DNA of 64,000 nt, taken from the NCBI GenBank assembly GCA_035353995.1, contig DAOQAL010000001.1, positions 70,867 through 134,866 of the forward strand, given 5' to 3'. The position numbers were made by a program, and so were the translations under genes. The DNA is from Minisyncoccota bacterium. GTDB lineage: Bacteria > Patescibacteriota > Minisyncoccia > Phycocordibacterales > UBA9973. The notes under the pieces are model-generated. The model worked only from the letters and a program-made list of their open reading frames with translations, did not search any database and had not been told where the DNA came from. Of the stretch, positions 1 through 64,000 are shown in pieces (position 1 is the first letter of the stretch; every line of letters starts with the position of its first letter).

Positions 1-23
1 AAATAATGTATAATAGTTTTGAT

Positions 24-95
24 GCACCCGTAGTGAAATGGATATCATACCTGCCTTCGAAGCAGTTGTTGGGGGTTCGAATCCCTCCGGGTGCA
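24..95 (+). tRNA. tRNA-Arg (anticodon TCG)
   Basis: Hand-folded cloverleaf. Acceptor GCACCCG/CGGGTGC; T-arm GGGGG-TTCGAAT-CCCTC; anticodon loop CTTCGAA gives TCG; discriminator A; no encoded CCA. Confidence 0.85.
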
Positions 96-344
96 CATAC
101 AGAGTAAAATTTTATTTTTTGTCCTTTAAGAAAAAGAAGCATTAATAAATATACACTTTTTAACCAAAACTGTGGATAACTATGTTAACAATGTTTATAA
201 AGGACATCAAAAATTATTGTCTTTTAATCCAAATTTCTTAAAAATATGTTGTTAAATAAGGATATTTTATAAAAGACAGCATTTTTTATCAAATTGTTTC
301 ACGTGAAACGGTTTAGAGTATGTTATTCATGAAACTTATTCAAA

Positions 345-764
345 ATGCCAAAAAAATTTACATCTGAAACACAAAAAATAGGCGAAATAGGAGAGAATAT
401 AGCAACAAGGTTTCTTATGAAACATGGCTTTTCTATATTAGATAGAAATTACACAAGAAAGTGGGGAGAAATAGATATTATTACTGAGAAGTCTAATAAA
501 ATTCATTTCATTGAAGTAAAGAGCGTTTCTCGTGAAACTTTAGACAATATAATTATAAAGAAAAATGAAGAAAATGATTCATACAGACCCGAAGAAAATA
601 TGCATCCTTGGAAAATGAAAAGGATGTCAAGAACAATACAAACATATATTTTAAATAAAAAAATACCAGATGAAAAAGAATGGCAAGTTGATTTGCTCGT
701 TGTATATTTAGATATAAAAAATAAAAAAGCAAAAGTAAAAGTGGTGAATGATTTAATCTTGTGA
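345..764 (+). CDS. yraN: YraN/UPF0102 family endonuclease-like protein
   Basis: 139 aa. Has the N-terminal motif typical of the YraN family (GEIGENIATRFLMKHGFSILDRNY...GEIDII...IHFIEVKS). Confidence 0.7.
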   Translation: MPKKFTSETQKIGEIGENIATRFLMKHGFSILDRNYTRKWGEIDIITEKSNKIHFIEVKSVSRETLDNIIIKKNEENDSYRPEENMHPWKMKRMSRTIQTYILNKKIPDEKEWQVDLLVVYLDIKNKKAKVKVVNDLIL

Positions 765-785
765 TATAATCACAAAAAGTTTTTT

Positions 786-855
786 CGGGCTGTAGTATAC
801 CGGTAGTACACGTGCTTTGGGAGCATGGAGACTGGGTTCGATTCCCAGCAGCCCG
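786..855 (+). tRNA. tRNA-Pro (anticodon TGG)
   Basis: Acceptor CGGGCTG/CAGCCCG, with the C1:G72 pair typical of bacterial tRNA-Pro. T-arm CTGGG-TTCGATT-CCCAG; anticodon loop TTTGGGA. Confidence 0.8.
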
Positions 856-898
856 ACATATAAAGTTAAGTGGGCTTGCTCACTTGGGCTTTATAAAA

Positions 899-969
899 GC
901 GGGATTAGTTTAATGGTAAAATAACAGTTTTCCAAACTGTGGTTAGGAGTTCGATTCTCCTATCCCGCA
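899..969 (+). tRNA. tRNA-Gly (anticodon TCC)
   Basis: Acceptor GCGGGAT/ATCCCGC; anticodon stem ACAGT/ACTGT with loop TTTCCAA; T-arm AGGAG-TTCGATT-CTCCT. Confidence 0.85.
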
Positions 970-970
970 C

Positions 971-1716
971 ATGGTAGCTTTTTTTATTCTTTTTGTAGTG
1001 TAATAATCGTAAGTCTAGTCTCTTTTATTGGCATTTTTTTTATAGCCTTAAGAGACGATATTTTAAAAAAATATGTTCATATATTAATTAGTCTAGCAGT
1101 TGGAGCTCTTTTAGGAGATGCTTTTATACATCTTATTCCAGAAACTCTACAAGATTTTTCAAATGAAACACTAGCAGGATTATTTATAATAATTGGAATT
1201 TTAATTTTTTTTACTCTGGAAAAATTTCTTCATTGGCACCATCACGGAGAAGATAGTGAAAAACCTCATGTTCATCCTGTAGGGAAATTAGTACTCTTCA
1301 CTGATGGAGTTCATAATTTTATTGATGGCGTTATTATTGGAGCAAGTTTTTTAGTAAGTGTACCAATAGGAATAGCAACTACTTTAACTGTGATTTTGCA
1401 TGAAATACCTCAAGAAGTAGGGGATTTTGCTGTATTAATACATTCTGGATACACAAAAAAGAGGGCATTGTGGCTTAATTTTGCATCTGCTTTAATGGCT
1501 GTTTTAGGAACTTTATTTATATTTGGTTTTGGTAAAATAGCACAAAATTCTGTTATTTGGTTTTTGCCAATTGCAGCAGGAGGATTTATATATATTGCTG
1601 TAGCAGATTTGATACCAGAATTACAAAAAACAAAACAAATAAAATACTCGATTATACAAATAATATCTGTGATAGCAGGAGTTGCATTGATTGCTCTATT
1701 AGGTTTTTTTGAATAA
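971..1716 (+). CDS. ZIP-family (ZupT-like) divalent metal transporter; N-terminal region carries an apparent +1 frame problem
   Basis: An uninterrupted ZIP-like reading frame runs 925-1716 (LLGDAFIHLIPE..., HWHHHGEDSEKPHVHP, HEIPQEVGDFAVLI), but it contains no in-frame ATG. The only ATG (971, directly after tRNA-Gly) is out of frame by one nucleotide across a T7 homopolymer at 979-985. The ORF track lists only 1390-1716. Confidence 0.55.
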
Positions 1717-1732
1717 CAAATATAAACAAATA

Positions 1733-1757
1733 AAAAAATCCCATTACGGGATTTTTT
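1733..1757. terminator. Bidirectional rho-independent terminator between convergent genes
   Basis: Hairpin ATCCC-ATTAC-GGGAT flanked by an A-run upstream and a T-run downstream. Lies between the ZIP gene (+) and the M23 peptidase gene (-). Confidence 0.5.
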
Positions 1758-1774
1758 AGTTTGATTTTTTATTT

Positions 1775-2818
1775 TTATCTTGATGACCAGGACATTGGTG
1801 TCGCACCTCCAGGATTTTTTGCTCCATGAACTTCAAAGTGTATATGAGGACCTGTTGAATGACCAGTTGATCCAACATATCCTATTACTTGACCTTGAGA
1901 AACTTTTGAACCCATAGTTGTACCAAGTCTAGACATATGTGCATACAATGTCTGTGTTCCATTTGAATGTTGAATAATTACCATGTTTCCATAACCACCA
2001 TTGTATCCATTACGTGCAAATATAACTTTTCCTGAAGCAGAAGCAAGTATCTTTGTGCCAGTTGGTGCTGCTAAGTCAATACCATTTTTACCATGCAAGC
2101 CCTGACTTCTTCTTGAATAACCTGGAACAGGGTTAATAAAGTATCCGGCAACATTTTTAGTCGGTGTTTTTGTATAACTAGATTTTGTTTTTGGTTTTGA
2201 ACTTGAGCTTGAAGAGGTTGGTGTGCTCATTTCAGCATCAGGAATAATAAGTTCATTTCCAACTACTAATTGAGCATCTATAGAAATATCATTAAAGCCA
2301 GTTATATCAGAAACTTCTACTTGATATTTTGCAGCAATCTTTTTTAGAGTATCTCCTTTTGCAATAACATGTTTTACTCCATCTATAGGAAGAATAATCA
2401 AAACGTCACCTTCAGACAATTTATCACCCTTTTTCATATTATTTGCCCAAAGTATTGTATTTGCTGAGACTTTAAACATATCGGCTATTTGTCCAATAGA
2501 ATCACCTTTTCTAACAACATAAACACTTATTTCATCAAAAGATGCTTCTTCTTCTGTGCCGTCTGATACACCAGTAGGACTTGTATTTGGAACAAGAGCA
2601 TTATCAGATACTATATTTATATTAGTTGTATCAGTAGTTGAAGTGCTTTTTATATTGCTTTTTTCCTCTAAAACAGCCATTGAAGAAACACTTGCTTGCA
2701 GTAAATCCATGCTTTGAGAATTAATATTTGGGTCTATTTCTTGAGTATTTGTTGGGGTACTTGAACCAAATAGGCTAGCAAGTAAGTTAGCATTTGTATT
2801 CTTTGTAGGCACAAACAA
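1775..2818 (-). CDS. LysM-domain M23 family peptidoglycan endopeptidase
   Basis: Two LysM-like segments (GDSIGQIADMFKVSANTI, GDTLKKIAAKYQVEVSDI) plus an M23 catalytic region (HGKNGIDLAAP...GYVGSTGHSTGPHIHFEV). The listed start is TTG; there is no ATG anywhere upstream in frame. Confidence 0.85.
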   Translation of the reverse strand: MFVPTKNTNANLLASLFGSSTPTNTQEIDPNINSQSMDLLQASVSSMAVLEEKSNIKSTSTTDTTNINIVSDNALVPNTSPTGVSDGTEEEASFDEISVYVVRKGDSIGQIADMFKVSANTILWANNMKKGDKLSEGDVLIILPIDGVKHVIAKGDTLKKIAAKYQVEVSDITGFNDISIDAQLVVGNELIIPDAEMSTPTSSSSSSKPKTKSSYTKTPTKNVAGYFINPVPGYSRRSQGLHGKNGIDLAAPTGTKILASASGKVIFARNGYNGGYGNMVIIQHSNGTQTLYAHMSRLGTTMGSKVSQGQVIGYVGSTGHSTGPHIHFEVHGAKNPGGATPMSWSSR

Positions 2819-3216
2819 ACCACCCGCTAACAGGGAAAAGGTTAATAATGAGCTGAATATTTTATGTTGAGATTTAATAAAACAAACTAAATTATCGCAA
2901 GAATTCCTTTTCTACCCTTGGAAAATAAGGATAAAACACAAGACGACCAAAATGTACTACAAACAAAAGGTTCTTACGAAGGTTACAATCTTTTCGGCTT
3001 TCGGTCACAACTTACCCTACCTCTATTCAGTATATACACATAGTATCATACGAGGACGTTCAGTCAACCAATAGGTGGAAAACTTTGTTAATTGACACTT
3101 GATACTAAATATTTCCTAATATATATTTTAGTGGGGGAAAAAAATAAAAAATATCATAAAACAAAACCACCACAAAACAAAACCACTTAGAAGTATTTTT
3201 ATGTTAAGATTAACCG

Positions 3217-5172
3217 ATGGAAGAACACTTAAAAGGACTAAATAGTGCCCAAAGAGAAGCGGCAATCCACAAAAATGGACCTCTTCTTATTGTAGCTGGA
3301 GCTGGAGCCGGAAAAACAAAGACAATAACACATAGAATAGTGAATTTAATAAAAGAGGGCATTATGCCAGAAAAAATATTAGCTGTAACATTTACAAATA
3401 AAGCAGCAAAGGAAATGAAAGAAAGGGTTATTAAAGAAATAGAAAAAAATGCAAAAGAACAAAGTACTAGCCCATTTATATCAACATTCCACTCTTTAGG
3501 AGTCTATATAATAAAAGAAAATGCACAAATGTTAGGTCTTACGAAGCATTTTACTATTTTGGACGAAAACGATACTACTAGTTTAATAAAAGAGAGCATA
3601 AAAGAACTTGGTTTTGACCCAAAACAATACGATCCACGAAAAATAAAAAATATTATCAGCAGAGAAAAAGGAAAATTTACTAGATTACCTGAATATCAAG
3701 AAAAGGAAAATAATTCTTTTGGAAGAATTGTTGGACAAGTTTGGAGTCTTTATGAAAAGAAAAAAACAAAAGAGAATTCGCTTGATTTTGATGATTTACT
3801 TTTAAAAGCTGTAAAACTTTTAAAAGAAAATGAAGAAATAAAAAAGATTTACCAAAATAAATGGGAATATATTCATATTGATGAATATCAAGATACAAAT
3901 GAAGTGCAATATTTAATGTCACGTCTTCTTTCAGAAAAAAATAAAAATATTTGTGTAGTTGGGGATGCTGATCAAAATATTTATTCTTGGCGTGGAGCAA
4001 ATTTAAAAAATATTTTAAGTTTTGAAAAAGATTATCCTAATGCAAAAATAGTTCTACTTGAAGAAAATTATCGTTCTACTCAAAATATTCTAGAAGCTGC
4101 AAACGAGATAATTAAAAAAAATATTTATCGCCCAGAAAAAAACTTATTTACAAAAAATGAAGCTGGAGAAAAAATTTCTCTTTATGAAGCTATTGATGAA
4201 ACAGACGAAGCAGAATTTGTAGCAACAAAAGTTTTAGAAATTCTAGATCAAGTAGGAAACTTTCCTAATAAACCTGAAAAAGATTTTCCAGATATTGCAA
4301 TTTTATATCGCGCAAATTTCCAATCTAGAGCATTAGAAGAAGCAATGTTGCGATATACCATTCCATATCAAGTTCTTGGCATAAAATTTTTTGAAAGAAA
4401 AGAAATAAAAGATACTCTTGCATATCTTCGAGCTGCTCTTAACCCAGAGAGCTTGTCAGACATAAAAAGAATAATAAATTTTCCTACAAGAGGAATTGGA
4501 AAAGTAACTTTGTTAAAAATTTTCGCCGGACAAAAAGATAATTTGCCAGTAAAAATGAAAATCAAAATAGATAATTTTTATAAAACACTAGAAGAAATAG
4601 GAGAAAAAATAAAAAAAGAAAAAGCATCGGATATAATAAAATTTGTTGTAAAAAAATCAGGCATTGAAATGGAATTACAAAATGGAACTGCTGAAGACCT
4701 AGAAAGACTTGAAAATATAAAGGAATTAGCTACATTAGCAATTAAATATGATGGATTAGAAAATGGTGAAGGTATTGAAAAACTTTTAGAAGACGCATCA
4801 CTATCATCAGACCAAGATAGCTTGATGATTACAGAAAATAAAAAAGAAAACAAATCTGCAATAAAATTAATGACAGTACATGCATCGAAAGGATTAGAAT
4901 TTGAGTATGTATTTATTACTGGTTTAGAAGATGGGCTTTTTCCACACCAAAAAGAAAATAATAGCGAAGCAGAAGACAGAGAAGAAGAACGCAGGCTTTT
5001 CTATGTTGCACTTACTCGTGCAAAGAAAAAATTATTTTTATCTTTCGCAAACTATCGTACAATTTTTGGCTCACGACAAATAAATGCTCCATCTGAATTT
5101 ATAAACGACATACCAAAAGATTTAATAGAAAAGGGGGACGAGGACCCAAGAATAAAAACAATTTATATATGA
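3217..5172 (+). CDS. pcrA: UvrD/PcrA/Rep-type superfamily-1 DNA helicase
   Basis: Walker A AGAGAGKTKTITHR, DEYQDTN motif, VGDADQNIYSWRGA, and C-terminal helicase motifs (VALTRAKKKL). Confidence 0.85.
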   Translation: MEEHLKGLNSAQREAAIHKNGPLLIVAGAGAGKTKTITHRIVNLIKEGIMPEKILAVTFTNKAAKEMKERVIKEIEKNAKEQSTSPFISTFHSLGVYIIKENAQMLGLTKHFTILDENDTTSLIKESIKELGFDPKQYDPRKIKNIISREKGKFTRLPEYQEKENNSFGRIVGQVWSLYEKKKTKENSLDFDDLLLKAVKLLKENEEIKKIYQNKWEYIHIDEYQDTNEVQYLMSRLLSEKNKNICVVGDADQNIYSWRGANLKNILSFEKDYPNAKIVLLEENYRSTQNILEAANEIIKKNIYRPEKNLFTKNEAGEKISLYEAIDETDEAEFVATKVLEILDQVGNFPNKPEKDFPDIAILYRANFQSRALEEAMLRYTIPYQVLGIKFFERKEIKDTLAYLRAALNPESLSDIKRIINFPTRGIGKVTLLKIFAGQKDNLPVKMKIKIDNFYKTLEEIGEKIKKEKASDIIKFVVKKSGIEMELQNGTAEDLERLENIKELATLAIKYDGLENGEGIEKLLEDASLSSDQDSLMITENKKENKSAIKLMTVHASKGLEFEYVFITGLEDGLFPHQKENNSEAEDREEERRLFYVALTRAKKKLFLSFANYRTIFGSRQINAPSEFINDIPKDLIEKGDEDPRIKTIYI

Positions 5173-5969
5173 TACATAAAGCAAAAAAATCTTTGGGACA
5201 AAATTTTTTAAAGTCTGAAACAATTTTAAAAAAGGTTGTTGAGACGGGAGAAATATCTGAAAATGATATCGTTTTAGAAATTGGACCTGGTAAAGGAACT
5301 TTGACAAAAAAACTTTTGGAAAAAGCAAAAATCGTTATTGCAATAGAAAAAGATCGTGAACTTTTTTCTTTCTTGCAAGAAAAATTTAAAAGCGAAATCT
5401 CTGAAAAGAAATTAATTCTTATCGAGGACGACATTTTAAAATTTGAAGCAGATAAAATTTTTTCAGATTCATCACAAAAATTTTGTAATCCATTAAACTA
5501 CAAAATTATTGCAAATATTCCATACAATATTACTGGAGCAATTTTAAAAAAATTTTTGGAAAATAAAAATCAACCAAGCATGATGGTACTAATGGTACAG
5601 CATGAAGTAGCGAGAAGAATCGTCGCAAACGATGGGAAAGAAAGTATTCTTTCTATCTCTGTCAAAGCCTATGGCACACCAAAACTTATTACAAAAGTTC
5701 CAGCACGGTATTTTTCTCCAGCACCAAAAGTTGATTCAGCAATAATATTAATAAAAAATATTTCAAAAAACTTTTTTACAAAAAATAAGATAGGAGAAGA
5801 AAGATTTTGGGAATTAGTTCGTACTGGTTTTGCTCATAAAAGAAAAAAACTTTCATCAAATTTGAAAAAAAATTCTAAAATAGACTTAGAAAAACTAGGT
5901 AATAAAAGAGCCGAAAACTTATCACTAGAAGATTGGAAAAATTTAATTAATTCTAAAAACTTTAATTAG
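5169..5969 (+). CDS. ksgA: 16S rRNA (adenine1518/1519-N6)-dimethyltransferase KsgA/RsmA
   Basis: SLGQNFL, EIGPGKGTLT and NIPYNIT motifs. Overlaps the helicase stop by 4 nt. Confidence 0.9.
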   Translation: MIHKAKKSLGQNFLKSETILKKVVETGEISENDIVLEIGPGKGTLTKKLLEKAKIVIAIEKDRELFSFLQEKFKSEISEKKLILIEDDILKFEADKIFSDSSQKFCNPLNYKIIANIPYNITGAILKKFLENKNQPSMMVLMVQHEVARRIVANDGKESILSISVKAYGTPKLITKVPARYFSPAPKVDSAIILIKNISKNFFTKNKIGEERFWELVRTGFAHKRKKLSSNLKKNSKIDLEKLGNKRAENLSLEDWKNLINSKNFN

Positions 5970-6384
5970 TACCAAACATACCAATAGTACCTTTAGTAAT
6001 AGGAAGCTCTGTACAAGGATCTCCAGTTATTAAACATTCACCACCTTGTGAATATTTACCAAGAATTACAGATCCTCCAGGAATCCCTGTCCCTGCTCTC
6101 TTCTCTGAGGCAGAAGAATAGAGATATGTTCCACTATAATCTGACGGACCAGTAACAGTTACTTGATAGCCATCACTACAAGTACAAGACTGAGTTGATA
6201 CTATCCTACCGCCAAACATAGAAAGTTCAGCACTTGTAGCAAAAACAATAGAAAAAGTAAATATTACTGTAAAAATTAAAATTACTACTAAAAAAATTCC
6301 CAAAATTTTATTTTTAAAAATACTTTCCATAAAAATATTATAGCATAAAAAATAAATCAATGATAGAATACTAATATTATGCAC
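5962..6384 (-). CDS. Small membrane-anchored Cys-containing protein, divergent from the T4SS-like operon
   Basis: Hydrophobic N-terminus (ILGIFLVVILIFTVIFTFSIVFA) followed by about 90 aa containing 5 Cys. The true start is probably the internal MESIF. Confidence 0.4.
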   Translation of the reverse strand: MHNISILSLIYFLCYNIFMESIFKNKILGIFLVVILIFTVIFTFSIVFATSAELSMFGGRIVSTQSCTCSDGYQVTVTGPSDYSGTYLYSSASEKRAGTGIPGGSVILGKYSQGGECLITGDPCTELPITKGTIGMFGTN

Positions 6385-7320
6385 CTTGATGATAATTACA
6401 AAAAATATCTACCGAGTAAAAAGTTTGCTTATTCAATAGCTTCACTGCTTGCATGTGGTTTAATTGTTTTTTTAATTGCAAATTTACTTTCAAGTAAAAA
6501 TAGTTTTTTCTCTTCTAAAAAAGAAACCAAAATAAGTTTAGAAAACATGACAACAAATGAATTAATAACTCTTGATTCAGATGGAGACAGTATTCCAGAT
6601 TGGGAAGAAGCATTATGGGGAACAGATCCAAAAAATAAAAAAACATTTGATAATATTAATGACTCAGAATATATAGAAAATAAAAAAATAGAAAATGGTA
6701 TAAAACCATCCGAAGATGATGGAACTTTAACAGAAACTGATAAATTTGCTAGAGAATTTTTTGCTACTTATATGGCAATGAAAACAACTGGACAGATAGA
6801 TGATAAGGCTATTACTGAATTCTCAACAGCATTAGGGCAAAATATAGCTGAAAATTCTGTTATCGATGAATATTCAAAAGAAAATATACAAATTACAAAA
6901 AGTGATACAGCAGAAGACCAAAAAAGCTATTATATTAAAGCTGGAAGCCTATTTGAACAATATAAAGAAAAAGGAATAGGAGGTGAACTTCAAATAACTG
7001 CAGCTATAGCAAACTCTAGAGAATCTAGTGATATAGAAAAATCGGAAAATTATCTATTAGAAATTTCTAATGCATATCAAGAATTTGCAAAAAAATTGGT
7101 TAATGTACCAGTGCCAGAAAGTTTGACTGATTATCATCTTCAAATAATTAATAATGCAAACAATACAGGAATTTCTATTATTAATATGGCAAAAATTATT
7201 TCAGATCCAATTGTTGGAGTCTCTGGACTTTCTCAATATCAAAAATATAGTAATTCATTAGTAGAATCTGTGGAAAGTTTAGAGAGTTTTTTATCAAAAA
7301 ATGGTATAATACCCGAGTAG
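6379..7320 (+). CDS. Signal-anchored secreted protein with a thrombospondin-type-3-like Ca-binding motif; first gene of the T4SS-like operon
   Basis: N-terminal TM segment (FAYSIASLLACGLIVFLIANLL). DSDGDSIPDWEE at nt 6574-6609 matches a DxDxDGxxDxxE calcium-binding loop. Confidence 0.6.
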   Translation: MHLDDNYKKYLPSKKFAYSIASLLACGLIVFLIANLLSSKNSFFSSKKETKISLENMTTNELITLDSDGDSIPDWEEALWGTDPKNKKTFDNINDSEYIENKKIENGIKPSEDDGTLTETDKFAREFFATYMAMKTTGQIDDKAITEFSTALGQNIAENSVIDEYSKENIQITKSDTAEDQKSYYIKAGSLFEQYKEKGIGGELQITAAIANSRESSDIEKSENYLLEISNAYQEFAKKLVNVPVPESLTDYHLQIINNANNTGISIINMAKIISDPIVGVSGLSQYQKYSNSLVESVESLESFLSKNGIIPE

Positions 7321-7327
7321 TATATAT

Positions 7328-9796
7328 ATGAGAAAAACTTTTTCCAAAATAGTTTGCTCGATTGTAATGATAAGTATTATCATGATGTCTTTTGCGGGCA
7401 TTGAACCAAAAAAAGCTAAAGCTGAATCTATTGAAAATTATATTTCAAAATTATCTCCTATGATTGCTGAACTTCCAGGATGTTCGGATAAAATTTCTGG
7501 TTCTATATCTGGTCTTTTTTCAAAAGTAAAAGATATGGTAAATGGTAAAGAAAAAAACGATAAAACCGAACAAAGTGTTGAAGACCAAGTTAAATTTAAC
7601 GCAGGTGATTATGTTCCTGTTGTTGATGAAGAGAGTGTAGAAATGCTTAAAGACGTTAAAAAAACAACAGAAAGTACAGAAAAAAAGGTTTCTAGTTTGG
7701 AGACTAATAATACCTGTTTAAATGCAATAGGGAAAGCGGTAGCAAAAATTTTAGTTCAAGATATAACAGAAAGTGTTGTTAATTGGATCCAAACTGGAGA
7801 TTTTGGTGATCCATTGTTTATTCAAAATCCAAGTCAATATTTTGAAGATATAGCAAAAAATGAAATATTGGGTTTTGGTCAGGAGATAAGTGACCCAACA
7901 CTATATCCTTTTGGAAAAGCATTTATGCAAATTAAGGCAAATTCTTTTAAAAACAAATTCGCAAATAATGCAAAATATAGTTTAAATACATTAATGGAAG
8001 ATAGATATCCAGGGTTTACTTCAGAAAATTTTTATGCCGATTTTTCACAAGGAGGATGGGGAGCCTGGAATGCAATGGTTCAAAATCCTGCTAATAACCC
8101 ATTGGGTTTCGCTTTAATGGCTTCGGAAGAACTAGAAAAGAGAATTGAAGAAAAAACAAGTTTAGCAAAAGATTCTCTTCAGCAATCAGGTGGGTATTTA
8201 GGAGTTGAAAGATGCGCTAACCCAGAAGGAGTTTCAAAAGAAGAAGATGATAATTATAGAAATGGGGTAGAAGGAGCTCGTAAGTGTAAGAGCTGGGAGA
8301 CTGTTACACCAGGAAGATTAATTGGGGATGAATTAACAAATACATTCATGAAAAAAGATAATGCTTTAATGGATGTAGAAACGTTAAACGATGCTGTTGC
8401 TGCAATACTAGATGCAGTTTTGGATAAATTTGTAAGTTCTTTCCAAGAAGAAGGATTGGCAGATCTAAATATTGATAGTTATTACGAAACATATGACTTT
8501 GAAGGATTTGGCAGTTCTCAAAGTGACCAAGATTATACAGATGCACAAATAAATGCAAGCACATGGCTTAAACAACATCCAGATTTTGATATAAGAACAG
8601 ATTTAAACCAAGCTTTAATAGACGAGCAAAGAATATATTCTGATAAATTAGAAACTCAAAATAAAGAATTATATTCTACAGTAGAAAAATCTACTGAAAA
8701 TCCACTAGGAAATTATGGATTGGTTCCAACAATTTACCAATTAGACTATTGTATACCGGGCCCTCATACTGGCTGGAAGGAGGATACACAAGCAAGTCTT
8801 GAAACGATACAAGAAGAAATGGCAAATAAAAAATTTATAGATTACGAAGATGAATCATGGTTTGAAATTCTTAACTTAATTACACTTGGAGGTGCAAGTA
8901 TGGTAGCAGGGTATATTAATGATTATGCTTTTAAATGCGATGGCAGTACAGGCAGACAAGCAGCTCTTACATATATGAATCAATTTAATATTATGACTAC
9001 TGGTGGAGACAAATACTGGATTAAAAACAAGCAAAGTTCAAATCTTCCATTCTGTACTGTAAATGGTTTTATATCAGCAACTGACAAGGTTGAATCTGAT
9101 TATGAAAAATTAGTAGATACTTTTTATGCTACAAAATTTTTGCCTAGTGTAAGTAGTGAAGCTGAAACTTTATTTGAAAAAATTTCTGGTTATCATCAAA
9201 TAATGGAAGATAATAAATATACAATAGATACCTTAGCTGGGACGATAAGAAGATTAGAACAAATAAAAAAAGAAGTTGATGATATAAATAGCAAACTTGC
9301 TTCTGGAGAAATGGACCAAGACACATATAATGAAAATCTAAAAGTCTGGAAGGGCACTTTTGCAAGACTATCTTCTGGATTATATTCTGGGGACGATATA
9401 GCTAAAGCCGATAATGCAACAAAAGAAATAATAGATGAAAAAGATCATGTATATAACGACTTAATAAAGAGTGCAACTGGTTGCGAGCAAGAGGTAAAAC
9501 AAAATTTTCCTTCAGCTTATTCTTGGGAAATTTATTCTTCTTATAGACCAGATTATACAAAACCACACTTGTATGACTATCCAGACAGATTAGCCTCAGC
9601 TGGTGTTCCTATATCTAAAACAACAAAAGAAAAATCATTCGCACCGAATGTTGTAATTATGGATAGCGCAAGCACTACGTGCCCTACTAGCTATGCTATT
9701 GGCTGTATAGATATTACTGGTTTTGTGCAAACAAAAGATCCACATAAGGCTGAGAATGCAGGATATTATTGGGAACAAGCATTAGGAATATATTAA
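7328..9796 (+). CDS. Large secreted protein (822 aa), function unknown
   Basis: Cleavable-looking signal peptide (MRKTFSKIVCSIVMISIIMMSFAGIEPKKAKA). Long ORF, in-operon, with no recognisable catalytic motif. Confidence 0.65.
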   Translation: MRKTFSKIVCSIVMISIIMMSFAGIEPKKAKAESIENYISKLSPMIAELPGCSDKISGSISGLFSKVKDMVNGKEKNDKTEQSVEDQVKFNAGDYVPVVDEESVEMLKDVKKTTESTEKKVSSLETNNTCLNAIGKAVAKILVQDITESVVNWIQTGDFGDPLFIQNPSQYFEDIAKNEILGFGQEISDPTLYPFGKAFMQIKANSFKNKFANNAKYSLNTLMEDRYPGFTSENFYADFSQGGWGAWNAMVQNPANNPLGFALMASEELEKRIEEKTSLAKDSLQQSGGYLGVERCANPEGVSKEEDDNYRNGVEGARKCKSWETVTPGRLIGDELTNTFMKKDNALMDVETLNDAVAAILDAVLDKFVSSFQEEGLADLNIDSYYETYDFEGFGSSQSDQDYTDAQINASTWLKQHPDFDIRTDLNQALIDEQRIYSDKLETQNKELYSTVEKSTENPLGNYGLVPTIYQLDYCIPGPHTGWKEDTQASLETIQEEMANKKFIDYEDESWFEILNLITLGGASMVAGYINDYAFKCDGSTGRQAALTYMNQFNIMTTGGDKYWIKNKQSSNLPFCTVNGFISATDKVESDYEKLVDTFYATKFLPSVSSEAETLFEKISGYHQIMEDNKYTIDTLAGTIRRLEQIKKEVDDINSKLASGEMDQDTYNENLKVWKGTFARLSSGLYSGDDIAKADNATKEIIDEKDHVYNDLIKSATGCEQEVKQNFPSAYSWEIYSSYRPDYTKPHLYDYPDRLASAGVPISKTTKEKSFAPNVVIMDSASTTCPTSYAIGCIDITGFVQTKDPHKAENAGYYWEQALGIY

Positions 9797-9797
9797 A

Positions 9798-12200
9798 ATG
9801 AAAAAAACAAATCAAAAAATAAAAAAAATTATTTATAAATATTTAATCTTGTGTTTAGTTTTTGTTTTTGCTTTTTCTATTGCAGAAAACTCTTTTGCTT
9901 ATCCAACAGTTAATATAACTGCAAACCCTGATTCAGTTGTATATGAAGGAATATCAACTGTCACTTGGTCATCATCAGAAACTGATTATTGCATTTGGAG
10001 TGATGGCACAACAGCTAAAACTTCTGGTTCTTTTGTTACAGGTCCACTTAAATTTAATAATAATTATTATTCTCTTACATGTAAAAAAGGAAATTCATGT
10101 GTTGCATATTCTCCTGATAAAATTTTATATACATCTAAAAATGGCACAAGCTTGGGATTGGCAAAGAATTTTTGTTATTCAAAAACAACAGATGGAAAAG
10201 AAACATGCGAGTCAGCACAAGCAAGTTATGGATCGGATTTGGTAGAGAATGTTTGTTATTGGGGCAATACAGAAGCATCCAATTCAGTAATAATAACAAC
10301 AAGTCCAAAACAAACATCTGGTGGATCTATAACCAATACTTTAACAGGTGGTGCATCTGGTATAGAGGATACAAAAGCAACATTAAGTGGATCTTTAAAT
10401 CCTGGAGGTAATACATCTATCTCTGGGTATTTTAGATATTCTGCTGTAACACCACAAGACATAACACCTGTCTTTTGTAATGATATATACGGTTCAAATA
10501 TGAGATCAACAAAAGAAATAAATTTAAACGGAGCAGATAGTTCAACAACTTTTACAACCACTATTTCTGGTTTGGAAGAAAATACAACATACTACTACTG
10601 TGCTGTTGGTTCTGGCTATAATGAAATAACATATGGTGGAGTAAGATCATTCACAACAGGACTTTCTTCTTCATCATTCTCAGTAACAACAAATGATGCA
10701 CTAGTCGTAAATGATACATCTGCATATTTAAACGGATATTACAATACGGTTGTTTCTGCAAATACATATTTTGAGTACAGAAAAAAGTTTCAGGCAGTCC
10801 CTAATACATCAAATGCTTCTATTTCTAAAAACACTTCGTCAAGATTCTTAGGATATGTTAAAAATACTTTTAATAAATTATTACAAACAGATAAAGTGCT
10901 AGCTTCAACAAGTGACACTAAATTTTCGGACTGGATAAGAGTTGGAGACCAAAGTCACAACAGAAGCACTTATGGGAAAATGAGCACATTAGTAAGCGGA
11001 CTTTCTCCAAGCTCAACTTATCAATTTAGAGCTGTAATAGAAACAAGCAGTTCATCATCTACTTCCCAAATAAAATATGGAAATCTTTTATCTTTCACAA
11101 CAGCGAGCTCAGATACAACAACACCTGGCGATGTTCCTGGAGGAGAAGAATATAATGACCCATGTGCATCAATAGCAGACAGTGTTGATATAAATTGTAA
11201 TGGTACAGGAGGAGATGAAGAAAATGGGAAAATAACAGGATCTGGTATTGATCTTACTGTTGGTACAGTGACCCCAACAAATGTAACAAAAAATACATTA
11301 ACTCCATTTTATGCTTACGTAAAAAATCAAGGAGGGACATCAACTGGAAAAAATTTCTATGGTTTTTTCCAAATTTCAACTTACGATAGAACACCAGCTG
11401 ACACAGGAAGTAATAATAATATTAAAAATAAAAATCAAACAACACCAGCAAATTCTGCAGGAACACCAGTAAGTAAAATAGAAAAATTGTTAACAATAAA
11501 TAAAGCATTTGCCACATCAGGCAATTCCAATCCTGCAAATAATGCAACAGCAGTCAGCACGACTGTTACAGATGGTTCTCTAATAAATCTTCCAGCTGTT
11601 TCTATATCTACCTTGGGAGCAAAAAAATCAGTAAAAATATCAAGCTCATATGCTTTTGGTTCTTCTGGTACATATTATATGAGAGCTTGTGCTGATAAAA
11701 AAGACAATAAGGATATAGGATTGATAAAAGAATCGTATGAAAATAATAATTGTGGATCTTGGACAAAAATTATTGTTAAATCAGGTGGTGGAGGAAATAA
11801 TAATAGTAATGACGATACAGGCAGTCTTAGTCTTGGACAAATTGCTACACCTCCATCTGACGCAATCGTACGATACCATGAAGGAATTGAGCATGTATTT
11901 GCAAGACAAATAATTAATAATATAGAAATGGCAGAAGCTTATGGATATAAAGAAGGAGATAGTTTAGAAAAATTTGCCTGGAATTTTGCGGACTTACTTG
12001 CAAAAGATTTTGGTTATGTAGCACAAAATAGAAAAGAGATAAGGGTAAGTTTGCCAGATATTGCAGCATACCAGTTAAGAATGGAAGCAAGCGGACTAAC
12101 AGTATATGAATACTTTGATTCAAAAATTGTAAATATTCAAACGACAACAATGTCGTTGCGAGGTATTTATGATTATGAATATTATTTCAATAAAAGATAG
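9798..12200 (+). CDS. Large secreted Ser/Thr-rich protein (800 aa) with fibronectin-III-like modules
   Basis: Signal peptide (ILCLVFVFAFSIAENSFA). Repeated Fn3-like signatures (ISGLEENTTYYYCAV, VSGLSPSSTYQFRAV) and S/T/N-rich linkers. Confidence 0.65.
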   Translation: MKKTNQKIKKIIYKYLILCLVFVFAFSIAENSFAYPTVNITANPDSVVYEGISTVTWSSSETDYCIWSDGTTAKTSGSFVTGPLKFNNNYYSLTCKKGNSCVAYSPDKILYTSKNGTSLGLAKNFCYSKTTDGKETCESAQASYGSDLVENVCYWGNTEASNSVIITTSPKQTSGGSITNTLTGGASGIEDTKATLSGSLNPGGNTSISGYFRYSAVTPQDITPVFCNDIYGSNMRSTKEINLNGADSSTTFTTTISGLEENTTYYYCAVGSGYNEITYGGVRSFTTGLSSSSFSVTTNDALVVNDTSAYLNGYYNTVVSANTYFEYRKKFQAVPNTSNASISKNTSSRFLGYVKNTFNKLLQTDKVLASTSDTKFSDWIRVGDQSHNRSTYGKMSTLVSGLSPSSTYQFRAVIETSSSSSTSQIKYGNLLSFTTASSDTTTPGDVPGGEEYNDPCASIADSVDINCNGTGGDEENGKITGSGIDLTVGTVTPTNVTKNTLTPFYAYVKNQGGTSTGKNFYGFFQISTYDRTPADTGSNNNIKNKNQTTPANSAGTPVSKIEKLLTINKAFATSGNSNPANNATAVSTTVTDGSLINLPAVSISTLGAKKSVKISSSYAFGSSGTYYMRACADKKDNKDIGLIKESYENNNCGSWTKIIVKSGGGGNNNSNDDTGSLSLGQIATPPSDAIVRYHEGIEHVFARQIINNIEMAEAYGYKEGDSLEKFAWNFADLLAKDFGYVAQNRKEIRVSLPDIAAYQLRMEASGLTVYEYFDSKIVNIQTTTMSLRGIYDYEYYFNKR

Positions 12201-12227
12201 ATTTGAGATCGGTTTTAAAATTGAAGA

Positions 12228-14618
12228 ATGGAAATAATTAGAAAAAATAATTTAATAAAGAAAATATTAATACCATTTATTGCTTTGGCTATTTTCTTGA
12301 TGCCTATTAGCCCAAGTTTGAAAATCAATAATGGACATCTGGCAACAAAAATTACTGTAAATAGAGCTTATGCTGAGAGTATAGAAACTGCCACAAAAGA
12401 AATAGGAGAGACGAGTGCAAGTTTTAAAATAATTCTTTTAAACACAATAAATTTATCGGTATATAATACCCCATATAATGTAATAATAACTCTTTATCAG
12501 GGGAAAAGTGACGGAACAACTGAAAAAAATTATATAGAGACACAAAATTTTCCTTTTGAAGTTAACACTGAAAGACAAGAATTTGACGCAGTGTTTAAAA
12601 AACTAAACCCTGGTACTAGTTACTATTTTACAGCTACAGTATATCATACTATATCGGGTGACTCATCAATAAAAATTAGAGATTTTGATACCACGGGGAA
12701 TGGAGGTAGTGGCTTAAGCACTCAAAAAGATGCCTCCGAACTTGTAAATATTGATAATCAAGAATTGAACTTGGAATGTACTATTTGGGATGGCTGGGAA
12801 GGCATAGGAGGTTGCATAGCTAATTTATTTTATATGGTTTGGCAAGTTTCTGAATGGATTGCTAATTTAGCAGGTGGTTTTCTTGATTTTTTTGTTTACT
12901 ATTCAACAAATAGCAGTTCTTACGTTAGTGGTTTTATAACAGAGGGCTGGGGAGCAATACGAGATATTGCTAATATTTTCTTTATTGTTGCTTTATTGTA
13001 TGTTGCTATAAAAACAATATTAAGTTTAGGGGGGCAAGACACAAAAAAATTGATTGGATATATCGTTATTATGGCATTACTTATTAATTTCAGTTTATTT
13101 TTCACACGAGTAATTGTTGATGGATCAAATATTCTGGCGAAGGTATTTTACAACAATATAACACCAAAGAATAAAGACGGAAAAGTAATAACAGGAGATG
13201 AAGGAGAAAAATCTATTACAGTTGGATTAGTTGATAAATTTAATCCAGCAAGTCTTGTAACAAATTCGGTTTATCAAAGTGAAGGTATGACTCTAGGAAA
13301 GTTTATTTTTATAGTTCTCTTACTTACAGCAATTACTCTTTCTATGGCATATATGTTCTTTACGGTTGCAATTGTTTTTGTAAGCAGAACTGTAATGCTG
13401 TGGATTTCTATGATTTTTTCTCCGATTGCTTTTGCATCATACACCTTGCCTTTTAACATACCCGGAATGGGTCATAAGGATTGGTGGGATCAACTATTAA
13501 AAAATGCATTCCTAGCTCCAATTTTTGTATTTTTCTTATATATAATAGTGATGTTTACCAATTTCTTAAAAGAAATTACTTATGATCCAACCAATGATTC
13601 TTTTTTGGGAAGTTTAATGCATATAGTAATTCCTTTTATAATTCTCTTTATGTTGCTGATGAAGGCCAAAGAGATGGCAGTAAAATTATCTGGAGAAATG
13701 GGTAAGGCAATTACAAAAGGAGCCACTATGTTAGGAGGTGTTGCATTAGGCGCAGCTGCTGGCAGTGCAGCTTTTGCAATGCGTGGCACTTTGGGAAGAG
13801 TCGGAAATGCTCTTGGTAATGCGGAGTGGACTAAAAAAACTGGCAAATTTGGAAGAGGTATGCAAAACATTGGACACTCATTAGGTAAAGGAAGTTTTGA
13901 TGTAAGAGGAATAAAGGTTGCTGGAAAGAGCTTGGCAAGCACTGGTATTCCAGTTGGAACAACAAGTGGGACTGGAGGGTATGAAAAGATACGTGCCGAC
14001 AAGATAGAAAAGAGACAAAAGAGAGCAAAAGAACTTGAGGTTGGAGAAAATAGCGGAATGAAACAAGAACTAAACAAAACCGAAGCAGACCTACAGGGTC
14101 TCTTGGTCACGAACGCAAAAGAAATCGAAGATATCGACAAATTAATTGACAAGAAGAAACAAGAAGCCGCTGATGCAGAGAGGAAAATGAAAGGTCTTCC
14201 ACCTGGACAGGAACACGAAGATGCTCAAGCAGCCTTAAGAGCAGCAAACGATGAGGTACAAAATGCTAAAGACAGAAAAAAGAACTTCCGAGAAGGAAGA
14301 GCTCATACGGATCTCGATGGCACAGTACATGACTACGAGACATCAGCAGTCTTAAAAGACAAGAATGGAAATACTATACATAAAAAAGACGCAAATGGGA
14401 ACATAGAGTTGGACGCAAACGGAAGACCAATAGCTATGGGTATTGATGTGCTGGAAAAGCAACAAAAGACACAAGCACAGGGCATCAAGACCGAAAACGT
14501 AATAAGGAGAACCAAATATGCTAAGGCTAAAGGACACTGGTATAATGGTAAAGGAAGTAGAGAAGCAGCTCATAAGATAATAATGGAGACAAAATTAGAT
14601 AGTGGTACTAAAACATAA
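12228..14618 (+). CDS. VirB6/TrbL/ConG-like polytopic membrane protein with N-terminal Fn3-like ectodomain and long charged/Gly-rich C-terminal tail
   Basis: Signal/TM at the N-terminus; Fn3-like NPGTSYYFTATVYH; at least 6 hydrophobic helices between residues about 180-520; Gly-rich then KE-rich coiled-coil-like tail. Confidence 0.6.
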   Translation: MEIIRKNNLIKKILIPFIALAIFLMPISPSLKINNGHLATKITVNRAYAESIETATKEIGETSASFKIILLNTINLSVYNTPYNVIITLYQGKSDGTTEKNYIETQNFPFEVNTERQEFDAVFKKLNPGTSYYFTATVYHTISGDSSIKIRDFDTTGNGGSGLSTQKDASELVNIDNQELNLECTIWDGWEGIGGCIANLFYMVWQVSEWIANLAGGFLDFFVYYSTNSSSYVSGFITEGWGAIRDIANIFFIVALLYVAIKTILSLGGQDTKKLIGYIVIMALLINFSLFFTRVIVDGSNILAKVFYNNITPKNKDGKVITGDEGEKSITVGLVDKFNPASLVTNSVYQSEGMTLGKFIFIVLLLTAITLSMAYMFFTVAIVFVSRTVMLWISMIFSPIAFASYTLPFNIPGMGHKDWWDQLLKNAFLAPIFVFFLYIIVMFTNFLKEITYDPTNDSFLGSLMHIVIPFIILFMLLMKAKEMAVKLSGEMGKAITKGATMLGGVALGAAAGSAAFAMRGTLGRVGNALGNAEWTKKTGKFGRGMQNIGHSLGKGSFDVRGIKVAGKSLASTGIPVGTTSGTGGYEKIRADKIEKRQKRAKELEVGENSGMKQELNKTEADLQGLLVTNAKEIEDIDKLIDKKKQEAADAERKMKGLPPGQEHEDAQAALRAANDEVQNAKDRKKNFREGRAHTDLDGTVHDYETSAVLKDKNGNTIHKKDANGNIELDANGRPIAMGIDVLEKQQKTQAQGIKTENVIRRTKYAKAKGHWYNGKGSREAAHKIIMETKLDSGTKT

Positions 14619-14620
14619 AT

Positions 14621-15118
14621 ATGACCGAGAAATTAAAACAGACAATTAAAGAACAAATGGTAATTATGCCTAAGGAATCACAAGAAGTGGTAAATAATTT
14701 TGATTGGGTAAAAATTTCCGAGGAAATTGGCAAAAAATATCTATTAAGTGAAGAAGAAATTAATATTTTACAAGCGGAGATAGCAACAGTACTGGTATGT
14801 GCCGAAGATCAAGATTATCTTACTCAAGATATAGAAAACGAGGTTGGTACAAGCAAGACTGAAGCAGAAAAAATAGCAAGTGAAGTTTTAGAAAAAATTT
14901 TTAAGCCACTAATTGAGAATTTATCTAAAAAAATAAAATTGGAATTAAAAGATCGTCCGATTAATTGGCAACAAAATTTAGATTTTATTCTTTCGGGGGG
15001 AGACTATACTGCTTTTATAAGAAAACCAATAAAAGAAGAAGACAATGTTGCTCCACAAGGAAATACTTTTTCAAACTATTCTGATTTAGATGATTTAAAA
15101 AGTAAATTTACAATATAG
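14621..15118 (+). CDS. Soluble hypothetical protein, paralogous to the next gene
   Basis: 165 aa with no TM. Shares a roughly 55-aa motif with 15135-15848 (FDW...KKY.LSEEEINILQAEIATVLVCA vs VDW...KKGYSFEQLEDLEIETELLLCG). Confidence 0.5.
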   Translation: MTEKLKQTIKEQMVIMPKESQEVVNNFDWVKISEEIGKKYLLSEEEINILQAEIATVLVCAEDQDYLTQDIENEVGTSKTEAEKIASEVLEKIFKPLIENLSKKIKLELKDRPINWQQNLDFILSGGDYTAFIRKPIKEEDNVAPQGNTFSNYSDLDDLKSKFTI

Positions 15119-15134
15119 TGTATAATAAAATTAT

Positions 15135-15848
15135 ATGGATAAACCGATAGATTTATTACAAATAAAAATAGAGAGAGCTAAAGAGTCTTTACCAAAAGAA
15201 ACATTAAAGGCTATTAATTCTGTCGACTGGAGGGCTTTCATTCTTGCCCTACGAGAAAAAAAGGGGTACAGCTTTGAACAATTAGAGGATTTAGAGATTG
15301 AAACAGAACTTTTACTTTGTGGTCTTTTATCAATTGAAAATTATCCAAAAGAAATAGAGGAAAGATTAAAAATTCCAAAACCACAAGTTGATTTATTAAT
15401 TAATGAAATGAATGAATCAGTATTTAAAAAAATTAGAGAAGAATTAATAAAAAATACAGAAAAAGAAGAATTGTTTGTTAGAAAAGAAGAAAAAATAGAA
15501 CAAAAACAAGTAATACAAACAGGAATAGATCCAACAATAAATAAAAGCGAGTCGAATATACTAAATAAAGCGGGAATAAGTATAATTGAAAGAGCAGAAG
15601 AGATTGCCCCACCTTCTAATACAGAAGTAAAAAAGGAAAACCCAATCGAAAAGCCAGTAGAAAAGCCAGTGGAATCAATTCCGTCTCAAAAATTGGCTGG
15701 TTCATTTCAAATTCCAATGACAAAAACTGAATATTCATTAAACAATAAACAGAATGTACAAAAAAATTTAACAGCAGAAAAAGAACAAACAGAAAAAATA
15801 AAACTTTCTAAAATAGATCCATACAGATTAGACCCAAATGCTGAATAA
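15135..15848 (+). CDS. Soluble hypothetical protein, paralogous to the previous gene
   Basis: 237 aa. N-terminal domain related to 14621-15118; C-terminal low-complexity K/E/P-rich region (PIEKPVEKPVESIP). Confidence 0.5.
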   Translation: MDKPIDLLQIKIERAKESLPKETLKAINSVDWRAFILALREKKGYSFEQLEDLEIETELLLCGLLSIENYPKEIEERLKIPKPQVDLLINEMNESVFKKIREELIKNTEKEELFVRKEEKIEQKQVIQTGIDPTINKSESNILNKAGISIIERAEEIAPPSNTEVKKENPIEKPVEKPVESIPSQKLAGSFQIPMTKTEYSLNNKQNVQKNLTAEKEQTEKIKLSKIDPYRLDPNAE

Positions 15849-15878
15849 AAAAGGAAAGATAAAATAAAAATCAAAAAA

Positions 15879-16301
15879 ATGCAATTTAAGGTACCACAAT
15901 TTTTAGATATAGAAGATAAAATTTTTGGACCATTTACTTTCAGCCAATTTGTATATTTGGCTGGTGGAGCAGGGTTATGTTTTGTGCTATATAAATTATT
16001 AGGTTTTTTACTTGGTTTTATTCCAATACTAGCAGTTGCAGCATTTGCAGTAGCATTAACTTTTTACAAACCAAATGGCAAACCTTTCATAAATACAATA
16101 GAAGCTGGACTAAAATACATGACACAAAATAAATTATATATATGGAAAAGAAGAAAACAAAAAATCACTACAACAAATACAACAGAAACACAAAAGAAAG
16201 ATGATATCATAAACAATAGAAATACAAGATTAACAAATAGTAAGTTACAAGATTTAGCATGGAGTCTCGATGTATTAGATTCCAAAAAAGAAGATAAATA
16301 A
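15879..16301 (+). CDS. VirB3/ConD-like small two-TM protein
   Basis: 140 aa with two adjacent hydrophobic helices (FVYLAGGAGLCFVLYKLLGFLLGFIPILAVAAFAVALTFY). Sits immediately upstream of the VirB4-like ATPase, as in Gram-positive T4SS. Confidence 0.5.
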   Translation: MQFKVPQFLDIEDKIFGPFTFSQFVYLAGGAGLCFVLYKLLGFLLGFIPILAVAAFAVALTFYKPNGKPFINTIEAGLKYMTQNKLYIWKRRKQKITTTNTTETQKKDDIINNRNTRLTNSKLQDLAWSLDVLDSKKEDK

Positions 16302-16302
16302 A

Positions 16303-16938
16303 ATGGCATTAAAAGCAAAAGCAACTCAAGACTTTGTTCCGATAAAAGAGGTTCGAGATGGAATCATCATTTTAAAAGATGGTGGGTTGAGAGCTATCAT
16401 ATTAGCGAACTCTGTAAACCTTTCACTAAAATCAGCAGAAGAACAAAGAGCAACAATTATGCAATTTCAAAATTTTTTAAATACACTCGATTTTCCAATA
16501 CAAATTTCTGTTCAATCAAGAAGACTTGATATAAGACCTTATCTTTTATTGTTGGAAAATAGAATAAAAGTCCAAAATGAACCATTGTTAAAATTACAAA
16601 CAAAAGAATATATGGGGTTTATAAAAGATTTTACCGATTCTGTAAATATTATGACAAAAACATTTTTTATAGTAGTACCATATACACAAACTACAATAAG
16701 GGCTGATTCTGGTATATTTAAAGGATTATTCCAAACAAAAAATAAAGAAATGATAAAAAAAGAAGCCGAAATTGATTTCGAAGAAAAAAGATCACAATTG
16801 GAACAAAGAGTCAGTGTTATAGAGCAAGGTCTTTCACGTTGTGGCGTTAAGGCAGTACAATTAGAAACAGATCAAGTTGTAGAAGCATTTTATAAAGTAT
16901 TTAATCCAGGAGAACTTGAGGGAAAAATAGAAATTTAG
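16303..16938 (+). CDS. N-terminal segment of a split VirB4/ConE-like protein
   Basis: 211 aa with no TM. Same reading frame as the following ATPase ORF, separated only by TAG-AAG-ATT-ATG. Combined length of 826 aa matches full-length ConE/VirB4. Confidence 0.55.
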   Translation: MALKAKATQDFVPIKEVRDGIIILKDGGLRAIILANSVNLSLKSAEEQRATIMQFQNFLNTLDFPIQISVQSRRLDIRPYLLLLENRIKVQNEPLLKLQTKEYMGFIKDFTDSVNIMTKTFFIVVPYTQTTIRADSGIFKGLFQTKNKEMIKKEAEIDFEEKRSQLEQRVSVIEQGLSRCGVKAVQLETDQVVEAFYKVFNPGELEGKIEI

Positions 16939-16944
16939 AAGATT

Positions 16945-18792
16945 ATGTCAATATTTGATTCATTTTTTAATACAAAAAAGAAAAGCAATGAAAACCAAAC
17001 ACAAGTTGGAGCAAATCCTTCTGTTTTGGCAGTACTGCCAGAAGAAATATATGAGTCTGCAAAACTTGAATTGCAAGATGTCATTGCGCCTTCAGCATTA
17101 AGGATTGAGCCAAAATCAATTAACTTAGGAGATAAAATAGCAAGAACATTTTTCATAATTTCTTTTCCAAGATTTTTATCTGATAACTGGTTTTCACCAA
17201 TAATAAACCTAGATAAGGTTTTTGATGTTTCTATTTTTGTTCACCCAATAGATACATCTTTAGCATTAAGACAATTTCAGAAAAAAGTAGCTGAAGTACA
17301 AAGTCAAATAAGTGTCAGAGAAGCAAAAGGGATGGTTAGAGATCCAATGTTAGACACAGCACATGAAGACTTAGAAAGTCTAAGAAATAATTTGATACAA
17401 GCACAAGAAAAAATGTTTGATGTTGGTATATATATAACAATATATGCAGATAATGAACTAGAACTTTTTAAAATAGAAAATGAAATAAAATCTATACTTG
17501 AATCAAAATTAATTTATATAAAACCAGCTCTTTTCCAACAAAATGAAGGATTTAAGAGCGTTATACCAACAGGAACTGATCTTTTAGGCATACATCAAAA
17601 ACTAAATTCTGAGCCTCTTTCTAGTATTTTTCCTTTCATATCTTTCGACCTTACTTCCACTAAAGGAATTTTATATGGTGTTAACAGACACAATTCAAGT
17701 TTAGTAATATTTGATAGATTTTCATTGGAAAATTACAACTCTGTAACTTTTGCAAAATCTGGTTCTGGAAAATCTTATGCAACAAAATTAGAAATATTAA
17801 GATCATTGATGTTTGATGTAGATGTAATAGTTATAGACCCTGAAAGGGAATATGAATACTTAACTGAAGTAGTAGGTGGAAGATATTTTAATATTTCTCT
17901 TTCATCTGATCACCACATAAACCCTTTTGATCTTCCAATACCAAGAGAAGATGAGACAGCAGAGGACGTTCTACGTTCAAATATAATAAACTTAGTTGGA
18001 TTATTCAGACTAATGCTTGGAGGATTAACACCAGAAGAAGATTCTCTTGTTGATAGAGCAATTTCAGAAACATATGCAATGAAAGATATAACCCCAGATT
18101 CTGATTTTTCTAATATTGAACCACCTCTTCTTTCAGATTTTGAAATGATTCTTGCTGGTATGGATGGAAGTGAGTCTGTAATGCAAAGATTGGTAAAATA
18201 TACAAAAGGATCTTGGTCCACATTCTTAAATAAACCATCAAATGTTGATATTAATAAAAAATTCGTAGTATTTTCTGTCCGTGATATGGAAGATGAATTA
18301 AAACCAGTAGCTATGTATATAGTAATGCACTATATTTGGACAGCAGTAAGAAAAAATTTGAAGAAACGATTACTTGTAGTTGATGAGGCTTGGTGGATGA
18401 TGAAATCTGAAGATACTGCTTCTTTCTTGTATTCTATGGCAAAAAGAGGAAGAAAATACTATCTTGGACTTTCAACTATAACACAAGATGCTGCCGACTT
18501 TATGAAGTCTACTTATGGTGTACCAATAATAACTAACTCCTCAATACAAATACTTTTAAAACAGTCACCAACAACCATAGATGTGTTGCAAAAAACATTT
18601 AACCTTACAGATGAAGAAAAATACTTACTTTTGGAATCAGGAGTAGGGGAAGGTATATTCTTTGCGGGAATGAAACACGTTGCAATAAAAATAATAGCTT
18701 CTTACACAGAAGATCAGATTATAACATCAGACCCGTCACAAATATTGTCGATTAAAAAAGAAAAGGAAGAAATTGAGAAAACAAATGAATAG
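16945..18792 (+). CDS. virB4: VirB4/TrbE/ConE-family type IV secretion ATPase
   Basis: Walker A FAKSGSGKSYATK, Walker B LLVVDEAWWMM, and a conserved pre-Walker region (ARTFFIISFPRFLSDNWF...VSIFVHPID). Confidence 0.85.
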   Translation: MSIFDSFFNTKKKSNENQTQVGANPSVLAVLPEEIYESAKLELQDVIAPSALRIEPKSINLGDKIARTFFIISFPRFLSDNWFSPIINLDKVFDVSIFVHPIDTSLALRQFQKKVAEVQSQISVREAKGMVRDPMLDTAHEDLESLRNNLIQAQEKMFDVGIYITIYADNELELFKIENEIKSILESKLIYIKPALFQQNEGFKSVIPTGTDLLGIHQKLNSEPLSSIFPFISFDLTSTKGILYGVNRHNSSLVIFDRFSLENYNSVTFAKSGSGKSYATKLEILRSLMFDVDVIVIDPEREYEYLTEVVGGRYFNISLSSDHHINPFDLPIPREDETAEDVLRSNIINLVGLFRLMLGGLTPEEDSLVDRAISETYAMKDITPDSDFSNIEPPLLSDFEMILAGMDGSESVMQRLVKYTKGSWSTFLNKPSNVDINKKFVVFSVRDMEDELKPVAMYIVMHYIWTAVRKNLKKRLLVVDEAWWMMKSEDTASFLYSMAKRGRKYYLGLSTITQDAADFMKSTYGVPIITNSSIQILLKQSPTTIDVLQKTFNLTDEEKYLLLESGVGEGIFFAGMKHVAIKIIASYTEDQIITSDPSQILSIKKEKEEIEKTNE

Positions 18793-18837
18793 TTTTCAAC
18801 CTGGCATCTATTACAAAATAAATGATATAATAAAAGT

Positions 18838-19803
18838 ATGTTTAAAAAGGGTTTAATTATATTTTTTACGTTAATTTGTTTATTTTTTGGATCACAAGTT
18901 AATGCACAAGTAAAAAGTGGTAATATCGTACTTAGTATAAGTCCCCAATACCCTAAAGCTGGAGAAGAAGTTCAAGCTTCTGTTTCAACATATTCGACAG
19001 ATTTAAATAATTCTAGAATTTCTTGGATAGTTAATGGAACAACAAAACTTGAAGGAGTTGGTAAAAAAACTTTTTCTTTTAGAATGGAAAATTCTGATTT
19101 TCAAACAGTTCTTGAAGTAAAAATTGAAACGCTTGATGGTTCTACAATAAATAAACAAATTACGATATCATCAACTAATGTTGATATGCTTTGGGAAGCG
19201 TATAACACATATACTCCTCCGTTTTATAAGGGAAAAACGTTGGCCACAACAGAAGGAATGATAAAAGTTGTGGCTTTTCCTAATACAACTAATTTAATTG
19301 GTTTTAATTATAAATGGGAAATGGATAATAAAAGCAAACAAGATTCTTCTGGATATGGAAGAAATTATTTTATATATAAAAATAGTTTTTTAGAAGATAG
19401 TAATACTATAGGAGTAAATGTTTCAGATATTTTTGGAAATAGTATAGGAGAAGGCACAACTACAATAAAACCAGGCAGTCCTATAATAAATTTTTATAGG
19501 AAAGACAGGAATCTTGGAATTAAATGGGAAAATATTTTAGAAAATGGATTTTCAATTAATAGAGAAGACGGTGACACAATTATAGTTGAACCATATTTTC
19601 TTTACCCGAAAGATTTTAATTCTGCAGATATATCTTGGGATTGGTTGATTAATGGAGAAAAAGTTCAAAACCAGAATCCTAAAAATTCTCTTTCAGTAAA
19701 ATTAGCAAACGAGGAATCAGGAAATGCAATAATAAAAGTTATGATTAGTAATACTAAAACACTTTTTGAAAGTGTTGAAAAACAATTAAATGTCAATTTC
19801 TAA
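18838..19803 (+). CDS. Secreted protein (321 aa), probable beta-sandwich repeats
   Basis: Signal peptide (LIIFFTLICLFFGSQVNA). No catalytic motifs. Lies in-operon between the VirB4-like gene and the hydrolase. Confidence 0.55.
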   Translation: MFKKGLIIFFTLICLFFGSQVNAQVKSGNIVLSISPQYPKAGEEVQASVSTYSTDLNNSRISWIVNGTTKLEGVGKKTFSFRMENSDFQTVLEVKIETLDGSTINKQITISSTNVDMLWEAYNTYTPPFYKGKTLATTEGMIKVVAFPNTTNLIGFNYKWEMDNKSKQDSSGYGRNYFIYKNSFLEDSNTIGVNVSDIFGNSIGEGTTTIKPGSPIINFYRKDRNLGIKWENILENGFSINREDGDTIIVEPYFLYPKDFNSADISWDWLINGEKVQNQNPKNSLSVKLANEESGNAIIKVMISNTKTLFESVEKQLNVNF

Positions 19804-21070
19804 ATCAAAAAAAATAATTATTTTTTTTCTGCTTATAATATTTTGTGGCAGTATTATTTTACCAGCTAGTGTTCTTGCAGTAGATCAAACAATATCAATT
19901 CAATGTTATTCAATAAACCAAAATGGGACTACGAAAAAATGGTCTCTTGGTTTTAAAATAAGTACTACAAATGTTGCAAATGGAACGAAAATTTATGATT
20001 ATTTATATGAAGATGGTATCAACTTAACAGAAGGAAACAAAATTTCTACTATCAAAGATGATTACGCAGAGTATCTTACTGGACAAATACTAGACTCAGA
20101 AACAAAATACACAGTAACAGCGACAGTAGTAGGCACGCCAAAGCTAACTACTTCTGTAAGCATTACAACACCTAAAGATGGAGAACAAGCAACTTCTTGT
20201 ACACCTTCAAACCCAGAAACTTCCCAAACAATCAAAAATACCATAAACACAGACAAAGAAACAAACAAAGAAACAGAAACAACATATACACTTCTTGCGC
20301 CATTGCCTGGATTAGAGGGTACAATTGATACAAAAATAAGTGCTGAAAATCCTTGCCCATTTGGAAACTACTTAAATATTATTATAAAACTATTTTTGGG
20401 AGTCTGTGCTGTCCTGGCTGTAGTCATGATTGTGATTGGTGGTATAGAATACATGACTAGTGATTTAGTTTCATCCAAAGAGTCTGGTAAAAAAATGATA
20501 ACTAATGCCATATTGGGTCTTCTACTCGGGCTCGGGGCATACGTTATATTGTCTGAACTAAACCCAGACTTGCTCAAAGTGTGCTTAAATAGTTTACCAG
20601 AAGTATCAATGGTTGCAGATGACAATGTTCCACAATCTCCAATTAATGGTAAATACTGCACTAATACATATGGAACAAATGGCGGATATACTGCAGGAGC
20701 AGATTGGTCTGCTATTGCTGGGAAAGCATCCACTTTACCAAGTGGAGTAAAAACTAATAACCCAGAGTGTACAAAAGTTGGAGAAAAAAATTGCACAAGT
20801 TTGCGTGGATTAAATCTCAGTACAATAAAAACTATTCAGTCAAAATGCACTTCTTGCGGAACAATAACAATAACTGGTGGAACTGAATGTTGGTTACATG
20901 GTGGATCAAAACAGAAAACAACACACCACATAAAAAGTCCAACCATAGACTTACGTCTCGAAACAAAATTGGATTCTTATATAAAATCAGGAACAAAAAA
21001 TGGATCCTGGTATAAAAAGGATGGAATTTTGTATTTATTAGAATCAAAACATTGGCACGTAGGAAATTAA
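19790..21070 (+). CDS. Secreted/membrane protein combining a VirB2/TrbC-like two-helix hairpin with a C-terminal peptidase-M15-like (VanY/L,D-peptidase) cell-wall hydrolase domain
   Basis: Signal peptide. Mid-protein TM1 (LFLGVCAVLAVVMIVIGGIEYM), short charged loop, then TM2 (ILGLLLGLGAYVILS). C-terminus has THHIKSPTIDL (matching the SxHxxGxAxD pattern) and ESKHWHV (matching ExWH), as in M15 peptidases. 8 Cys in the C-terminal domain. Confidence 0.6.
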   Translation: MSISKSKKIIIFFLLIIFCGSIILPASVLAVDQTISIQCYSINQNGTTKKWSLGFKISTTNVANGTKIYDYLYEDGINLTEGNKISTIKDDYAEYLTGQILDSETKYTVTATVVGTPKLTTSVSITTPKDGEQATSCTPSNPETSQTIKNTINTDKETNKETETTYTLLAPLPGLEGTIDTKISAENPCPFGNYLNIIIKLFLGVCAVLAVVMIVIGGIEYMTSDLVSSKESGKKMITNAILGLLLGLGAYVILSELNPDLLKVCLNSLPEVSMVADDNVPQSPINGKYCTNTYGTNGGYTAGADWSAIAGKASTLPSGVKTNNPECTKVGEKNCTSLRGLNLSTIKTIQSKCTSCGTITITGGTECWLHGGSKQKTTHHIKSPTIDLRLETKLDSYIKSGTKNGSWYKKDGILYLLESKHWHVGN

Positions 21071-21074
21071 AAAT

Positions 21075-22418
21075 ATGTCAAAAAGAAAAATAATAACAAT
21101 ATTAGTCACAATAATAGCAGTGTTTTTAGTTACTTGGACACTACTAAGTTTTTATAAATCATCAAAAAATACTACTGGAGAAAATACAACAGGAACAAAT
21201 TTTCTTTCTGAATTTTTCCCATTTGGAAAAAATAAAACAAACACAACAGAAAATAATGGGACACCTACAGATATCTCAGGTTATACAACGTCAGAAGATG
21301 GAACATTAGTAGAAAAATTAACAAAAGTTTCAAGTATGCCAGTGGCTGGCTATGGTGTTTTTACAAAAGAAAGATATAAAGAGATAGAAGTACCTGTTAA
21401 TAATACAGAAAATATTATTGAAAATTCCAGCACAGAAGAAAGTTCACAAATCCCAACCCCTCCACAAACAGAATTTATACCAATGATAAGATATGTAGAA
21501 AGAGCTACAGGAAATATTTTTCAAACTTACGCAGATAAAATAGAAGAGAGGAAATTTACAACAACAGTAATTCCACAAATATATGAATCATATTTTGGAG
21601 ACGAAGGAAACTCTGTAGTGATGAGATATCTAAAAGATGACAACAAAACAATAGAAACATATATTGGAAAATTACCAGAACAAATATTAGGTGGAGATAC
21701 TTTAAATAATGGAGACATATCAGGATCTTTTTTGCCAGAAAATATTACAGATATAAGTGTTTCACCTGATGCACTTTCTGTATTTTATGTTTTTAATAGT
21801 GGCAACAATGCAATCGGTTCTATTGCCAAAACTTCCAACAACACAAGAAATCAAATTTTTAGTTCTCCTTTTACAGAATGGTTATCATTTTGGCCAAATG
21901 ACAGAATGATTACAATTACAACAAAACCTTCTTATAATGTAACTGGTTATATGTATTCGATCGATCCTAATACAAAGAAAATGACAAAAATACTCAGTGA
22001 TATAAATGGGCTTACAACACTTACAAGTCCAAGCGGAAAGATTATATTGTATTCTGGTAATGATCTTTCATTGCGAATATATAATTTAGATACAAGAGAA
22101 TCAACTTCAACAGGTATAAAAACTTTGCCTGAAAAATGTACTTGGAGTAAAACAAATACTATATTGTATTGTTCTGTGCCAAAATATATTGATGGAATAA
22201 AATATCCAGATACATGGTATATGGGGGAAGTATCATTTTCCGATGAAATATGGAAAATAAATATAGAAAATGGAACTACAACATTGCTTGCAGATCCTAT
22301 TTCTTTCTCAAAAGGTGAAGAAATTGATGGTATAAAACTATCTTTAGATGAAAAAGAAAATTATTTACTCTTAATAAATAAGAAAGATTCCTATCTTTGG
22401 GAACTTGTTCTCTATTAG
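21075..22418 (+). CDS. Signal-anchored protein with TolB/PD40-like beta-propeller repeats; last gene of the operon
   Basis: N-terminal TM (IITILVTIIAVFLVTWTLLSFY). Repeated PD40-like strands (SPDALSVFYVFNSGNNAIGSI, TSPSGKIILYSGN). Confidence 0.6.
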   Translation: MSKRKIITILVTIIAVFLVTWTLLSFYKSSKNTTGENTTGTNFLSEFFPFGKNKTNTTENNGTPTDISGYTTSEDGTLVEKLTKVSSMPVAGYGVFTKERYKEIEVPVNNTENIIENSSTEESSQIPTPPQTEFIPMIRYVERATGNIFQTYADKIEERKFTTTVIPQIYESYFGDEGNSVVMRYLKDDNKTIETYIGKLPEQILGGDTLNNGDISGSFLPENITDISVSPDALSVFYVFNSGNNAIGSIAKTSNNTRNQIFSSPFTEWLSFWPNDRMITITTKPSYNVTGYMYSIDPNTKKMTKILSDINGLTTLTSPSGKIILYSGNDLSLRIYNLDTRESTSTGIKTLPEKCTWSKTNTILYCSVPKYIDGIKYPDTWYMGEVSFSDEIWKINIENGTTTLLADPISFSKGEEIDGIKLSLDEKENYLLLINKKDSYLWELVLY

Positions 22419-22435
22419 AAATAGGGGATTAAAAA

Positions 22436-22930
22436 TTATAGATTTCCTATATATTTAATTACAACTCTACGAGAAAGTCCTTCTCCTGTTGATTCTGTTT
22501 TTAAATCAGTAGCCTCAGCTAAAAATTCATGAACAATTCTTCTTTCAAAAGCTGTCATTGGATCAACTTCTATATTTGATTTAAAATATCTAGCGCGTTC
22601 AGCCATCATATGTGCAATAGCATGTATATTTTCAATTCTTTTCTTTTGAAAACCATTAATATCAACTAATATTGCTGGATAGCTCATCTCTTTTTGTTCA
22701 GTATTTTTATCATCGGTGACATTACTTGCTTCAACTATCTTTTTAACTAAATGATTTAAAGCAAAAAGAGCCTCTCCGCCATGATTAATGAAGAAATGAG
22801 GTTGATTCACCTCTACGCTAAACCAAGTTGTTTTTGACCCATTTTCTTCTGAAATTGTAATATCTTTTACTGGAACAGTAGTTTTTTCTATTAATTCCTT
22901 TATTAAATTTTGAATATCTGTATTGTTCAT
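22436..22930 (-). CDS. jag: Jag/KhpB-like KH+R3H RNA-binding protein
   Basis: 164 aa with a C-terminal R3H-like region (FERRIVHEFLAE...GEGLSRRVVI). Conserved position downstream of yidC. Confidence 0.75.
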   Translation of the reverse strand: MNNTDIQNLIKELIEKTTVPVKDITISEENGSKTTWFSVEVNQPHFFINHGGEALFALNHLVKKIVEASNVTDDKNTEQKEMSYPAILVDINGFQKKRIENIHAIAHMMAERARYFKSNIEVDPMTAFERRIVHEFLAEATDLKTESTGEGLSRRVVIKYIGNL

Positions 22931-22931
22931 A

Positions 22932-23657
22932 TTATTGTTTAGAAATTGGTGTTAATTTCCTTTTCTTATTTGAATAAAGTTGTTGACCTATTGCAAATAA
23001 ATTATTTGTAACCCAATACAATGCAACTGCGCCAGATATACTATAAGCGATAAATGCAACTATAATTGGAAAAACATATTTCATTTGCACATTCATACTT
23101 TTTGCAAAACTATCTTGAAAAGAGCTAGCTCCGCTTTGTGTACTTGGTTTTGGCATAAAATATGCTTGAAAAAACTGAGTAATACCAGCAAGTATTGCTA
23201 AAATCAAGCTCTTGCTTCCAAGATCTAAAATTCCCAAAAAGTTCATATTAATATTTTGTGGTACTGGAGTAAAGGAATATAAATAACTACTATCAAATTT
23301 CAAACCCTTCAAAAATACATAATACAAAGCAAAAATAATTGGTATCTGTATTAAAACCAAAAAACAACCAGAAAATGGATTTGTTTTATGTTTTTTATAA
23401 AGTTCTAATGTTTGTTGTGCTTGTTCTTCTTTGCTTGCTTTACTGTTTTTTATTTTTTGTAATTCTGGATTAAGCAAATTCATTTTTGCTTGGTTATCAA
23501 TAGAACGCTGAGAAAGAGGGAATAGAAAAGTCTTTACAATAAGAGTTAATATTATAACAGCTACACCAACGTCACCCCCAGGAACAACTGAGACAATAAA
23601 AGCCAAAATGTTAACTAATGGCTTGTATAAAGCAACATCCCAAATATGAGTTATCAT
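22932..23657 (-). CDS. yidC: YidC/Oxa1-type membrane protein insertase (short form)
   Basis: 241 aa. Conserved region NPFSGCFLVLIQIPIIFALYYV, five TM helices. Synteny rnpA-yidD-yidC-jag. Confidence 0.85.
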   Translation of the reverse strand: MITHIWDVALYKPLVNILAFIVSVVPGGDVGVAVIILTLIVKTFLFPLSQRSIDNQAKMNLLNPELQKIKNSKASKEEQAQQTLELYKKHKTNPFSGCFLVLIQIPIIFALYYVFLKGLKFDSSYLYSFTPVPQNINMNFLGILDLGSKSLILAILAGITQFFQAYFMPKPSTQSGASSFQDSFAKSMNVQMKYVFPIIVAFIAYSISGAVALYWVTNNLFAIGQQLYSNKKRKLTPISKQ

Positions 23658-23731
23658 TACCTTATCTTATATTAAAAAATTAAAAAAATCTACCTTAAAA
23701 GTAAGAATAGAATAAAAATAAAAAAGAAACC

Positions 23732-23983
23732 TTATTTTAATGGGTCAAAATGATTTTTTTGCCAAGGATGACATCGCAAAATACGTAAGACCCCAAGATA
23801 AATTCCTTTTAAGACTCCATATTTTTGTATAGCCTCTATTGTATAGTTAGAACAAGATGGGTAAAAAACACAAACAGGTTTTTTAACTAATCCTATCTGT
23901 TTTAAGATACCAGTATCAAGAGAAAGTGTTTTTTGATAGAAAATAATTAAGAAAATTATTATATTTTCAATCTTTTTTTTCAT
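23732..23983 (-). CDS. yidD: Membrane protein insertion efficiency factor YidD
   Basis: 83 aa with the CVFYPSCSNY motif characteristic of YidD. Confidence 0.8.
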   Translation of the reverse strand: MKKKIENIIIFLIIFYQKTLSLDTGILKQIGLVKKPVCVFYPSCSNYTIEAIQKYGVLKGIYLGVLRILRCHPWQKNHFDPLK

Positions 23984-23984
23984 T

Positions 23985-24353
23985 TTAAATACGTAGCTTG
24001 TTTAAAATAACTAAAATCTCTTTATCTATTTGAGCAATAGAGTCTTGTCTTTCTTTTTTATTTCTTTTTTTCCCAAATATAGCCATACTTTTAGACCCAA
24101 AAATAAAGGCACCACAAAAACCACGGGGAAATCTATCTAAATATTTTTCTAAAATAGAATAACCTCTTCTTCTTAAAAGATTTCTATCTACCGCTTTTTT
24201 TGAAATATTTTTCGGAGTAATAAAAGATATTTTCTTTTCAATAGTATTATTAGTTATATATTTCAAGCTCAAAATGCCAGAAGATAAAAATCTTCCTTCT
24301 TTAAATATATTATCGATAGTTCTTTTATCAGCCCTATTCTTTTTAGGAAGCAT
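23985..24353 (-). CDS. rnpA: RNase P protein component
   Basis: 122 aa, basic, AVDRNLLRRRGYSIL motif. Immediately downstream of rpmH. Confidence 0.8.
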   Translation of the reverse strand: MLPKKNRADKRTIDNIFKEGRFLSSGILSLKYITNNTIEKKISFITPKNISKKAVDRNLLRRRGYSILEKYLDRFPRGFCGAFIFGSKSMAIFGKKRNKKERQDSIAQIDKEILVILNKLRI

Positions 24354-24354
24354 A

Positions 24355-24489
24355 TTAAACTGAAAGTTTCGCTCGTCCTTTTCTTCTTCTTCTTAAGAGA
24401 ACTTTCTGTCCGGTTTTTGACTTAGATCTAACTAAAAAACCGTGTGCCTTTGCTCTTTTTCTTTTATTCGGTTGATATGTTTGCGACAT
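24355..24489 (-). CDS. rpmH: 50S ribosomal protein L34
   Basis: Not in the ORF track (44 aa). Manual translation: [44 protein letters not shown]. Confidence 0.85.
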
Positions 24490-24506
24490 AATTGTAGTAT
24501 ATAACA

Positions 24507-24526
24507 TTATCAACAGTTTATCAACA
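24507..24526. promoter_or_regulatory. Two DnaA-box-like 9-mers (TTATCAACA x2) in the rpmH-dnaA spacer
   Basis: TTATCAACA at 24507-24515 and 24518-24526, each one mismatch from TTATCCACA. Lies within the 139-bp AT-rich divergent region upstream of dnaA. Confidence 0.5.
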
Positions 24527-24628
24527 TAGTTAGTAAGGTTTTTATTTCTCTAACTTTTTCACATTATAGTATAATGTTCAAACATCACTTTAATACTGTA
24601 TGTTTATTAATTAACGAAATCTCATTAA

Positions 24629-25972
24629 ATGGACACAAAACAACTTTGGAAAAATTGCTTGGCTGAAATAGAGGGGAGTGTTTCGAAAGCAAACTTTAGT
24701 ACTTGGTTTAAAAACACTTCTATATTAAAAGAAGACGCGGGTATTATTTATGTAGCAGTTCCTAACGAATTTGTAAGAGATTGGTTAAAAAATAAATATC
24801 ATAAATTAATAACTAAAACAATAGCAGACACTTATGAAAGTATGCGTGCTGTTGAATACGTTATTACAAGGACAGATGCTATAAAACAAGAATTACCAAG
24901 GACAAATGACTCTTTTATAAAGCAAGAATTACCACTAAAAGATCTTTATATTAACCCTGAAGATAATTTAAACCCAAGATATCAATTTAATTCTTTTATC
25001 GTTGGTTCATTCAACGAACTTGCTTATGCTGCCTCACAAGCGATTATTGAAAGTCCTGGAACGAAATATAATCCATTCTTTGTTTATGGAGCTACAGGGC
25101 TTGGAAAAACACACTTAATACAAGCTGTTGGAAATTCAATAAAAGAAAAATATCAGAATAAAAAAGTACATTACTTAACTTTAGAAAAGTTTGCTACAGA
25201 TTTTATTAATTCATTACAAAACAATAAAGCAAATTCTTTTAAGGAAAAATATCGTAAATATGATCTTTTAATCATAGACGATATACAATTCATAGGAAAG
25301 ATGGAAAAAATACAAGAAGAATTATTCCATACATTCAATACTTTCTATGAAAACAACAAACAAATAATATTTTCCTCAGATAAACACCCAAATTATATTC
25401 CAGAGCTAGCTGACAGATTAAAGTCTCGTTTTGCAGCTGGAATGATTGTAGATGTTACAGAACCAGAATATGAATCACGATTAGCTATATTAAAGGTAAA
25501 ATTACGTGAACAAAATATAGAACTTGGCCAAGAAATCATTGAATATGTTGCATCAAACATAAGAGGTAACATTCGTGAGCTTGAGGGTAGCTTAAATACG
25601 ATTATATGCCAATATCGCTTGAAAAATAGCACTCTTTCAATTTCTGAGGTCAAAACATTATTAAAAAATAATATGAAGCCTAAGAAAAATGTTTCAGTAA
25701 AGGATGTAGCAAAAATAGTAGGGGATTATTATAACTTAGAAGAAACTTCAATTTATGAAAAAACAAGAAGAAAAGAGATAGTGAAAGCAAGACAAATAGT
25801 AATGTTTTTATTAAGAGAAGACTTCAATGTTTCATATCCTTTAATTGGGCAAAAACTTGGCGGGAAAGATCACACTACGGTAATACATTCTTATTTGAAA
25901 ATTAAAAATGATTTAAAAAACGATCCACAGCTTTTACAAGAAATAGAACAAATAAGAATCATGTTTAAATAG
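24629..25972 (+). CDS. dnaA: Chromosomal replication initiator DnaA
   Basis: Walker A GATGLGKTHL, sensor motifs, and C-terminal DNA-binding domain (KDHTTVIHS). Confidence 0.95.
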   Translation: MDTKQLWKNCLAEIEGSVSKANFSTWFKNTSILKEDAGIIYVAVPNEFVRDWLKNKYHKLITKTIADTYESMRAVEYVITRTDAIKQELPRTNDSFIKQELPLKDLYINPEDNLNPRYQFNSFIVGSFNELAYAASQAIIESPGTKYNPFFVYGATGLGKTHLIQAVGNSIKEKYQNKKVHYLTLEKFATDFINSLQNNKANSFKEKYRKYDLLIIDDIQFIGKMEKIQEELFHTFNTFYENNKQIIFSSDKHPNYIPELADRLKSRFAAGMIVDVTEPEYESRLAILKVKLREQNIELGQEIIEYVASNIRGNIRELEGSLNTIICQYRLKNSTLSISEVKTLLKNNMKPKKNVSVKDVAKIVGDYYNLEETSIYEKTRRKEIVKARQIVMFLLREDFNVSYPLIGQKLGGKDHTTVIHSYLKIKNDLKNDPQLLQEIEQIRIMFK

Positions 25973-26196
25973 TTGTTGAAAAGCAGTTGAAATGGAAATG
26001 ATAACGAGAAATAAAAATGTTAATAAAAATTATTTTTTAAAAATTATTCAAAAGAAAAATAAAATACAAAAAATTATTAGACTTAGAAAAAAAATAATTA
26101 ATTAAAAATAGTTAACAGAATCAATATTAAAATAACTTATCCACTTATCCACACAACTAATAGTAATAATAAATTATATATATAATATATAAACAT
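25973..26196. promoter_or_regulatory. oriC-like AT-rich dnaA-dnaN spacer with tandem consensus DnaA boxes
   Basis: TTATCCACT at 26137-26145 and perfect TTATCCACA at 26145-26153. Flanked by very AT-rich stretches (candidate DNA unwinding element). Confidence 0.7.
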
Positions 26197-27294
26197 ATGA
26201 AAATAGAATGCAACAGTGAAAAAATAAAACAAGCAATTTCTCAAACTGAAAAAATAACAGGTAAGAATCTAACATTGCCTGTTTTGGCTTCAATACTTTT
26301 AATTGCTTCAGGAAAATCTCTTAAACTTCGATCTACAAATTTAAGTCTTGGTGTTGAAGTTGAAATACCATCAAAAGTTGAAAAAGAAGGTATTATGGCT
26401 GTTTCAGGATCTGTTTTATCTAGTATATTTTCTAATATTTCACAAAATGAACAAATAATTCTTGAAGAAGAGAATGGAAATTTATTAATTAAGACAAAAA
26501 AGAGTTTAATTAAATTAAAAGGACAACCTTGCGACGATTTCCCTACAATTCCAGTTGTTTCAGGTAAAACGTTCACAATAGAGTCAAAAAAATTTATTGA
26601 TGGTATAAAATCTGTTTATTACAGTTCTTCTGTTTCTGATATAAAACCAGAAATCTCAAGCGTATTTATATATTCAGATGATGATAATTTAGTTTTTGTT
26701 TCAACCGATTCATTCAGATTGGCTGAGAAAAAAATAAGGATAAAGGGCTTAGAGGAAATACCTGGAATTTTAATACCATTTAAAAACATTTCAGAAATTT
26801 TAAGAATTTTTGGTGATGTAAATGATGAAATAAAGATTTGTTTTAATAAAAATCAAATATCTTTTTCTTCATTAAATATATATCTTACATCAAGAGTTAT
26901 AAATGGCGTCTTTCCTGATTATCGTCAAATTATCCCTAAAGAATATAAAACAGAAGCAATTGTTCTCAAACAAGATTTATTAAATGCTCTTAAAATATCA
27001 AATATTTTTTCAGATAAATTTAATCAAGTTAATCTAAAAATAAAACCAAAAGAAAAAACATTTGAGTTGTCTTCATCTAATAATGATGTTGGAGAAAATA
27101 AAACACATTTAGACGGAGCTTTAACTGGGGAAAATGTAGAACTTGGTTTTAATTATAAATATTTTCTTGATTCTCTCCAATCAATAAATTCAGACAGTAT
27201 TTCTATTAAATTAAATCAAACAATTAAACCATTAGTTGTTTCTGGTGTTTCTGATAATTCATTTATTTATTTAATAATGCCAATGAATAGATAA
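26197..27294 (+). CDS. dnaN: DNA polymerase III beta sliding clamp
   Basis: 365 aa with three-domain clamp architecture. Position after dnaA. Confidence 0.9.
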   Translation: MKIECNSEKIKQAISQTEKITGKNLTLPVLASILLIASGKSLKLRSTNLSLGVEVEIPSKVEKEGIMAVSGSVLSSIFSNISQNEQIILEEENGNLLIKTKKSLIKLKGQPCDDFPTIPVVSGKTFTIESKKFIDGIKSVYYSSSVSDIKPEISSVFIYSDDDNLVFVSTDSFRLAEKKIRIKGLEEIPGILIPFKNISEILRIFGDVNDEIKICFNKNQISFSSLNIYLTSRVINGVFPDYRQIIPKEYKTEAIVLKQDLLNALKISNIFSDKFNQVNLKIKPKEKTFELSSSNNDVGENKTHLDGALTGENVELGFNYKYFLDSLQSINSDSISIKLNQTIKPLVVSGVSDNSFIYLIMPMNR

Positions 27295-27298
27295 TATT

Positions 27299-27556
27299 GT
27301 GATAGAAATAAAAGATCTTTTATTAAGATTTAATGGCTTTCTACTCTCTGAAGAAATAAAGAAAGAATATATTCAGAGTGTTATTTCTGATATTGTAAAT
27401 ATACAAATCAAAAAAGAGGATATTAAAATTAAAAATGGAACTCTTTTTCTAAATATTAAACCAATATACAAAAGTGAAATTTTTATGAAGAGAGATCAAA
27501 TATTTTTTGAACTAGAAAAAAAGCTAGGTAAAAAAGCACCAAAAAATATAAGATAA
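27299..27556 (+). CDS. Small post-dnaN protein (possibly DUF721/DciA-like)
   Basis: 85 aa, basic C-terminus. Assignment rests on position only. Confidence 0.4.
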   Translation: MIEIKDLLLRFNGFLLSEEIKKEYIQSVISDIVNIQIKKEDIKIKNGTLFLNIKPIYKSEIFMKRDQIFFELEKKLGKKAPKNIR

Positions 27557-30082
27557 TTATTTTACTCTAAAGTTAGAAATTATTTCTGTATTATTGTAAG
27601 CAGTATCATATGCTATGATTCTTATTTCATTTAAATCTTTTAGATTATTTAGTTCAGAAGGAATAAAAGAAAAAATGAAAGGATATTTTGATGTTCCTAT
27701 ATAGGTGTCATTTATAAATATATCAATTTTTTGAAGTGGTAGACTGCTAAAGTTTTGAACTTGTACTTGAATTTTTTCATTTTCTGCATATATTGTTGAA
27801 GTATTTGGTTCTACTATTGATATTCTTGGTTTTGAATTCTCAGTATGTATATCATCTGTGCCTATTGGTTTACTTGCTAATGTTGTAATTGCATATTTAT
27901 AACTATTTTGAGCCCACCAGTTTTGAATTGGTATTTCCCAATGATTAAATTGTGGATCATCACTTGGATTTGATGGTGAAGGTCCTAATATATCTTTTTT
28001 ATTTACCCAATATAATATAGTGTGAACATTTGTTATTACTTTTTCTTGTTTTGTTTCTTTTGGTGTGAATGCAGTAGCGAGTTTCCCAGAAATTTTATCT
28101 ATGAAGAAATTATCATTTCCTTGCCAAAATCCTCTCAATGCTGGTTTCACTGTTTCTGGATTAGCATAAAGATTTGGTTCTTCGAATTTTTCATTAGGCA
28201 TAGTTTTTAATGCTTCATTCATAAATTTATTCCAAATAGGTCCAGCAACAGCCGAGCCTCCTTTTTTCATTGGTTTATTGTCATTATTTCCTGCCCATAC
28301 ACCAACAACGATAGATGGTGTGTATCCCATGGTCCAAGCATCTTTATTATTATTTGTTGTTCCAGTTTTTGCTGCAACATCTCTTCCTGCTATTACTAAT
28401 GGAGAATTTGCACCAAATGTTGGTGTTCGTGCAACATTATCAGACAAAACATCTGAAATAGTTAGAGCAACATTCTTAGTTAATACTTCTCTTGTATTTT
28501 GTTTATATTCTTCTAGAACTTTTCCTTTTTCTGTTTCTACTTTTAGAATTCCTGTATATGGATTTCTTTGTCCATTATTTGCAAAAACTCCATAAGCTGA
28601 TGTCATATCAAGTAATGAAACTTCTCCACCTCCTATTACAAGAGTAAGTCCATATCTACTAATATCTGAAAGTGTACTTATTCCCATATCCTCTGCTGTT
28701 TTTAAGGAGTCTGAAAGTCCAGCTAGATAAAATAATTTTACTGCTATAACGTTTATTGATTGTCCTAATGCATCTCGTAAAGTCATTGGGCCACGAAATT
28801 TTCCATCATAATTGTCTGGCATATAACAACTTGATTGGCTATGGCCAGCTAAAGCCTTACCATAAGCGCTACAGGTTGTTTGGAACTCTGTTGGTAAGTC
28901 AAACAGTACTGTGTCTGGTGTAAAACCTTTACTGAAGGCTGTAGCGTAAATAAAAGGCTTAAAAGATGAACCCGGTTGTCTTTTTGCTGTTGCAACATTA
29001 AAATTCCCGTCTATGTTTTTATCGAAATAATCTCTTGAACCTACCATTGTGAGAATTTGTCCAGTTTTAGGATCTATTGCTACAAGACTAGCATTTGAAC
29101 CATTCCATTTTGTTTCATTTTCCAATGCTCCAGCCTTAACAAATTCTTCTGCTTTTGCTTCTAAGTTATAATCCAATGTAGTCGTTACTTTTAGTCCACC
29201 ATTTTCTACAAGATCTACTCCGTATTTTTCTTCTAAATAATTTTTTATAAAGAAAACAAAATGTGGAGCTTTTATATTTGCAGTCGCTTGAGGTAGGAAT
29301 GTTACGATTTCAGTTTTTGCTTTATTGTAGTCTTCCTGAGAGATAAATTTATTTTCTAGCATTCTTAAAAGTACATAATTTTTTCTATTTTCTAATTTAT
29401 CTTTGTTTTTTCCATAAGGAGAAAGAGAAGTAGGAGATTGTGGAATAGCAGCTAAGTAAGCTGATTCAGCTAATGTTAAATCTTGTGCTTTTTTTCCAAA
29501 ATATGTTTTAGATGCTTCCTCTATACCATAAATTGTTCCACCGTATGGTGCTTCGTTTAAATAAGCTTCCAGAATTTTTTCTTTTGTCATAGAATTGTCT
29601 ATCTTTATTGCAAGTATCCACTCTTTAAATTTTCTTCCTATTGTTTTTTTTGAAGTAAGTAATGTATTTTTTACAAGTTGTTGAGTTATTGTTGATCCTC
29701 CTTGAGTTTTTCCAAGATTTAATGCATTTGATATTACCGCTCTTATTATAGAAGTAACTCTTATACCGCTATGATTATAAAATTCAGCATCTTCTATCGC
29801 TACAGTTGCATTTTTTATATTTGAACCCATTGCATCAAAATCAATATTTGTTCTTTTAACATCTTGATGTATGTCGTATAAAAGTATTTCTCCTGTTCTA
29901 TCATAAATTTTTGTTGAACTAACAACTTTTCTATCTTCAAAAGAATGAAAATCAGGAATTCTGATAGAGGAAATCCAAATTATTAAAATTCCAACTATTA
30001 ATATGCCAGCTCCAATCAAAAACAAGCTTCTGTTATGTTTTGATGTCTTATTTTTTAGTCTTTTAATCATAATGTTAATCAT
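27557..30082 (-). CDS. Class A penicillin-binding protein (transglycosylase + transpeptidase) with C-terminal extension
   Basis: Glycosyltransferase motifs EDAEFYNHSGI and GGSTITQQLVKN. Transpeptidase motifs SSFKPF, SxN and KTGTT. N-terminal TM anchor. Confidence 0.9.
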   Translation of the reverse strand: MINIMIKRLKNKTSKHNRSLFLIGAGILIVGILIIWISSIRIPDFHSFEDRKVVSSTKIYDRTGEILLYDIHQDVKRTNIDFDAMGSNIKNATVAIEDAEFYNHSGIRVTSIIRAVISNALNLGKTQGGSTITQQLVKNTLLTSKKTIGRKFKEWILAIKIDNSMTKEKILEAYLNEAPYGGTIYGIEEASKTYFGKKAQDLTLAESAYLAAIPQSPTSLSPYGKNKDKLENRKNYVLLRMLENKFISQEDYNKAKTEIVTFLPQATANIKAPHFVFFIKNYLEEKYGVDLVENGGLKVTTTLDYNLEAKAEEFVKAGALENETKWNGSNASLVAIDPKTGQILTMVGSRDYFDKNIDGNFNVATAKRQPGSSFKPFIYATAFSKGFTPDTVLFDLPTEFQTTCSAYGKALAGHSQSSCYMPDNYDGKFRGPMTLRDALGQSINVIAVKLFYLAGLSDSLKTAEDMGISTLSDISRYGLTLVIGGGEVSLLDMTSAYGVFANNGQRNPYTGILKVETEKGKVLEEYKQNTREVLTKNVALTISDVLSDNVARTPTFGANSPLVIAGRDVAAKTGTTNNNKDAWTMGYTPSIVVGVWAGNNDNKPMKKGGSAVAGPIWNKFMNEALKTMPNEKFEEPNLYANPETVKPALRGFWQGNDNFFIDKISGKLATAFTPKETKQEKVITNVHTILYWVNKKDILGPSPSNPSDDPQFNHWEIPIQNWWAQNSYKYAITTLASKPIGTDDIHTENSKPRISIVEPNTSTIYAENEKIQVQVQNFSSLPLQKIDIFINDTYIGTSKYPFIFSFIPSELNNLKDLNEIRIIAYDTAYNNTEIISNFRVK

Positions 30083-30109
30083 ACCAGAAAATGTGTTATA
30101 ATCCAGGAG

Positions 30110-31303
30110 ATGTCACATATAATAATTGACGAAAAGAGAATAAATAATCTATTAGAAAGAGGAGTTGAGGATATTTTTGTTAAGGAAAATCTAAAGAAAA
30201 AGCTTATGTCTGGTAAACAACTTAGAATAAAGCTTGGTTTTGACCCAACTGGTTCAAAAATTCATATTGGACGTGCTATTGTTTTGCGTAAATTAAGAGA
30301 ATTTCAAGATTTAGGACATAAGATCTTCTTTATAGTTGGTGATTTTACAGCTCAAGTTGGTGATCCTTCAGATAAGTTGGAAAAACGCCCAATGCTTAAG
30401 AAAGAACAAATAAAAGAAAACTTAAAGACATATAAAAAACAAGTAGGTAAAATTATTGACCTTAAAAAAGTTAAATTTTGTTACAACAGTAAATGGCTTA
30501 AGAAATTAGACTTTCAAGAAATTTCTGAACTAGCTGAAAGTTTTTCTGTTCAACAAATGTCTGCTCGTAGAAATTTTAAAGATAGAATTGAAAAAGGGGA
30601 CGAAGTGTCATTACGTGAATTTTTATATCCATTAATGCAGGGTTATGATTCTGTTGCTATAAAAGCTGATGTAGAAATTGGTGGTTTTGATCAGCTTTTT
30701 AATTTAAAAGCAGGAAGAGTAATTCAAAAACATTATGGTCAGAACGAGCAAGATGTATTAACATGCCAAATGTTAGAAGGAACAGATGGACGTAAGATGT
30801 CTACATCTTGGGGCAATATAGTAACAATAGTTGATGAATCAAATGATATGTTTGGCAAGTTGATGGCTGTTCATGATTCATTAATAACAAAATATTTTAA
30901 ATTATGTACTGATACAGATTTATCTGAAATATTAAAAATGGATAATGATATAAAAGAAGGCAAAGTAAATCCGCGTGATTTAAAGATGAAACTTGCTTAT
31001 GAAATAGTAAAAATTTATCACGGAGAAAAAAAAGCAAAAGAAGCAGAAGAAAATTTTATTAAAACTTTTCAAAAAAAAGAGATACCAGATAATTTGGAAG
31101 AAATAAAAGCTGATCATGGTTTGGGGAATACATTAGTTATAAATAAAATTGTTAGTTCTATGAGTGAATACCGTCGTTTAATTGAAGAAGGAGCAATAAA
31201 AAAACTTTCTGACAACAAAGAAGCAAAAATTACTGATACTAAGGCTGAAGCAGATAAAGGAATTTATAAAGTTGGCAAAAGGAGGTTTGTAAAAATTATT
31301 TAA
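30110..31303 (+). CDS. tyrS: Tyrosyl-tRNA synthetase
   Basis: Class I HIGH-like KIHIGRA, TyrRS-specific GDFTAQVGDPSDK, KMSTS, and C-terminal S4 domain. Confidence 0.85.
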   Translation: MSHIIIDEKRINNLLERGVEDIFVKENLKKKLMSGKQLRIKLGFDPTGSKIHIGRAIVLRKLREFQDLGHKIFFIVGDFTAQVGDPSDKLEKRPMLKKEQIKENLKTYKKQVGKIIDLKKVKFCYNSKWLKKLDFQEISELAESFSVQQMSARRNFKDRIEKGDEVSLREFLYPLMQGYDSVAIKADVEIGGFDQLFNLKAGRVIQKHYGQNEQDVLTCQMLEGTDGRKMSTSWGNIVTIVDESNDMFGKLMAVHDSLITKYFKLCTDTDLSEILKMDNDIKEGKVNPRDLKMKLAYEIVKIYHGEKKAKEAEENFIKTFQKKEIPDNLEEIKADHGLGNTLVINKIVSSMSEYRRLIEEGAIKKLSDNKEAKITDTKAEADKGIYKVGKRRFVKII

Positions 31304-31320
31304 AAATAAAAGTAAATAAA

Positions 31321-31348
31321 AAGTCCCGCATTTCGCGGGACTTTTTAT
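31321..31348. terminator. Bidirectional rho-independent terminator
   Basis: GTCCCGC-ATTTC-GCGGGAC hairpin with flanking A-run and T-run. Lies between tyrS (+) and a small minus-strand ORF. Confidence 0.6.
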
Positions 31349-31513
31349 TTAGATGTTTTCTGGTTCTTCCAACTCTTCTTCATCGTCACTGAATTTAAAA
31401 CCATCGTTGTCGTCAAATGATTCATCTTCTTCTATAGGTTCATCTAGTGCATCATCAGCACTTGGATTGAATCCTGAATCATTTAACGAGTCTTCTTGTT
31501 CTTCGTAATCCAT
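31349..31513 (-). CDS. Small highly acidic protein (54 aa)
   Basis: Manual translation MDYEEQEDSLNDSGFNPSADDALDEPIEEDESFDDNDGFKFSDDEEELEEPENI. Below the ORF-track size cutoff. Upstream of ruvC on the same strand. Confidence 0.35.
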   Translation of the reverse strand: MDYEEQEDSLNDSGFNPSADDALDEPIEEDESFDDNDGFKFSDDEEELEEPENI

Positions 31514-31615
31514 TAGAATTATTTAAATTTTATTAAAACGACCAATTAATAATTTATTATTTTCTATTTTGTACCAAAATATAAACTACTTAGCAATAAA
31601 ATATGTGGATAACTT

Positions 31616-32089
31616 TTATTTAATGTGGGCAAGTGCAGTTAATGCAATAGCAATTGCGTCCAATTCATCGTCTGAAGTTTTAGAATTGTCTATTTTAACA
31701 AGTATTTTTACCATTTTAATTATTTGTTCTTTGTCAGCTCTACCGTATCCTGTTGTTGCCATTTTTATTTGTGGAGGAGAAGCTTCAAAAATTTTTAAAC
31801 CTGCATTTTTGCATTCATATATTACGACGCCTCGTGCTTCTGCAACTTTCATAACCGTTTTTTGATTTGTGTTTAGAAAAAGTGTTTCAATAGATAAAAT
31901 TTCAGGCTTGTATTTTTTTATAACACTTTTTATTTCTTCTCCAATTAGTTTTAATCTTTCAGAAAAATCTAAACTGGACTTTGTCTTAAAACATTCGGAG
32001 TATAATACTTCTTCTTTATTTGTTTTATTTTTCTCAAGGACTGCCACTCCCAATCTTTCATACCCTGGATCAATTCCTAAAATTCTCAT
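31616..32089 (-). CDS. ruvC: Holliday junction resolvase RuvC
   Basis: MRILGIDPGYERLGVAVLE N-terminus and catalytic acidic residues. Confidence 0.9.
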   Translation of the reverse strand: MRILGIDPGYERLGVAVLEKNKTNKEEVLYSECFKTKSSLDFSERLKLIGEEIKSVIKKYKPEILSIETLFLNTNQKTVMKVAEARGVVIYECKNAGLKIFEASPPQIKMATTGYGRADKEQIIKMVKILVKIDNSKTSDDELDAIAIALTALAHIK

Positions 32090-32104
32090 ATTTAAATTTT
32101 ATCA

Positions 32105-32641
32105 CTATTCAGCGTTAGTATAAACATCTTGAACGTCGTCTAGTTCTTCAAGTTCATCAATAACTTTTTCTAATAATTCTAAATCAGTATCAGAAAGAGG
32201 AATTGTTGTATTTGGTTTCCAAATTAAACCCTCAGGTGTTTTTTCTTTTACAAAAGACCAAACAACGGAACCAATTCCAGCCAAAGCAAAACCATTTTTT
32301 GAAAGTATATGTTTTATTTCTTGTGCAGTTCTATTTTTACTATCAGTGAGAGTTTCTATAATTATTCCAGCTCCTCCTGGCCCATAAGTTTCATAAGTAA
32401 TAGATTCCATACTTGCACCAGGTTCTGATGCTTTTTTTATTGCTCTTTCTATATTTTCTGATGGCATATTAACTTTTTTTGCTTTTTCTATTGCTGCACG
32501 TAAGCCTGGAGATTCTTTTCCTCCTGATAATTTTGCTTCAACTGCAATATAACGCACAAGCTTAGAAAAGATTTTGCTCTTTTTAGAATCTGTAATCGCT
32601 TTTTTATGTTTAATTTGTGCCCATTTATTATGTCCTGACAT
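32105..32641 (-). CDS. yebC: YebC/PmpR family DNA-binding regulator
   Basis: Start set at the conserved MSGHNKWAQIKHKKA. The longer listed ORF would overlap ruvB. Confidence 0.8.
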   Translation of the reverse strand: MSGHNKWAQIKHKKAITDSKKSKIFSKLVRYIAVEAKLSGGKESPGLRAAIEKAKKVNMPSENIERAIKKASEPGASMESITYETYGPGGAGIIIETLTDSKNRTAQEIKHILSKNGFALAGIGSVVWSFVKEKTPEGLIWKPNTTIPLSDTDLELLEKVIDELEELDDVQDVYTNAE

Positions 32642-32645
32642 ATTT

Positions 32646-33695
32646 TTATAAAAGTTTTTTTTGTAATCCTTCTGGTACTTCAATATCTAAATGCTCATAT
32701 GCTTTTTGTGTGGCAACTCTACCTCTCGCTGTTCTTTCTAAAAGTCCAAGTTGAATTAAATATGGTTCTACTACTTCTTCTAAAGTAGCTTCTTCTTCTG
32801 ACATTGCAGCTGCCATTGTTTTTAGTCCAACTGGTCCTCCATTAAATTTTTTAATTAAAATTTCTAAAAATTTTCTATCAGATTTATTTAACCCTATTTC
32901 ATCAATGGAAAGCATTTCAAGAGCTTCGCTTACTGTATCTTTATCAAGCCCTCTTTTATTTACTTGTGCATAATCTCTGCATCTTTTTAAAAAATAATTT
33001 GCTGTTCTAGGTGTAAAGCGACTTCTTTTTGCTATTTCCTTTAATCCATTTTCTTCTAACTCTGTTTCAAGAAGTTTACTAGATCTTTTTATTATTTGAG
33101 CAATTTCTTCATTTGAATAAAATTCTAAACGAAATACTCCTCCAGAGAAACGTGATCGTAAAGGTGATGATACAAGTGCTACTCTTGTCGTGGCTGCAAT
33201 CAATGTGAATGGTGGCAAATCTAATTGAATTGTTCTTGCTGATGGACCTTTGCCGATTATAATATCAAGCACGCCAGATTCCATAGCTGGATAAAGAATT
33301 TCTTCTACCATTTTATTTAGTCTATGTATCTCATCTATGAAAAGGATATCCCCAGGTGATAGGTTTGTTAAAATAGAGGCTAAATCACCAACTTTTTCAA
33401 TTGCTGGACCTGATGTGATCTTCATTTGTTTTCCTGTTTCGTGTGCTATAAGGTGTGCCAGTGTGGTTTTTCCAAGTCCTGGCGGTCCATAAAATAAAAT
33501 ATGTTCTGGTATATGCCCGCGTTCTTCTGCTGCACGTAATAGTATTTTTACGTTGTCTTTTATATGTTTTTGGCCGATATATTCATCCCAATGGGTTGGA
33601 CGAAGGGTTTGATCTAGGAAGGAATCATCACCATTTTCTGTTTTTTTTGTTTCGCTTTTCATTTTGTATTTTGTATTATATATCGATTGTTTCAA
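32646..33695 (-). CDS. ruvB: Holliday junction branch-migration ATPase RuvB
   Basis: Walker A GPPGLGKTTLA, Walker B FIDEIHRL, sensor and winged-helix C-terminus. Confidence 0.9.
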   Translation of the reverse strand: MKQSIYNTKYKMKSETKKTENGDDSFLDQTLRPTHWDEYIGQKHIKDNVKILLRAAEERGHIPEHILFYGPPGLGKTTLAHLIAHETGKQMKITSGPAIEKVGDLASILTNLSPGDILFIDEIHRLNKMVEEILYPAMESGVLDIIIGKGPSARTIQLDLPPFTLIAATTRVALVSSPLRSRFSGGVFRLEFYSNEEIAQIIKRSSKLLETELEENGLKEIAKRSRFTPRTANYFLKRCRDYAQVNKRGLDKDTVSEALEMLSIDEIGLNKSDRKFLEILIKKFNGGPVGLKTMAAAMSEEEATLEEVVEPYLIQLGLLERTARGRVATQKAYEHLDIEVPEGLQKKLL

Positions 33696-33704
33696 GCAGG
33701 GGAC

Positions 33705-33733
33705 TTGACATTTATATTGCTTTGTGATATACT
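33705..33733 (+). promoter_or_regulatory. Near-consensus sigma-70-type promoter with no downstream protein gene on the + strand
   Basis: TTGACA (33705-33710), 17-nt spacer, TATACT (33728-33733). The next plus-strand CDS is 2 kb away. Confidence 0.35.
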
Positions 33734-33984
33734 CTAGTAAAGTTAATTATCAACACGATATTCACATTATAACATTTGCTTGTTTTTGAATATAGTATAA
33801 TCAACAATACATAGAAATTGGTGTTTCAAGAAGGCATTAATCTCTAAGCAATCAGCCACAGGTTATATAGGTTTGCGTAGGACGTTCTGGTACTTTTTAA
33901 GTTTTCTGGGGCCATCCTTCAAGAGCTTGTTACTTTTTGGGTTTAGCTCGAAAAGGATTGTTTGGAGATTAATGCTTTTTTATT

Positions 33985-35682
33985 TTATTCCTCAGTTAAA
34001 TCAACAACACTTTGAACTTCTTCAAATGAAGTAATACCGTTGATTATTTTTACCATGCCATCTTGTCGCATGGAAAGTATTCCTTGATTTTTTGCTATTC
34101 TTTTTATTTCACGCTCAGAAGGATTTTGTGGAATTATTTTTTCTATTGCTTCATCTGTTTTAATTGCTTCAAAAATACCTATTCTTCCTTTAAAACCTGT
34201 CATGTTACATTTTTCACAACCAACAGGCATATAAATTTTAAATGGTGCATTAGGATCTATATTGTATTTAGAAAGATCTTTTCCTTCCTCTTTTATACTG
34301 TCTATAACATTTTTCATAGTTGTAACTTCTTTTTCATCTGGTATTTTTTCTTTTTTACAAAATTGACAAAGTTTTCTAACAAGACGTTGTGCAATGGAAA
34401 GAGATAATGCAGATACCATTATTTTTGGATTAGCTTCCAAGTCTATTAGACGAGGGATAACACCAGCGGCATTATTTGTGTGCAATGTTGAAAAGACCAT
34501 ATGTCCTGTGAGGGCTGATTCTATGGCAATTTTTGCTGTTTCTGCATCTCGTATTTCTCCAACCATCACTACATCAGGATCTTGACGAAGTGCTGAGCGC
34601 AATCCTTCTAAGAATGTATAACCCTTTTCTTCATTTGTTTGTGTTTGTGTAATTCCAGGCAAATGGTATTCAATAGGGTCTTCAATTGTAATTATTTTTA
34701 TTTCAGTTGAATATATTTTTCTTAAAAATGCATAAAGGGTAGTGGTTTTACCAGATCCTGTAGGTCCTGTAATCAATATTAAACCATTTGGTTTTGTTAT
34801 TTCTTCTTGTATTATTGAAAAAAGAAATGGTTCGATTCCAATTTCCTCCAAATTTACTTGAATAGATTTTGGATCCAAAATACGCATTACTATAGATTCT
34901 CCATATGCTCCAGGAATCATAGATGAACGGATACTAATTTCTTCTGCTCCTTCGGCTATACTAAAACGTCCATCTTGTGCAACAACAGATGTTAATTTCA
35001 TTCCAGACAATAATTTTATTCTTGAATTAAGTAAATGATAAATATCGTGCTCGAAAAACATTACATCTTGAAGCACACCATCCAAACGCAAACGTAATCT
35101 ACTCATATCTTTTTCAGCTTCTATGTGAATATCAGAAGCCTTAATGGAAATAGCACCAGCTAATATTATTTCAAGTATATGTGATACTTTATGTGTTTGG
35201 CTTCCTTCCATTGCTTCTTTTATTAATTTTTCTATATCCTGCATTTTTTCAATGTTCTTTGCTGTATCTCTTAAAATTTCAGATGAAATTTCTATTCCTC
35301 CAACTTTTGAACTTTCTGCCATTGATATTTCTTTATATCTTTCCCAAATTTTATTAACACTATAATGAGATGCCATATAAAAAAGAGGAGTAAGATCTTT
35401 TCTTGCCATTTCCTCTTTTAATTTTGAAAGTAAGTCCTCAGATGGTGAAAGTATAGCTATGTAAATATTTTTTCCAGAAAGCTTGAATGGTCCAACTTTA
35501 AGATCGCGTGCATCTTTTTCTGATATTGCGCGTAATGACTCATTGTCTATTCCTAATCGTGACATATCAACGTAGGGTAGGCCATACTTTGACTCAGCAA
35601 GAACTTGAACTAATTGTTCTTCTTCTTGCTTGCGTAATTCTTCTAATTGTTTTTGTTGTTTTTCTTCATCAAAGTCTGTCAT
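33985..35682 (-). CDS. pilB: Type IV pilus / type II secretion assembly ATPase PilB/GspE family
   Basis: Walker A GPTGSGKTTTLYA, Asp/His boxes, and C-terminal CxxC...CxxC zinc motif (CQFCKK...CEKC). Confidence 0.85.
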   Translation of the reverse strand: MTDFDEEKQQKQLEELRKQEEEQLVQVLAESKYGLPYVDMSRLGIDNESLRAISEKDARDLKVGPFKLSGKNIYIAILSPSEDLLSKLKEEMARKDLTPLFYMASHYSVNKIWERYKEISMAESSKVGGIEISSEILRDTAKNIEKMQDIEKLIKEAMEGSQTHKVSHILEIILAGAISIKASDIHIEAEKDMSRLRLRLDGVLQDVMFFEHDIYHLLNSRIKLLSGMKLTSVVAQDGRFSIAEGAEEISIRSSMIPGAYGESIVMRILDPKSIQVNLEEIGIEPFLFSIIQEEITKPNGLILITGPTGSGKTTTLYAFLRKIYSTEIKIITIEDPIEYHLPGITQTQTNEEKGYTFLEGLRSALRQDPDVVMVGEIRDAETAKIAIESALTGHMVFSTLHTNNAAGVIPRLIDLEANPKIMVSALSLSIAQRLVRKLCQFCKKEKIPDEKEVTTMKNVIDSIKEEGKDLSKYNIDPNAPFKIYMPVGCEKCNMTGFKGRIGIFEAIKTDEAIEKIIPQNPSEREIKRIAKNQGILSMRQDGMVKIINGITSFEEVQSVVDLTEE

Positions 35683-35740
35683 ATAGTATAAAGTATAGCT
35701 TATTTTTAATTTAAACCAAAGAGTATGCTAATATTTAAAA

Positions 35741-36211
35741 ATGCAGAAGATTTCAAAAAATATTGAAGAAACAAGAGAAATAGCAGAAGATTTTTTTTCT
35801 AAATTAAAACCTATAAAAAATCAAGCAACTATTGTTTGTCTTTTTGGTGATCTTGGGGCTGGAAAGACTGCTTTTACTCAATCTGTGGCCAAAAATCTGG
35901 GAATTAAAAGAAAAGTAGCAAGTCCGACTTTTGTCATTATGAAAAATTATGAACTGCCAAACAATACTATTCGTAAAAACTTTTCTGAGTCGTCTTTTTT
36001 TGAACATTTTATCCATATAGATGCGTATCGTTTAAAAAATGAAAAAGAGTTATTGCAATTAGGCTTTGAAGGTGTCATTTCAAATCCTAAAAATTTAGTT
36101 TTTATAGAATGGCCGGAAAATATAAAAAAAGCATTACCTAAAAAACATTACAAAATTGAGATTTCTCATACTAAAGAAGGACATAGAAAATTCAAGATAA
36201 AAAACTTTTGA
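35741..36211 (+). CDS. tsaE: tRNA t6A37 biosynthesis ATPase TsaE (YjeE)
   Basis: P-loop GDLGAGKTAF; 156 aa. Confidence 0.75.
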   Translation: MQKISKNIEETREIAEDFFSKLKPIKNQATIVCLFGDLGAGKTAFTQSVAKNLGIKRKVASPTFVIMKNYELPNNTIRKNFSESSFFEHFIHIDAYRLKNEKELLQLGFEGVISNPKNLVFIEWPENIKKALPKKHYKIEISHTKEGHRKFKIKNF

Positions 36212-36230
36212 AATGTTATAATTTAACACA

Positions 36231-38624
36231 ATGGAGAAAGAAAAAAACGGAAAAAAAACGCTAGTTTTGCTTGATTCTCACGCAATAATTCATCGTGCTT
36301 ATCATGCATTGCCGGAGTTTTTGTCATCAAAAGGTGAACCAACGGGAGCACTTTATGGATTATCAAGTATGCTGATGAAAATAATTTCTGATTTGAAGCC
36401 AGACTATATTGTAGCTTGTTATGATTTACCTCAAAAAACTTTTAGACATGAAGCATATGAAGCTTATAAAGCAGGTAGAGCAAAAGCGGATGAAGCATTA
36501 ATTTCTCAATTGAAATCTTCAAGAAGAATTTTTGAAGCATTTAATATTCCTATTTATGATTCTCCTGGTTTTGAAGCGGATGACTTACTAGGAACAATTG
36601 TTGAAAAATTAAAAAAAGAAAAAAATATAAACATAGTTATTGCATCTGGTGACATGGATACAATGCAATTAGTAAAGGATAAAAAAGTTCAAGTTTATAC
36701 TCTTAAAAAGGGGATTAACGATACTATTTTATATGATGAAGAAAAAGTTTTAGAACGTTTTAATTTTTCTCCAAAATTTTTGCCAGATTATAAGGGATTA
36801 CGTGGTGACCCTTCAGATAATATTATCGGTATTAAAGGCATAGGAGAAAAGACAGCAACAAGTTTGATTGTTAAATTTGGCACGATAGAAGAAATTTATA
36901 AAAAAATAAAAAAAGGAGAAAAGGAATTTTCAGAAATTGGCATAAGCCCTAGAGTTATTGAATTGATAAAAAATAACGAGGAAGAAGCATTATTCTCTAA
37001 AACATTAGCTACAATAAGAAAAGATGCACCAATTGATTTTAATATTCCAGAAAAAACTTTTTGGGATAATGTAGATTACAAAAAAATTGAACAAATTTTC
37101 TCTGAATTTGAATTTCGTAGTTTACTTACAAGGGTTAAGAATTTTTTTGGAAAGAATGGTGCTGAAAGTAAGACGAATGTAACAGGTTTATTTGCAGATA
37201 CAAAAAATAAAGAAGAAATAAATGAGGAAAAATTACAAGAAGCATCAATTGGTTTGTGGCTTATAAATTCAGAGATGACAAATCCTACAATAGAAGATAT
37301 ATTACATTTTGCAAAAACCGATTCATTTTCAACTGCCTATGAATTTATTTTAAAGAAAATAAAAGAACAAAAACTAGATAAGGTTTTTGAAGAGATAGAA
37401 AAACCAATTATAAAAATCGTAAAAGAAATGGAAGATCATGGTATTTTAATAGATCAAAAATATTTTAGTGACCTATCTGTGGAATATCATAAAGAATTGG
37501 ATAAATTGACTAAAAAAATATATGAAATGGCTGGATCAGAATTTAATATAAATTCTCCAAAACAATTGAGTGAAGTGCTTTTTAGTAAAATGGGTATGAA
37601 ATCAGGAAAGAAAAAAGGAGCCAGTGGTTCTTTTTCTACTAAGGTTTCTATATTGGAAGAACTTGAAGAAAAAAATCCAATAATAAAAGAAATTTTATCT
37701 TATAGAGAATTACAGAAATTACTTTCAACTTATGTTGATGTTATTCCTAAAATGGTAGGAAAAGATGAAAGACTGCATGCAAAATTTTTACAAAATGGAA
37801 CTTCAACAGGGAGGTTTTCTTCTCAAGAACCTAATTTGCAAAATCTACCAATTAGATCTGAACTTGGTAAAAAAATAAGAGGTGGCTTTATACCACAAAA
37901 AGGTTATAAATTGTCGTCTTTTGATTATTCTCAAATAGAATTGAGAGTTGCAGCTATTCTTTCAAAAGATAAAAAAATGACAAAAATATTTCATGAAAAA
38001 AAAGATGCTCACGCTGGTGTTGCTTCTTTTGTTTTTGATGTGCCATTAGAAAAAGTAGATAGTGAAATGCGTCGCAAAGCAAAAGTAATAAATTTCGGAA
38101 TAATATATGGTATGGGTGTTTCTGCTTTACAGAAAAATCTTGGTAGTAATCGTGAGGAAGCTCAAAAATTTTATAATAATTACTTTAACCAATTTTCTGG
38201 AATAAGAGATTATTTAGATGGTGTAAAAGAATTTGCAATGAAAAATACTTTTACTCTTACTCTTTTTGGCAGGAGAAGATATTTTCCAAATATAAATTCC
38301 AGAATTCCTTTTTTAAAAAATATGGCAGAACGAACTGCAACCAATGCTCCTATACAGGGTACTGCAGCTGACATTATAAAATTGGCTATTAGGTTTGCGG
38401 AAGAAGATTTAGAAAAAGCTGATCTTTTAGATAAAGCACATTTAGTGTTACAGATACATGATGAATTAGTTTATGAAATAGAAGAAAGTGTGCTTGAAAA
38501 AGCAACGAAAATAATACAAAAAGCAATGGAAGAAGTATTACAAAGATCATATCTAAAATATGAAACAGATATTCCATTATCTGTTCATTTTGGTTCAGGG
38601 GATAATTTGGTAGAAGCTAAATAG
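36231..38624 (+). CDS. polA: DNA polymerase I
   Basis: 5'-3' exonuclease N-terminus (LLDSHAIIHRAYHA) and family-A polymerase motifs (RRKAKVINFGIIYGMG, QIHDELV). Confidence 0.9.
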   Translation: MEKEKNGKKTLVLLDSHAIIHRAYHALPEFLSSKGEPTGALYGLSSMLMKIISDLKPDYIVACYDLPQKTFRHEAYEAYKAGRAKADEALISQLKSSRRIFEAFNIPIYDSPGFEADDLLGTIVEKLKKEKNINIVIASGDMDTMQLVKDKKVQVYTLKKGINDTILYDEEKVLERFNFSPKFLPDYKGLRGDPSDNIIGIKGIGEKTATSLIVKFGTIEEIYKKIKKGEKEFSEIGISPRVIELIKNNEEEALFSKTLATIRKDAPIDFNIPEKTFWDNVDYKKIEQIFSEFEFRSLLTRVKNFFGKNGAESKTNVTGLFADTKNKEEINEEKLQEASIGLWLINSEMTNPTIEDILHFAKTDSFSTAYEFILKKIKEQKLDKVFEEIEKPIIKIVKEMEDHGILIDQKYFSDLSVEYHKELDKLTKKIYEMAGSEFNINSPKQLSEVLFSKMGMKSGKKKGASGSFSTKVSILEELEEKNPIIKEILSYRELQKLLSTYVDVIPKMVGKDERLHAKFLQNGTSTGRFSSQEPNLQNLPIRSELGKKIRGGFIPQKGYKLSSFDYSQIELRVAAILSKDKKMTKIFHEKKDAHAGVASFVFDVPLEKVDSEMRRKAKVINFGIIYGMGVSALQKNLGSNREEAQKFYNNYFNQFSGIRDYLDGVKEFAMKNTFTLTLFGRRRYFPNINSRIPFLKNMAERTATNAPIQGTAADIIKLAIRFAEEDLEKADLLDKAHLVLQIHDELVYEIEESVLEKATKIIQKAMEEVLQRSYLKYETDIPLSVHFGSGDNLVEAK

Positions 38625-38647
38625 CCTATTTGTAGTATAATTATTAT

Positions 38648-39130
38648 ATGGAAGATGCACAAAAAACAATTGAAAAAGAAGCAGAAACTAATCTATATAA
38701 AAATAAAGTGCACTGGACTTTAACGCATTCTTACTTTTTTTATTTTTTTATGTTTTTAATAGGTTTTTTCTTTGAATTGATTTTTCCATTAAAAATATTT
38801 AAAGATTCTATAGCTATACATTTTGGTGCTATTCTTATTCTTGCAGGCACAGTATTAATTTTTTGGGCACAAAAAACTTCTAGAAATTTAAAAAAGGATG
38901 AAGTTACTTTTCTTAAAGGACCTTATAAAATTACTCGTAGTCCTACACACTGGGGATTATTTTTGCTTATGTTAGGTTTTAGTTTTATAGCGAATGCTCT
39001 TTTTGTAATTATTTCTACACTTATATCATTTATTGTAGCTAAGTTTATTTTCTTAAAGAAAGAAGAATTAATTTTAGAAAATAAATATGGTGAATTATAT
39101 AAAGAGTACAAAAAATCAGTTAAGTTTTAA
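38648..39130 (+). CDS. ICMT/PEMT-like membrane methyltransferase family protein
   Basis: Four TM helices. GPYKITRSPTHWG resembles the isoprenylcysteine carboxyl methyltransferase motif. Confidence 0.6.
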   Translation: MEDAQKTIEKEAETNLYKNKVHWTLTHSYFFYFFMFLIGFFFELIFPLKIFKDSIAIHFGAILILAGTVLIFWAQKTSRNLKKDEVTFLKGPYKITRSPTHWGLFLLMLGFSFIANALFVIISTLISFIVAKFIFLKKEELILENKYGELYKEYKKSVKF

Positions 39131-39133
39131 ATT

Positions 39134-39781
39134 ATGATATACCTTTTTGCTGGTGATGACGTAAAAAACAAAATTGAGAACTATGAAATTTTTTTAGAGT
39201 CTCTTAAAAAAGAAATGGAGATCTTTTTTGTTAATAAAAATAATTTTGATCCTATTCAAATTGAAAGTTTTTATTCTGGTAGTGGTTTATTTTTTTCCAA
39301 ATGTGTGATTGTTTTTACAAATATATTTGAAAAAGAAGAAATACAAAATTTTGTTTTAGAAAAATTGTCTTTTTTTGGTGAATCACAAAATTTATTTATT
39401 TTTTCTGAAGGCAAATTAAACAAGACAACTATTGATGCTTTTAAAAAAGCTAGAGCAGAATTAAATATATTTGAATTACCAAAATATAAAAAAGAAAAAT
39501 ATAATAGTTTTCTTTTGGCAAATGCTTTTGAAGCAAAAGATAAAATCAAACTCTGGATTTATTTTAGACAAGCAATTGATCTTGATGTAGCAATGGAAGA
39601 ATTGGCCGGAATCCTTTCTTGGAAGGTGAAAGATATGATCTTAAAAAGAAACTTTAGTAAGTTTAAAGAAGAAGAATTACAGAATTTTTCTTCTAAACTT
39701 TCATATTTATTACCTGAAGCTAGACGCAATGGAATAGATGCAGAATCAGCGTTCGAACAGTTTCTACTTGAAGCTTTTTAA
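39134..39781 (+). CDS. Possible DNA polymerase III delta subunit (short HolA-like)
   Basis: MIYLFAGDDVKNKIENYEIFL resembles the HolA N-terminus. Position after polA. Weak call. Confidence 0.4.
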   Translation: MIYLFAGDDVKNKIENYEIFLESLKKEMEIFFVNKNNFDPIQIESFYSGSGLFFSKCVIVFTNIFEKEEIQNFVLEKLSFFGESQNLFIFSEGKLNKTTIDAFKKARAELNIFELPKYKKEKYNSFLLANAFEAKDKIKLWIYFRQAIDLDVAMEELAGILSWKVKDMILKRNFSKFKEEELQNFSSKLSYLLPEARRNGIDAESAFEQFLLEAF

Positions 39782-39804
39782 AAAAAATGTTAATTTAAGA
39801 GAAT

Positions 39805-39880
39805 CCGCCCTTAGCTCAGCTGGTAGAGCTGCTCCCTTTTAAGGAGAAGGTCGCAGGTTCGATTCCTGCAGGGCGGACCA
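39805..39880 (+). tRNA. tRNA-Lys (anticodon TTT), CCA encoded
   Basis: 76 nt. Acceptor CCGCCCT/AGGGCGG with an unusual C1:G72 pair. D-arm GCTCAGCTGGTAGAGC; anticodon loop CTTTTAA; T-arm GCAGG-TTCGATT-CCTGC; discriminator A followed by CCA. Confidence 0.85.
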
Positions 39881-39884
39881 CGTT

Positions 39885-39924
39885 AAGAAAAATCCTCCCT
39901 GCGGAGGATTTTTTAGTGGTCCGA
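39885..39924. repeat. 40-bp perfect direct repeat, copy 1 (contains terminator hairpin)
   Basis: AAGAAAAATCCTCCCTGCGGAGGATTTTTTAGTGGTCCGA. Identical copy at 40372-40411. Confidence 0.8.
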
Positions 39925-40007
39925 AATGGGGATTAAACTTATTGACAAGGTACTGTATAAAAGGTAATCTAAAAAAAGATTTGTATAAATTTTAAAAACA
40001 TATATAT

Positions 40008-40271
40008 ATGGAAAAAACAAATTGGCAAATTCATCCCGCTGATTTTTATTGGGAAATCTCTGATAAATTGTCATATGTAAAAATGTTTTTTTGTAGTCGT
40101 TTGAGGTTGTTTTTGTATCGCTTTTATATTTGTAACGATGAATTCCATCATTCTTTGAGTACAGATATTGAAGCATTGATGACAATGAATGACAAACAAA
40201 AAGCAAAATATATGGCTTATTTAGACAGAAAAAAAATAATTGCCCATGAAAGAGAATCTAAAGCGGTTTAA
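40008..40271 (+). CDS. Hypothetical 87-aa protein inside the repeat-flanked cassette
   Basis: The only sizeable ORF between the two 40-bp repeats. An overlapping antisense ORF (39913-40206) also exists, so coding status is uncertain. Confidence 0.3.
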   Translation: MEKTNWQIHPADFYWEISDKLSYVKMFFCSRLRLFLYRFYICNDEFHHSLSTDIEALMTMNDKQKAKYMAYLDRKKIIAHERESKAV

Positions 40272-40371
40272 CTAACAAATGACCATTTCTTTGTTAAAAA
40301 GGAGTGGCCATTTTTCTTTCTATAATACCCTATAAACATCAATTGATTATATAATTCTCTCAAATACAACA

Positions 40372-40411
40372 AAGAAAAATCCTCCCTGCGGAGGATTTTT
40401 TAGTGGTCCGA
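40372..40411. repeat. 40-bp perfect direct repeat, copy 2
   Basis: Identical to 39885-39924. Flanking sequence diverges immediately on both sides. Confidence 0.8.
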
Positions 40412-40466
40412 GCCGGAGCAGGTTTTTATGAAAAGTTTTGTTTTATTGGTATGATATAATTTTAAT

Positions 40467-43025
40467 ATGGAAAATAATACAAATACAGTTAAGTATCAGG
40501 GTGTTTCACAAATAGAAGCTGATGAGATTCTTAAAAAAGACGGTTTTAATGAACTCCCTTCACAAAAAAAGAAGAATAGCTTAATAATTTTATTAAAAAT
40601 TATGTCAGAGCCAATGCTTTTATTGCTAGTTGGAGCTGGTGTAATTTATTTATTCTTAGGTGAAATAAGAGATGCTCTTTTGCTTGTGTTTTCTGTAATT
40701 GTTGTTATTGGTATAACTTTCTACCAGGAAAAAAAGACTGAGAGGACGTTAGAAGCATTGAAAGATTTATCTAGCCCAAGAGCTTTAGTCTTTAGAGATG
40801 GAGAACAAAAAAGAATTGCAGGTAAAGAAGTTGTTAAAGGTGACATAATAATAATTCACGAAGGTGACAGAATACCTGCTGATGCGACAATTTTATCTTG
40901 TGAAAATCTTTCAGTTGATGAATCTTTATTAACCGGTGAATCCATTCCTGTAAGAAAAACAGAATGGAGCAAAGATGAAAAACAACCAAGACCAGGAGGA
41001 GATGATTTACCTTTTGTATTTTCAAGTACTTTAGTTGTAGATGGTCGTGGTGTTGCAAGAGTAAGTTCTACTGGACCAAATACAGAAATTGGTAAAATTG
41101 GAAAAAGTCTTGAGAAAATTAAAGATGAAGATACGCTTTTACATAAAGAAACAAAAAAAATTGTTCGCTCTGTTGCTCTTGTTGGGATAGTTTTGTGTAT
41201 TATTGTTGTTTTATTTTATGTTTTTGTAAAAGGAAATATAATGGGTGGTTTTCTAGCTGGAATAACATTAAGTATGGCTATTCTTCCAGAAGAATTTCCT
41301 GTTGTACTTTTAGTTTTTTTAACATTAGGAGCATGGAGAATTTCAAAAAGGAAAGTTCTTACAAGAAGATCAGCTGCTATTGAAACATTAGGAGCTGCAA
41401 CTGTTCTTTGCACGGATAAAACTGGTACTTTAACTTTAAATAAAATGGAATTGGTTAATTTATATGCTGGTGGTTTATTTTACGATATTGATTCTTCTTC
41501 TAACAAAAATGAAATGCCTGAACAGTTTAAAACTCTTTTAGAATATGGAATTTTAGCTAGTCAGAAAGACCCATTTGATCCTATTGAAAAAGAATTAAAA
41601 AAATTTGGCAATACACATGTTGAAAGAGTAAAAGATTTACAAAATAATTTTGATCTTACAAAAGAATATCCTTTATCAAAAAAATTATTAGCATTGTCTC
41701 ATGTTTGGCAATCAAAAGATAAGAAAGAATTTATTATTGCATCTAAAGGAGCGCCAGAAGCAATTTTAGAATTATGTCATTCAAGTGATGAACAGAAAAA
41801 AGAAATTTTAAAAAAGGTAAAAGAAATGTCAGAAAAAGGTTTGCGTGTTCTTGGTGTTGCAAAAGGTGCAGTTGTTGGCAACTCTCTTTCAGATAATCAG
41901 CACGATTTTGATTTTGAATTTATTGGTCTTCTTGGTTTTGTTGATCCTGTTCGTCAAACAGTACCTACTGCTGTTGCTGAAGCTTATGAAGCTGGTATGA
42001 GAGTGATAATGATTACAGGAGATTATCCTGGAACTGCTCAATTTGTAGCAGAAAAAATAGGTATTAAAAATTACAAAGAATATTTAACTGGAGAAGATTT
42101 AGCAAAGATGAGTCATTTAGAGCTCAAAGAAAAAATAAAATCAGTAAATATTTTTGCAAGAGTTGTGCCTGAGCAAAAATTGCTTATCATTGATGCTTTG
42201 AAAGCAAACAATGAAATTGTTGCTATGACAGGTGATGGTGTAAACGATGCTCCTGCACTTAAATCTGCTCATATAGGTGTGGCTATGGGCGAAAGAGGGA
42301 CAGATGTTGCAAGAGAAGCCTCAGCCCTTGTTTTGCTTAATGATGATTTTTCTTCAATAGTTTCCGCTGTTCGTTTAGGAAGAAGAATTTATGACAATAT
42401 AAAAAGATCAATGGGATATTTATTAGCAGTTCATGTTCCTATCGCTGGTATGTCTTTATTACCTTTAATTTTTGATTTTCCAATTGTATTATTGCCTGCA
42501 CACGTTGCGTTTTTGGAATTAATTATTGACCCTGCTTGTTCAATAGCATTTGAATCAGAGAATGAAGAAAAAAATATAATGAAAAGACCACCGAGAAATT
42601 TGCATGAACCAATGTTTAATAGAAAAACAATTGGAATTAGTGTAATTCAAGGATTATCAATATTGATAGCAACTTTTGTTTTGTATTTTATCGCTGTTAA
42701 AACTGGTAGAAGTGAGCAAGAAATAAGATCATTTGCTTTTGTGTCATTAGTTTTCTCTAATTTAATGCTTATAGCCATTAACTTATCTTGGGATAAGAGT
42801 TTACATAGAATACTTATGTCAGCAAATAGAATTTTATTTATTATTTTAATTGGTGCTATTCTTTGTTTGCTAGCCGTACTTTATGTGCCATTTTTCTCTA
42901 ATCTATTTCATATGGCCCCATTACGTATAATGGATATAGGATTTATTGTTTTGATTGTGTTTATAAGTTTATTTTGGTTTGAATTGTTTAAATTATTTAA
43001 AATTAAAAAACTAAAGACATTATAA
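40467..43025 (+). CDS. P-type cation-transporting ATPase (P2-type, Ca2+/cation pump-like)
   Basis: Phosphorylation motif CTDKTGTLT, TGES, hinge TGDGVNDAPALK, and 10 predicted TM helices. Confidence 0.9.
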   Translation: MENNTNTVKYQGVSQIEADEILKKDGFNELPSQKKKNSLIILLKIMSEPMLLLLVGAGVIYLFLGEIRDALLLVFSVIVVIGITFYQEKKTERTLEALKDLSSPRALVFRDGEQKRIAGKEVVKGDIIIIHEGDRIPADATILSCENLSVDESLLTGESIPVRKTEWSKDEKQPRPGGDDLPFVFSSTLVVDGRGVARVSSTGPNTEIGKIGKSLEKIKDEDTLLHKETKKIVRSVALVGIVLCIIVVLFYVFVKGNIMGGFLAGITLSMAILPEEFPVVLLVFLTLGAWRISKRKVLTRRSAAIETLGAATVLCTDKTGTLTLNKMELVNLYAGGLFYDIDSSSNKNEMPEQFKTLLEYGILASQKDPFDPIEKELKKFGNTHVERVKDLQNNFDLTKEYPLSKKLLALSHVWQSKDKKEFIIASKGAPEAILELCHSSDEQKKEILKKVKEMSEKGLRVLGVAKGAVVGNSLSDNQHDFDFEFIGLLGFVDPVRQTVPTAVAEAYEAGMRVIMITGDYPGTAQFVAEKIGIKNYKEYLTGEDLAKMSHLELKEKIKSVNIFARVVPEQKLLIIDALKANNEIVAMTGDGVNDAPALKSAHIGVAMGERGTDVAREASALVLLNDDFSSIVSAVRLGRRIYDNIKRSMGYLLAVHVPIAGMSLLPLIFDFPIVLLPAHVAFLELIIDPACSIAFESENEEKNIMKRPPRNLHEPMFNRKTIGISVIQGLSILIATFVLYFIAVKTGRSEQEIRSFAFVSLVFSNLMLIAINLSWDKSLHRILMSANRILFIILIGAILCLLAVLYVPFFSNLFHMAPLRIMDIGFIVLIVFISLFWFELFKLFKIKKLKTL

Positions 43026-43030
43026 TTTTT

Positions 43031-43501
43031 ATGAAAGAGTCTATTTTAATTCTTCCTGATATAAGAAGTGCTCAAAACGTAGGAGCAATTTTTAGAACAG
43101 CTGAAGCTGCAGGTATTTCAAAGATTTATTTAACAGGATATACTCCTTGCCCAATCGATAAATTCAATAGAGCAAGAAAAGATATTGCAAAAGCTTCTCT
43201 TGGTGCAGAAATTTATGTTCCTTGGGAATATAAAAAATCAATAATTCCTCTTTTGTCTATTTTGAAAAAGAAAAATTATAAAATAATTGCTATTGAACAA
43301 GATAAAAATTCTACTGATTACAAAAAAATAAAAATAGGGAATAAAAATGCATTTATTGTCGGAACAGAAGTGTCTGGTCTTGATAAAAAAGTTCTTAAAA
43401 AATGTGATGTAATTGCTGAAATACCAATGAATGGCAAAAAAGAATCACTGAATGTTTCAGTGGCTCTTGGAATTGGGCTATTTAGAATTTTAAATATTTA
43501 A
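43031..43501 (+). CDS. SpoU/TrmH-class RNA 2'-O-methyltransferase
   Basis: 156 aa. Motifs NVGAIFRTAEAAG and IPMNGKKESLNVSVA. Confidence 0.75.
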   Translation: MKESILILPDIRSAQNVGAIFRTAEAAGISKIYLTGYTPCPIDKFNRARKDIAKASLGAEIYVPWEYKKSIIPLLSILKKKNYKIIAIEQDKNSTDYKKIKIGNKNAFIVGTEVSGLDKKVLKKCDVIAEIPMNGKKESLNVSVALGIGLFRILNI

Positions 43502-44058
43502 TGAGATAAGATTTTTAGCGCTTCTTTAATCTTTTTATTTGTGTCCATATTGGAAGGTATTTTTTTCAATGCTTCACGTGCTTGAGATTGTGAATAGCCT
43601 AAAGTCTTTAATGCTTCCATTGCATCAAGTTCTTCTTGTAGAGAACCATCCATGTTTTCTTTTCCTATTTTGTCTCTTAATTCCAATACGATTTTTTCCG
43701 CAGTTTTTTTACCTATACCTGATATTTTTGTTAAATAAGAAATATCTCCAGTTCCAATCGCTTTTTTTAATGTTTCTATTTGTGCAATGCCAAGAATAGT
43801 TAGTGCTGATCTTGGACCAATTCCAGATACTGCCAAAAGCATTTCAAAAAATTCTAATTCTTGATAGTCTAAGAAACCATAAATATCTTCTGCGTCTTCT
43901 TTTATATGTACATGAGTCCAAAAGAAAATTTCGTCTACTTTCTGAATTTTTAACAATGTATCTGGCGAAATGTTTATTTTATAACCAATACCACCAGTCT
44001 CAACAATGATAAATTTGTCTTTTTTAAACGTTATTTTGCCTTTTATGCTACCAATCAT
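43498..44058 (-). CDS. ruvA: Holliday junction DNA helicase RuvA
   Basis: OB-fold N-terminus (MIGSIKGKI), HhH motifs (LLAVSGIGPRSAL), and C-terminal domain. Confidence 0.85.
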   Translation of the reverse strand: MIGSIKGKITFKKDKFIIVETGGIGYKINISPDTLLKIQKVDEIFFWTHVHIKEDAEDIYGFLDYQELEFFEMLLAVSGIGPRSALTILGIAQIETLKKAIGTGDISYLTKISGIGKKTAEKIVLELRDKIGKENMDGSLQEELDAMEALKTLGYSQSQAREALKKIPSNMDTNKKIKEALKILSH

Positions 44059-44111
44059 GCTTTTAGTATAACATATTTGCGTTTTTTGCAGATTTTTGAT
44101 ATGTTTAACCT

Positions 44112-44363
44112 ATGCCAATAATTAGATCAGCAAAAAAAGCAATCCGTGTTTCAGCTAGAAAAAAAGCTGTAAACGATCGCAGAAAGAGAACAATGAAAGA
44201 TGTAATCAAGAAGATTGAGAAACTTTCAAAAACAGACAAGAAAGAGGCTGAACAAACACTAAGCTCTGCTTTTCAGGTAATTGATAAGGCGGCAAAAAGG
44301 GGTATTATAAAAAAGAACAATGCTGCTAGAAAAAAGTCTCGCCTTTCAAGATTAGTAAAATAA
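44112..44363 (+). CDS. rpsT: 30S ribosomal protein S20
   Basis: MPIIRSAKKAIRVSARKKAVNDRRK. Confidence 0.85.
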   Translation: MPIIRSAKKAIRVSARKKAVNDRRKRTMKDVIKKIEKLSKTDKKEAEQTLSSAFQVIDKAAKRGIIKKNNAARKKSRLSRLVK

Positions 44364-44373
44364 TCTGAAAAAA

Positions 44374-44637
44374 ATGTCACATCTTCTTGAATTTTATGGA
44401 ACAGAGTGTCCACATTGTGTTAGAATGCATAATTTGGTAATTCGTCTTGAACAAAAAGAAGGAATAAAAATAGATTCTATAGAAGTCTGGCATAATAAGG
44501 AAAATGAAAAACGTCTAATTGAAATAGATCGAGATTTTTGTGGGGGAGTTCCATTTTTCTATAATGAAAAAACAAAAAAATATATTTGTGGAGATGTAAG
44601 TTATAGAGAATTAAAAAAATGGGCAGAGGATAAATAA
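44374..44637 (+). CDS. Glutaredoxin/NrdH-like thioredoxin-fold protein
   Basis: CPHC active-site motif near the N-terminus; 87 aa. Confidence 0.6.
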   Translation: MSHLLEFYGTECPHCVRMHNLVIRLEQKEGIKIDSIEVWHNKENEKRLIEIDRDFCGGVPFFYNEKTKKYICGDVSYRELKKWAEDK

Positions 44638-44638
44638 T

Positions 44639-45451
44639 ATGGCAATAATTGAAGTACAAAATTTAACTAAGAAATTTGAAGACTTCACAGCAGTGAATAA
44701 TATTTCTTTTTCAATCGAAGAGGGTGAAATTTTTGCTTTTTTGGGTCCCAATGGAGCTGGTAAATCTACAACTATTAAAATGCTAACAACTGTTCTCTCT
44801 CCATCTTCTGGTAACCTTATGCTTGATGGACATAATATAGTTAGTGAACAAAGAGATGTTAGGAATTCATTTGGAATCGTATTTCAGGACCCTAGTTTAG
44901 ATGATGAACTTACTGCGTATGAAAATATGGAAACGCATGGTGTTCTTTATCATATGAAAAAAAAGAATCGTCGCGAGAGGATCAAACAATTACTTGAATT
45001 TGTAGAATTATGGGACAGAAAAGATGTTTTTGTTAAAAAGTTTTCTGGTGGTATGAAACGACGTCTTGAAATAGCCCGTGGTTTACTTCATTGTCCAAAA
45101 GTTTTATTTTTAGATGAACCTACACTAGGTCTTGATCCACAAACACGTAATCATATGTGGGAATATTTACGTAAGCTTAATCAAACTGAAAAGATTACAA
45201 TTTTTTTTACTACGCATTATATGGAAGAAGTAGAACATATAGCAAATAGAGTTGCTATTATTGATCATGGAAATATTGTTACTTCAGGCACAGTGGATCA
45301 ATTAAAAAAGAGTACTGGCGCTCAATCGTTAGAAGAAGCATTTTTAAAATTAACAGGTAATGATATTCGTAAAGATGAGGCAAATAAAATAGATGCAATG
45401 CGTTCTCATCGCAAGGTCTGGAGAAACACAACTGATGTTAAATCAGTATAA
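44639..45451 (+). CDS. ABC transporter ATP-binding protein (ABC-2 exporter type)
   Basis: Walker A GPNGAGKSTT, signature LSGGMKRRL, Walker B LFLDEPT. Confidence 0.85.
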   Translation: MAIIEVQNLTKKFEDFTAVNNISFSIEEGEIFAFLGPNGAGKSTTIKMLTTVLSPSSGNLMLDGHNIVSEQRDVRNSFGIVFQDPSLDDELTAYENMETHGVLYHMKKKNRRERIKQLLEFVELWDRKDVFVKKFSGGMKRRLEIARGLLHCPKVLFLDEPTLGLDPQTRNHMWEYLRKLNQTEKITIFFTTHYMEEVEHIANRVAIIDHGNIVTSGTVDQLKKSTGAQSLEEAFLKLTGNDIRKDEANKIDAMRSHRKVWRNTTDVKSV

Positions 45452-45455
45452 AAAT

Positions 45456-46199
45456 ATGAATGTAATTTTTATTTTATGGCTTAGACAAATTAAAAGATAT
45501 TTAAGATCTAAATCAAGAGTATTTGGTTCTTTAGCTCAACCACTTTTCTTTTTATTTGCTCTTGGTTTTGGTTTTGGACCAGTATTTTCTAAAGCAGGGG
45601 AAGGTAACTATATACAATTTTTGGTTCCTGGAATTATTAGCATGACAATAATTTTCACATCTATATCTGCCGGTATGGAAATTATTTGGGATAAACAATT
45701 CGGATTCTTAAAAGAAACTCTTGTCGCCCCTGTTTCTCGTCTTAATATAATGATAGGGCGAACTCTGGGAGGAGCTACAATTGCTACATTCCAAGGAACC
45801 GTTGTTTTGTTTTTGTCTTTAATAGTTGGCTTTCACCCAATTTCTTGGATGCTTGTTCCTTTGGCTATATTAATTATGTTTTTATCTTCATTATTATTTA
45901 CAGCTTTAGGTACTGCTATTGCTTCAAAATTAGACGATATGCAAGGTTTCCAGATGATAATGAACTTTTTAGTTATGCCATTATTTTTTCTTTCAGGAGC
46001 AATTTTTCCTCTTGATAGAACAACTACACTTGGTACGATAGCGTCCTTTGATCCATTGTCATATACAGTAGATGCATTAAGAAATTTACTTACTAATATT
46101 CATTTTTTCTCTCTTGCTAGAGATGTTTCCTTGCTAGCAATTTTAACAATTGTATTTTTAGTAATTGGAAGTTATTTTTTCTCAAAGGTTCAAATTTAA
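45456..46199 (+). CDS. ABC-2 family transporter permease
   Basis: Six TM helices. Start moved to MNVIFILWLRQ just after the ATPase stop. Confidence 0.7.
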   Translation: MNVIFILWLRQIKRYLRSKSRVFGSLAQPLFFLFALGFGFGPVFSKAGEGNYIQFLVPGIISMTIIFTSISAGMEIIWDKQFGFLKETLVAPVSRLNIMIGRTLGGATIATFQGTVVLFLSLIVGFHPISWMLVPLAILIMFLSSLLFTALGTAIASKLDDMQGFQMIMNFLVMPLFFLSGAIFPLDRTTTLGTIASFDPLSYTVDALRNLLTNIHFFSLARDVSLLAILTIVFLVIGSYFFSKVQI

Positions 46200-46921
46200 A
46201 TAATTTGGATAGAACCAAAAGTTTGTTTCAAAAAAGTTTCCAATTCTTTTCCTTTTATTTCTCTAGATTCATTTGGTTTTAAATTACCAAGAGCTATATT
46301 CATAATTCTTATTCTCTTTAAGTCAGATATTTCTTGAAATAATGCAGAGCACATTCTTCTGATCTGATGTTTTTTGCCCTCTGTAAGAACAATTTTAAAT
46401 GTAAAATTATCTATAATTTCTACTTTGCATTTTTTTGTAATATAACCTTCAATGTTTACTCCAGCTTCAATTTTTTGTTTAAAATTAGAACGTAATTTAT
46501 TTGATGTTTTTACTATATATTCTTTTTCATGAAAATATTTTGGATTCAGTAATCTGTCTGTAATACGTCCATCATTTGTAAGCAACATAAGTCCATGTGA
46601 TCCTTTGTCCAATCTTCCAATAGGGAATATGTCTTTTGGTAAGGATAAGCTTTTAACTTTTTCTTTTATATCTTTTTCAAAATATTGTGGCGAATGTGTA
46701 ATTATTCCTATTGGTTTATTATAAGCATAATATTTGTAAGCCTTTAAATTTTTATCTTCTTTAACTTGTACATCATCATTTTCATTTACCTTGCTACCTA
46801 AAACAGCTAGTTTGCCATTGATTAAAACCTTTTTGTTTTTTACTAATTCATCCGCTCCTTTTCTTGTCGCGATTTGTTTTAATGCTATATATTTATTTAT
46901 TCTCATTGGGTATTTGTCCAT
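46196..46921 (-). CDS. RsuA/RluB-family pseudouridine synthase (S4 domain)
   Basis: S4 N-terminus (MRINKYIA...), catalytic GRLDKGSHGLMLLTNDG. Confidence 0.8.
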   Translation of the reverse strand: MDKYPMRINKYIALKQIATRKGADELVKNKKVLINGKLAVLGSKVNENDDVQVKEDKNLKAYKYYAYNKPIGIITHSPQYFEKDIKEKVKSLSLPKDIFPIGRLDKGSHGLMLLTNDGRITDRLLNPKYFHEKEYIVKTSNKLRSNFKQKIEAGVNIEGYITKKCKVEIIDNFTFKIVLTEGKKHQIRRMCSALFQEISDLKRIRIMNIALGNLKPNESREIKGKELETFLKQTFGSIQII

Positions 46922-47008
46922 TAGTCCAATATAGCATTTAATTTAAAAACAAAAAAACACCTCGGAAAGGTCTTCGAAGTGTTTTTTTGATCTAATAATA
47001 TTTGGTTG

Positions 47009-47476
47009 TTAATTTTTTATATCATCTTCTGATTTTATAGATATATTTTGAGCGCTTATACTACCATCTGTATTTGTTGTACCAATAATATTTACATTTT
47101 TTCCAACCTCTATATCAGAAATTGCTCCATCGATTGTTTTTGAAACAGTAGTTGTTCCTGTGTAAAAAATTATTTTTGATCCTGATCCAGATGAATCTGT
47201 ATTTTTCCCAGTATCGTTACTTTGTGTAGGAGATTTTAATTGTACAGTTATACTATTTTCATCTTTTGCCATAACTGTTCCATTTATCATTCCATTTCCA
47301 TTCTGGTTTTTTTGTTCCATAGTATTTGGATTTTGTCCTCCTGGTCCAAAGCTTGCCCCAGCTTGTCCTTGTGGTCCATTATTATTTGAACCAGAAAGCT
47401 TACTACCTGCGTAGAAAGATACTACTGCCAAGATGATAAAACCAGCTATTAAATATATTGTTTTTTTATTTTTCAT
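47009..47476 (-). CDS. Secreted Gly/Asn/Thr-rich protein, one of three paralogs
   Basis: Signal peptide. C-terminal beta-rich domain with the pattern ITVQ...GTTTV...ISDIEVGKNVNIIG, shared with 51076-51582 and 61873-62379. Confidence 0.5.
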   Translation of the reverse strand: MKNKKTIYLIAGFIILAVVSFYAGSKLSGSNNNGPQGQAGASFGPGGQNPNTMEQKNQNGNGMINGTVMAKDENSITVQLKSPTQSNDTGKNTDSSGSGSKIIFYTGTTTVSKTIDGAISDIEVGKNVNIIGTTNTDGSISAQNISIKSEDDIKN

Positions 47477-47502
47477 ATTTTTCTAATAAAATTATTAATA
47501 AA

Positions 47503-48726
47503 TTATTCATATCTTAGCGCATCGATTGGGTTTAAATTTGCCGCACGATGAGCTGGATAATAACCAAATAAAATACCTATTACTGCAGAAACACCGAAAG
47601 CAAGAAGAACAGAAGATAAAGAGACTGATGCTTCTATACTACTGAAATATCCTATTCCTATTGAAATTAGCCAGCCTAAAATTACTCCGGCAATTCCACC
47701 TATAAATGTGAGCATTGTAGCCTCAAATAAAAATTGATTATTTATATCTCTTTTTTTTGCACCAATTGCTTTACGTAAACCAATTTCACGTGTTCGTTCT
47801 GTAACTGTAGTTAGCATCATGTTCATAATTCCTATACCCCCAACTAAAAGGGAAATACCAGCAACAGCAGCAAGTAATGTTGTAAATGTACTAGTTACAC
47901 TTGATGCTGTTTCTATTATGTCTGACTGATTCATTGTGCTGAAATCTGCATCTTCGCTATTTTCAATATCATGTAGTTCGAGCAACAAAGTAGTGATATC
48001 CTCTTGGACTTGTGATGAAACCTCAGAGCTTGTTGCAGATACATCTATTTCGCTTAAATACTTATTTCCAGATAAATATCTTTGTGCAGTGGTATATGGA
48101 ATATAAACAATATCATCACTATTACTAAAGCCAGATCCACCTTTTGATTCCGTTATTCCTATTATTGTATATTCTGATCCAGAAATTCTTATTTTTTGTC
48201 CAATTACGTCTGTAGCATCTTCACCAAAAAGATCATCTCTTGTTGTTGGACCCAGAACTGCTACCTTAGATCCGCTTGATACATTTTGTTCTGATATGAA
48301 ATTACCTTCAGCAATAGAAACATTTCTGACTGTTTGATAAGAAGATTCTGTTCCCATGATACTTGTATTTGTATTAGTACCAGTTGCTACTACTTGTTGT
48401 CTTGTACTTACTTCACGAACTAAGTCATCAACATTTGAAATTTGATTTTCAATGGCATCTGCATCCTCTAGTGTTAATGATTGTGCGCCACCTCTTGCAC
48501 CGCTAGGTCCACCAAAAGATTTTTGTGCTCCGGGTGTGATCATTACTAAATTAGCTCCTATTGATTCAATCTGTGAAGATACTGAATTTTGTGCTCCTTG
48601 CCCTATTGCTGTCATTGCTATGACAGATGCAATACCAATAATAATTCCAAGCATTGTAAGCCCAGTGCGAACTTTGTTAGTGAATAAAGCAGAATATGTT
48701 TCATGTAATATATCTCTTATTTTCAT
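47503..48726 (-). CDS. MacB/FtsX-family ABC transporter permease
   Basis: N-terminal TM, large periplasmic loop, three C-terminal TM helices. Confidence 0.8.
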   Translation of the reverse strand: MKIRDILHETYSALFTNKVRTGLTMLGIIIGIASVIAMTAIGQGAQNSVSSQIESIGANLVMITPGAQKSFGGPSGARGGAQSLTLEDADAIENQISNVDDLVREVSTRQQVVATGTNTNTSIMGTESSYQTVRNVSIAEGNFISEQNVSSGSKVAVLGPTTRDDLFGEDATDVIGQKIRISGSEYTIIGITESKGGSGFSNSDDIVYIPYTTAQRYLSGNKYLSEIDVSATSSEVSSQVQEDITTLLLELHDIENSEDADFSTMNQSDIIETASSVTSTFTTLLAAVAGISLLVGGIGIMNMMLTTVTERTREIGLRKAIGAKKRDINNQFLFEATMLTFIGGIAGVILGWLISIGIGYFSSIEASVSLSSVLLAFGVSAVIGILFGYYPAHRAANLNPIDALRYE

Positions 48727-49427
48727 ATATGTTTTACTTTTTTATCACTAATTAAATGACCGTCTCTAATAAATAAAATTCTATCTGCATGTTCTGCTAC
48801 ATCCTGTTCGTGAGTTATAAGAACAATTGTTCTACCAAGTTCTTTATTTAATTTCTGAAATGTTGCTAAAACTATTTCTCCAGTTTTTGTGTCAAGATTT
48901 CCAGTTGGTTCATCGGCTAAAATAAGGGAAGGATTATTTACTAAAGCTCTTGCTATTGCAACACGTTGAATTTGTCCTCCCGATAATTGATTTGAAAGAT
49001 GGGTGAAGTGCCCTTCATCAAGACCTGCAGCAATAAGAGATTTTTTTGCTCTTTCTTCTCGTTTTCCTCTTTCAATTCCATCATAAACAAGCGGAAGCAT
49101 AACATTTTTTAGTACAGTTGTTCTCGGTAGAAGATTGAAAGATTGGAATACGAAGCCTATTTCATCTTTTCTTATGTCAGCTAATTGATCATCAGACAGT
49201 GTCGAAACATCTTTATCAGCAAGAAAATATGTGCCCGATGTTGGATTATCTAATGCTCCAAGTATATGCATTAATGTTGATTTTCCTGATCCTGATGGAC
49301 CCATTATTGCTACAAATTCTCCGTCATCTATTTTAAAGGAAACATTGTCAAGCGCGGTAAATTCTACATCTCCAGTCTTATATATTTTTGTTATATTTTT
49401 AATTTCAATCATATATTTTAATTTCAA
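48723..49427 (-). CDS. ABC transporter ATP-binding protein (MacB/LolD type)
   Basis: Walker A GPSGSGKSTL, signature LSGGQIQRVAIARAL, Walker B LILADEPTGNLD. Confidence 0.85.
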   Translation of the reverse strand: MKLKYMIEIKNITKIYKTGDVEFTALDNVSFKIDDGEFVAIMGPSGSGKSTLMHILGALDNPTSGTYFLADKDVSTLSDDQLADIRKDEIGFVFQSFNLLPRTTVLKNVMLPLVYDGIERGKREERAKKSLIAAGLDEGHFTHLSNQLSGGQIQRVAIARALVNNPSLILADEPTGNLDTKTGEIVLATFQKLNKELGRTIVLITHEQDVAEHADRILFIRDGHLISDKKVKHI

Positions 49428-49430
49428 TTT

Positions 49431-51095
49431 TTAGTCAGGTGGACCTCCTCCCATTACTCCTCCCATCATTGACCCTGTGGATGACTTTGTTGATGAAGAA
49501 GATGATTTTGTACTTGTTGTGCTAGAAGAAGACGTTGTTCCTTTTATTGTTTTTGTTACAACAATATCTCCCTCTTTTAATCCTGAAGTTATTTCAGTTC
49601 TTGTGTCGTCTGATATTCCGATTTCAACGGTTGTTTGTTCTGGTTCAGTACTAGACACAGATCCTTGAGTTCCATCTGTTGATTCAGATAGTGCATTTGC
49701 AAATGTTTCTACATAAGACGTGTCTCCTTTGGTTTTTAATGCACTGCTTGAAACAACAAGTACATCTTGTTTTACATCTGTAATAATTGTTGCGCTTACT
49801 GTCATTCCAGGTTTTACACGATCGTCTTGAGCGTCAAATTTTATTTTGACGTCATATGTAACAACTCCAGAACTTACTGTTCCAACAGAATCTATTTCTG
49901 CAACTTCTCCTGTTATTGTTAAATCTTCAATAGCATCAAATGAAACTGTAGCTTTTTGTCCAAGTTCAACTTTTGCTGCATCAACTTCATTTAACGAAAT
50001 AGTTGCTACTCTTTGATCTGTAATAATTGTTCCCAATGTTCCCGAAGAAGTATCTCCAACTTCTACGTCAACACTGGAAATTTTTCCATCAAATGGTGCA
50101 GTGACATAATAATCTGAAAGGTCATCTTTTGCGTCTTGTAGAGCATTTTCTTTTTGCTTAATAGAAATATCGGATGATTGTGTTTCTATATTTGCAGTTT
50201 CAAATGCTTCCTTGCTATCTTTTATTGTTGATTCAGCGGAAGAAATATCAGTCAAGTCTCCATTTATTGTATTTGCTTCTGATGATAGTGTACTTTGATA
50301 TGTCGAATAATCTGAAGAACTAATAGCATCATCAGCCATGTAATTTACAAAACTCTGTAAACTTTTTATTGCCTCAGACGCAAGCTTAGTTGTTTTGTAA
50401 GTTTCACTCATTATCGAATCTATATCTTCGCTAGTTGCTGAATTGCGATCAAGTAATCTAAATGTTGCTCTATTACTCTTGAAAGATTTTTGAGCTTGAT
50501 AGAAAGCTGTTTCAGCCTTTTCTCTATAATCTTGTGCAGTTGTTCCAGTTAATCTAGCTGAATTTTGAGATAAAATACTTTCTCCAAGCAAACTATCAAG
50601 TTCGTCAAATGTTGATTGTAAGTCTGTAAATGTGTTTGATAGGGTATTAAAGCCATCATCATAAGCTTTTTCTAAATCATCGTTCATTGTTTCTTCTGAA
50701 TTTTGCAACTGTGTTTGTTTATATGACAACTTTGCACTCTCTAAACTAATTTCTGCATCTCGAACAGCTTTTTGTGCTTCAGTACTGTCTATTGAAAAAA
50801 GAGTTTTCCCTTTTTTAACCTGATCACCAGCAGATACACCAATGTAAGTTATTTTGCCAGTAGCATCTGCTGTAAGATCAATTGAATTTGAAGCGGAGAC
50901 TTGTCCTGTGCCAGTTATCGAAGAAATAATTGTTCCTTTTTCTACTACAGCAGTTACATATCTTGTTTCACCAGAAGTGTCAGATATTTTTTTATAGCCA
51001 TAAAATCCTAAAGCTAGAATTACTATGAGAACTATTATGCTCAACTTTTTATGACTTTTTATATAAAGTTTTATTTTATTGAATTTTTCCTTCAT
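49431..51095 (-). CDS. HlyD/MacA-family periplasmic adaptor (membrane fusion protein)
   Basis: N-terminal TM anchor, long coiled-coil, lipoyl/beta-barrel segments, and a Ser/Thr-rich C-terminal tail. Confidence 0.7.
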   Translation of the reverse strand: MKEKFNKIKLYIKSHKKLSIIVLIVILALGFYGYKKISDTSGETRYVTAVVEKGTIISSITGTGQVSASNSIDLTADATGKITYIGVSAGDQVKKGKTLFSIDSTEAQKAVRDAEISLESAKLSYKQTQLQNSEETMNDDLEKAYDDGFNTLSNTFTDLQSTFDELDSLLGESILSQNSARLTGTTAQDYREKAETAFYQAQKSFKSNRATFRLLDRNSATSEDIDSIMSETYKTTKLASEAIKSLQSFVNYMADDAISSSDYSTYQSTLSSEANTINGDLTDISSAESTIKDSKEAFETANIETQSSDISIKQKENALQDAKDDLSDYYVTAPFDGKISSVDVEVGDTSSGTLGTIITDQRVATISLNEVDAAKVELGQKATVSFDAIEDLTITGEVAEIDSVGTVSSGVVTYDVKIKFDAQDDRVKPGMTVSATIITDVKQDVLVVSSSALKTKGDTSYVETFANALSESTDGTQGSVSSTEPEQTTVEIGISDDTRTEITSGLKEGDIVVTKTIKGTTSSSSTTSTKSSSSSTKSSTGSMMGGVMGGGPPD

Positions 51096-51582
51096 TTTGT
51101 TGTTTCATTAAATTATTTAATAAATCTGGCTCTGGCATTACTCGTATAAACTTTGCTTCTATTTGCCCGTTATCATTAGGTGTACCAATTACGGTTATAA
51201 AATCATCAATAGCAAGATCAGTTGATTTTAATTCTGATTTCATTTTCTGTATTTTAGTATCATCTTTTATCACAACTACTTTTTCTGTATTATCTCTGTC
51301 TTGTACTATTATGTTTGGCAATTCGATTTTAATTATTTTGCCATTTGCACCGTGGGCATTTGGAAAATTATTTTCATTTAATCCAAAACGTGGTTGCATC
51401 ATACCAAAATTTCTTTGATAATTATCGCCCCAATCATGTCCGAAAGATGCCTTATGAAAACCAACTGACATTCCAGCTGAAAAAACCAAAGCAAACACTA
51501 ACACTATTCCTACTCCATACAAAATTCCAACTAAAATTTTTGACTCAAATATTTTTAATATTTTTTCGTGTATTTTTCTCAT
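51076..51582 (-). CDS. Membrane-anchored protein, paralog of 47009 and 61873 domains
   Basis: TM anchor. C-terminal pattern IIKIELPNIIVQ...VVVIKDDTKI...ITVIGTPNDNGQIEAKFI. Overlaps the adaptor gene by 20 nt. Confidence 0.5.
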   Translation of the reverse strand: MRKIHEKILKIFESKILVGILYGVGIVLVFALVFSAGMSVGFHKASFGHDWGDNYQRNFGMMQPRFGLNENNFPNAHGANGKIIKIELPNIIVQDRDNTEKVVVIKDDTKIQKMKSELKSTDLAIDDFITVIGTPNDNGQIEAKFIRVMPEPDLLNNLMKQQNEGKIQ

Positions 51583-51586
51583 ATTT

Positions 51587-52015
51587 TTATACAGGCCTTG
51601 CCTGCAAGAATGATGATGTTAATTGACCTTTAATAATTTGTTTCATTGCATAACGTAAACATAAAAAGAAAATGAATATAAGAGTTAAGGAATAAAGTGT
51701 GCTTGCCATAGGCAGTGATTCAGTAATGGAAAAAGCAAATTCCTTCCAGTATGTGACAAGAATATCTTTGTTTGAAAAGGCCATTGATAAATACTGATAA
51801 AAACCCGATTGTGATAGATCGGACAATAACGTTTTAAACATAAAAATAAAACCAACTAGTGATGTCGTTCCTAAAAACGAAAAAATGCCCAGTTTTACTT
51901 TTAAGGCATGCTTTTTTTGTTTAATTATTCGCTTCCAAACCACTAAAGGTAAATCTTCATTTGCCATATAGCAGGTTTTTTTAAAAGCCTTAGCTAATTC
52001 TTTATTCATACTCAT
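51587..52015 (-). CDS. Putative membrane anti-sigma factor
   Basis: 142 aa with 2 TM segments. Immediately downstream of the ECF sigma factor. Confidence 0.45.
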   Translation of the reverse strand: MSMNKELAKAFKKTCYMANEDLPLVVWKRIIKQKKHALKVKLGIFSFLGTTSLVGFIFMFKTLLSDLSQSGFYQYLSMAFSNKDILVTYWKEFAFSITESLPMASTLYSLTLIFIFFLCLRYAMKQIIKGQLTSSFLQARPV

Positions 52016-52047
52016 ATATACGATAGATGAGTATGTTTTGGTGCAAA

Positions 52048-52605
52048 TTATTTTATTTTTCTTCTTAATTCTAGAATTGCTCTATAGTGCCAGCTTTTTA
52101 TTGTATTTAAAGGTTTATCCAAAATTTTTCCTATTTCTTCGAATGTCATTTCTTCCTGATAGTGTAATGTTAAGACAGTTTTATAATTTATTGAAAGTTC
52201 GTCTAATAATTTATTTAGCAAAACAGAGTCTTGCAACTTTTGTATTTCTTCGTCAGGTAGAAGATTTTCGTCCTCTATTGTTTCTGAGAAATCTATATAG
52301 TCTTCTGTGATTATATTTGAAAAAGAAATACTTTTCTTTTTTTTCAAAAAATCATAACAAGTATTTTTAGAAATAATAAAAATCCATGTTTTAAAACTGG
52401 ATTTTTCTACATCAAACTTTTTTAAATTTTTCCAAACTTTTATGAAAATGTCTTGAACAATATCAGAAGCGTACTCTTTTCCTACTATTCGTGCTGTAAG
52501 GTTAAAAACTGAAGGTGAGTATCTTTCAATTAGTTCCTTGAAAGTATCTTCATTCCCATCTTTGTATGAATCAATTAACTCTTTGTCAGTTTTTTCGTAC
52601 GACAT
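52048..52605 (-). CDS. ECF-type RNA polymerase sigma factor
   Basis: Region 2 (DIVQDIFIKVWKNLKKFD) and region 4 (TFEEIGKILDKPLNTIKSWHYRAI). Start set at MSYEK because the longer listed ORF would overlap a tRNA. Confidence 0.75.
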   Translation of the reverse strand: MSYEKTDKELIDSYKDGNEDTFKELIERYSPSVFNLTARIVGKEYASDIVQDIFIKVWKNLKKFDVEKSSFKTWIFIISKNTCYDFLKKKKSISFSNIITEDYIDFSETIEDENLLPDEEIQKLQDSVLLNKLLDELSINYKTVLTLHYQEEMTFEEIGKILDKPLNTIKSWHYRAILELRRKIK

Positions 52606-52638
52606 AGGATAAATAATAGCATGTAACAAAGCACCTTG

Positions 52639-52710
52639 TCCTCTCGGCAGGAATCGAACCTGCATCATAACTTCCGCAAAGTTACGTCCTATCCATTGAA
52701 CGACGAGAGG
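52639..52710 (-). tRNA. tRNA-Arg (anticodon GCG)
   Basis: Acceptor CCTCTCG/CGAGAGG (C1:G72). Anticodon stem TAACT/AGTTA, loop TTGCGGA. T-arm GCAGG-TTCGATT-CCTGC. Discriminator A. Confidence 0.7.
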
Positions 52711-52770
52711 ATTGCAACAATATGTTGCATATTTTAGATTAACAGTTTTTGTTAAAAAATCAAAATAGAA

Positions 52771-53235
52771 TTAAAAACCTAGAACTTCCATTATTTTATT
52801 TGAGAAATGTTCCTTCATTTCTTCTTCAACAATATTATTTTTTAGCATTACATCATGAATTTTATTTGCAGAAGAAAGTTCTATCGGTATCGAAATTATT
52901 GGCATAATTACTCTTTTAGTTTTTACAAAAAGAGTTGGTTTTGTTTCTTTTTGTACCCAAAAACATTTTATATCTTCAAAAGGGTAGAGAATATTATGGA
53001 TTTTCAAACCGTCCTCATTTAATTCGTAAGAAATTACCTCTGGTTTTTTTACTGCAAAATATCCAAGCATTACTCCACCTATTACTAACAATGCTGCAAA
53101 AAAATAATTTTTAAAAATAATTGAAGCAGCAGCACTTGCCACAATAATAACACCAAGAGCCCAGAACCAGTCTATGTTTCTTTCTTTCTCTTCGTATTCA
53201 AGCATAGACCATTCAATTTTTTCTCCTTTTTCCAT
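52771..53235 (-). CDS. Hypothetical membrane protein
   Basis: 154 aa with two TM helices near the N-terminus. Confidence 0.5.
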   Translation of the reverse strand: MEKGEKIEWSMLEYEEKERNIDWFWALGVIIVASAAASIIFKNYFFAALLVIGGVMLGYFAVKKPEVISYELNEDGLKIHNILYPFEDIKCFWVQKETKPTLFVKTKRVIMPIISIPIELSSANKIHDVMLKNNIVEEEMKEHFSNKIMEVLGF

Positions 53236-53329
53236 AACTTGATTATATCAAACTGCTTCTTATTTAGAAAGGCAAGAAAGAGTGTTATCTATAATAGATG
53301 CAAATTTTAATAGTATCTCGCACGAAAAA

Positions 53330-54094
53330 TTATTTATTATTTAATAATTTTATATAATTTTCGTTTAGACCCCCGAGTCTAAATATAATTCCTGTTTTAA
53401 TATTATTCACTTTCATAAAATCTATATCATTTTTAAGTGACTCAATAGAAAGAATTGGCTCATCCCCAAGTACTCCTACTGCAATAGTTCCTAAGCCAAG
53501 CTGTAAATTTGGGTTAAGTTTTCTTACTTTAGTAATTTCATTTCTTATTAATTTTAATTTTAATTTATTAGAGATCATGCTTGTGTAATACATAATACAT
53601 TGTGTATGTTTATATTTTTTAACATTAAAAGAAATACCAAGCAGACGATATATTAAATTAATACCAATAAAGAATGGTGGGTATTCTGCTGTCACAATAT
53701 TTATATTGTGACTTAGTGCTTCTTGAAAGAATTTTTTTATAATCTTTTTATTCTTCCAAAAAGAGAAAAAGTTTTTGAAATATAATTCTTTATGTTTCAT
53801 TAGAGGAAGTTCAAGATCTATTAATACAGTAAGAGGTTCATTAATTGAAAAAATTTCTTTTATAAAATTTTGTAAATCTTTCGTGTTAGAAAATGGAGAA
53901 ATCCAATATGAATTTGGAATTATTGGCCAATATGCAGTAGAGATATTTGAATTAATTGAGGTAAGTAATTTTTTATTTTCTTTGTATTCATTAAAAGAAT
54001 TTGCAGTAAGAAAAATAGTTGATTTAAAATCAATTAATTTAGCTTTTTCTAGATTTTCAAAAGTCGGGTATTCTTCAAAGAAATTAAATCTCAT
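53330..54094 (-). CDS. Hypothetical protein
   Basis: Start placed at the internal MRFNFFEEYP. The 49 codons upstream in the listed ORF (to 54241) look non-coding (C/H/R-rich). Confidence 0.4.
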   Translation of the reverse strand: MRFNFFEEYPTFENLEKAKLIDFKSTIFLTANSFNEYKENKKLLTSINSNISTAYWPIIPNSYWISPFSNTKDLQNFIKEIFSINEPLTVLIDLELPLMKHKELYFKNFFSFWKNKKIIKKFFQEALSHNINIVTAEYPPFFIGINLIYRLLGISFNVKKYKHTQCIMYYTSMISNKLKLKLIRNEITKVRKLNPNLQLGLGTIAVGVLGDEPILSIESLKNDIDFMKVNNIKTGIIFRLGGLNENYIKLLNNK

Positions 54095-54344
54095 GAATGT
54101 ATTATATACGATATTGTAGAAATAGATTACATCTAGTGCCAGCACGGCTTTGTGGAGGCGGTGAGAACACGAGTACGTTTTTCTCCCTCGACTAAATTTT
54201 TTGTCGACACAAAAAATTTGTCTGGTCACCGACTCATACATTTTTTCTACTGAAAAAATGATATTCCGTCGTTCTCATCTCACACGAAAGCCAAGCAGTT
54301 GGCTTTCTCGCCTCCGCAAAGCTTTTGCTTCGCGAAAACCTTTG

Positions 54345-54429
54345 CGGAGGCGGTGAGATTCGAACTCACGGTGCCTTGCGACACTCCGGTTTTCAAGACC
54401 GGTGCACTAAACCACTATGCGACGCCTCC
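54345..54429 (-). tRNA. tRNA-Ser (anticodon TGA), long variable arm
   Basis: Acceptor GGAGGCG/CGCCTCC. Anticodon stem CCGGT/ACCGG, loop CTTGAAA. Variable arm GAGTGTCGCAAGGCACC. T-arm GTGAG-TTCGAAT-CTCAC. Discriminator G. Confidence 0.8.
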
Positions 54430-54506
54430 TTTATTATCTTTAATTTTTCTCGAACATTACTTTTTAGTATATATACACTATAATTCATATGAGATTATGT
54501 GTTTTT

Positions 54507-54552
54507 ACTAAACCACTACCCCGAAGGGGCCCCCTAGGGGTGCGACGCCTCC
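54507..54552. repeat. Partial duplicate of the tRNA-Ser 5' end (24 nt in two 12-nt blocks) interrupted by a 22-nt GC-rich palindromic insert
   Basis: 54507-54518 equals 54406-54417, and 54541-54552 equals 54418-54429. Between them lies CCCCGAAGGGGCCCCCTAGGGG at 54519-54540. Confidence 0.6.
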
Positions 54553-54602
54553 GTATATCAAACACTACTTTATTTTTAGCTTTTTTTCAAGGGCTGTAAA
54601 TT

Positions 54603-54630
54603 AAAATACCCCGACATGCGGGGCATTTTA
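54603..54630. terminator. Rho-independent terminator for the 54635-54880 minus-strand gene
   Basis: CCCCG-ACATG-CGGGG hairpin with a T-rich tract on the minus strand. Confidence 0.5.
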
Positions 54631-54634
54631 ATTT

Positions 54635-54880
54635 CTATTTTTTAGGTTTAAAAGAAAGAAGTCTTTTAAATGCTCTTCCTACATCAGACCATTTCTTCTT
54701 TGCTACTCCGAAAACATATATCACTTCTAGTAATCCAAAAGTATTAACTATTAAAAGAACAATAAACCAGATTTTGTTGTTGTTCTTAACAGTTGTCCAA
54801 AGTGCATAACCCTTCCAAGGAATAACCCAGAAAATCATTATTAATAAAAATATTAAATTGTTTCCTGCTAAATTTTGCAT
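54635..54880 (-). CDS. Small two-TM membrane protein
   Basis: 81 aa: LIFLLIMIFWVIPWKGYALW and IWFIVLLIVNTFGLLEVIYVFGV. Confidence 0.45.
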   Translation of the reverse strand: MQNLAGNNLIFLLIMIFWVIPWKGYALWTTVKNNNKIWFIVLLIVNTFGLLEVIYVFGVAKKKWSDVGRAFKRLLSFKPKK

Positions 54881-54925
54881 AACTTTATTATATCATAAAA
54901 CTATTTTTTGTGATAATATGCAAAT

Positions 54926-55348
54926 ATGAAATTTTTAGGTATAGATTATGGCTCAAAAAGGATTGGTATTGCCATATCAGACGAACAGGGGCGTATTGCT
55001 TTTCCAAGAAATATTTTGTTAAATAACAAAGAAGTTTTTGAAAAAATTAGTGATTTAATAGAAAAAGAAAAGATAGAAGAAATTGTAATAGGGGAATCCA
55101 CAGATTTTAAAGGTAAACCAAATATTATCTCAAAAGATATAGAAATTTTTATTGAAAAACTTTTTAATAAATTTAAATTAAGAATCCATAAGCAAAAAGA
55201 ATTTTTAACTTCTGTAGAGGCTCGAGGGCACGAAGGAAAAGTAAAAAATAATGCAAGAAAAATTAGAAAAGTAGAAAATAAAAAGGTCGACGATTCTGCA
55301 GCAGCATTGATATTACAAAGATTTTTGGACAAAAATGATAAACATTGA
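54926..55348 (+). CDS. ruvX: YqgF/RuvX putative Holliday junction resolvase / pre-16S rRNA nuclease
   Basis: MKFLGIDYGSKRIGIAISD N-terminus, RNase H-like fold. Confidence 0.85.
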   Translation: MKFLGIDYGSKRIGIAISDEQGRIAFPRNILLNNKEVFEKISDLIEKEKIEEIVIGESTDFKGKPNIISKDIEIFIEKLFNKFKLRIHKQKEFLTSVEARGHEGKVKNNARKIRKVENKKVDDSAAALILQRFLDKNDKH

Positions 55349-55664
55349 AGATTTTAAAAAAATAGAATTAACTGTCGGGGAAATTCTTTCTGCGGAAAAA
55401 ATTCCAGATACAGATAAACTTTTAAAATTGTCGGTTAATTTGGGAGAAGAAAAACCAAGACAGATTGTTTCTGGAATAGCTCTGTATTATCCAGACATTA
55501 ATGTTTTGATAGGTAAAAAATGTTTTTTTGTTTCTAATTTGGAGCCAAGAATTATACGAGGTATAGAAAGTCAGGGTATGATTTGTGCTCTTTCTGATTC
55601 TAATGGACTTTTTTCTTTAGTTGTTCCAGAAAAAGATGTTCCGCCAGGAACAAAAGCTAAATAA
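55335..55664 (+). CDS. tRNA-binding domain protein (CsaA/Trbp111/EMAP-like OB fold)
   Basis: FKKIELTVGEILSAEKIPDTDKLLKLSVNLGEE matches the MetRS C-terminal/CsaA tRNA-binding domain. Confidence 0.7.
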   Translation: MINIEDFKKIELTVGEILSAEKIPDTDKLLKLSVNLGEEKPRQIVSGIALYYPDINVLIGKKCFFVSNLEPRIIRGIESQGMICALSDSNGLFSLVVPEKDVPPGTKAK

Positions 55665-55704
55665 TATTAGCAAGAAAGAAAGGAATATTATATAATAAGT
55701 TTGT

Positions 55705-56784
55705 ATGTTTAAGAATTTTTTTCATCTTTTTTTCCCTACACCAAAACTTCTCACGGTGCCTTCTTTTGGTTTAGATATTTCTGACGAATCTATAAAATTT
55801 ATCGAGCTTATACAAACCAATCATGGTATTAAATTAGGTAAACATGGAGAACGAAAAATTCCTGCTGGTACAATAGAGTCTGGAAAAATAAAAGACCTCA
55901 GAAAAATGGAAGAGATTTTATCTTCATTAAGAAAAGAAGACAAAATAAAGTCTGTAAGAGTTTCATTACCAGAAGAACAAGTTTACCTTTTTGAACTTAG
56001 GCTTGAAAAAGCTGGACTTCTAAATATTAGGGACAGTATCGAACTCTCTTTAGAAGAATATATACCTATATCAGCTCAAGATGCTATTTTTGACTATGAA
56101 ATTTTAAGTGAAGACGAAAAAGGTTTTGATCTTCAAGTTTCGGCAATACCTAAAAATATAGTAGAAGGGTATTTGTCTGTATTTAAAAATTCAATGATTA
56201 ATGTTCGTTCATTTGAACTTGAAGCACAAGCTATTGCGCGAGCTGTAATAAAAAAAGAAGACAAAGAGACTTACATGATTGTTGATTTTGGTGAAAAACG
56301 AGCAGGCATTTTTATTGTTTCTCGCGGTATTGTAATGTTTACTTCAACTCTGGATGTTGGAGGATCATTGCTTACAAAAATGATACAGAAAAACTTCAAA
56401 GTAACTTTTGAGGAAGCAGAAAAAATGAAGAAGAAGTATGGTTTGGAACGTAATACCGAAAACAAAGAAATGTTTTCTGTTTTATTAAATAGTATTTCGA
56501 TTCTTCGTGATGAAGTTGTTAAACATTTTGTGTATTGGCACACTCACAAAGAGGGAGGTAAGGATAGACCACCAATAAAAAAAATAATAATGTGTGGTGG
56601 TGATTCAAACTTAATAGGATTATCAGATTATTTTGCAGTAAGCACTAAAAATACTATTGAAATAGCAAATGTTTGGGTTAATATAAATAATAATAATAAA
56701 TATATTCCAGAGATTAAATTTGACCAATCTCTTACTTATGCGGCTGCTATAGGTCTTGCTTTAGGGAATTTTGAACATGATTAA
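55705..56784 (+). CDS. pilM: Type IV pilus assembly protein PilM (actin-like ATPase fold)
   Basis: 359 aa. VDFGEKRAGIFIVSRGIVMFTSTLDVGGSLLTKMI matches the PilM/FtsA-like core. Confidence 0.8.
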   Translation: MFKNFFHLFFPTPKLLTVPSFGLDISDESIKFIELIQTNHGIKLGKHGERKIPAGTIESGKIKDLRKMEEILSSLRKEDKIKSVRVSLPEEQVYLFELRLEKAGLLNIRDSIELSLEEYIPISAQDAIFDYEILSEDEKGFDLQVSAIPKNIVEGYLSVFKNSMINVRSFELEAQAIARAVIKKEDKETYMIVDFGEKRAGIFIVSRGIVMFTSTLDVGGSLLTKMIQKNFKVTFEEAEKMKKKYGLERNTENKEMFSVLLNSISILRDEVVKHFVYWHTHKEGGKDRPPIKKIIMCGGDSNLIGLSDYFAVSTKNTIEIANVWVNINNNNKYIPEIKFDQSLTYAAAIGLALGNFEHD

Positions 56785-57319
56785 TTTAATTCCAATTGAA
56801 GAGAAAAAAAAGATAAAAATAGATTTCTATTTTCGTCTTTTGTCTGTATTTTTTGTAGTTCTTAGTTTTTCTATTCTTATCTCCTCTGTTTCTATAATGC
56901 CTGCTTATATAAGTTCTCTTGAAAAGAAAAATTCCGTAAATAAAAAATTAGAAGCACAAAAAAGTGAAGTTATGCCAGAAATTGATAAACAGGCTCAAGT
57001 TGCAATTAAAGATTTGAATACGCGTTTAAGTGTAATCGAAAAAGCAATAAGTAATAAATATGTTTTTTCACAAAATATAATAAATGAAGTTCTTCTTAAG
57101 CAAGAAACGGGAATAAAAATAACAAGAATTTTTTATGAAAATGATAAATTTAAAGGTCGAGTTGTTACAGTAAGTGGCATTGCGTCAAGCCGACAGCAAC
57201 TACTTTTGTTTCGTAAGGCGTTTGAAAATTCAGGTGCTTTTAAAAGCATAGATTTACCAATTTCAAACTTTGTTAAAGGTAGTGATATACAATTTACTTT
57301 AAACTTAGTGGCTATATAA
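56771..57319 (+). CDS. pilN: Type IV pilus assembly protein PilN
   Basis: INLIP motif near the N-terminus, single TM, coiled-coil periplasmic domain. Overlaps pilM by 14 nt. Confidence 0.65.
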   Translation: MNMINLIPIEEKKKIKIDFYFRLLSVFFVVLSFSILISSVSIMPAYISSLEKKNSVNKKLEAQKSEVMPEIDKQAQVAIKDLNTRLSVIEKAISNKYVFSQNIINEVLLKQETGIKITRIFYENDKFKGRVVTVSGIASSRQQLLLFRKAFENSGAFKSIDLPISNFVKGSDIQFTLNLVAI

Positions 57320-57320
57320 T

Positions 57321-57857
57321 ATGCAAAATAAATTTAAAAAAACTCCATTAATAATTTCTGTTTTATTTCTGCTAATTTCATGTGGTATTTTTTATTTTAT
57401 TTTTTATGAAATAAGAAATAATGTTGAAGTCACGCAACAGTCAGAAATTGATTTGCAGAAAGAGATAATAAAAAGAAATGAAGTTAGAATTTTAAATAAT
57501 TATTTCAACTCGATACAAACAGAAAAAGCACTTTTTGAAACACACTTTGTTCAAAGTTCAAACGTTGTTCCATTTTTAAATAATATTGAATATTTAGCAA
57601 AAAGCGTAGAAGTCAAAACAGAGGTAAGTTCAATAAGTATTAATGAAACTGATAATAGTTTGGTCTTAGAAATAAAAAGCTCTGGTGATTTTGAAAATAT
57701 ATACCGTTTTATCACATTGTTAGAAAATTCTTCTTATGAATTAGAGTTTATTTCTTCTGATATATATAGTGATATTGATAAAAATACCGTAAAAAGTAAA
57801 GATAATACAGACAAGTGGGAAGCTTTATTTAAAATTAAATTAGTAAGCTTTATATAA
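57321..57857 (+). CDS. PilO-like bitopic pilus assembly protein
   Basis: Single N-terminal TM plus periplasmic domain. Called on position after pilN. Confidence 0.5.
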   Translation: MQNKFKKTPLIISVLFLLISCGIFYFIFYEIRNNVEVTQQSEIDLQKEIIKRNEVRILNNYFNSIQTEKALFETHFVQSSNVVPFLNNIEYLAKSVEVKTEVSSISINETDNSLVLEIKSSGDFENIYRFITLLENSSYELEFISSDIYSDIDKNTVKSKDNTDKWEALFKIKLVSFI

Positions 57858-57860
57858 AAA

Positions 57861-58169
57861 ATGAAAATAAAATTTCCAAAATTTAAGAAGAATTATGAAA
57901 ATCAAAATTTCAAAATTAGTCCAGATATATACTGGAATATTTTAATTGTTTTGTTTTTTATAATAATAATAGCCGTTTTTATTTTTTCCTTTAATCTTTA
58001 TAAGCAAACAAGTGTTGAGAGCGAAGTTACATATCAAAATATAAGCGGAAAAATTGAAAAAGAGAAAAAAGAAAAAATAAATAGAGTGTTGGAATACTTT
58101 TCAGAAAGAGAACAAAAGTCAAATGAAATATTAAATTCACCTGCACCTGTTGTTGACCCTTCGCTTTAA
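57861..58169 (+). CDS. Small single-TM protein associated with pilMNO (PilP-position)
   Basis: 102 aa with an N-terminal TM and charged C-terminus. Confidence 0.4.
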   Translation: MKIKFPKFKKNYENQNFKISPDIYWNILIVLFFIIIIAVFIFSFNLYKQTSVESEVTYQNISGKIEKEKKEKINRVLEYFSEREQKSNEILNSPAPVVDPSL

Positions 58170-58215
58170 AAATGTTAATTTAGATTTTATACGCTTTGCT
58201 AAGTAAATATTGAAT

Positions 58216-58288
58216 GCGCGGTTAGCTCAGTTGGTAGAGCAACCCGTTTACACCGGGAAGGTCGGGGGTTCGAGTCCCTCACCGCGCA
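58216..58288 (+). tRNA. tRNA-Val (anticodon TAC)
   Basis: Acceptor GCGCGGT/ACCGCGC. Anticodon loop TTTACAC. T-arm GGGGG-TTCGAGT-CCCTC. Confidence 0.85.
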
Positions 58289-58303
58289 CAAAGGCATTTA
58301 TAT

Positions 58304-58375
58304 GCCCTCGTAGTTCAATGGATAGAACAGAGCTCTTCTAAGGCTTTGATGTAGGTTCGATTCCTACCGAGGGCA
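58304..58375 (+). tRNA. tRNA-Arg (anticodon TCT)
   Basis: Acceptor GCCCTCG/CGAGGGC. Anticodon loop CTTCTAA. T-arm GTAGG-TTCGATT-CCTAC. Confidence 0.85.
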
Positions 58376-58460
58376 CAGAACTGAAAGTTTTGTGAGTCCG
58401 CAGCGCGACGGCGCGAGGAGCGGGTTGAGAAATTTTTCAGCAGAAAAATATTTGTAACCA

Positions 58461-59183
58461 ATGAAAATAAAAATACTCTATGAAGATAAAGACATCTTAG
58501 CAATAGATAAACCATCTGGTATTTCTGTGCATGCAGATGGTAGAAGCAATGATAAAACGATTGTTGATTGGTTTTTGAAGAAATATCCAAAAGTAAAAAA
58601 TGTTGGTGAACCCATTTTTGTTGATGGAAAAGAAATTAAAAAACCTGGAATCGTACATCGATTAGACAGGGAAACTTCTGGCGTACTTGTTTTGGCAAAA
58701 AATCAAAAAAGTTTTTTATTTCTAAAAAAACAATTTCAAAATAGAGAAATAAAAAAAATCTACAATGCTATTGTTTCTGGTTCTGTAAAAAATGATCACG
58801 GGATAATAAATAAACCTATTGGTAGAAGTCCAAGCGATTTTAGACGCCGACTTGCTGGACGTGGCGCAAGAGGGGAGCTTCGCGATGCTATTACTGAATA
58901 TAAAGTTTTAAAAAGGTTTTCAACTTCAAAACCTTTTACTTATTTAGAAGTGAAACCTAAAACAGGACGAACTCATCAAATTCGTGTGCATATGAAATAC
59001 TTAAACCATCCAATTGTTTGTGACTCGCTTTATGATCTAAAAGGTTTTTGTCCTAAAAATCTTTCTAGAATGGCACTTCATGCAAAATCAATAGAATTCA
59101 AAAATTTAAAAGGTGAAACTCTTAAAGTAGAATCACCCATACCAAAAGAATTCGAAAAAATACTAGATCGTAAAAGTTCTTAG
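58461..59183 (+). CDS. RluA-family pseudouridine synthase
   Basis: Catalytic HRLDRETSGVLVLAKN. No S4 domain. Confidence 0.8.
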   Translation: MKIKILYEDKDILAIDKPSGISVHADGRSNDKTIVDWFLKKYPKVKNVGEPIFVDGKEIKKPGIVHRLDRETSGVLVLAKNQKSFLFLKKQFQNREIKKIYNAIVSGSVKNDHGIINKPIGRSPSDFRRRLAGRGARGELRDAITEYKVLKRFSTSKPFTYLEVKPKTGRTHQIRVHMKYLNHPIVCDSLYDLKGFCPKNLSRMALHAKSIEFKNLKGETLKVESPIPKEFEKILDRKSS

Positions 59184-59210
59184 TAAAAATGTTGGTGTAA
59201 ATAAAATACA

Positions 59211-59242
59211 AAAAAAGGACGTCCTAGGGCGTCCTCGTTTTT
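59211..59242. terminator. Bidirectional rho-independent terminator
   Basis: GGACG-TCCTAGGG-CGTCC hairpin with an A-run before and a T-run after. Lies between convergent genes. Confidence 0.5.
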
Positions 59243-59798
59243 ATGCTATTTCATCTTCCTCCTCATTGAATTCCTCATTACAAAAATTATACTGAGGTTC
59301 TCTGCCAAAAAGTACTTTTACCTCTGAAATGTAATAAGTCGGTGTTGAAAAATAAATTTCTCTCCGTAACGTACCATAATCTTTTTGAAATTCTTTTTTT
59401 CTTGGCGTTACAAAAGTAATAGAATGATACTGTTCTATTACAATTTTTGTAATGTGCACTTCCAAAATTTTACATTGAATCTCGGTTATTTTTCCATTTC
59501 CATGATTCAAAGTTATAAAGGCAGAATGTTTTTTGTTTAAAGTACAAGGTGTTAAAACCCCCATCATTTTTTGAGAAAAATCAAAATAGTTTTTAGCTAT
59601 TATGTCTTCTGGATCTAAAAAAACAGGAGGAACAATCCTTTTAATAAGATTTTTAAAAAAACTTCCCATCAGGATCGTTAGAATTCCAGGGTCTATGCTT
59701 TCTTTAAACAAGACCTTCATTTCGTTGGTATTTTCTACGTATTCTTTTGTCATAGAGCGTTTTTCTTTTAAAATATCATTATTATTATTGCAAGTCAA
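59241..59798 (-). CDS. Hypothetical protein
   Basis: 185 aa with an acidic C-terminus and no TM. No recognisable motif. Confidence 0.5.
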   Translation of the reverse strand: MTCNNNNDILKEKRSMTKEYVENTNEMKVLFKESIDPGILTILMGSFFKNLIKRIVPPVFLDPEDIIAKNYFDFSQKMMGVLTPCTLNKKHSAFITLNHGNGKITEIQCKILEVHITKIVIEQYHSITFVTPRKKEFQKDYGTLRREIYFSTPTYYISEVKVLFGREPQYNFCNEEFNEEEDEIA

Positions 59799-59853
59799 AC
59801 GATAAAATTTAGTATTTGCTATAAAAAAAAATTTATGCTAAAGTGTTTTCATT

Positions 59854-60258
59854 ATGTTAGTAAGTAAAACAAAATTAAGTCCAGTGGACACAGAGGCTCG
59901 TAGCAAAATAGATTTTCACGCAGGTGATACCATTCGTGTATGGTCTAAGATTTTGGACGAAAAAGGAAAACAAAGACTTCAGGCATTTGAAGGTTTGGTT
60001 TTGGCTAAAAAGCACGGTAAAGAAATTGGTGCCACTTTTACAGTCAGAAGAGTTGCTTCTGGTGTTGGTGTAGAAAGAATATTTCCACTTTTCTCTCCAT
60101 CTATAGATAAAATTGAAGTAATTAAAAAATCACGTGCTCGCAGAGCAAAGTTGTATTATGTTAGAAATAAAGCCGTAAAAGATGTAAGAAGAAAATTGCG
60201 TTCATTTGCAAATTCAGTGGAGGAAGATTCAGTTGAAGAAGAAAAAAAAGAAGAATAA
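59854..60258 (+). CDS. rplS: 50S ribosomal protein L19 with acidic C-terminal extension
   Basis: GDTIRVWSKILDEKGKQRLQAFEGLVLAKKHGKEIGATFTVRRV. Confidence 0.85.
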   Translation: MLVSKTKLSPVDTEARSKIDFHAGDTIRVWSKILDEKGKQRLQAFEGLVLAKKHGKEIGATFTVRRVASGVGVERIFPLFSPSIDKIEVIKKSRARRAKLYYVRNKAVKDVRRKLRSFANSVEEDSVEEEKKEE

Positions 60259-60330
60259 TAAAAAAGAAAAACCCACAATTGTGGGTTTTTCTTTTTGTGA
60301 AATATGATAATATAAAAAAGTTCGAAAAGA

Positions 60331-60414
60331 GCCCAGGTGGCGAAACTGGTAGACGTACTACCTTGAGGTGGTAGCGCCCGCAAGGGCATGGGAGTTCAAA
60401 TCTCCCCCTGGGCA
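60331..60414 (+). tRNA. tRNA-Leu (anticodon GAG), long variable arm
   Basis: Acceptor GCCCAGG/CCTGGGC. Anticodon stem CTACC/GGTAG, loop TTGAGGT. T-arm GGGAG-TTCAAAT-CTCCC. Confidence 0.85.
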
Positions 60415-61155
60415 CTATTCTTTTGGAAAATAAGGATGTGGGAATGATTTTACAATTGCCCGCGCTTTTATTTCATTATTTATTATGATTCCTTCTATGT
60501 ATATACTGTCACCAATTTGAAAAGTTTTAGGTTTTATATTTTCTAACACAACTCGATAATTTAATATCTCGTCTTCTTCTATTTTTGGTTCGATAGCAAC
60601 CAAAAGGGAATTTTGTTGTATATCAAGAATTATTCCTCTAAATATTTTTTCATCAAGATCAGGACGTGTTCTAACTTTTTCATAGATGCTTCCAATAAAA
60701 ATTGGATTGTCATGTGTGTCGTGCCAAATATTATATTGCAATGAAGTTCCCTGGTCTATTATTACTCCACATATTGTCATTACAAAAACAGTTCCAAGTC
60801 CAAGATAAAGTATTGGTGTTTTATAACCAAAACGAAAAGAACGAATCATAAGTCCAGCCCAGATTATTAAAGCAGAATTAAGTAAAAATAATCCCCAAGG
60901 AAATAATTTAAAAAATAAAACAGTTCCATGTCCTCCAAGCCCAATTAGTGATATTTGGTCGCTTGCTCTTAGGCTGAATAAAACAAAACTACATAAAAAA
61001 ATCGAAATTATAAAAATAGCGATTATTATTAAAACAAGAAAAACGATCCTTAGTTTAAAATAAGTTTTTGATTTTTGTTTCAAACCCTCTTTTTCTATCC
61101 TTTGAAACAGTTCTTTTGTGATTTCTTTTTGTTGATATCCCTTATCGTTTTCCAT
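60415..61155 (-). CDS. Polytopic membrane protein, putative anti-sigma factor partner
   Basis: 246 aa with about 4 TM helices. Overlaps the upstream ECF sigma gene by 14 nt, suggesting translational coupling. Confidence 0.5.
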   Translation of the reverse strand: MENDKGYQQKEITKELFQRIEKEGLKQKSKTYFKLRIVFLVLIIIAIFIISIFLCSFVLFSLRASDQISLIGLGGHGTVLFFKLFPWGLFLLNSALIIWAGLMIRSFRFGYKTPILYLGLGTVFVMTICGVIIDQGTSLQYNIWHDTHDNPIFIGSIYEKVRTRPDLDEKIFRGIILDIQQNSLLVAIEPKIEEDEILNYRVVLENIKPKTFQIGDSIYIEGIIINNEIKARAIVKSFPHPYFPKE

Positions 61156-61723
61156 TTTTTTCTTCTATATTGTTATAAGCTTTTTTTAATGATTCTTTAC
61201 CTCTTTTAATTCTTACGCCAACGGTTCCAGTAGGAATTTTGAGAATATCAGAAATCTCTTTATAACTAAAATCTTCAATATAGTGCAGAATAATAACTTC
61301 TTTGTATTTTGGTTCTAACGTGTCTAAACATGAATCAATTATTTTTTTTAATTCTTTTGTTTCGCGCTCTCTTTCCTCTGGGTCTTCATAAACTTGATGA
61401 GAAATTAATGTATCAAAATCAAAATAATTTATTGGATTGAAAAATTGTTTTTTTAATCCATTTATAAAAGCGTTATGTGCGATTCTGTAGATCCAAGATG
61501 AAAATTTAAAAGAAGGATCATAGTTTTGTATACTTTGATAAGTATTTATAAAAATATCTTGCACAATGTCATCAATATTTTCTTTGCGAGAAAGAAATTT
61601 TCTTCCGTAACGAGACAATTTATCATTATAACGTTCTATCAATAAACCAAATTTTTCCTTGTCTCCTTGTTGTACAAGAATTGCGATGTCTTCATCTGTT
61701 ATCTCTTTTTTCCCATGATACAT
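61142..61723 (-). CDS. ECF-type RNA polymerase sigma factor
   Basis: Region 2 (DIVQDIFINTYQSIQNYD) and region 4 (SYKEISDILKIPTGTVGVRIKRGKE). Confidence 0.75.
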   Translation of the reverse strand: MYHGKKEITDEDIAILVQQGDKEKFGLLIERYNDKLSRYGRKFLSRKENIDDIVQDIFINTYQSIQNYDPSFKFSSWIYRIAHNAFINGLKKQFFNPINYFDFDTLISHQVYEDPEERERETKELKKIIDSCLDTLEPKYKEVIILHYIEDFSYKEISDILKIPTGTVGVRIKRGKESLKKAYNNIEEKNGKR

Positions 61724-61780
61724 AGCGTATTATTTATATACTTAATATCGCTTTATAACAAGGGATATTGTATTTCTATA

Positions 61781-61808
61781 AAAAAACCCATAAAATATGG
61801 GTTTTTTA
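61781..61808. terminator. Rho-independent terminator for the 61873-62379 gene
   Basis: AACCCATA-AAA-TATGGGTT hairpin flanked by an A-run and a T-run. Confidence 0.5.
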
Positions 61809-61872
61809 GTTGAATATTCAACTAATGCTAAACATGTCAGCATTTGTTATCTTATTAAATTTTATTATATTT

Positions 61873-62379
61873 TTACACCATATCAACATAGAAAAGTTTG
61901 TCTTTTATCTCGTTCTTTGCAATTTTTGTTTTAGCTAAATTATTTTTGCTATTTTCTACTACCGCTTTTATTGATGTTTCACTTATTACGCCTCTAACTT
62001 TTACAATGTCACCAACTTTTATATCAGAAAGCGCGATAGCAACAGGAACACCTGGAATAGCTACTCCGTTTCTTGATGTAAGAACGGAAGATTTCAAAAG
62101 AGTTGCATCAGAAGCATCTACAACGTATATAACATTGTGTTTGCCTGTTATCGTTAGCATTGGACCTGAAATCGCAGTAACCACTCCACTTGCTCCTTGC
62201 CCTTTTCCTTTTCCAAAGCCATACCTATTACCGGTAGAATTATTTGCACTCGATATATTACCTGACGATGTGTCTGCTCGAGCAGTATTTGTAAAACTTA
62301 CCGGGCCTACCCCTAGCGTTGTGACTAAAGAAGCCATCACTAGCGGGATAAAAATTTTTCTTTTTTTTATACGTCTCAT
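61873..62379 (-). CDS. Secreted protein, paralog of 47009 and 51076 domains
   Basis: Signal peptide (IFIPLVMASLVTTLGVGPVSFTNTARA). Beta-rich C-terminal pattern VVTAISGPMLTITGK...IKVGDIVKVRGVI. Confidence 0.5.
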   Translation of the reverse strand: MRRIKKRKIFIPLVMASLVTTLGVGPVSFTNTARADTSSGNISSANNSTGNRYGFGKGKGQGASGVVTAISGPMLTITGKHNVIYVVDASDATLLKSSVLTSRNGVAIPGVPVAIALSDIKVGDIVKVRGVISETSIKAVVENSKNNLAKTKIAKNEIKDKLFYVDMV

Positions 62380-62522
62380 TTTTTTAAAGGTATTACTAAT
62401 AATGGCACGAGGCTAACTAAAACTATGTTTCTAAATTTTCGACCTGTATATACTATTACAATAATAAAAATCTTTTATTTCACCTTGACGACTTTTTTTA
62501 AAAAAATTGCTATATTATATAT

Positions 62523-63077
62523 ATGCTATACACAGGAAAAGGTGATGATGGTACAACAAAAACTTTTGGATGTGACCAAAGGATTTCTAAAAGTTCAAAG
62601 ATAGCTGAAGCCTTAGGATCTTTAGATGAGATCAATTCTTTTCTTGGAATTTGCAAAGTAAAAGCAGAAGATAAAAAAATAACATTAACAAATGGAACAA
62701 AGGTGGAAGAAATTGTTAATGATATTCAAAAAAATCTTTTCATCGTTCAAGCAGAGTTAGCTGGTGCTTCGATGTCGATTGATAAAAATAAATTAGAAGA
62801 AGCTGAAGAAATAATTTCTCTTATCGAAAAAGAACTTCCACCAATAAAACATTTTTTTATTTCCGGAGGAACAGAACTGGCATCATTGTTTGATTTTGCT
62901 CGTACTGTTGCTCGCAGAGCCGAGAGGAGAATAATTGATGTTGATCTAGAAAAAATGGTAGAAGTCAGTGACAGAACTAAAGCATATTTAAATCGTCTAT
63001 CAAGTTTACTTTATGCATTAGCTAGACTTGCGAACCATAAATCTGGTATAACAGAAGAAGGTCCTGATTATAAATAG
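62523..63077 (+). CDS. PduO-type ATP:cob(I)alamin adenosyltransferase family protein
   Basis: LYTGKGDDGTTKTFGCDQRISKSSKIAEALGSLDEINSFLG matches the PduO/MMAB N-terminal signature. Confidence 0.7.
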   Translation: MLYTGKGDDGTTKTFGCDQRISKSSKIAEALGSLDEINSFLGICKVKAEDKKITLTNGTKVEEIVNDIQKNLFIVQAELAGASMSIDKNKLEEAEEIISLIEKELPPIKHFFISGGTELASLFDFARTVARRAERRIIDVDLEKMVEVSDRTKAYLNRLSSLLYALARLANHKSGITEEGPDYK

Positions 63078-63088
63078 GACTTACATAT

Positions 63089-63161
63089 GGTGCCTATAGT
63101 GTAATGGTTAGCACTAGGGTTTGTGGAACCCTCAGTCAGAGTTCGAATCTCTGTAGGCACC
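63089..63161 (+). tRNA. tRNA-His (anticodon GTG) with encoded G-1
   Basis: G-1 at 63089. Acceptor GTGCCTA/TAGGCAC. Anticodon stem AGGGT/ACCCT, loop TTGTGGA. Discriminator C73. Confidence 0.85.
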
Positions 63162-63378
63162 CAGCAGTCAGCGACTAAAGAATAGACCGGTAAGGTATAG
63201 GTTTTTCTAGATTCATCAAAAATCTGGTTCTAGACCTTTTAGGTTCAAAATTCGATAATATTCTTTATTATCAACTTAAAAATCAAAAATTCAAAAGTTC
63301 TAATCTCTAGAGGTCGGGATTACTAGGTGTCCTGAAAGGGTCGAGTGTTTTATTGGTAAGTTTTGATATAATAAACTT

Positions 63379-64000
63379 ATGAAAAGTAGACTTTTACATT
63401 GGATCCCAAGAGTTTTATCGATAATTTTTGTTTTATTTTTGTGTTTATTTTCTTTGGACGGTTTTGCTGAATTCAATGGTTGGCAAACCATTTTAGTTGT
63501 CATTACTCACTTGATTATTCCATTTATAGTTTTATTAGGAACGATTATCTCTTGGAAAAGAGATTTGGTTGGTACTATAATATTTTTCTTTTTTGCTATG
63601 TATTATGTCTATATGGTTGGACTTGATCGTCACTTTAGTTGGTATGTATCTATTTCTGGGCCAGCATTACTAATAGCCATTCTTTTCTTTACAAATTGGT
63701 TATCTAGTAGAAAAAATATTCAAAATTTTCAATATATAAAAACAAAAGACGGATTAGAGATATTTACAGAATCAATTGGTAATAAAAATAATCCAGCAAT
63801 TATTTTGATAATGGGAGCAATGAATCAAAGTGTATTTTGGTATGATTCTTTTTGTAAAAAGTTGGCAGATTCTGGATTTTTTGTAATTAGATACGATCAT
63901 AGAGATACTGGTTTTTCTTCTGTTGTAGATTTTAAAGAAAATTCATATACATTAGATAATTTAACAGAAGATGTTATATGTATTTTAGATGGATATAATA
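63379..64000 (+). CDS. Membrane-anchored alpha/beta-hydrolase-fold protein (partial, runs off window end)
   Basis: Manual translation from the ATG at 63379: about 4 TM helices, then an alpha/beta-hydrolase-like start (AIILIMGAMNQSVFWYDSFCKKLADSGFFVIRYDHRDTG). No stop before 64000. Confidence 0.55.
   Translation, partial: MKSRLLHWIPRVLSIIFVLFLCLFSLDGFAEFNGWQTILVVITHLIIPFIVLLGTIISWKRDLVGTIIFFFFAMYYVYMVGLDRHFSWYVSISGPALLIAILFFTNWLSSRKNIQNFQYIKTKDGLEIFTESIGNKNNPAIILIMGAMNQSVFWYDSFCKKLADSGFFVIRYDHRDTGFSSVVDFKENSYTLDNLTEDVICILDGYN

Follow-up and report, generated by a model that had tools for sequence, protein, structure and literature searches.

The twelve ORFs between positions 6379 and 22418 of the window (the whole 64-kb stretch of DNA analysed) encode a type IV secretion system (T4SS) that belongs to the MPF-FATA type of monoderms. 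The locus, seen here in a Nomurabacteria-like member of the Paceibacteria, is very probably the chromosomal, vertically inherited T4SS characteristic of the ultrasmall Patescibacteria (CPR), descended from MPF-FATA conjugation machinery, and would serve transfer between epibiont and host rather than conjugation. A chromosomal T4SS of this kind was already published in 2023-2025 (PMC12102498, PMC10633639) and is hence not new: MPF-FATA ancestry, TrsD, PF18895 pilins, lack of a relaxase, proximity to dnaA, ksgA and rnpA and an essential role in epibiotic growth are all in print. What appears to be unreported in the literature is a protein of the ORF11 type, in which a pilin-like part is joined to interchangeable wall-cutting domains.

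Organization of the locus

All twelve ORFs lie on the + strand, intact and tightly packed (Table 1). The original prediction had put their spacing at 45 nt or less, which is the measured maximum, but the "several" overlaps that it described come down to the single pair ORF10/ORF11, and hydropathy gives seven rather than six proteins with an N-terminal hydrophobic segment. The locus does have the composition of its surroundings, as had been claimed, with a GC content of 0.29-0.34 against 0.24-0.35 in the rest of the window.

Table 1. Features of the T4SS locus and of the adjoining origin region. Spacers are distances to the next ORF in nt, negative where ORFs overlap.
Feature	Position	Strand	Length (aa)	Spacer	Description
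ORF1	6379-7320	+	313	7	N-terminal membrane anchor; conserved first operon gene
ORF2	7328-9796	+	822	1	Signal/anchor, then large extracytoplasmic part
ORF3	9798-12200	+	800	27	Secreted; CARDB and fn3-like beta-sandwich domains
ORF4	12228-14618	+	796	2	Polytopic membrane protein (hydropathy profile)
ORF5	14621-15118	+	165	16	Soluble, helical; ORF6 paralog
ORF6	15135-15848	+	237	30	Soluble ORF5 paralog; low-complexity tail
ORF7	15879-16301	+	140	1	PrgI family, VirB3 equivalent; membrane anchor of VirB4
ORF8	16303-16938	+	211	6	TrsD/TraD-like; VirB4 N-terminal domain as stand-alone protein
ORF9	16945-18792	+	615	45	VirB4 ATPase, motor of the system, without own N-domain
ORF10	18838-19803	+	321	-14	Secreted; conserved gene immediately 3' of virB4
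ORF11	19790-21070	+	426	4	Signal peptide, variable N-domain, pilin module, C-terminal hydrolase
ORF11 pilin module	20267-20575	+			VirB2-like, two helices; aa ~160-262
ORF11 hydrolase domain	20573-21067	+			Cys-rich C-terminal wall hydrolase; aa 262-426
ORF12	21075-22418	+	447		N-terminal membrane anchor; conserved last operon gene
jag	22436-22930	-			Pfam R3H
yidC	22932-23657	-			Pfam 60KD_IMP
yidD	23732-23983	-			Read from translation
rnpA	23985-24353	-			Pfam Ribonuclease_P
rpmH (L34)	24355-24513	-			Read from translation
dnaA	24629-25972	+			Pfam Bac_DnaA
dnaN	26197-27294				Pfam DNA_pol3_beta

The conserved core

By homology, ORF9 is assigned to VirB4, ORF8 to a TrsD-like protein, ORF7 to PrgI/VirB3 and ORF11 to a pilin-hydrolase fusion, and curated HMMs confirmed PrgI, TrsD and VirB4. 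The predicted VirB4-family ATPase, ORF9, carries both a Walker A motif (FAKSGSGKSYATK) and a Walker B motif (LLVVDEAWWMM) and matches the NCBIfam model "VirB4-like conjugal transfer ATPase, CD1110 family" with 365.9 bits (E 4.2e-109, cut-off 325), Pfam P-loop_TraG (2.3e-24), AAA_10 and DUF87. Its alignment with PrgJ of pCF10 (26% identity, E 8e-42) is confined to PrgJ residues 228-772. A VirB3-like protein had been placed directly upstream; the identity holds for ORF7, which matches Pfam PrgI (8.1e-9, 36.3 bits, gathering cut-off 27) as well as TcpE (9e-4) and has orthologs in 76 loci (38-66% identity), but ORF8 stands between it and virB4. Judged from its sequence, ORF8 is a TrsD-like, split-off N-domain of VirB4, which corrects the earlier reading: it matches the NCBIfam models VirB4_plasma (8.8e-11, model positions 101-234), TrsD (8.5e-6), TIGR00929 (positions 3-185) and CD1110 (positions 2-120), and its precomputed Pfam family is PF26593 TraC-like. 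Wherever both ORF8 and virB4 could be assigned (75 loci), they are split, and their relative reading frames are random.

The order prgH-I-J-K of pCF10 is paralleled here by a polytopic protein followed by PrgI-TrsD-VirB4-X-hydrolase, and the gene order SEML1_0013-0006 of Southlakia epibionticum is likewise parallel to this locus. The VirB4 clade of the Patescibacteria has been placed as sister to MPF-FATA (Quinonero-Coronel et al. 2025, PMC12102498); their T4SS contain TrsD, PrgI and PF18895 pilins, with relaxases being rare, and in the Paceibacteria they neighbour dnaA, dnaN, rnpA, ksgA and rpmH (PMC12102498). No VirB8-like protein was found.

The original prediction of a polytopic VirB6/TrbL-like protein of about 800 aa stood as regards topology. 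From its N- to its C-terminus, ORF4 has a signal/anchor, an outer domain of about 200 aa, six hydrophobic segments (aa 243-477; seven with the signal/anchor) and a charged tail of about 300 aa. With this "extended VirB6" layout it is the candidate VirB6-type channel subunit, but the VirB6 assignment is weakly supported: none of the 31 ORF4 orthologs matched Pfam TrbL/VirB6. NCBIfam matches among these orthologs were weak, to the MMCAP2_0566 conjugal transfer family (5/31, best 9.6e-6), the CD3337/EF1877 mobilome membrane protein (3/31) and the Mbov_0396 ICE TM protein (3/31). With hhalign, ORF4 aligned to the Orf15 membrane protein of Tn916/Tn925 with 86.8% probability (E 4.3e-6) over just 53 columns, and to PrgH with a probability of 4.7%.

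A pilin module fused to a wall hydrolase

A peptidase-M15-like wall hydrolase had been predicted for ORF11, and its C-terminal domain probably does have the Hedgehog/DD-peptidase (M15-type) fold, but the description was incomplete, as the same protein carries a VirB2-like pilin module, the only one found in an ORF of the window. Residues 195-254 match PF18895 T4SS_pilin above the cut-off (4.2e-6), the NCBIfam Mbov_0395 pilin-like model is matched at 4.8e-4, and among 67 orthologs PF18895 was found in 57 and TrbC/VirB2 in 4. The hydrolase domain of these 67 orthologs is of at least 20 unrelated types, in the manner of swapped cassettes. Three genomes have tandem ORF11 paralogs that share the pilin part and differ in hydrolase type; two of these three pairs were read, and both diverge abruptly past the pilin module.

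Origin context and conservation

The start of dnaA lies 2.2 kb downstream of the operon, in line with the predicted distance of about 2 kb from oriC among core genes, oriC being placed by gene context. A perfect DnaA box was found at 26145 and near-boxes at 24507, 24518 and 26137. The segment from jag to dnaA (22436-25972) is origin-region context and lies outside the machine.

More than 516 relatives were found, of which the best 80, species-level genomes and all Patescibacteria MAGs, were used. Across these 80, VirB4 is 74-92% identical and thus more conserved than DnaA (55-88%). Synteny is kept from ORF1/ORF2 through dnaN, and the same orientation, with dnaA at a distance of 1.2-4.0 kb, recurs in 54/54 related species-level Paceibacteria/Nomurabacteria genomes, a count that comprises the loci with both ends visible. 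Gene order recurs in these 54 genomes together with orientation and proximity to dnaA. Because of this synteny, the constant orientation and dnaA distance, the higher conservation of VirB4 than of DnaA and the uniform GC content, the sequence data support a chromosomal, vertically inherited T4SS adjoining the origin.

Possible functions

Family searches of the window ORFs of at least 157 aa gave no match to relaxases, VirD4/TcpA/FtsK-type coupling proteins or integrases, so the predicted absence of a relaxase and a coupling protein from the 64 kb was upheld. It is highly improbable that the locus is part of an ICE, an integrated conjugative or mobilisable element, with its relaxase, coupling protein and integrase encoded beyond the stretch analysed. 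Its core proteins have homologs in the conjugation machinery of ICEs and plasmids from Firmicutes and Mycoplasma, our view is limited to the 64-kb window of a 421-kb contig, and Patescibacteria often encode T4CP homologs far away from virB4 (PMC12102498); however, besides the lack of such matches, core genes (uvrD, ksgA, jag, yidC, rnpA, rpmH and dnaA) of the same GC content flank the locus, its insertion context and orientation are the same in the 54 related species, where VirB4 is more conserved than DnaA, and relaxases were found in just 103 Patescibacteria genomes, rarely close to virB4 (PMC12102498). Even less credible is the view that an ancient conjugative element is decaying here and has lost its function: classical VirB8, T4CP and relaxase went undetected in the window searches, but twelve intact, tightly packed ORFs and the conservation of VirB4 contradict decay, and the homologous cluster of S. 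epibionticum is essential for host-dependent growth by Tn-seq (Wang et al. 2023, PMC10633639).

The import of DNA or other nucleic acids, as by ComB of H. pylori or Ced of the Sulfolobales, could supply a cell auxotrophic for nucleotides from host or environment, and is a possibility that we take seriously while considering it unlikely. Import systems such as ComB fit the absence of a relaxase and a T4CP. Import of DNA or another macromolecule is the hypothesis favoured in PMC12102498, where the T4SS locus of class ABY1 was found to adjoin comF, recG and radA, and a 2026 preprint connects the monophyletic VirB4 with the acquisition of RNA from the host and shows by cryo-EM tubular structures, possibly T4SS pili. 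Pfam and NCBIfam revealed no competence or nucleic-acid-binding genes in the operon, however, and S. epibionticum deleted for comEC still grew though it could no longer be transformed, whereas its T4SS remained essential; what makes the T4SS essential is therefore not classical DNA uptake. Those possible pili, the VirB2-like module of ORF11, the many surface proteins with Ig, fn3, CARDB or propeller domains and the strongly expressed T4SS-pilin-domain proteins of Paceibacterales that parasitise methanogens in co-culture (PMC10936435) would also suit an apparatus mainly for attachment, in which the VirB4 machine builds a filament of VirB2 type, or another surface structure, to keep the cell on its host and no substrate is translocated. 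We regard this as rather improbable, since the sole pilin module here is flanked on either side by globular domains, with which a tight VirB2 helix of the classical kind would be hard to pack, and since the window also encodes PilB and PilM of a separate type IV pilus system, which is the known adhesion device in Saccharibacteria.

The core HMMs, the absence of mobility genes, the 54 conserved contexts and the published parallels all favour the non-conjugative, MPF-FATA-like chromosomal apparatus originally predicted. In a T4SS for host-epibiont transfer, VirB4, TrsD and PrgI would form an energising platform at the membrane, and the polytopic ORF4 may provide the VirB6-type channel. ORF11 could sit beside or in this channel with both extra domains outside the membrane, where it would cut peptidoglycan so that the apparatus crosses its own wall or reaches through the host envelope, while the anchored or secreted ORF1, 2, 3, 10 and 12 may make up the portion that spans the wall and contacts the host. 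If the analogy with S. epibionticum holds, such a machine would move macromolecules between epibiont and host and not mobilise DNA by conjugation.

Accessory proteins

ORF1 has one hydrophobic segment (aa 19-37) and a motif, DSDGDSIPDWEE, that resembles a thrombospondin-type-3 Ca-binding repeat; it had no Pfam match and a weak one to the NCBIfam MtsD repeat (0.0057), and has syntenic orthologs in 38 loci (23-50% identity). ORF2, in which cysteines are conserved and the C-terminal half is long and helical, is a member of an unannotated Patescibacteria family. ORF3 matches CARDB above the cut-off (2.8e-5) and fn3-type Pfam models weakly. This accessory surface protein, inserted between ORF2 and ORF4, varies between lineages and is not part of the core: tblastn found it in just 12/80 loci, and in loci such as L005 and L008, which lack it, ORF2 abuts ORF4 directly. 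ORF5, which could be a cytoplasmic accessory protein or adaptor, has no hydrophobic or TM segment by hydropathy and no family match in Pfam and NCBIfam; it aligns with ORF6 by BLASTP (25% over 88 aa, E 6e-5), which itself has orthologs in 43 loci.

The N-terminus of ORF10 is signal-like by hydropathy, and the protein probably consists of several Ig-like beta-sandwich domains in a row, with weak Ig/PKD/BiPBP_C matches in a few of 32 orthologs and a weak match to the Hoc Ig in the PDB (0.09). It shows no similarity to the VirB8-like proteins PrgL and Orf13, and its orthologs occur in 74 loci. ORF12 probably continues, after its TM segment (aa 6-24), as a TolB-like beta-propeller, its profile matching TolB in the PDB at 0.018. 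Orthologs of ORF12 are present in 69 loci (28-59% identity), and among 30 of them PD40 was matched weakly in 2 and PG_binding_1 in 3 (8e-9).

Organization and inheritance of the locus

The twelve plus-strand ORFs of the locus (ORF1 to ORF12, in transcription order) encode proteins of 313, 822, 800, 796, 165, 237, 140, 211, 615, 321, 426 and 447 aa and are spaced by -14 to 45 nt. The original prediction of twelve co-directional ORFs with gaps of at most 45 nt was correct, except that the several overlaps it described come down to a single one, between ORF10 and ORF11. It had also described a composition like that of the surroundings, and indeed GC values of 0.29-0.34 within the locus compare with 0.24-0.35 for the remainder of the window. 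The gap from the end of ksgA to ORF1 measures 410 nt, and that from ORF12 to the start of dnaA 2.2 kb. Bounded in this way by ksgA and jag, the twelve genes are a clean and complete example of the Paceibacteria type. The predicted distance of 2 kb to oriC is accurate as far as dnaA is concerned, while oriC itself is placed from gene context only, since DnaA boxes show no window-wide enrichment (one perfect box between dnaA and dnaN, two near-boxes between rpmH and dnaA) and the GC skew tracks gene strand. The gap between ksgA and ORF1 is occupied by a minus-strand ORF of 140 aa, which overlaps the start of ORF1 by 6 nt and has a homolog (30%) only in the related locus L077; it may be a genuine divergent gene or may have arisen by chance across the promoter region of the operon.

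Features of the window and of related loci (coordinates preceded by an L number refer to related loci)
Feature	Coordinates	Strand	Description
Upstream flank			M23/LysM peptidase (-), uvrD, ksgA
140-aa ORF	5962-6384	-	GTG start, or internal ATG at ~6330; membrane segment and small Cys-containing domain
Locus	6379-22418	+	ORF1 to ORF12
ORF3	9798-12200	+	800 aa; CARDB and fn3-like domains
ORF5 and ORF6	14621-15848	+	adjacent soluble paralogs
ORF8-ORF9 junction	16936-16947	+	TAG AAG ATT (TAG plus two codons)
ORF9	16945-18792	+	VirB4
ORF11	19790-21070	+	pilin module and C-terminal wall-enzyme domain
ORF12	21075-22418	+	last operon protein
Downstream flank		-	jag, yidC, yidD, rnpA, rpmH
dnaA	24629-25972	+	followed by dnaN
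Type IV pilus genes	33985-35682	-	
Type IV pilus genes	54926-58169	+	
Efflux-like operon	47503-51095	-	MacB-type permease, ABC ATPase, HlyD-family adaptor
trsD-virB4 insert	L059:2975-3419		
trsD-virB4 insert	L063:9504-10000		
trsD-virB4 insert	L066:9515-10000		
Two pilin-module genes	L064:12735-15645		
Two pilin-module genes	L003:12862-17868		
Two pilin-module genes	L075:3557-6876		
Two pilin-module genes	L072:12558-17359		
Two pilin-module genes	L066:13870-16143		

More than 516 relatives of the VirB4 protein were found in species-representative genomes, and the best 80 (loci L001-L080) all come from Patescibacteria MAGs, with 74-92% identity, assigned to Nomurabacteria, Paceibacteria, Parcubacteria and Kaiserbacteria. 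On sequence grounds, this VirB4 can be placed in the Patescibacteria lineage. Synteny by tblastn gave the order PrgI-TrsD-VirB4-ORF10-ORF11-ORF12-jag-yidC-rnpA-dnaA-dnaN in nearly every locus, with ORF1, ORF2 and ORF4 upstream of PrgI and ksgA or uvrD as the left boundary in many. The conservation of the operon and of its origin-proximal position, for which a check in relatives had been suggested, was confirmed in all 54 loci with both ends visible: they share the orientation and the core-gene flanks, and the distance from the end of ORF12 to dnaA is 1.2-4.0 kb, with a median of 2.1 kb. ORF1, 2, 4 and 7-12 are the core of the operon and ORF3 is accessory. VirB4 identity in L001-L080 is higher than that of DnaA (55-88%), and also higher than that of YidC and DnaN, which implies that the ATPase is under very strong purifying selection.

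An integrated conjugative element would be the alternative to such inheritance. Among window ORFs of at least 157 aa, we found no match to relaxase (MOB) families, to coupling families of the VirD4/TcpA/FtsK type or to integrase families, and secretion-type (T2SSE/VirB4-class) ATPases are limited to VirB4 and one T2SSE/PilB protein; the predicted lack of a relaxase and a coupling protein in view is thus borne out. With the synteny of 54/54 loci, the uniform GC content and no mobility families among window ORFs of this size, the locus is very probably a vertically inherited core chromosomal operon and not an integrated element, in agreement with the non-conjugative apparatus originally proposed.

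Secretion core

ORF9 reaches 365.9 bits (cut-off 325, E 4.2e-109) against the NCBIfam model NF045971 (VirB4, CD1110 family), also matches P-loop_TraG, AAA_10 and DUF87, and aligns only to residues 228-772 of PrgJ of pCF10 (26% identity, E 8e-42); the predicted VirB4-family ATPase is well founded and, by these matches, of the monoderm (CD1110/PrgJ/TcpF-like) type. ORF8, which the original prediction left unassigned, provides the N-domain that ORF9 lacks: it aligns to the N-terminal part of four VirB4 models and also hits the TrsD/TraD family (NCBIfam NF041427). Both ORFs lie in a shared frame, separated by a TAG and two codons, an arrangement that could suggest readthrough from ORF8 into ORF9. 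This is ruled out by the relatives, which show random frames and variable spacers: the two counterparts are separate genes in 75/75 related loci where both were assigned, so that the two were already split in the ancestor and their common frame in the window is a coincidence. In three related loci, an insert of 445-497 nt between trsD and virB4 encodes a small helical ORF, which, we presume, resembles the four-helix-bundle proteins of 23S rRNA intervening sequences.

ORF7 matches Pfam PF12666 (PrgI) with 36.3 bits (cut-off 27). Its predicted VirB3-like nature is therefore upheld by Pfam but its position directly upstream of VirB4 is not, as ORF8 intervenes and ORF7 lies two genes upstream of virB4. 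The predicted polytopic protein of roughly 800 aa, ORF4, agrees with the prediction in its topology: by hydropathy, a signal or anchor precedes an outer domain, after which come six further hydrophobic segments (seven in total) and an extended charged tail, a layout that suits a channel protein of the VirB6 type. The VirB6/TrbL assignment itself fared less well, with no Pfam TrbL/VirB6 match in any of the 31 ORF4 orthologs. Sub-threshold NCBIfam scores were obtained against ICE membrane proteins (MMCAP2_0566 in 5/31, CD3337/EF1877 in 3/31 and Mbov_0396 in 3/31), and in hhalign comparisons the ORF4 profile matched Orf15 of Tn916/Tn925 with 86.8% probability over just 53 columns and did not match PrgH (4.7% probability). 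ORF4 appears to have an extended-VirB6 architecture, with a weak case for homology to VirB6.

Other products of the operon

ORF3 was found in only about 12 of the 80 related loci and is therefore considered accessory; where it is missing, ORF2 directly abuts ORF4. In the related locus L002, one ORF of 1257 aa holds the best match to ORF3 as well as that to ORF4, which may mean an ORF3-ORF4 fusion or just a common fn3-like domain. ORF5 and ORF6, located between the polytopic gene and prgI, have in common a helical domain of about 90 aa (E 6e-5), and no known T4SS counterpart was found for them; that they are cytoplasmic adaptors in place of a coupling protein is speculation. ORF10 looks like a series of Ig-type repeats and ORF12 is probably a membrane-anchored, TolB-like propeller. 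Among 30 ORF12 orthologs, three match PG_binding_1 (8e-9) and one matches an LPXTG-type anchor, which suggests that the last protein of the operon could be wall-associated. At the sequence level, no Pfam or NCBIfam match to a VirB8-like family was obtained in the operon, and the ORF10 and ORF12 profiles showed no similarity to PrgL or Orf13 as VirB8-like (NTF2-fold) proteins.

A pilin-hydrolase with apparently exchangeable enzyme domains

The protein predicted as a peptidase-M15-like wall hydrolase, ORF11, also carries a pilin module: residues 195-254 match Pfam PF18895 (T4SS_pilin) with 27.2 bits (cut-off 26.6), and its orthologs match PF18895 in 57/67 and TrbC/VirB2 in 4/67 cases. Hydropathy gives a signal peptide and two membrane helices; by analogy with VirB2 topology, the N-domain and the Cys-rich C-domain should both face outward. 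A hydrolase is indeed encoded in the operon, which agrees with the cell-wall hydrolase (VirB1 function) expected of MPF-FATA, the monoderm class of T4SS. Its C-domain (aa 262-426) had no Pfam match and has 55 homologs (PF18895 is recorded for 32 of them), in which C66, C74, T75, E105, H109, H118, D126 and H162 are invariant and H160 is nearly so. A Hedgehog/DD-peptidase (LAS) fold of the M15 type is likely but not secure, given that neither Foldseek against the PDB nor hhalign against the VanY and M15_4 types returned a match.

Conservation among the 67 syntenic orthologs of ORF11 covers the pilin module but does not extend to the C-terminal enzyme. The Pfam types found at the C-terminus are NlpC/P60 (13), VanY (8), YkuD (5), Amidase_5 (4), SLT types (4), Peptidase_M15_4 (3) and Amidase_2 (1), and one further type is an unannotated domain with H-x7-D...HxH. 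BLAST clustering separated the C-domains into at least 20 mutually unrelated groups, the type found in the window being the second largest with 13 members. Only 14 of 66 orthologs have the C-domain type of their nearest VirB4 neighbor, and even where VirB4 identity is at least 90% the type is common to just 9 of 40 pairs. The domain that precedes the pilin module varies too (TIG, Big_1, Filamin or none).

Five relatives (L003, L064, L066, L072 and L075) harbor two pilin-module genes. The paralogs have 98.6% identity over 277 aa in L064, 80% over 391 aa in L003, where the pilin module is identical, and 68% over 253 aa in L075. Domain types were compared in these three of the five two-copy genomes, and the two paralogs carry different C-domain types in each. 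Read residue by residue, the L064 and L003 pairs are fully identical in the pilin module and show a sharp break about 19 residues past NTINPxLL.

From these sequence comparisons, the ORF11 C-domains appear to undergo cassette-like exchange, as at polymorphic toxin loci (Rhs, CDI, MafB). In both cases the N-terminal part, which serves delivery or anchoring, is conserved and is followed by C-terminal enzymatic domains that are unrelated to one another, with a sharp identity breakpoint and tandem paralogs that differ only in the C-terminal domain. However, the variable domains of ORF11 are peptidoglycan-active enzymes whereas those of polymorphic toxins are nucleases or pore formers, and no immunity gene follows ORF11, the next gene being the conserved ORF12. 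The likeness is one of evolutionary pattern, not of ancestry. We tentatively raise the possibility, which we hold with less than even confidence, that the Paceibacteria VirB2-like module is not a free pilin but a conserved carrier of an exchangeable peptidoglycan-enzyme cassette, whose tip is a host-range determinant. If so, the T4SS would present a rapidly diversifying envelope-cutting tip, tuned to the wall chemistry of the host or of its own cell, and the host-range determinant would evolve like a polymorphic toxin. Neither the pilin-hydrolase fusion nor its exchange was mentioned in the limited selection of literature searched, and the pattern may be new. Cassette exchange offers a testable handle on host specificity; should it track host wall type, it would help to predict the hosts of uncultivated lineages.

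Comparison with known systems

Patescibacteria, which live on other cells, account for a large part of bacterial diversity, and no T4SS other than theirs is known to be essential for the growth of its owner. Both the system and the interpretation given in the original prediction have already been published, and the system in the window is not of a new kind. Quinonero-Coronel et al. 2025 (PMC12102498) described a monophyletic Patescibacteria VirB4 clade related to MPF-FATA, with which TrsD is associated more often than any other component. In their survey, PrgI/VirB3, VirB6 and PF18895/VirB2-like pilins lie close to virB4, relaxases are very few and T4CP homologs are mostly distant from virB4; the commonest neighbors in Paceibacteria are dnaA, dnaN, rnpA, ksgA and rpmH, as they are here. 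In Southlakia epibionticum, the homologous cluster SEML1_0006-0019, which is likewise origin-proximal, was found by Tn-seq to be essential for epibiotic growth (Wang et al. 2023, PMC10633639), and it is only in this species that the need for a T4SS in host-dependent growth has been demonstrated. The Patescibacteria systems were counted as a new T4SS group in a 2025 FEMS review, and in methanogen-parasitising Paceibacterales, proteins with T4SS-pilin domains belong to the most highly expressed of the uncharacterized extracellular proteins (Kuroda et al. 2024, PMC10936435).

The locus in the window has the marks of the Patescibacteria type, namely a separate TrsD beside virB4, the PF18895 pilin domain and the dnaA/dnaN/rnpA/rpmH/ksgA neighborhood. 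Like SEML1_0006-0019 and the systems of PMC12102498, it is chromosomal and lies beside dnaA, and like other Patescibacteria T4SS it combines VirB4, PrgI and a large polytopic VirB6-like protein with a wall hydrolase after virB4, in a cluster without relaxase or coupling protein. In contrast, the Saccharibacteria locus encodes its lysozyme-like protein separately from an array of six small pilins that stand alone, where a single pilin module is fused to the hydrolase here, and S. epibionticum encodes in its locus an NTF2-like protein of the VirB8 type, of which none was found here. For ORF1, 2, 5, 6, 10 and 12, no counterpart has been described.

The order PrgH (VirB6-like), PrgI, PrgJ (VirB4) and PrgK (hydrolase) of the MPF-FATA prototype, the Prg/Pcf system of Enterococcus faecalis pCF10, is paralleled here, and the likeness extends to the VirB4 alignment and to the Pfam family of PrgI. 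However, pCF10 has PcfC (VirD4), the PcfG relaxase, PrgL (VirB8-like) and LPXTG adhesins but no pilin, its PrgJ carries its own N-domain, and its PrgH is unmatched by the ORF4 profile. As here, the Trs system of pGO1/pSK41 (Staphylococcus, an MPF-FATA subclass) has, immediately before its VirB4 gene, a gene for a small TrsD/TraD protein with homology to the N-terminus of VirB4; Trs serves conjugation, is carried on plasmids and includes a relaxase and a coupling protein. Elements of the Tn916/ICEBs1 type (Orf17-Orf16-Orf15-Orf14-Orf13; ConD-ConE-ConG-CwlT) likewise group VirB3-like, VirB4, polytopic and wall-hydrolase genes in one operon, and they resemble our locus in the local ORF4-Orf15 profile match and in the NlpC/P60 hydrolases of many ORF11 orthologs; they differ in having an integrase, an excisionase, a MobT relaxase and an FtsK-like coupling protein, a polytopic gene downstream of virB4 and no pilin module. 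For the ORF11 pilin module, ORF4 and ORF8, the best-matching named families are those of Mycoplasma ICEs (Mbov_0395 pilin-like protein, Mbov_0396 TM protein, Mbov_0397 VirB4; MMCAP2_0565/0566), from a wall-less or minimal-genome monoderm lineage, with all matches below curated cut-offs. Mycoplasma ICEs are mobile and possess a coupling protein.

Putative function and other systems of the window

By homology, the parts of the machine are a VirB4 motor, a detached TrsD N-domain, a VirB3-type anchor and a VirB2-type module with a wall-active enzyme. ORF4 could serve as the channel and ORF11 could open the peptidoglycan at the machine, while ORF1, 2, 3, 10 and 12 would build an extracellular structure across the wall, in contact with the host. 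Macromolecules would in this way be moved between epibiont and host without conjugation, with nucleic acid import and protein export as candidate activities.

The 16-kb operon runs towards dnaA and converges on jag-yidC-rnpA-rpmH in 54/54 loci. If oriC lies beside dnaA, a conserved operon would apparently be oriented head-on to the replication fork, which is unusual. This orientation is not discussed in Quinonero-Coronel et al. 2025 (PMC12102498), who propose a benefit from gene dosage and a repurposed, possibly importing, function. Together with the cassette pattern of ORF11, it is a lead worth following.

The window also contains a type IV pilus system, with a PilB-type T2SSE ATPase (3.7e-111) and PilM (8.7e-34); the small ORFs on either side of PilM had no Pfam match and are probably pilins and PilN/O-like proteins. 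A tripartite-efflux-like operon is also present, in an organism that is thought to be monoderm.

Follow-up and report, generated by a model that had tools for sequence, protein, structure and literature searches.

PrgB (aggregation substance) and PrgC of pCF10 are Sec-exported, repeat-bearing surface proteins that serve cell-cell contact and are encoded in one operon with a channel of the VirB4/VirB6/PrgI type. In Gram-negative type IV secretion systems (T4SSs), the VirB5/TraC-type minor pilin is found at the base and the tip of the pilus, and the Ptl system releases the Sec-exported pertussis toxin in two steps. Closest to the locus discussed here are the chromosomal T4SSs of Patescibacteria (Quinonero-Coronel et al. 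2025, PMC12102498; Wang et al. 2023, PMC10633639). In Southlakia, the sole species tested, epibiotic growth requires the system (PMC10633639). The loci usually have neither a coupling protein nor a relaxase and are in this respect Ptl-like (PMC12102498; PMC12857230); they come without a recognised adhesin and usually without VirB8, and their genes without an assigned family are left grey in the maps (PMC12102498).

We analysed a 64-kb stretch (the window) from a Candidatus Paceibacterota bacterium (Minisyncoccota), which harbours a locus of this kind. It has the core in common with the published systems, namely a monoderm-type VirB4, a separate TrsD, a PrgI/VirB3 protein, a VirB6-like protein and a VirB2-like pilin; likewise, no relaxase or coupling protein is found in the operon, and the site lies beside rsmA/ksgA. 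The difference resides in two large genes, called A and B in the following, for which the published inventories of Patescibacteria T4SSs name no counterpart. Since the Southlakia T4SS locus, judged from its published annotation table, has no evident equivalent either (PMC10633639), A and B may not be universal to Patescibacteria T4SSs. From their sequences and gene context we infer, with moderate confidence, that both are extracytoplasmic accessory components of a chromosomal, conjugation-derived (MPF-FATA-like) T4SS of Paceibacteria.

Genes A and B in the T4SS operon

The operon consists of 12 same-strand genes (6379-22418), which overlap or are separated by 1-45 nt, and A and B are inserted between its first gene and the VirB6-like gene with gaps of 1-27 nt. 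The main features are:

6379-7320, forward strand: p313 (313 aa), encoded by the opening gene of the operon; carries a membrane anchor at its N-terminus and a DxDxD motif similar to thrombospondin type 3
7328-9796, forward strand: ORF A, 822 aa, predicted Sec-exported and nearly all alpha-helical protein of a conserved orphan family
9798-12200, forward strand: ORF B, 800 aa, predicted Sec-exported modular surface protein
12228-14618, forward strand: VirB6-like polytopic membrane protein with 7 hydrophobic segments and an N-terminal Fn3-like ectodomain (residues 30-200)
15879-16301, forward strand: PrgI/VirB3-like protein (Pfam PF12666, 36.3 bits against a cut-off of 27)
16303-16938, forward strand: TrsD/TraC-like protein, a stand-alone piece resembling the VirB4 N-terminus (NCBIfam TrsD and N-terminal parts of VirB4 models)
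16945-18792, forward strand: VirB4 ATPase of the CD1110/MPF-FATA type (NCBIfam NF045971, 365.9 bits against 325)
19790-21070, forward strand: signal peptide, VirB2-like pilin domain and Cys-rich C-terminal domain (PF18895, 27.2 bits against 26.6)

The two adjacent ORFs of about 800 aa, lying 1 nt apart, had been noticed in a sequence-only reading, and their coordinates and lengths proved exact: the stop codon TAA of A (9794-9796) is followed by a single base and then by the ATG of B. The three motifs quoted at that time were also located, FSQGGWGAWNAMVQNPANNPLGFALM at residue 239 of A, ISGLEENTTYYYCAV at residue 256 of B and VSGLSPSSTYQFRAV at residue 399 of B. The tight same-strand arrangement agrees with the suggestion that A and B are co-transcribed with the VirB4/VirB6/PrgI core. 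Scans for promoters and terminators in the operon gave nothing above the shuffled expectation. Around the oppositely oriented small gene at 5962-6384 no convincing inverted repeats were found.

A VirB4 of the corresponding type together with PrgI/VirB3, TrsD, VirB6-like and VirB2-like pilin genes in its vicinity assigns the locus to the MPF-FATA-like T4SSs. VirB4 additionally matches the Pfam TraG P-loop family (PF19044, 86 bits). The VirB6-like gene was called from its hydrophobic segments and its conserved position, the sequence match itself being weak (MMCAP2_0566, 18.5 bits against 90), and its homologues display faint TrbL_3 similarity. At the position of the pilin-fusion gene, relatives carry SLT, SLT_2 or YkuD domains. 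Its C-terminal domain in the window (20600-21067) belongs to no Pfam family and has a best PDB hit of E 0.85, so that an HxH metallopeptidase motif considered for this domain found no support in Pfam or PDB.

As criteria for Sec signals we used a positive n-region, a hydrophobic h-region and a small-x-small cleavage site. By inspection and hydropathy, A and B, for both of which a signal peptide had been proposed, have the n/h/c layout of the Sec type:

7328-7423, forward strand: predicted signal peptide of A, residues 1-32, cleavage expected between AKA and E
9798-9899, forward strand: predicted signal peptide of B, residues 1-34, cleavage expected between SFA and Y (by inspection)

Protein A starts with MRKTFSK, followed by IVCSIVMISIIMMSFAG and the cleavage site AKA before E, in which A32 of the AxA site (consensus KAxAQ) is conserved in at least 90% of 112 homologues. 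Protein B starts with MKKTNQKIKK, followed by YLILCLVFVFAFSI and AENSFA before Y. In each protein the signal peptide is the sole hydrophobic segment according to hydropathy, and the mature proteins contain 10-12 Cys each, whereas cytoplasmic proteins encoded in the operon have 0-1. The many paired Cys noticed in A correspond to 10 Cys in the mature protein, six of which are invariant across the family. An alternative gene call (P0001, 803 aa) places the start of A 19 codons downstream; we favour the 822-aa version because the N-terminus is conserved.

Gene order and co-occurrence in relatives

Homologues are numerous: A has over 266 in the word index and, at E<=1e-30, 781 among cluster representatives, and B has 73. 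Hence, A and B are genuine genes and not chance ORFs. A word-index search with the C-terminal domain of B alone returned 7 fragments and added little. The order p313-A-B-VirB6-p237-PrgI-TrsD-VirB4 recurs across the 81 related loci examined, p313 being immediately upstream of A in 71 of them. VirB4 was detected downstream in 44 of the 81 loci; when the comparison is restricted to loci that continue for 12.5 kb or more beyond the beginning of A, it is present in 17 out of 18, the exception ending at PrgI. The T4SS core was absent from no locus of sufficient length. Co-occurrence with VirB4, which had been put forward as a test of the T4SS connection, is thus near-universal in loci of sufficient length. 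In distant lineages A adjoins VirB6, collinearity with virB4 is likewise kept and B is absent, i.e. A represents the widely conserved partner and B is confined to one sub-clade.

However, two housekeeping genes, uvrD and rsmA, keep their place relative to virB4 just as strictly as A and B do, which makes synteny alone a weak argument here. The equal synteny of these genes, which are unrelated to secretion, is also an argument for A and B being general envelope proteins of Paceibacteria, a reading that is weighed below. Among the genes of the locus, conservation decreases from VirB4 (87%) over TrsD (74%) and PrgI (64%) to the extracellular parts (36-55%), and these lowest values fit exposed components. 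Neither protein showed homology to S-layer, SLH or cell-wall proteins, and in the loci examined every copy of A and of the C-terminal domain of B lay with the T4SS genes. Strong homology to cell-wall or S-layer proteins that occur independently of T4SS genes had been named as the observation that would speak against a connection to the system.

Protein A, an exported helical protein without known relatives

In each of the 83 sequences with a match (window and related loci), A is present as a single copy, and no paralogue exists in any locus examined or in the 64-kb window. Searches against Pfam, NCBIfam and PHROGs gave no family match apart from noise-level coiled-coil signals, and a profile search of the A family against PDB sequences found nothing. 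The AlphaFold model is of medium quality (pLDDT 71, pTM 0.55), with confident sub-domains at residues 398-500 and 578-720, and almost entirely alpha-helical, and Foldseek retrieved no PDB match at E<0.06 and no specific fold. Furthermore, when 72,556 plasmids and 50,697 phage records were searched by tblastn, none matched A, which hence has no recognisable place in classical conjugative elements. Judged from these sequence comparisons, A is the founding member of a large, unnamed single-copy family. Two regions deserve mention:

8042-8119, forward strand: most conserved motif of A, residues 239-264, DFSQGGWxAWxAMxQxPANNPLGF
8855-8932, forward strand: remnant of a glycine-zipper/hydrophobic hairpin, residues about 510-535, WFEILNLITLGGASMVAGYI

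In the alignment, G242, G243, W244, N256, N257 and G260 of the first region are invariant. The AlphaFold confidence nevertheless drops below 50 over this motif, and the combination of conservation and low model confidence suggests that it may serve as an interface or adopt an induced structure. The central hairpin region contains at least one hydrophobic segment in 73 and at least two in 52 of 112 A homologues, and a small-xxx-small zipper pattern in 78 of the 112 and not in the window copy. A transmembrane-grade hairpin is missing in 39 of the 112 homologues, i.e. the window copy and 38 others. The window protein retains a weak remnant with a maximum hydropathy of 1.39; homologue P0044 matches Gly-zipper_Omp with 29.8 bits (cut-off 25). 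In lineages that lack B, the A homologue sometimes bears a surface Ig-like domain of its own, as seen in P0282 and P0311 with inserted Bact_surface_Ig-like domains (61-65 bits, cut-off 27).

The sequence-only reading had offered adhesin, pilus tip, sheath or secretion substrate for this protein. None of these could be identified, as A is an all-helical orphan without a specific fold match, and also the idea of a filament received no support. A minor pilin of the VirB5/TrbJ/TraC type was rejected for A, because neither a VirB5-type profile match nor a specific TraC fold match was obtained.

Protein B, variable outer modules on a conserved C-terminal domain

Protein B is composed of distinct modules following the signal peptide:

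9900-10307, forward strand: N-terminal Cys-rich region, residues 35-170, 6 Cys, no Pfam match
10344-11102, forward strand: two Fn3-like modules, residues about 183-287 and 290-435, sub-threshold in the window copy
11205-11762, forward strand: CARDB (Ig-like) domain, residues about 470-655, with a low-complexity insert
11826-12197, forward strand: C-terminal domain, residues 677-800 (about 125 aa), conserved, with a fold unlike any known

N-termini resembling the Cys-rich region occur in some homologues. Of the Fn3-like repeats, which had been proposed from the sequence, those in homologues of B pass the Pfam thresholds (P0122 with 33.3 bits, P0141 with 97 bits), whereas the window copy stays below them (Pur_ac_phosph_N, 26.9 bits against 30; fn3, 15.7 against 25; PhoD_N also sub-threshold). 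The CARDB domain (PF07705) scores 31 bits (cut-off 22.7), and its match is split into two parts by the low-complexity insert.

The C-terminal domain always occupies the extreme C-terminus, preceded by a G/N/S/T linker (G/N-rich in the window protein), and its YEYYF tail is near-invariant, Y134 and Y136 being invariant and E135 and Y137 conserved in at least 90%. Among the homologues this domain has a median identity of 55% at 87% coverage, compared to 36% identity and only 39% coverage for the N-terminal part, and the total length varies from 455 to 1323 aa. Hence, B combines a constant C-terminal domain with N-terminal modules that are shuffled from one species to another. Profile searches of the latter against PDB sequences yielded nothing significant (best E 0.005, agmatine deiminase over 43 residues), the fold search revealed no structural relative of its model, and a second copy is absent from the 64-kb window. 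A VirB8/NTF2-like identity was rejected, because the model does not have the NTF2-like alpha+beta fold.

The middle of B aligns with Fn3 arrays of unrelated bacteria and is in this regard similar to generic bacterial Fn3/CARDB/Big surface proteins. B differs from them by its C-terminal domain and fixed T4SS context, which, on the available sequences, are specific to Paceibacteria; only the Fn3 repeats are common to non-CPR proteins. With PrgB and PrgC, B shares the logic of variable outer modules on a conserved base, but there is no similarity in sequence or domains, and instead of an LPXTG sortase signal B has the novel globular C-terminal domain. Accordingly, a PrgB-like or LPXTG adhesin was rejected, as neither A nor B matches PrgB or antigen I/II models in Pfam or NCBIfam; an LPXTG motif and a C-terminal transmembrane segment are both absent, B ending in YDYEYYFNKR and A in QALGIY. 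An identity as S-layer or wall-binding protein was rejected as well, since Pfam and NCBIfam searches detected no SLH, LysM, CWB or S-layer domain in A or B. The proposed adhesin function fits the architecture of B, with its reshuffled Fn3-like and CARDB modules, and finds no support for A.

Possible functions of A and B

As accessory components of the T4SS, A and B would divide their tasks. A would be a structural subunit outside the membrane, i.e. a stalk, a cell-wall-spanning piece or a piece of pilus base or tip beside the VirB6 ectodomain. In most species it may be held in or inserted into the membrane by the central glycine-zipper hairpin, and in the window species it may be held by protein contacts instead. 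Because its C-terminal domain is conserved and terminal in position, B is proposed to dock with this domain and the aromatic YEYYF tail on A, VirB6 or the 313-aa anchor, from where its rapidly evolving series of Ig-like, Fn3-like and CARDB modules would project outward. These outer modules could act as host-facing adhesin or spacer, the specificity of which would shift with the host.

We regard it as unlikely, though deserving attention, that A and/or B are cargo, exported by Sec and then released or presented by the T4SS in a second step to act on the host cell; A could then be a membrane-inserting translocator or toxin using the glycine-zipper hairpin, and B a host-binding effector. The Sec signal peptides on both proteins and the usual absence of coupling protein and relaxase from Patescibacteria T4SS loci recall the Ptl system (PMC12102498; PMC12857230), and most A homologues possess the hydrophobic hairpin. 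Neither A nor B has similarity to pertussis toxin subunits, however, and their conservation pattern is that of machine parts. Effectors are usually variable, multi-copy and dispersed, but A is single-copy, slow-changing in architecture and fixed between p313 and VirB6. Alpha-pore-forming toxins do appear among the helical fold matches of A, yet these matches are not significant (E>0.5), and the 39 of 112 homologues without a transmembrane-grade hairpin include the window copy itself. The conserved C-terminal domain of B with variable outer modules likewise resembles an adhesin that stays anchored more than an effector that is set free.

We give little weight to the assumption that A and B are general Paceibacteria envelope proteins (surface layer, wall organisation or other adhesion) that stand beside the T4SS through frozen gene order. 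The equal synteny of uvrD and rsmA mentioned above is consistent with it, as is the generic nature of Fn3 and CARDB, surface domains also present in non-CPR bacteria without a T4SS. But such sharing is limited to the Fn3 repeats and does not extend to the B C-terminal domain, both genes are located inside the co-directional operon, between its first gene and VirB6, SLH, S-layer and wall-binding domains are absent, and neither the loci examined nor the 64-kb window contain A at any other place. It is highly improbable that A remodels the cell wall as a divergent enzyme analogous to VirB1 and in this way makes room for the secretion channel. In favour are its all-alpha structure and its export, the invariant E268, GGW and NNPLG in its most conserved block and a large size as in monoderm VirB1-like proteins. 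But A matches no lysozyme, SLT, CHAP, NlpC/P60 or M23 model or structure, and the role of a wall enzyme seems to be taken already by the pilin fusion encoded downstream of VirB4 (SLT, SLT_2 or YkuD in relatives) and by an M23/LysM protein upstream.

The reading of A and B as outer T4SS components also has a more far-reaching version, which we put forward only as a speculation with a limited chance of being correct. Here, A would represent a new class of T4SS outer component in ultra-small monoderm epibionts, oligomerising on the VirB6 ectodomain and forming a conduit or translocon into the host envelope through the glycine-zipper hairpin or the GGW/NNPLGF block, while B or an A-fused Ig domain would provide exchangeable host recognition.

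Published inventories of Patescibacteria T4SSs comprise pilins as well as a core of membrane proteins and ATPase, but neither an adhesin nor an outer structure. Because A and B are large, exported, conserved in position and without known folds, they are concrete candidates for the outward-facing part of the system, and this in the largest class of Patescibacteria. Should they prove to be unrelated envelope proteins, the finding shrinks to two more families of hypothetical proteins. The reshuffled outer modules of B would offer a handle on host specificity, and if the more far-reaching version is true, the A/B pair would be the host-contacting end that is missing from the known Patescibacteria T4SS.

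Exported proteins in a T4SS operon

The two adjacent + strand reading frames A (7328-9796, 822 aa) and B (9798-12200, 800 aa), separated by a single base, were confirmed, and the peptide motifs that the sequence-only reading had quoted from them lie at residue 239 of A and at residues 256 and 399 of B. The signal peptides claimed for both are present as well: each protein carries a single N-terminal hydrophobic segment, preceded by K/R and followed by a small-x-small site, with predicted cleavage between AKA and E in A and between SFA and Y in B, and hydropathy analysis over both proteins revealed no second membrane-grade segment. Aligning 112 homologues of A showed a conserved N-terminus and, at A32 of the AxA site, conservation of at least 90%, which supports the long start codon of A and also its cleavage. 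The many paired Cys ascribed to A amount to 10 Cys after the signal peptide, six of which are invariant (C52, C130, C296, C320, C475, C719). B contains 12 Cys, compared to 0-1 in the cytoplasmic products of the operon. Hence, the N-terminal segments, the conserved AxA site and this Cys contrast identify A and B as real, exported proteins. A hypothetical protein 100% identical to B is deposited for a Candidatus Paceibacterota MAG.

Both genes had been placed in one operon with a VirB4/VirB6 core, and a run of twelve consecutive + strand genes (6379-22418), overlapping or at most 45 nt apart, contains all of them.

Genes of the T4SS operon
6379-7320, +, membrane-anchored 313-aa protein (p313) with a thrombospondin-3-like motif
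7328-9796, +, A
9798-12200, +, B
12228-14618, +, 796-aa protein with seven hydrophobic segments, an Fn3-like N-terminal ectodomain and weak VirB6/TrbL-type similarity
14621-15118 and 15135-15848, +, two small proteins (p165, p237)
15879-16301, +, PrgI/VirB3 (Pfam 36.3 bits, cut-off 27)
16303-16938, +, stand-alone TrsD / VirB4 N-terminal-like protein, 211 aa
16945-18792, +, VirB4, 615 aa (NCBIfam CD1110 family, 365.9 bits, cut-off 325)
18838-19803, +, exported 321-aa protein (p321)
19790-21070, +, VirB2-like T4SS pilin domain protein (27.2 bits, cut-off 26.6)
21075-22418, +, anchored 447-aa protein

The locus is the chromosomal, conjugation-derived T4SS known from Patescibacteria (Quinonero-Coronel et al., 2025; PMC12102498), whose position near rsmA/ksgA it shares; uvrD and rsmA lie upstream of the operon in the window. 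A T4SS of this type is essential for the epibiotic growth of Southlakia (Wang et al., 2023; PMC10633639).

Several neighbouring features deserve mention. The VirB4 function is split, with the TrsD-like protein encoded directly before VirB4, an arrangement already published as typical of Patescibacteria. The VirB6-like protein begins with its own signal-anchor, followed by the Fn3-like ectodomain (residues ~55-140, sub-threshold in Pfam), a polytopic region and a charged, Lys/Glu-rich C-terminal tail of ~300 residues. In p313, the N-terminal membrane anchor precedes a thrombospondin-type-3-like calcium-binding motif (DSDGDSIPDWEE). The pilin-domain protein ends in a Cys-rich extracellular fusion domain without family match in the window; downstream of VirB4 in relatives (L003/L004, L082, L084, L085) this domain varies by lineage and is SLT, SLT_2 or YkuD. 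The fusion looks like a pilin-anchored cell-wall enzyme in place of VirB1. Between rsmA and the first operon gene, a 140-aa ORF on the opposite strand (5962-6384, -), overlapping both by a few bases, encodes a small membrane-anchored Cys-rich protein, whose true start is probably an internal Met. Six other loci have a homologue in this slot, with + orientation in L005, L043, L065 and L072 and - orientation in L010 and L034, and no convincing inverted repeats flank the window copy. According to ARAGORN, the 64-kb window contains ten tRNA genes, among them tRNA-Leu 60331-60415, which Rfam misses, and two small clusters (Arg-Pro-Gly, 24-970; Val-Arg, 58216-58376).

Distribution and conservation

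A word index returned more than 266 homologues of A, none of them named. A profile search gave 781 cluster representatives at E<=1e-30 and 4548 at E<=1e-3, the weak tail of which may hold low-complexity matches. Synteny with the T4SS core is fixed: across 81 loci, taken from metagenomes and species-representative genomes, the near-invariant order is uvrD-rsmA-(small gene)-p313-A-B-VirB6-(p165)-p237-PrgI-TrsD-VirB4-p321. VirB4 was found in 44 loci and in 17 of the 18 that reach at least 12.5 kb past the A start, and the remaining one has a very long B and for that reason stops at PrgI; the expected co-occurrence with VirB4 thus holds in relatives. Everywhere examined, in the window and the related loci, A occurs in one copy, and the plasmid and phage records searched contained no match to it. 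Homology to ordinary wall or S-layer proteins occurring apart from T4SS genes was looked for and not found.

Median identities to the window proteins are highest for the cytoplasmic components and drop towards the exposed ones: VirB4 87%, TrsD 74%, PrgI 64%, B C-terminal domain 55%, p313 47%, VirB6 43%, A 39% and the N-terminal part of B 36%, the last across only 39% of its length. Its conservation immediately upstream of A in 71 loci (at this median identity of 47%) makes p313, besides A and B, a probable third member of one extracellular module.

Architecture of B and A

Parts of B, from the N-terminus
Signal peptide
Cys-rich region, residues 35-170, without family match
Two Fn3-like modules, sub-threshold in the window copy
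CARDB domain (31 bits, cut-off 22.7), in two stretches around a low-complexity insert
G/N/S-rich linker
C-terminal domain, 125 residues

The Fn3 repeats claimed for B stay sub-threshold in the window copy itself, and homologous repeats score above threshold in relatives and unrelated bacteria. B evolves in a modular way: its C-terminal domain forms the very end of 59 proteins ranging in length from 455 to 1323 aa (44-73% identity), and the modules ahead of it differ in number and kind. B lacks an LPXTG signal and any other C-terminal anchor. The large unannotated protein (740-1236 aa) encoded upstream of DUF5663-uvrD in 13 related loci (L001 2781-5048, L012 1816-5469, L013 1868-5461 and 10 more) contains a further, divergent copy of the domain (E down to 1e-26), so that a second protein of the neighbourhood reuses it; the window has no such gene at this position.

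No known family or fold was found for A or B. The AlphaFold2 model of A, built on the 112-sequence alignment, is nearly all-helical (pLDDT 71, pTM 0.55), with very confident helical domains at residues ~398-500 and 578-720 and a 56-residue helix (101-156); confidence is low in precisely the block that is conserved best, at residues 230-257 (DFSQGGWxAWxAMxQxPANNPLGF). Foldseek found no match in the PDB at E<0.06, and a profile search against PDB sequences was empty at E<=10.

About two thirds of the homologues contain a central glycine-zipper/hydrophobic hairpin of 40-50 residues (at least one hydrophobic segment in 73 of the 112, at least two in 52, the zipper pattern in 78), and Pfam Gly-zipper_Omp is above cut-off in homologue P0044. 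In A of the window (residues ~500-560) and its closest relatives, only a weak remnant is left, the hairpin being lost or degenerate in this clade, which implies that the family may use two different modes of attachment. Furthermore, in the distant homologues P0282 and P0311 (~1200 aa) the C-terminal third includes a fused Bact_surface_Ig-like domain, which scores 61-65 bits against a cut-off of 27; in their loci A is directly followed by VirB6, and B is absent there and in further distant lineages. This distribution suggests that A is the older and broader component and is surface-exposed, the Ig-type module apparently being supplied either inside A or by a separate B.

Proposed role and meaning

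With moderate confidence, we propose that A would be an extracytoplasmic structural subunit positioned near the VirB6 ectodomain, and that B would dock by its conserved C-terminal domain and aromatic YEYYF tail and display exchangeable Ig-like modules to the host. The main alternative, that A and/or B are Sec-exported cargo on a two-step, pertussis-toxin-like route, is compatible with the glycine-zipper hairpin and with the lack of a coupling protein, but agrees poorly with a single copy at a fixed position and with the hairpin loss in the window clade, and we regard it as unlikely. Still less likely is a general envelope role independent of the T4SS; the equally strong synteny of uvrD and rsmA speaks for it, and the position of A and B inside the operon against it. 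That A is a VirB1-like wall enzyme is very improbable, as neither sequence nor fold points to it and the pilin fusion, with its SLT, SLT_2 or YkuD domains in relatives, seemingly fills this role.

The system that A and B belong to by gene position is of a known kind, the MPF-FATA-like T4SS of Patescibacteria. Surveys of these systems reported no adhesin and left virB4 neighbours without match unlabelled, and a comparison with the published structure-based annotation for Southlakia revealed no evident counterpart of A or B in its locus. Thus, A and B are undescribed, lineage-specific extracellular additions to a known T4SS. Functionally, B may resemble the adhesins of Gram-positive conjugation systems, and A by analogy at most the exported helical subunits of the VirB5 type. 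Tests for membership gave no match of B to the former family or of A to the latter. A and B are concrete candidates for the host-contact end of an important and poorly understood machine.

Follow-up and report, generated by a model that had tools for sequence, protein, structure and literature searches.

The closest described counterpart of the locus analyzed here is the T4SS of Patescibacteria. In the account of this system by Quinonero-Coronel and colleagues (2025, Microb Genom, PMC12102498), the commonest component is TrsD, encoded next to virB4 and near dnaA. A total of 1,664 Patescibacteria TrsD homologues adjoin virB4, virB4 is close to dnaA in Paceibacteria, and TrsD has remote homology to the VirB4 N terminus. 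In Gracilibacteria, TrsD homologues are found mostly away from virB4. Citing Wang et al. 2023, the same source lists as essential the TrsD homologue found in Ca. Southlakia epibionticum ML1 and states that, in the one species that has been tested, epibiotic growth requires the Patescibacteria T4SS. The available text neither describes the TrsD and VirB4 pair as a split gene nor compares its breakpoint with that of pSK41. PMC12102498 credits the remote homology to Guglielmini et al. 2014 (PMC4027160), whose main text does not mention TrsD, and a 2025 FEMS review (PMC12857230) mentions neither TrsD nor a split VirB4.

On the Staphylococcus aureus plasmid pSK41, the gene order is trsC (VirB3-like), trsD (227 aa), and trsE (672 aa). 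Plasmids pSK41 and pGO1 belong to the pGO1 subclass of MPF-FATA, which is represented in our comparisons by pSK41 only. In PrgJ of pCF10 (796 aa, full length) and in the CD1110 VirB4 family, the N-terminal ~180 to 230 residues are part of the same polypeptide as the rest of the protein, whereas at the present locus they form a separate protein. TrwK, the VirB4 of R388 (PDB 7o41, 7o43, 8rtb, and 8rtd), comes from a Gram-negative system and has all of its 823 aa in one chain.

The window, by which we mean the whole stretch of 64,000 nucleotides that was analyzed, carries the following features:

12228..14618, + strand: polytopic membrane protein, candidate VirB6-like channel component (weak NCBIfam match and hydrophobic stretches)
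15879..16301, + strand: PrgI/VirB3-like small membrane protein, 140 aa (Pfam PF12666 PrgI, E 8.1e-9, 36.3 bits, cut-off 27)
16303..16938, + strand: stand-alone TrsD-like or "TraC-like" (PF26593) protein, 211 aa (NCBIfam, hhalign, Foldseek, and homologue lengths)
16936..16938, + strand: TAG stop codon, genuine end of the TrsD-like gene
16939..16944, + strand: intergenic spacer AAGATT, 6 nt
16945..18792, + strand: short-form VirB4 ATPase, TrsE-like, 615 aa (NCBIfam, PDB, BLASTP, and motifs)
19790..21070, + strand: T4SS pilin (VirB2-like) domain protein with a long C-terminal extension (Pfam PF18895)
24629..25972, + strand: DnaA-like gene (from its translation alone: AAA+ Walker A GATGLGKTHL)

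An earlier, sequence-only reading of this stretch had described a VirB4 gene interrupted by an in-frame TAG. Its coordinates, shared frame, junction letters, and summed length are all confirmed in the sequence. The upstream ORF (16303-16938; 211 aa) is closed by the TAG at 16936-16938, and the downstream ORF (16945-18792; 615 aa) opens with ATG. Both starts are of the form 3n+1, which places the ORFs in the same frame with 6 nt between them; the junction at 16930-16947 reads GAA ATT TAG AAG ATT ATG, and the two ORFs together amount to 826 aa. That reading had also judged stop-codon reassignment unlikely, and we agree: the 61 ORFs of ≥100 aa in the window end in TAA (43), TAG (13), or TGA (5).

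The surrounding genes resemble the Patescibacteria T4SS. The TAA stop of the PrgI-like gene is 1 nt ahead of the ATG at 16303. The product of 12228..14618 has several hydrophobic stretches, and its match to the NCBIfam MMCAP2_0566 conjugal transfer family is weak (E 9.9e-4, 18.5 bits; cut-off 90). The T4SS_pilin domain (PF18895) is detected at residues 195 to 254 of the 19790..21070 product (E 4.2e-6, 27.2 bits; cut-off 26.6), and the last 186 aa of this protein have no match in Pfam. The C-terminal region of the 24629..25972 product is presumably DnaA-like as well, and the presence of this gene places the cluster near the replication origin. The nearest homologues of the TrsD-like protein are named Paceibacterota, Nomurabacteria, or Minisyncoccia. 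Like the systems described in PMC12102498, the window has a stand-alone TrsD-like gene immediately upstream of virB4; PrgI/VirB3-like, VirB6-like (by a weak match), and VirB2-like pilin genes nearby; no relaxase noticed among the cluster genes; a chromosomal location near dnaA (from translation alone), rnpA, and yidC; and a host of class Paceibacteria/Nomurabacteria. We see no substantive difference from those systems as described there, the only local peculiarity being the shared frame with its 6-nt gap.

The 615-aa protein has the features of a VirB4 ATPase. It contains both nucleotide-binding motifs, Walker A as AKSGSGKS (residue 270) and Walker B as LLVVDE (residue 476), and it matches Pfam P-loop_TraG (E 2.3e-24) and PDB 4ag5, the VirB4 C-terminal domain (E 4.6e-39). 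It aligns with PrgJ at E 8e-42, with pSK41 TrsE by BLASTP at E 4e-33 (residues 45 to 583 versus 36 to 617), and with the homologous ATPase domain of TrwK at E 3e-8 (residues 265 to 569 versus 446 to 741). It scores 365.9 bits (E 4.2e-109) against the CD1110 VirB4 family (NF045971), which is above the cut-off of 325. This match begins at position 182 and ends at position 733 of the 752 in the profile. CD1110 proteins have the N-terminal and ATPase domains in one polypeptide of ~750 to 800 aa, whereas here profile positions 2 to 120 are on the separate 211-aa protein. Full-length PrgJ likewise has ~180 more N-terminal residues than the 615-aa protein.

The 211-aa protein maps onto the N-terminal positions of four NCBIfam VirB4 models and onto TrsD. 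Against the TrsD/TraD family (NF041427), it scores 25.7 bits (E 8.5e-6; residues 6 to 133 on profile positions 13 to 147 of 201), which is well short of the curated cut-off of 200 bits, while the control, pSK41 TrsD, scores 227.6 bits. By profile score, then, it is a remote TrsD homologue and not a member of the family by the NCBI criterion. An hhalign comparison of an alignment of 68 diverse homologues with the single sequence of pSK41 TrsD gave a probability of 71% and E 3.8e-5 over 174 columns (9 to 205 versus 33 to 217), which is nearly the full length. Only the diverse alignment gave a usable result; a shallower alignment matched pSK41 TrsD weakly (E 0.022 over 44 columns). The diverse alignment against the single sequence of full-length PrgJ was not significant (E 0.58), and it fell on PrgJ residues 47 to 95, in the N-terminal region. 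Precomputed annotation assigns PF26593 to the exact 211-aa protein and to all 120 listed homologues. An hmmscan against a local Pfam-A copy, from which PF26593 is possibly absent, found no family at E ≤ 0.01, and a profile search against PDB sequences returned only chance SiaP matches (E ~0.5) and no sequence similarity to TrwK. A structural model of moderate quality (mean pLDDT 62) had TrwK chains as its only meaningful fold matches. The top 14 Foldseek hits in the PDB are all TrwK/VirB4 (E 4e-3 to 6e-2), and the next is at E 0.37; the TrwK matches have modest E-values and high rmsd, and the output does not give the matched TrwK residue range.

On three VirB4 profiles, the two proteins align collinearly and without overlap. 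The 211-aa and 615-aa pieces cover positions 2 to 120 and 182 to 733 of CD1110, 101 to 234 and 292 to 893 of VirB4_plasma, and 3 to 185 and 287 to 725 of TIGR00929, respectively. Fusing them in silico brings the VirB4_plasma score up to 300.0 bits from 261.8, the alignment now crossing the artificial junction (residues 160 to 804 versus profile positions 235 to 893), and raises the CD1110 score from 365.9 to 379.1 bits. Taken with the NCBIfam profiles and the fold search, this bears out the proposal of the sequence-only reading that the upstream piece corresponds to the VirB4 N-terminal region, and makes the 211-aa protein the counterpart of the N-terminal ~180 to 230 residues of full-length VirB4. 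The arrangement on pSK41 is the same: the order is VirB3-like protein, TrsD (227 versus 211 aa in the window), and short VirB4 (672 versus 615 aa), and TrsE starts at position 183 of the CD1110 profile, compared with 182 for the 615-aa protein. The similarity is very remote, with ~17% identity for TrsD and 24% for TrsE, and the settings differ: pSK41 is conjugative and encodes both a relaxase and a coupling protein, whereas the cluster of the window is chromosomal.

All 80 species-level relatives encode the two parts as separate genes, and a fused gene is found in none. Since no relative has a fused gene, nothing has been interrupted at this locus. The stop of the upstream gene is at the homologous position in all of the relatives. 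Counting the window, this stop is TAA in 64 loci, TAG in 14, and TGA in 3. The spacer ranges from 1 to 130 nt among the relatives (≤7 nt in 35 and >40 nt in 27); when the window was searched for long palindromes resembling those in the relatives' spacers, none of that kind was found. A shared frame is seen in 22 of 81 pairs of ORFs (27%; window plus 80 species), which is not above chance (binomial p = 0.29 versus 1/3), and the shared frame in the window is a coincidence. The best 120 homologues of the upstream protein are 211 to 219 aa long (74 to 100% identity). Among representatives of clusters at 50% identity, the best 150 (33 to 84% identity) are 114 to 443 aa long, and none is ~800 aa. 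All of these homologues are thus short proteins that stand alone. The upstream protein has >100 invariant columns among the relatives, and the downstream gene encodes 612 to 636 aa in the 76 relatives in which it is complete. In each of the 81 loci, the gene immediately ahead of the TrsD-like gene encodes a PrgI homologue.

These observations bear directly on the other explanations that can be offered for the TAG. A recent nonsense mutation in an intact ~826-aa gene, which would leave the apparatus inactive or decaying, could account for the shared frame and the 6-nt gap, and full-length VirB4 proteins (e.g., PrgJ) typically have about the summed length of 826 aa. Such pseudogenization is nevertheless very improbable: the 80 genomes and 270 listed homologues (none >443 aa) include no fused orthologue, the relatives have their stops at the homologous position with differing codons and frames, and both proteins are strongly conserved (72 to 81% identity for the upstream protein and a median of 87% over the best alignment segment of the downstream protein). 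A false TAG introduced by sequencing or assembly error is a possibility a priori for any metagenome-assembled genome. It can be dismissed with near certainty here, because both GCA_964524305.1 (NCBI) and a Logan assembly made independently from SRR5007244 match the window without a difference over 2,936 nt including the TAG, 12 contigs have a call of exactly this 211-aa protein, and every relative has a stop in the same place. Of the three options that the sequence-only reading had left standing, namely, a functional split gene, a recent nonsense mutation, and a base-call error, the first is therefore essentially correct, in the form of the TrsD and VirB4 pair known from PMC12102498, and the other two are not. 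Programmed recoding of the TAG by readthrough, a suppressor tRNA, or pyrrolysine, giving a fused 826-aa VirB4 in addition to the two chains or in their place, is compatible with the in-frame ORFs of this genome and the two sense codons between stop and ATG, and low-level readthrough is compatible with the sequence alone. However, neither the frame (22/81) nor the codon (64/81 are TAA) is conserved, the relatives' spacers, which reach 130 nt, include additional stops as well as hairpins, and 13 of the 61 window ORFs end in TAG, so that we give recoding hardly any credence.

It is also conceivable that the 211-aa protein is not a split-off piece at all but an accessory factor or paralogue with a role of its own and a distant likeness to the VirB4 N terminus. 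The Gracilibacteria TrsD homologues, which according to PMC12102498 lie mostly away from virB4, are in keeping with this idea, as are the C-terminal extensions of 100 to 230 aa on some homologues among the cluster representatives. We consider it unlikely, because the 615-aa piece lacks exactly those profile positions that the 211-aa piece covers, the two are complementary on three VirB4 profiles with one alignment crossing the artificial junction, and the genes are adjacent and in the same order in all 81 loci. We conclude that the two ORFs are, with high probability, two genuine, separately translated genes in a chromosomal Gram-positive-type (MPF-FATA-like) T4SS cluster of a Paceibacteria-class Patescibacterium.

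In this account, gene 1 (16303-16938) encodes a TrsD-like protein equivalent to the N-terminal subdomain of canonical VirB4, and gene 2 (16945-18792) encodes the rest of VirB4, i.e., the remaining residues of the N-terminal domain together with the ATPase domain that bears Walker A and B. An ancient split fits best, since it is fixed across the lineage and shares its breakpoint with trsD/trsE on pSK41, and the TAG is the plain stop of gene 1, in frame with gene 2 by chance. The PrgI/VirB3-like, TrsD-like, and VirB4 genes are probably cotranscribed, and the gaps of 1 nt and 6 nt suggest translational coupling of the three. A scan of 14500-19200 detected no terminator and fewer promoter-like sites than in shuffled sequences, a result that is compatible with cotranscription and otherwise uninformative. 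The sequence-only reading had also raised the question of ribosome binding at 16945. The ATG start is there; no Shine-Dalgarno motif precedes it, but this has little weight because only ~7 of the 61 window ORFs carry one. The two VirB4 chains may join noncovalently into a VirB4-like unit, which could dock on the VirB3-like membrane protein and power a secretion or pilus machine.

More tentatively, a single ancestral fission of VirB4 may be common to Patescibacteria and to pSK41 of the pGO1 subclass, since both break at the same CD1110 point (182 versus 183). This would imply a pGO1-like origin and a separately dosed TrsD, and it is a possibility that we favor somewhat less than its alternatives. 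If it is true, the essential Patescibacteria secretion system derives from a pGO1-like Gram-positive conjugation system, and the free TrsD subdomain, dosed on its own, controls either how the ATPase docks on VirB3 or how it oligomerizes. Much less likely than this single fission is occasional readthrough of the in-frame TAG in this genome, with some fused VirB4 as the product.

The sequence-only reading had linked the TAG to whether the apparatus is active. The stop codon is no sign of decay: the apparatus is intact, and the cluster is organized in the normal, conserved way for a Patescibacteria T4SS. For annotation, this means that the two ORFs should be neither merged nor marked as a pseudogene. 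The TrsD and VirB4 pair is already published for Patescibacteria in PMC12102498, so the finding is an ordinary one and the window is one more instance. One modest point absent from the available text of that paper is that the breakpoint coincides with that between trsD and trsE of pSK41, and this match supports the interpretation of TrsD as a detached N-terminal subdomain of VirB4.

The VirB4 region contains three genes in the following order, separated by gaps of 1 and 6 nt.

15879-16301, + strand: PrgI domain protein (PrgI/VirB3-like)
16303-16938, + strand: TrsD-like protein, 211 aa, with a TAG stop at 16936-16938
16945-18792, + strand: short VirB4 ATPase, 615 aa, with an ATG start

The TrsD-like and VirB4 ORFs are in a common frame, and the junction between them is GAA ATT TAG AAG ATT ATG, as described in the sequence-only reading, which took the two for one VirB4/ConE-like ATPase gene interrupted by this TAG. 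The standard bacterial code applies in the window (~30% G+C), since TAA, TAG, and TGA all terminate long ORFs (43, 13, and 5, respectively, of the 61 ORFs of ≥100 aa).

The 615-aa protein is a VirB4-type ATPase. It scores 365.9 bits against the CD1110 VirB4 family of NCBIfam (profile positions 182 to 733 of 752), which exceeds the curated cutoff of 325 bits; it has a P-loop_TraG domain (Pfam), a Walker A motif (AKSGSGKS) at residue 270, and a Walker B motif (LLVVDE) at residue 476; and its matches include the solved structure of the VirB4 C-terminal domain (4ag5; E = 4.6e-39) and TrwK of R388. The 211-aa protein hits four VirB4 profiles in NCBIfam, each at N-terminal positions: CD1110 (2 to 120), VirB4_plasma (101 to 234; E = 8.8e-11), TIGR00929 (3 to 185), and the TrsD/TraD small-protein family (13 to 147 of 201; E = 8.5e-6). 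On the three full-length profiles the two proteins are collinear and do not overlap. Fusing them in silico raises the CD1110 score from 365.9 to 379.1 bits and the VirB4_plasma score from 261.8 to 300.0 bits, and the VirB4_plasma alignment crosses the artificial junction (residues 160 to 804 versus profile 235 to 893). Full-length PrgJ of pCF10 (796 aa) has ~180 N-terminal residues beyond the 615-aa protein. AlphaFold2 gave a model of moderate quality for the 211-aa protein (mean pLDDT, 62). TrwK/VirB4 chains make up all of the model's top 14 Foldseek matches in the PDB (E = 4e-3 to 6e-2; probability, 0.85 to 1.0), while the fifteenth is noise (E = 0.37). Based on the profile positions, fusion scores, comparison with PrgJ, and Foldseek matches, we conclude that the upstream protein is the VirB4 N-terminal region, as had been guessed.

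The TAG had been attributed to a functional split gene, a recent nonsense mutation, or a base-call error. In a search of 5.8 billion proteins, the 120 best homologues listed for the TrsD-like protein (74 to 100% identity) are every one 211 to 219 aa long and stem from numerous independent assemblies. When representatives of 50%-identity clusters were searched exhaustively, 2,298 clusters matched at E ≤ 0.001, and the best 150 of these (33 to 84% identity, 114 to 443 aa) include none of ~800 aa. In TrsD-like representatives of 300 to 443 aa (P0143, P0152, P0212, P0227, P0228, P0231, and others), the homologous part is N-terminal, and they therefore have C-terminal extensions of 100 to 230 aa. 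These extensions are not ATPase, since an ATPase would contribute ~600 aa. A scripted comparison of fused versus split orthologs, which the sequence-only reading had proposed, covered 80 loci, each from the genome of a different GTDB species (named Nomurabacteria, Paceibacterota, or Minisyncoccia). In 80 of 80, the TrsD-like gene is its own ORF followed by a separate VirB4 gene, which encodes 612 to 636 aa in the 76 relatives with a complete gene. A PrgI homologue lies immediately 5' of the TrsD-like gene in 81 of 81 loci. The TrsD-like stop codon (80 loci plus the window) is TAA in 64, TAG in 14, and TGA in 3, and the distance from stop to first ATG is 1 to 130 nt (≤7 nt in 35 loci and >40 nt in 27). 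Counting the window, 22 of 81 loci (27%) have both ORFs in one frame, which does not depart from a chance expectation of one-third (P = 0.29); their common frame in the window is a coincidence. Twelve contigs carry a called protein identical to the 211-aa one. Across the junction, TAG included, the window sequence recurs unchanged in NCBI assembly GCA_964524305.1 and in a Logan assembly made independently from run SRR5007244. Homologue lengths, the separate genes with varied stops and frames in relatives, and the matching assemblies therefore exclude, or make very unlikely, a recent nonsense mutation, a base-call or other assembly error, and conserved recoding. The interpretation as an interrupted gene is thus unsupported, and the functional split gene was the correct option.

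No terminator-like site was found between the three genes. No Shine-Dalgarno-like motif precedes the ATG at 16945, whose ribosome-binding potential had been raised as a check; this is normal for the genome, because only ~7 of 61 window ORFs have such a motif. The three genes would be transcribed together, with probable translational coupling. The 211-aa and 615-aa chains may associate non-covalently to give a complete VirB4 protomer, and this putative two-chain protomer would dock on the VirB3-like membrane protein and energize the machine. In many window genes (e.g., the ORFs at 7328, 15135, 18838, 30110, 36231, 38648, 40467, and 52771), a TATAAT-like box lies only ~5 to 12 nt 5' of the ATG, which, together with the rarity of Shine-Dalgarno motifs, suggests that leaderless or very-short-leader mRNAs are widespread in this genome.

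The Staphylococcus aureus plasmid pSK41 has the same arrangement, with trsC (VirB3-like, 135 aa), trsD (227 aa), and trsE (672 aa). The short VirB4 can be aligned with TrsE from end to end (E = 4e-33; residues 45 to 583 versus 36 to 617), and the VirB4 breakpoint is the same in both systems, since TrsE begins at CD1110 position 183 and the window protein at 182. A profile of 68 diverse homologues of the 211-aa protein aligns with nearly the whole length of pSK41 TrsD (E = 3.8e-5; probability, 71%). The 211-aa protein is a remote homologue of TrsD and not a member of the NCBIfam TrsD family (25.7 bits versus a curated cutoff of 200). The coincidence of breakpoints is suggestive, though not proof, of one ancestral fission common to this VirB4 and the pGO1 subclass; no mention of the coincidence was seen in PMC12102498.

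The two-gene arrangement is real and already known. Quinonero-Coronel et al. (2025; PMC12102498) list the TrsD homologue in Ca. S. epibionticum ML1 as essential, describe virB4 as accompanied by PrgI/VirB3, VirB6, and VirB2-like pilins, and place the cluster near dnaA, dnaN, rnpA, and rpmH in Paceibacteria. The window fits that description with its PrgI domain and, among the further genes listed here, the T4SS_pilin, candidate VirB6-like, and DnaA-like ones. The secretion apparatus looks intact.

7328-12200, + strand: two large proteins, 822 and 800 aa, predicted to be secreted and with a signal-like segment at each N terminus
12228-14618: candidate VirB6-like membrane protein
14621-15848, + strand: two acidic Glu/Lys-rich proteins, 165 and 237 aa, between the VirB6-like and PrgI genes
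19790-21070, + strand: T4SS_pilin domain protein, 426 aa (PF18895, residues 195-254)
from 24629: DnaA-like ORF (from translation only)

Of the two large proteins, which stand at the head of the cluster, the second shows weak CARDB and fibronectin-like repeats; both may be surface/adhesin components of the system or its substrates. Neither acidic protein matches a Pfam family. Their N-terminal ~60 residues are similar by eye (...KE...V.N..DW......I.....), and the pair may be paralogous cluster-specific components. The Cys-rich C-terminal region (~170 aa) of the pilin-domain protein has no Pfam match and carries H-x6-D (HHIKSPTID) and HWH motifs, which may resemble those of LAS/M15-type zinc peptidoglycan peptidases; the gene product may thus be a fusion of pilin and cell wall hydrolase.

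The longer TrsD-virB4 spacers of relatives (loci designated L0xx) hold palindromic inserts of four or more unrelated kinds, and the gap is therefore ordinary intergenic DNA.

Hairpin, ~70 to 80 nt (examples): L010 1722-1792; L022 4640-4717; L029 4640-4720; L060 1864-1937
MITE-like, 116 to 130 nt: L007 4640-4755; L045 4670-4799; L048 4640-4760
Spacers of 45 to 55 nt: L036, L039, L043, L053, L068
Spacers of 47 to 123 nt: L025, L051, L055, L059, L064, L077

The hairpin, found in several species, consists of periodic TAGGC.../...GCCTA units (deltaG, -24 to -32 kcal/mol). Some loci have additional copies of its 14-mers at other places, e.g., just 5' of the TrsD-like gene. The hairpin resembles a small, dispersed palindromic repeat and is absent from the window. 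The MITE-like inserts have terminal inverted repeats of ~25 to 30 nt (CCCGTTAGAAGC.GCGGTCGC ... GCGACCTGCTTCTAACGGG) and fold energies of -25 to -39 kcal/mol. Two further classes are seen across the last two groups of spacers: a near-perfect 16- to 20-bp hairpin (CTAGGCAAGACCTAAC...GTTAGGTCTTGCCTAG) with no T tract and an AT-rich imperfect palindrome built from AAAGTTATAAAGT / ACTTTATAACTTT. That a single intergenic site holds four unrelated palindromic elements suggests an insertion hot spot or a regulatory hairpin separating the two genes.
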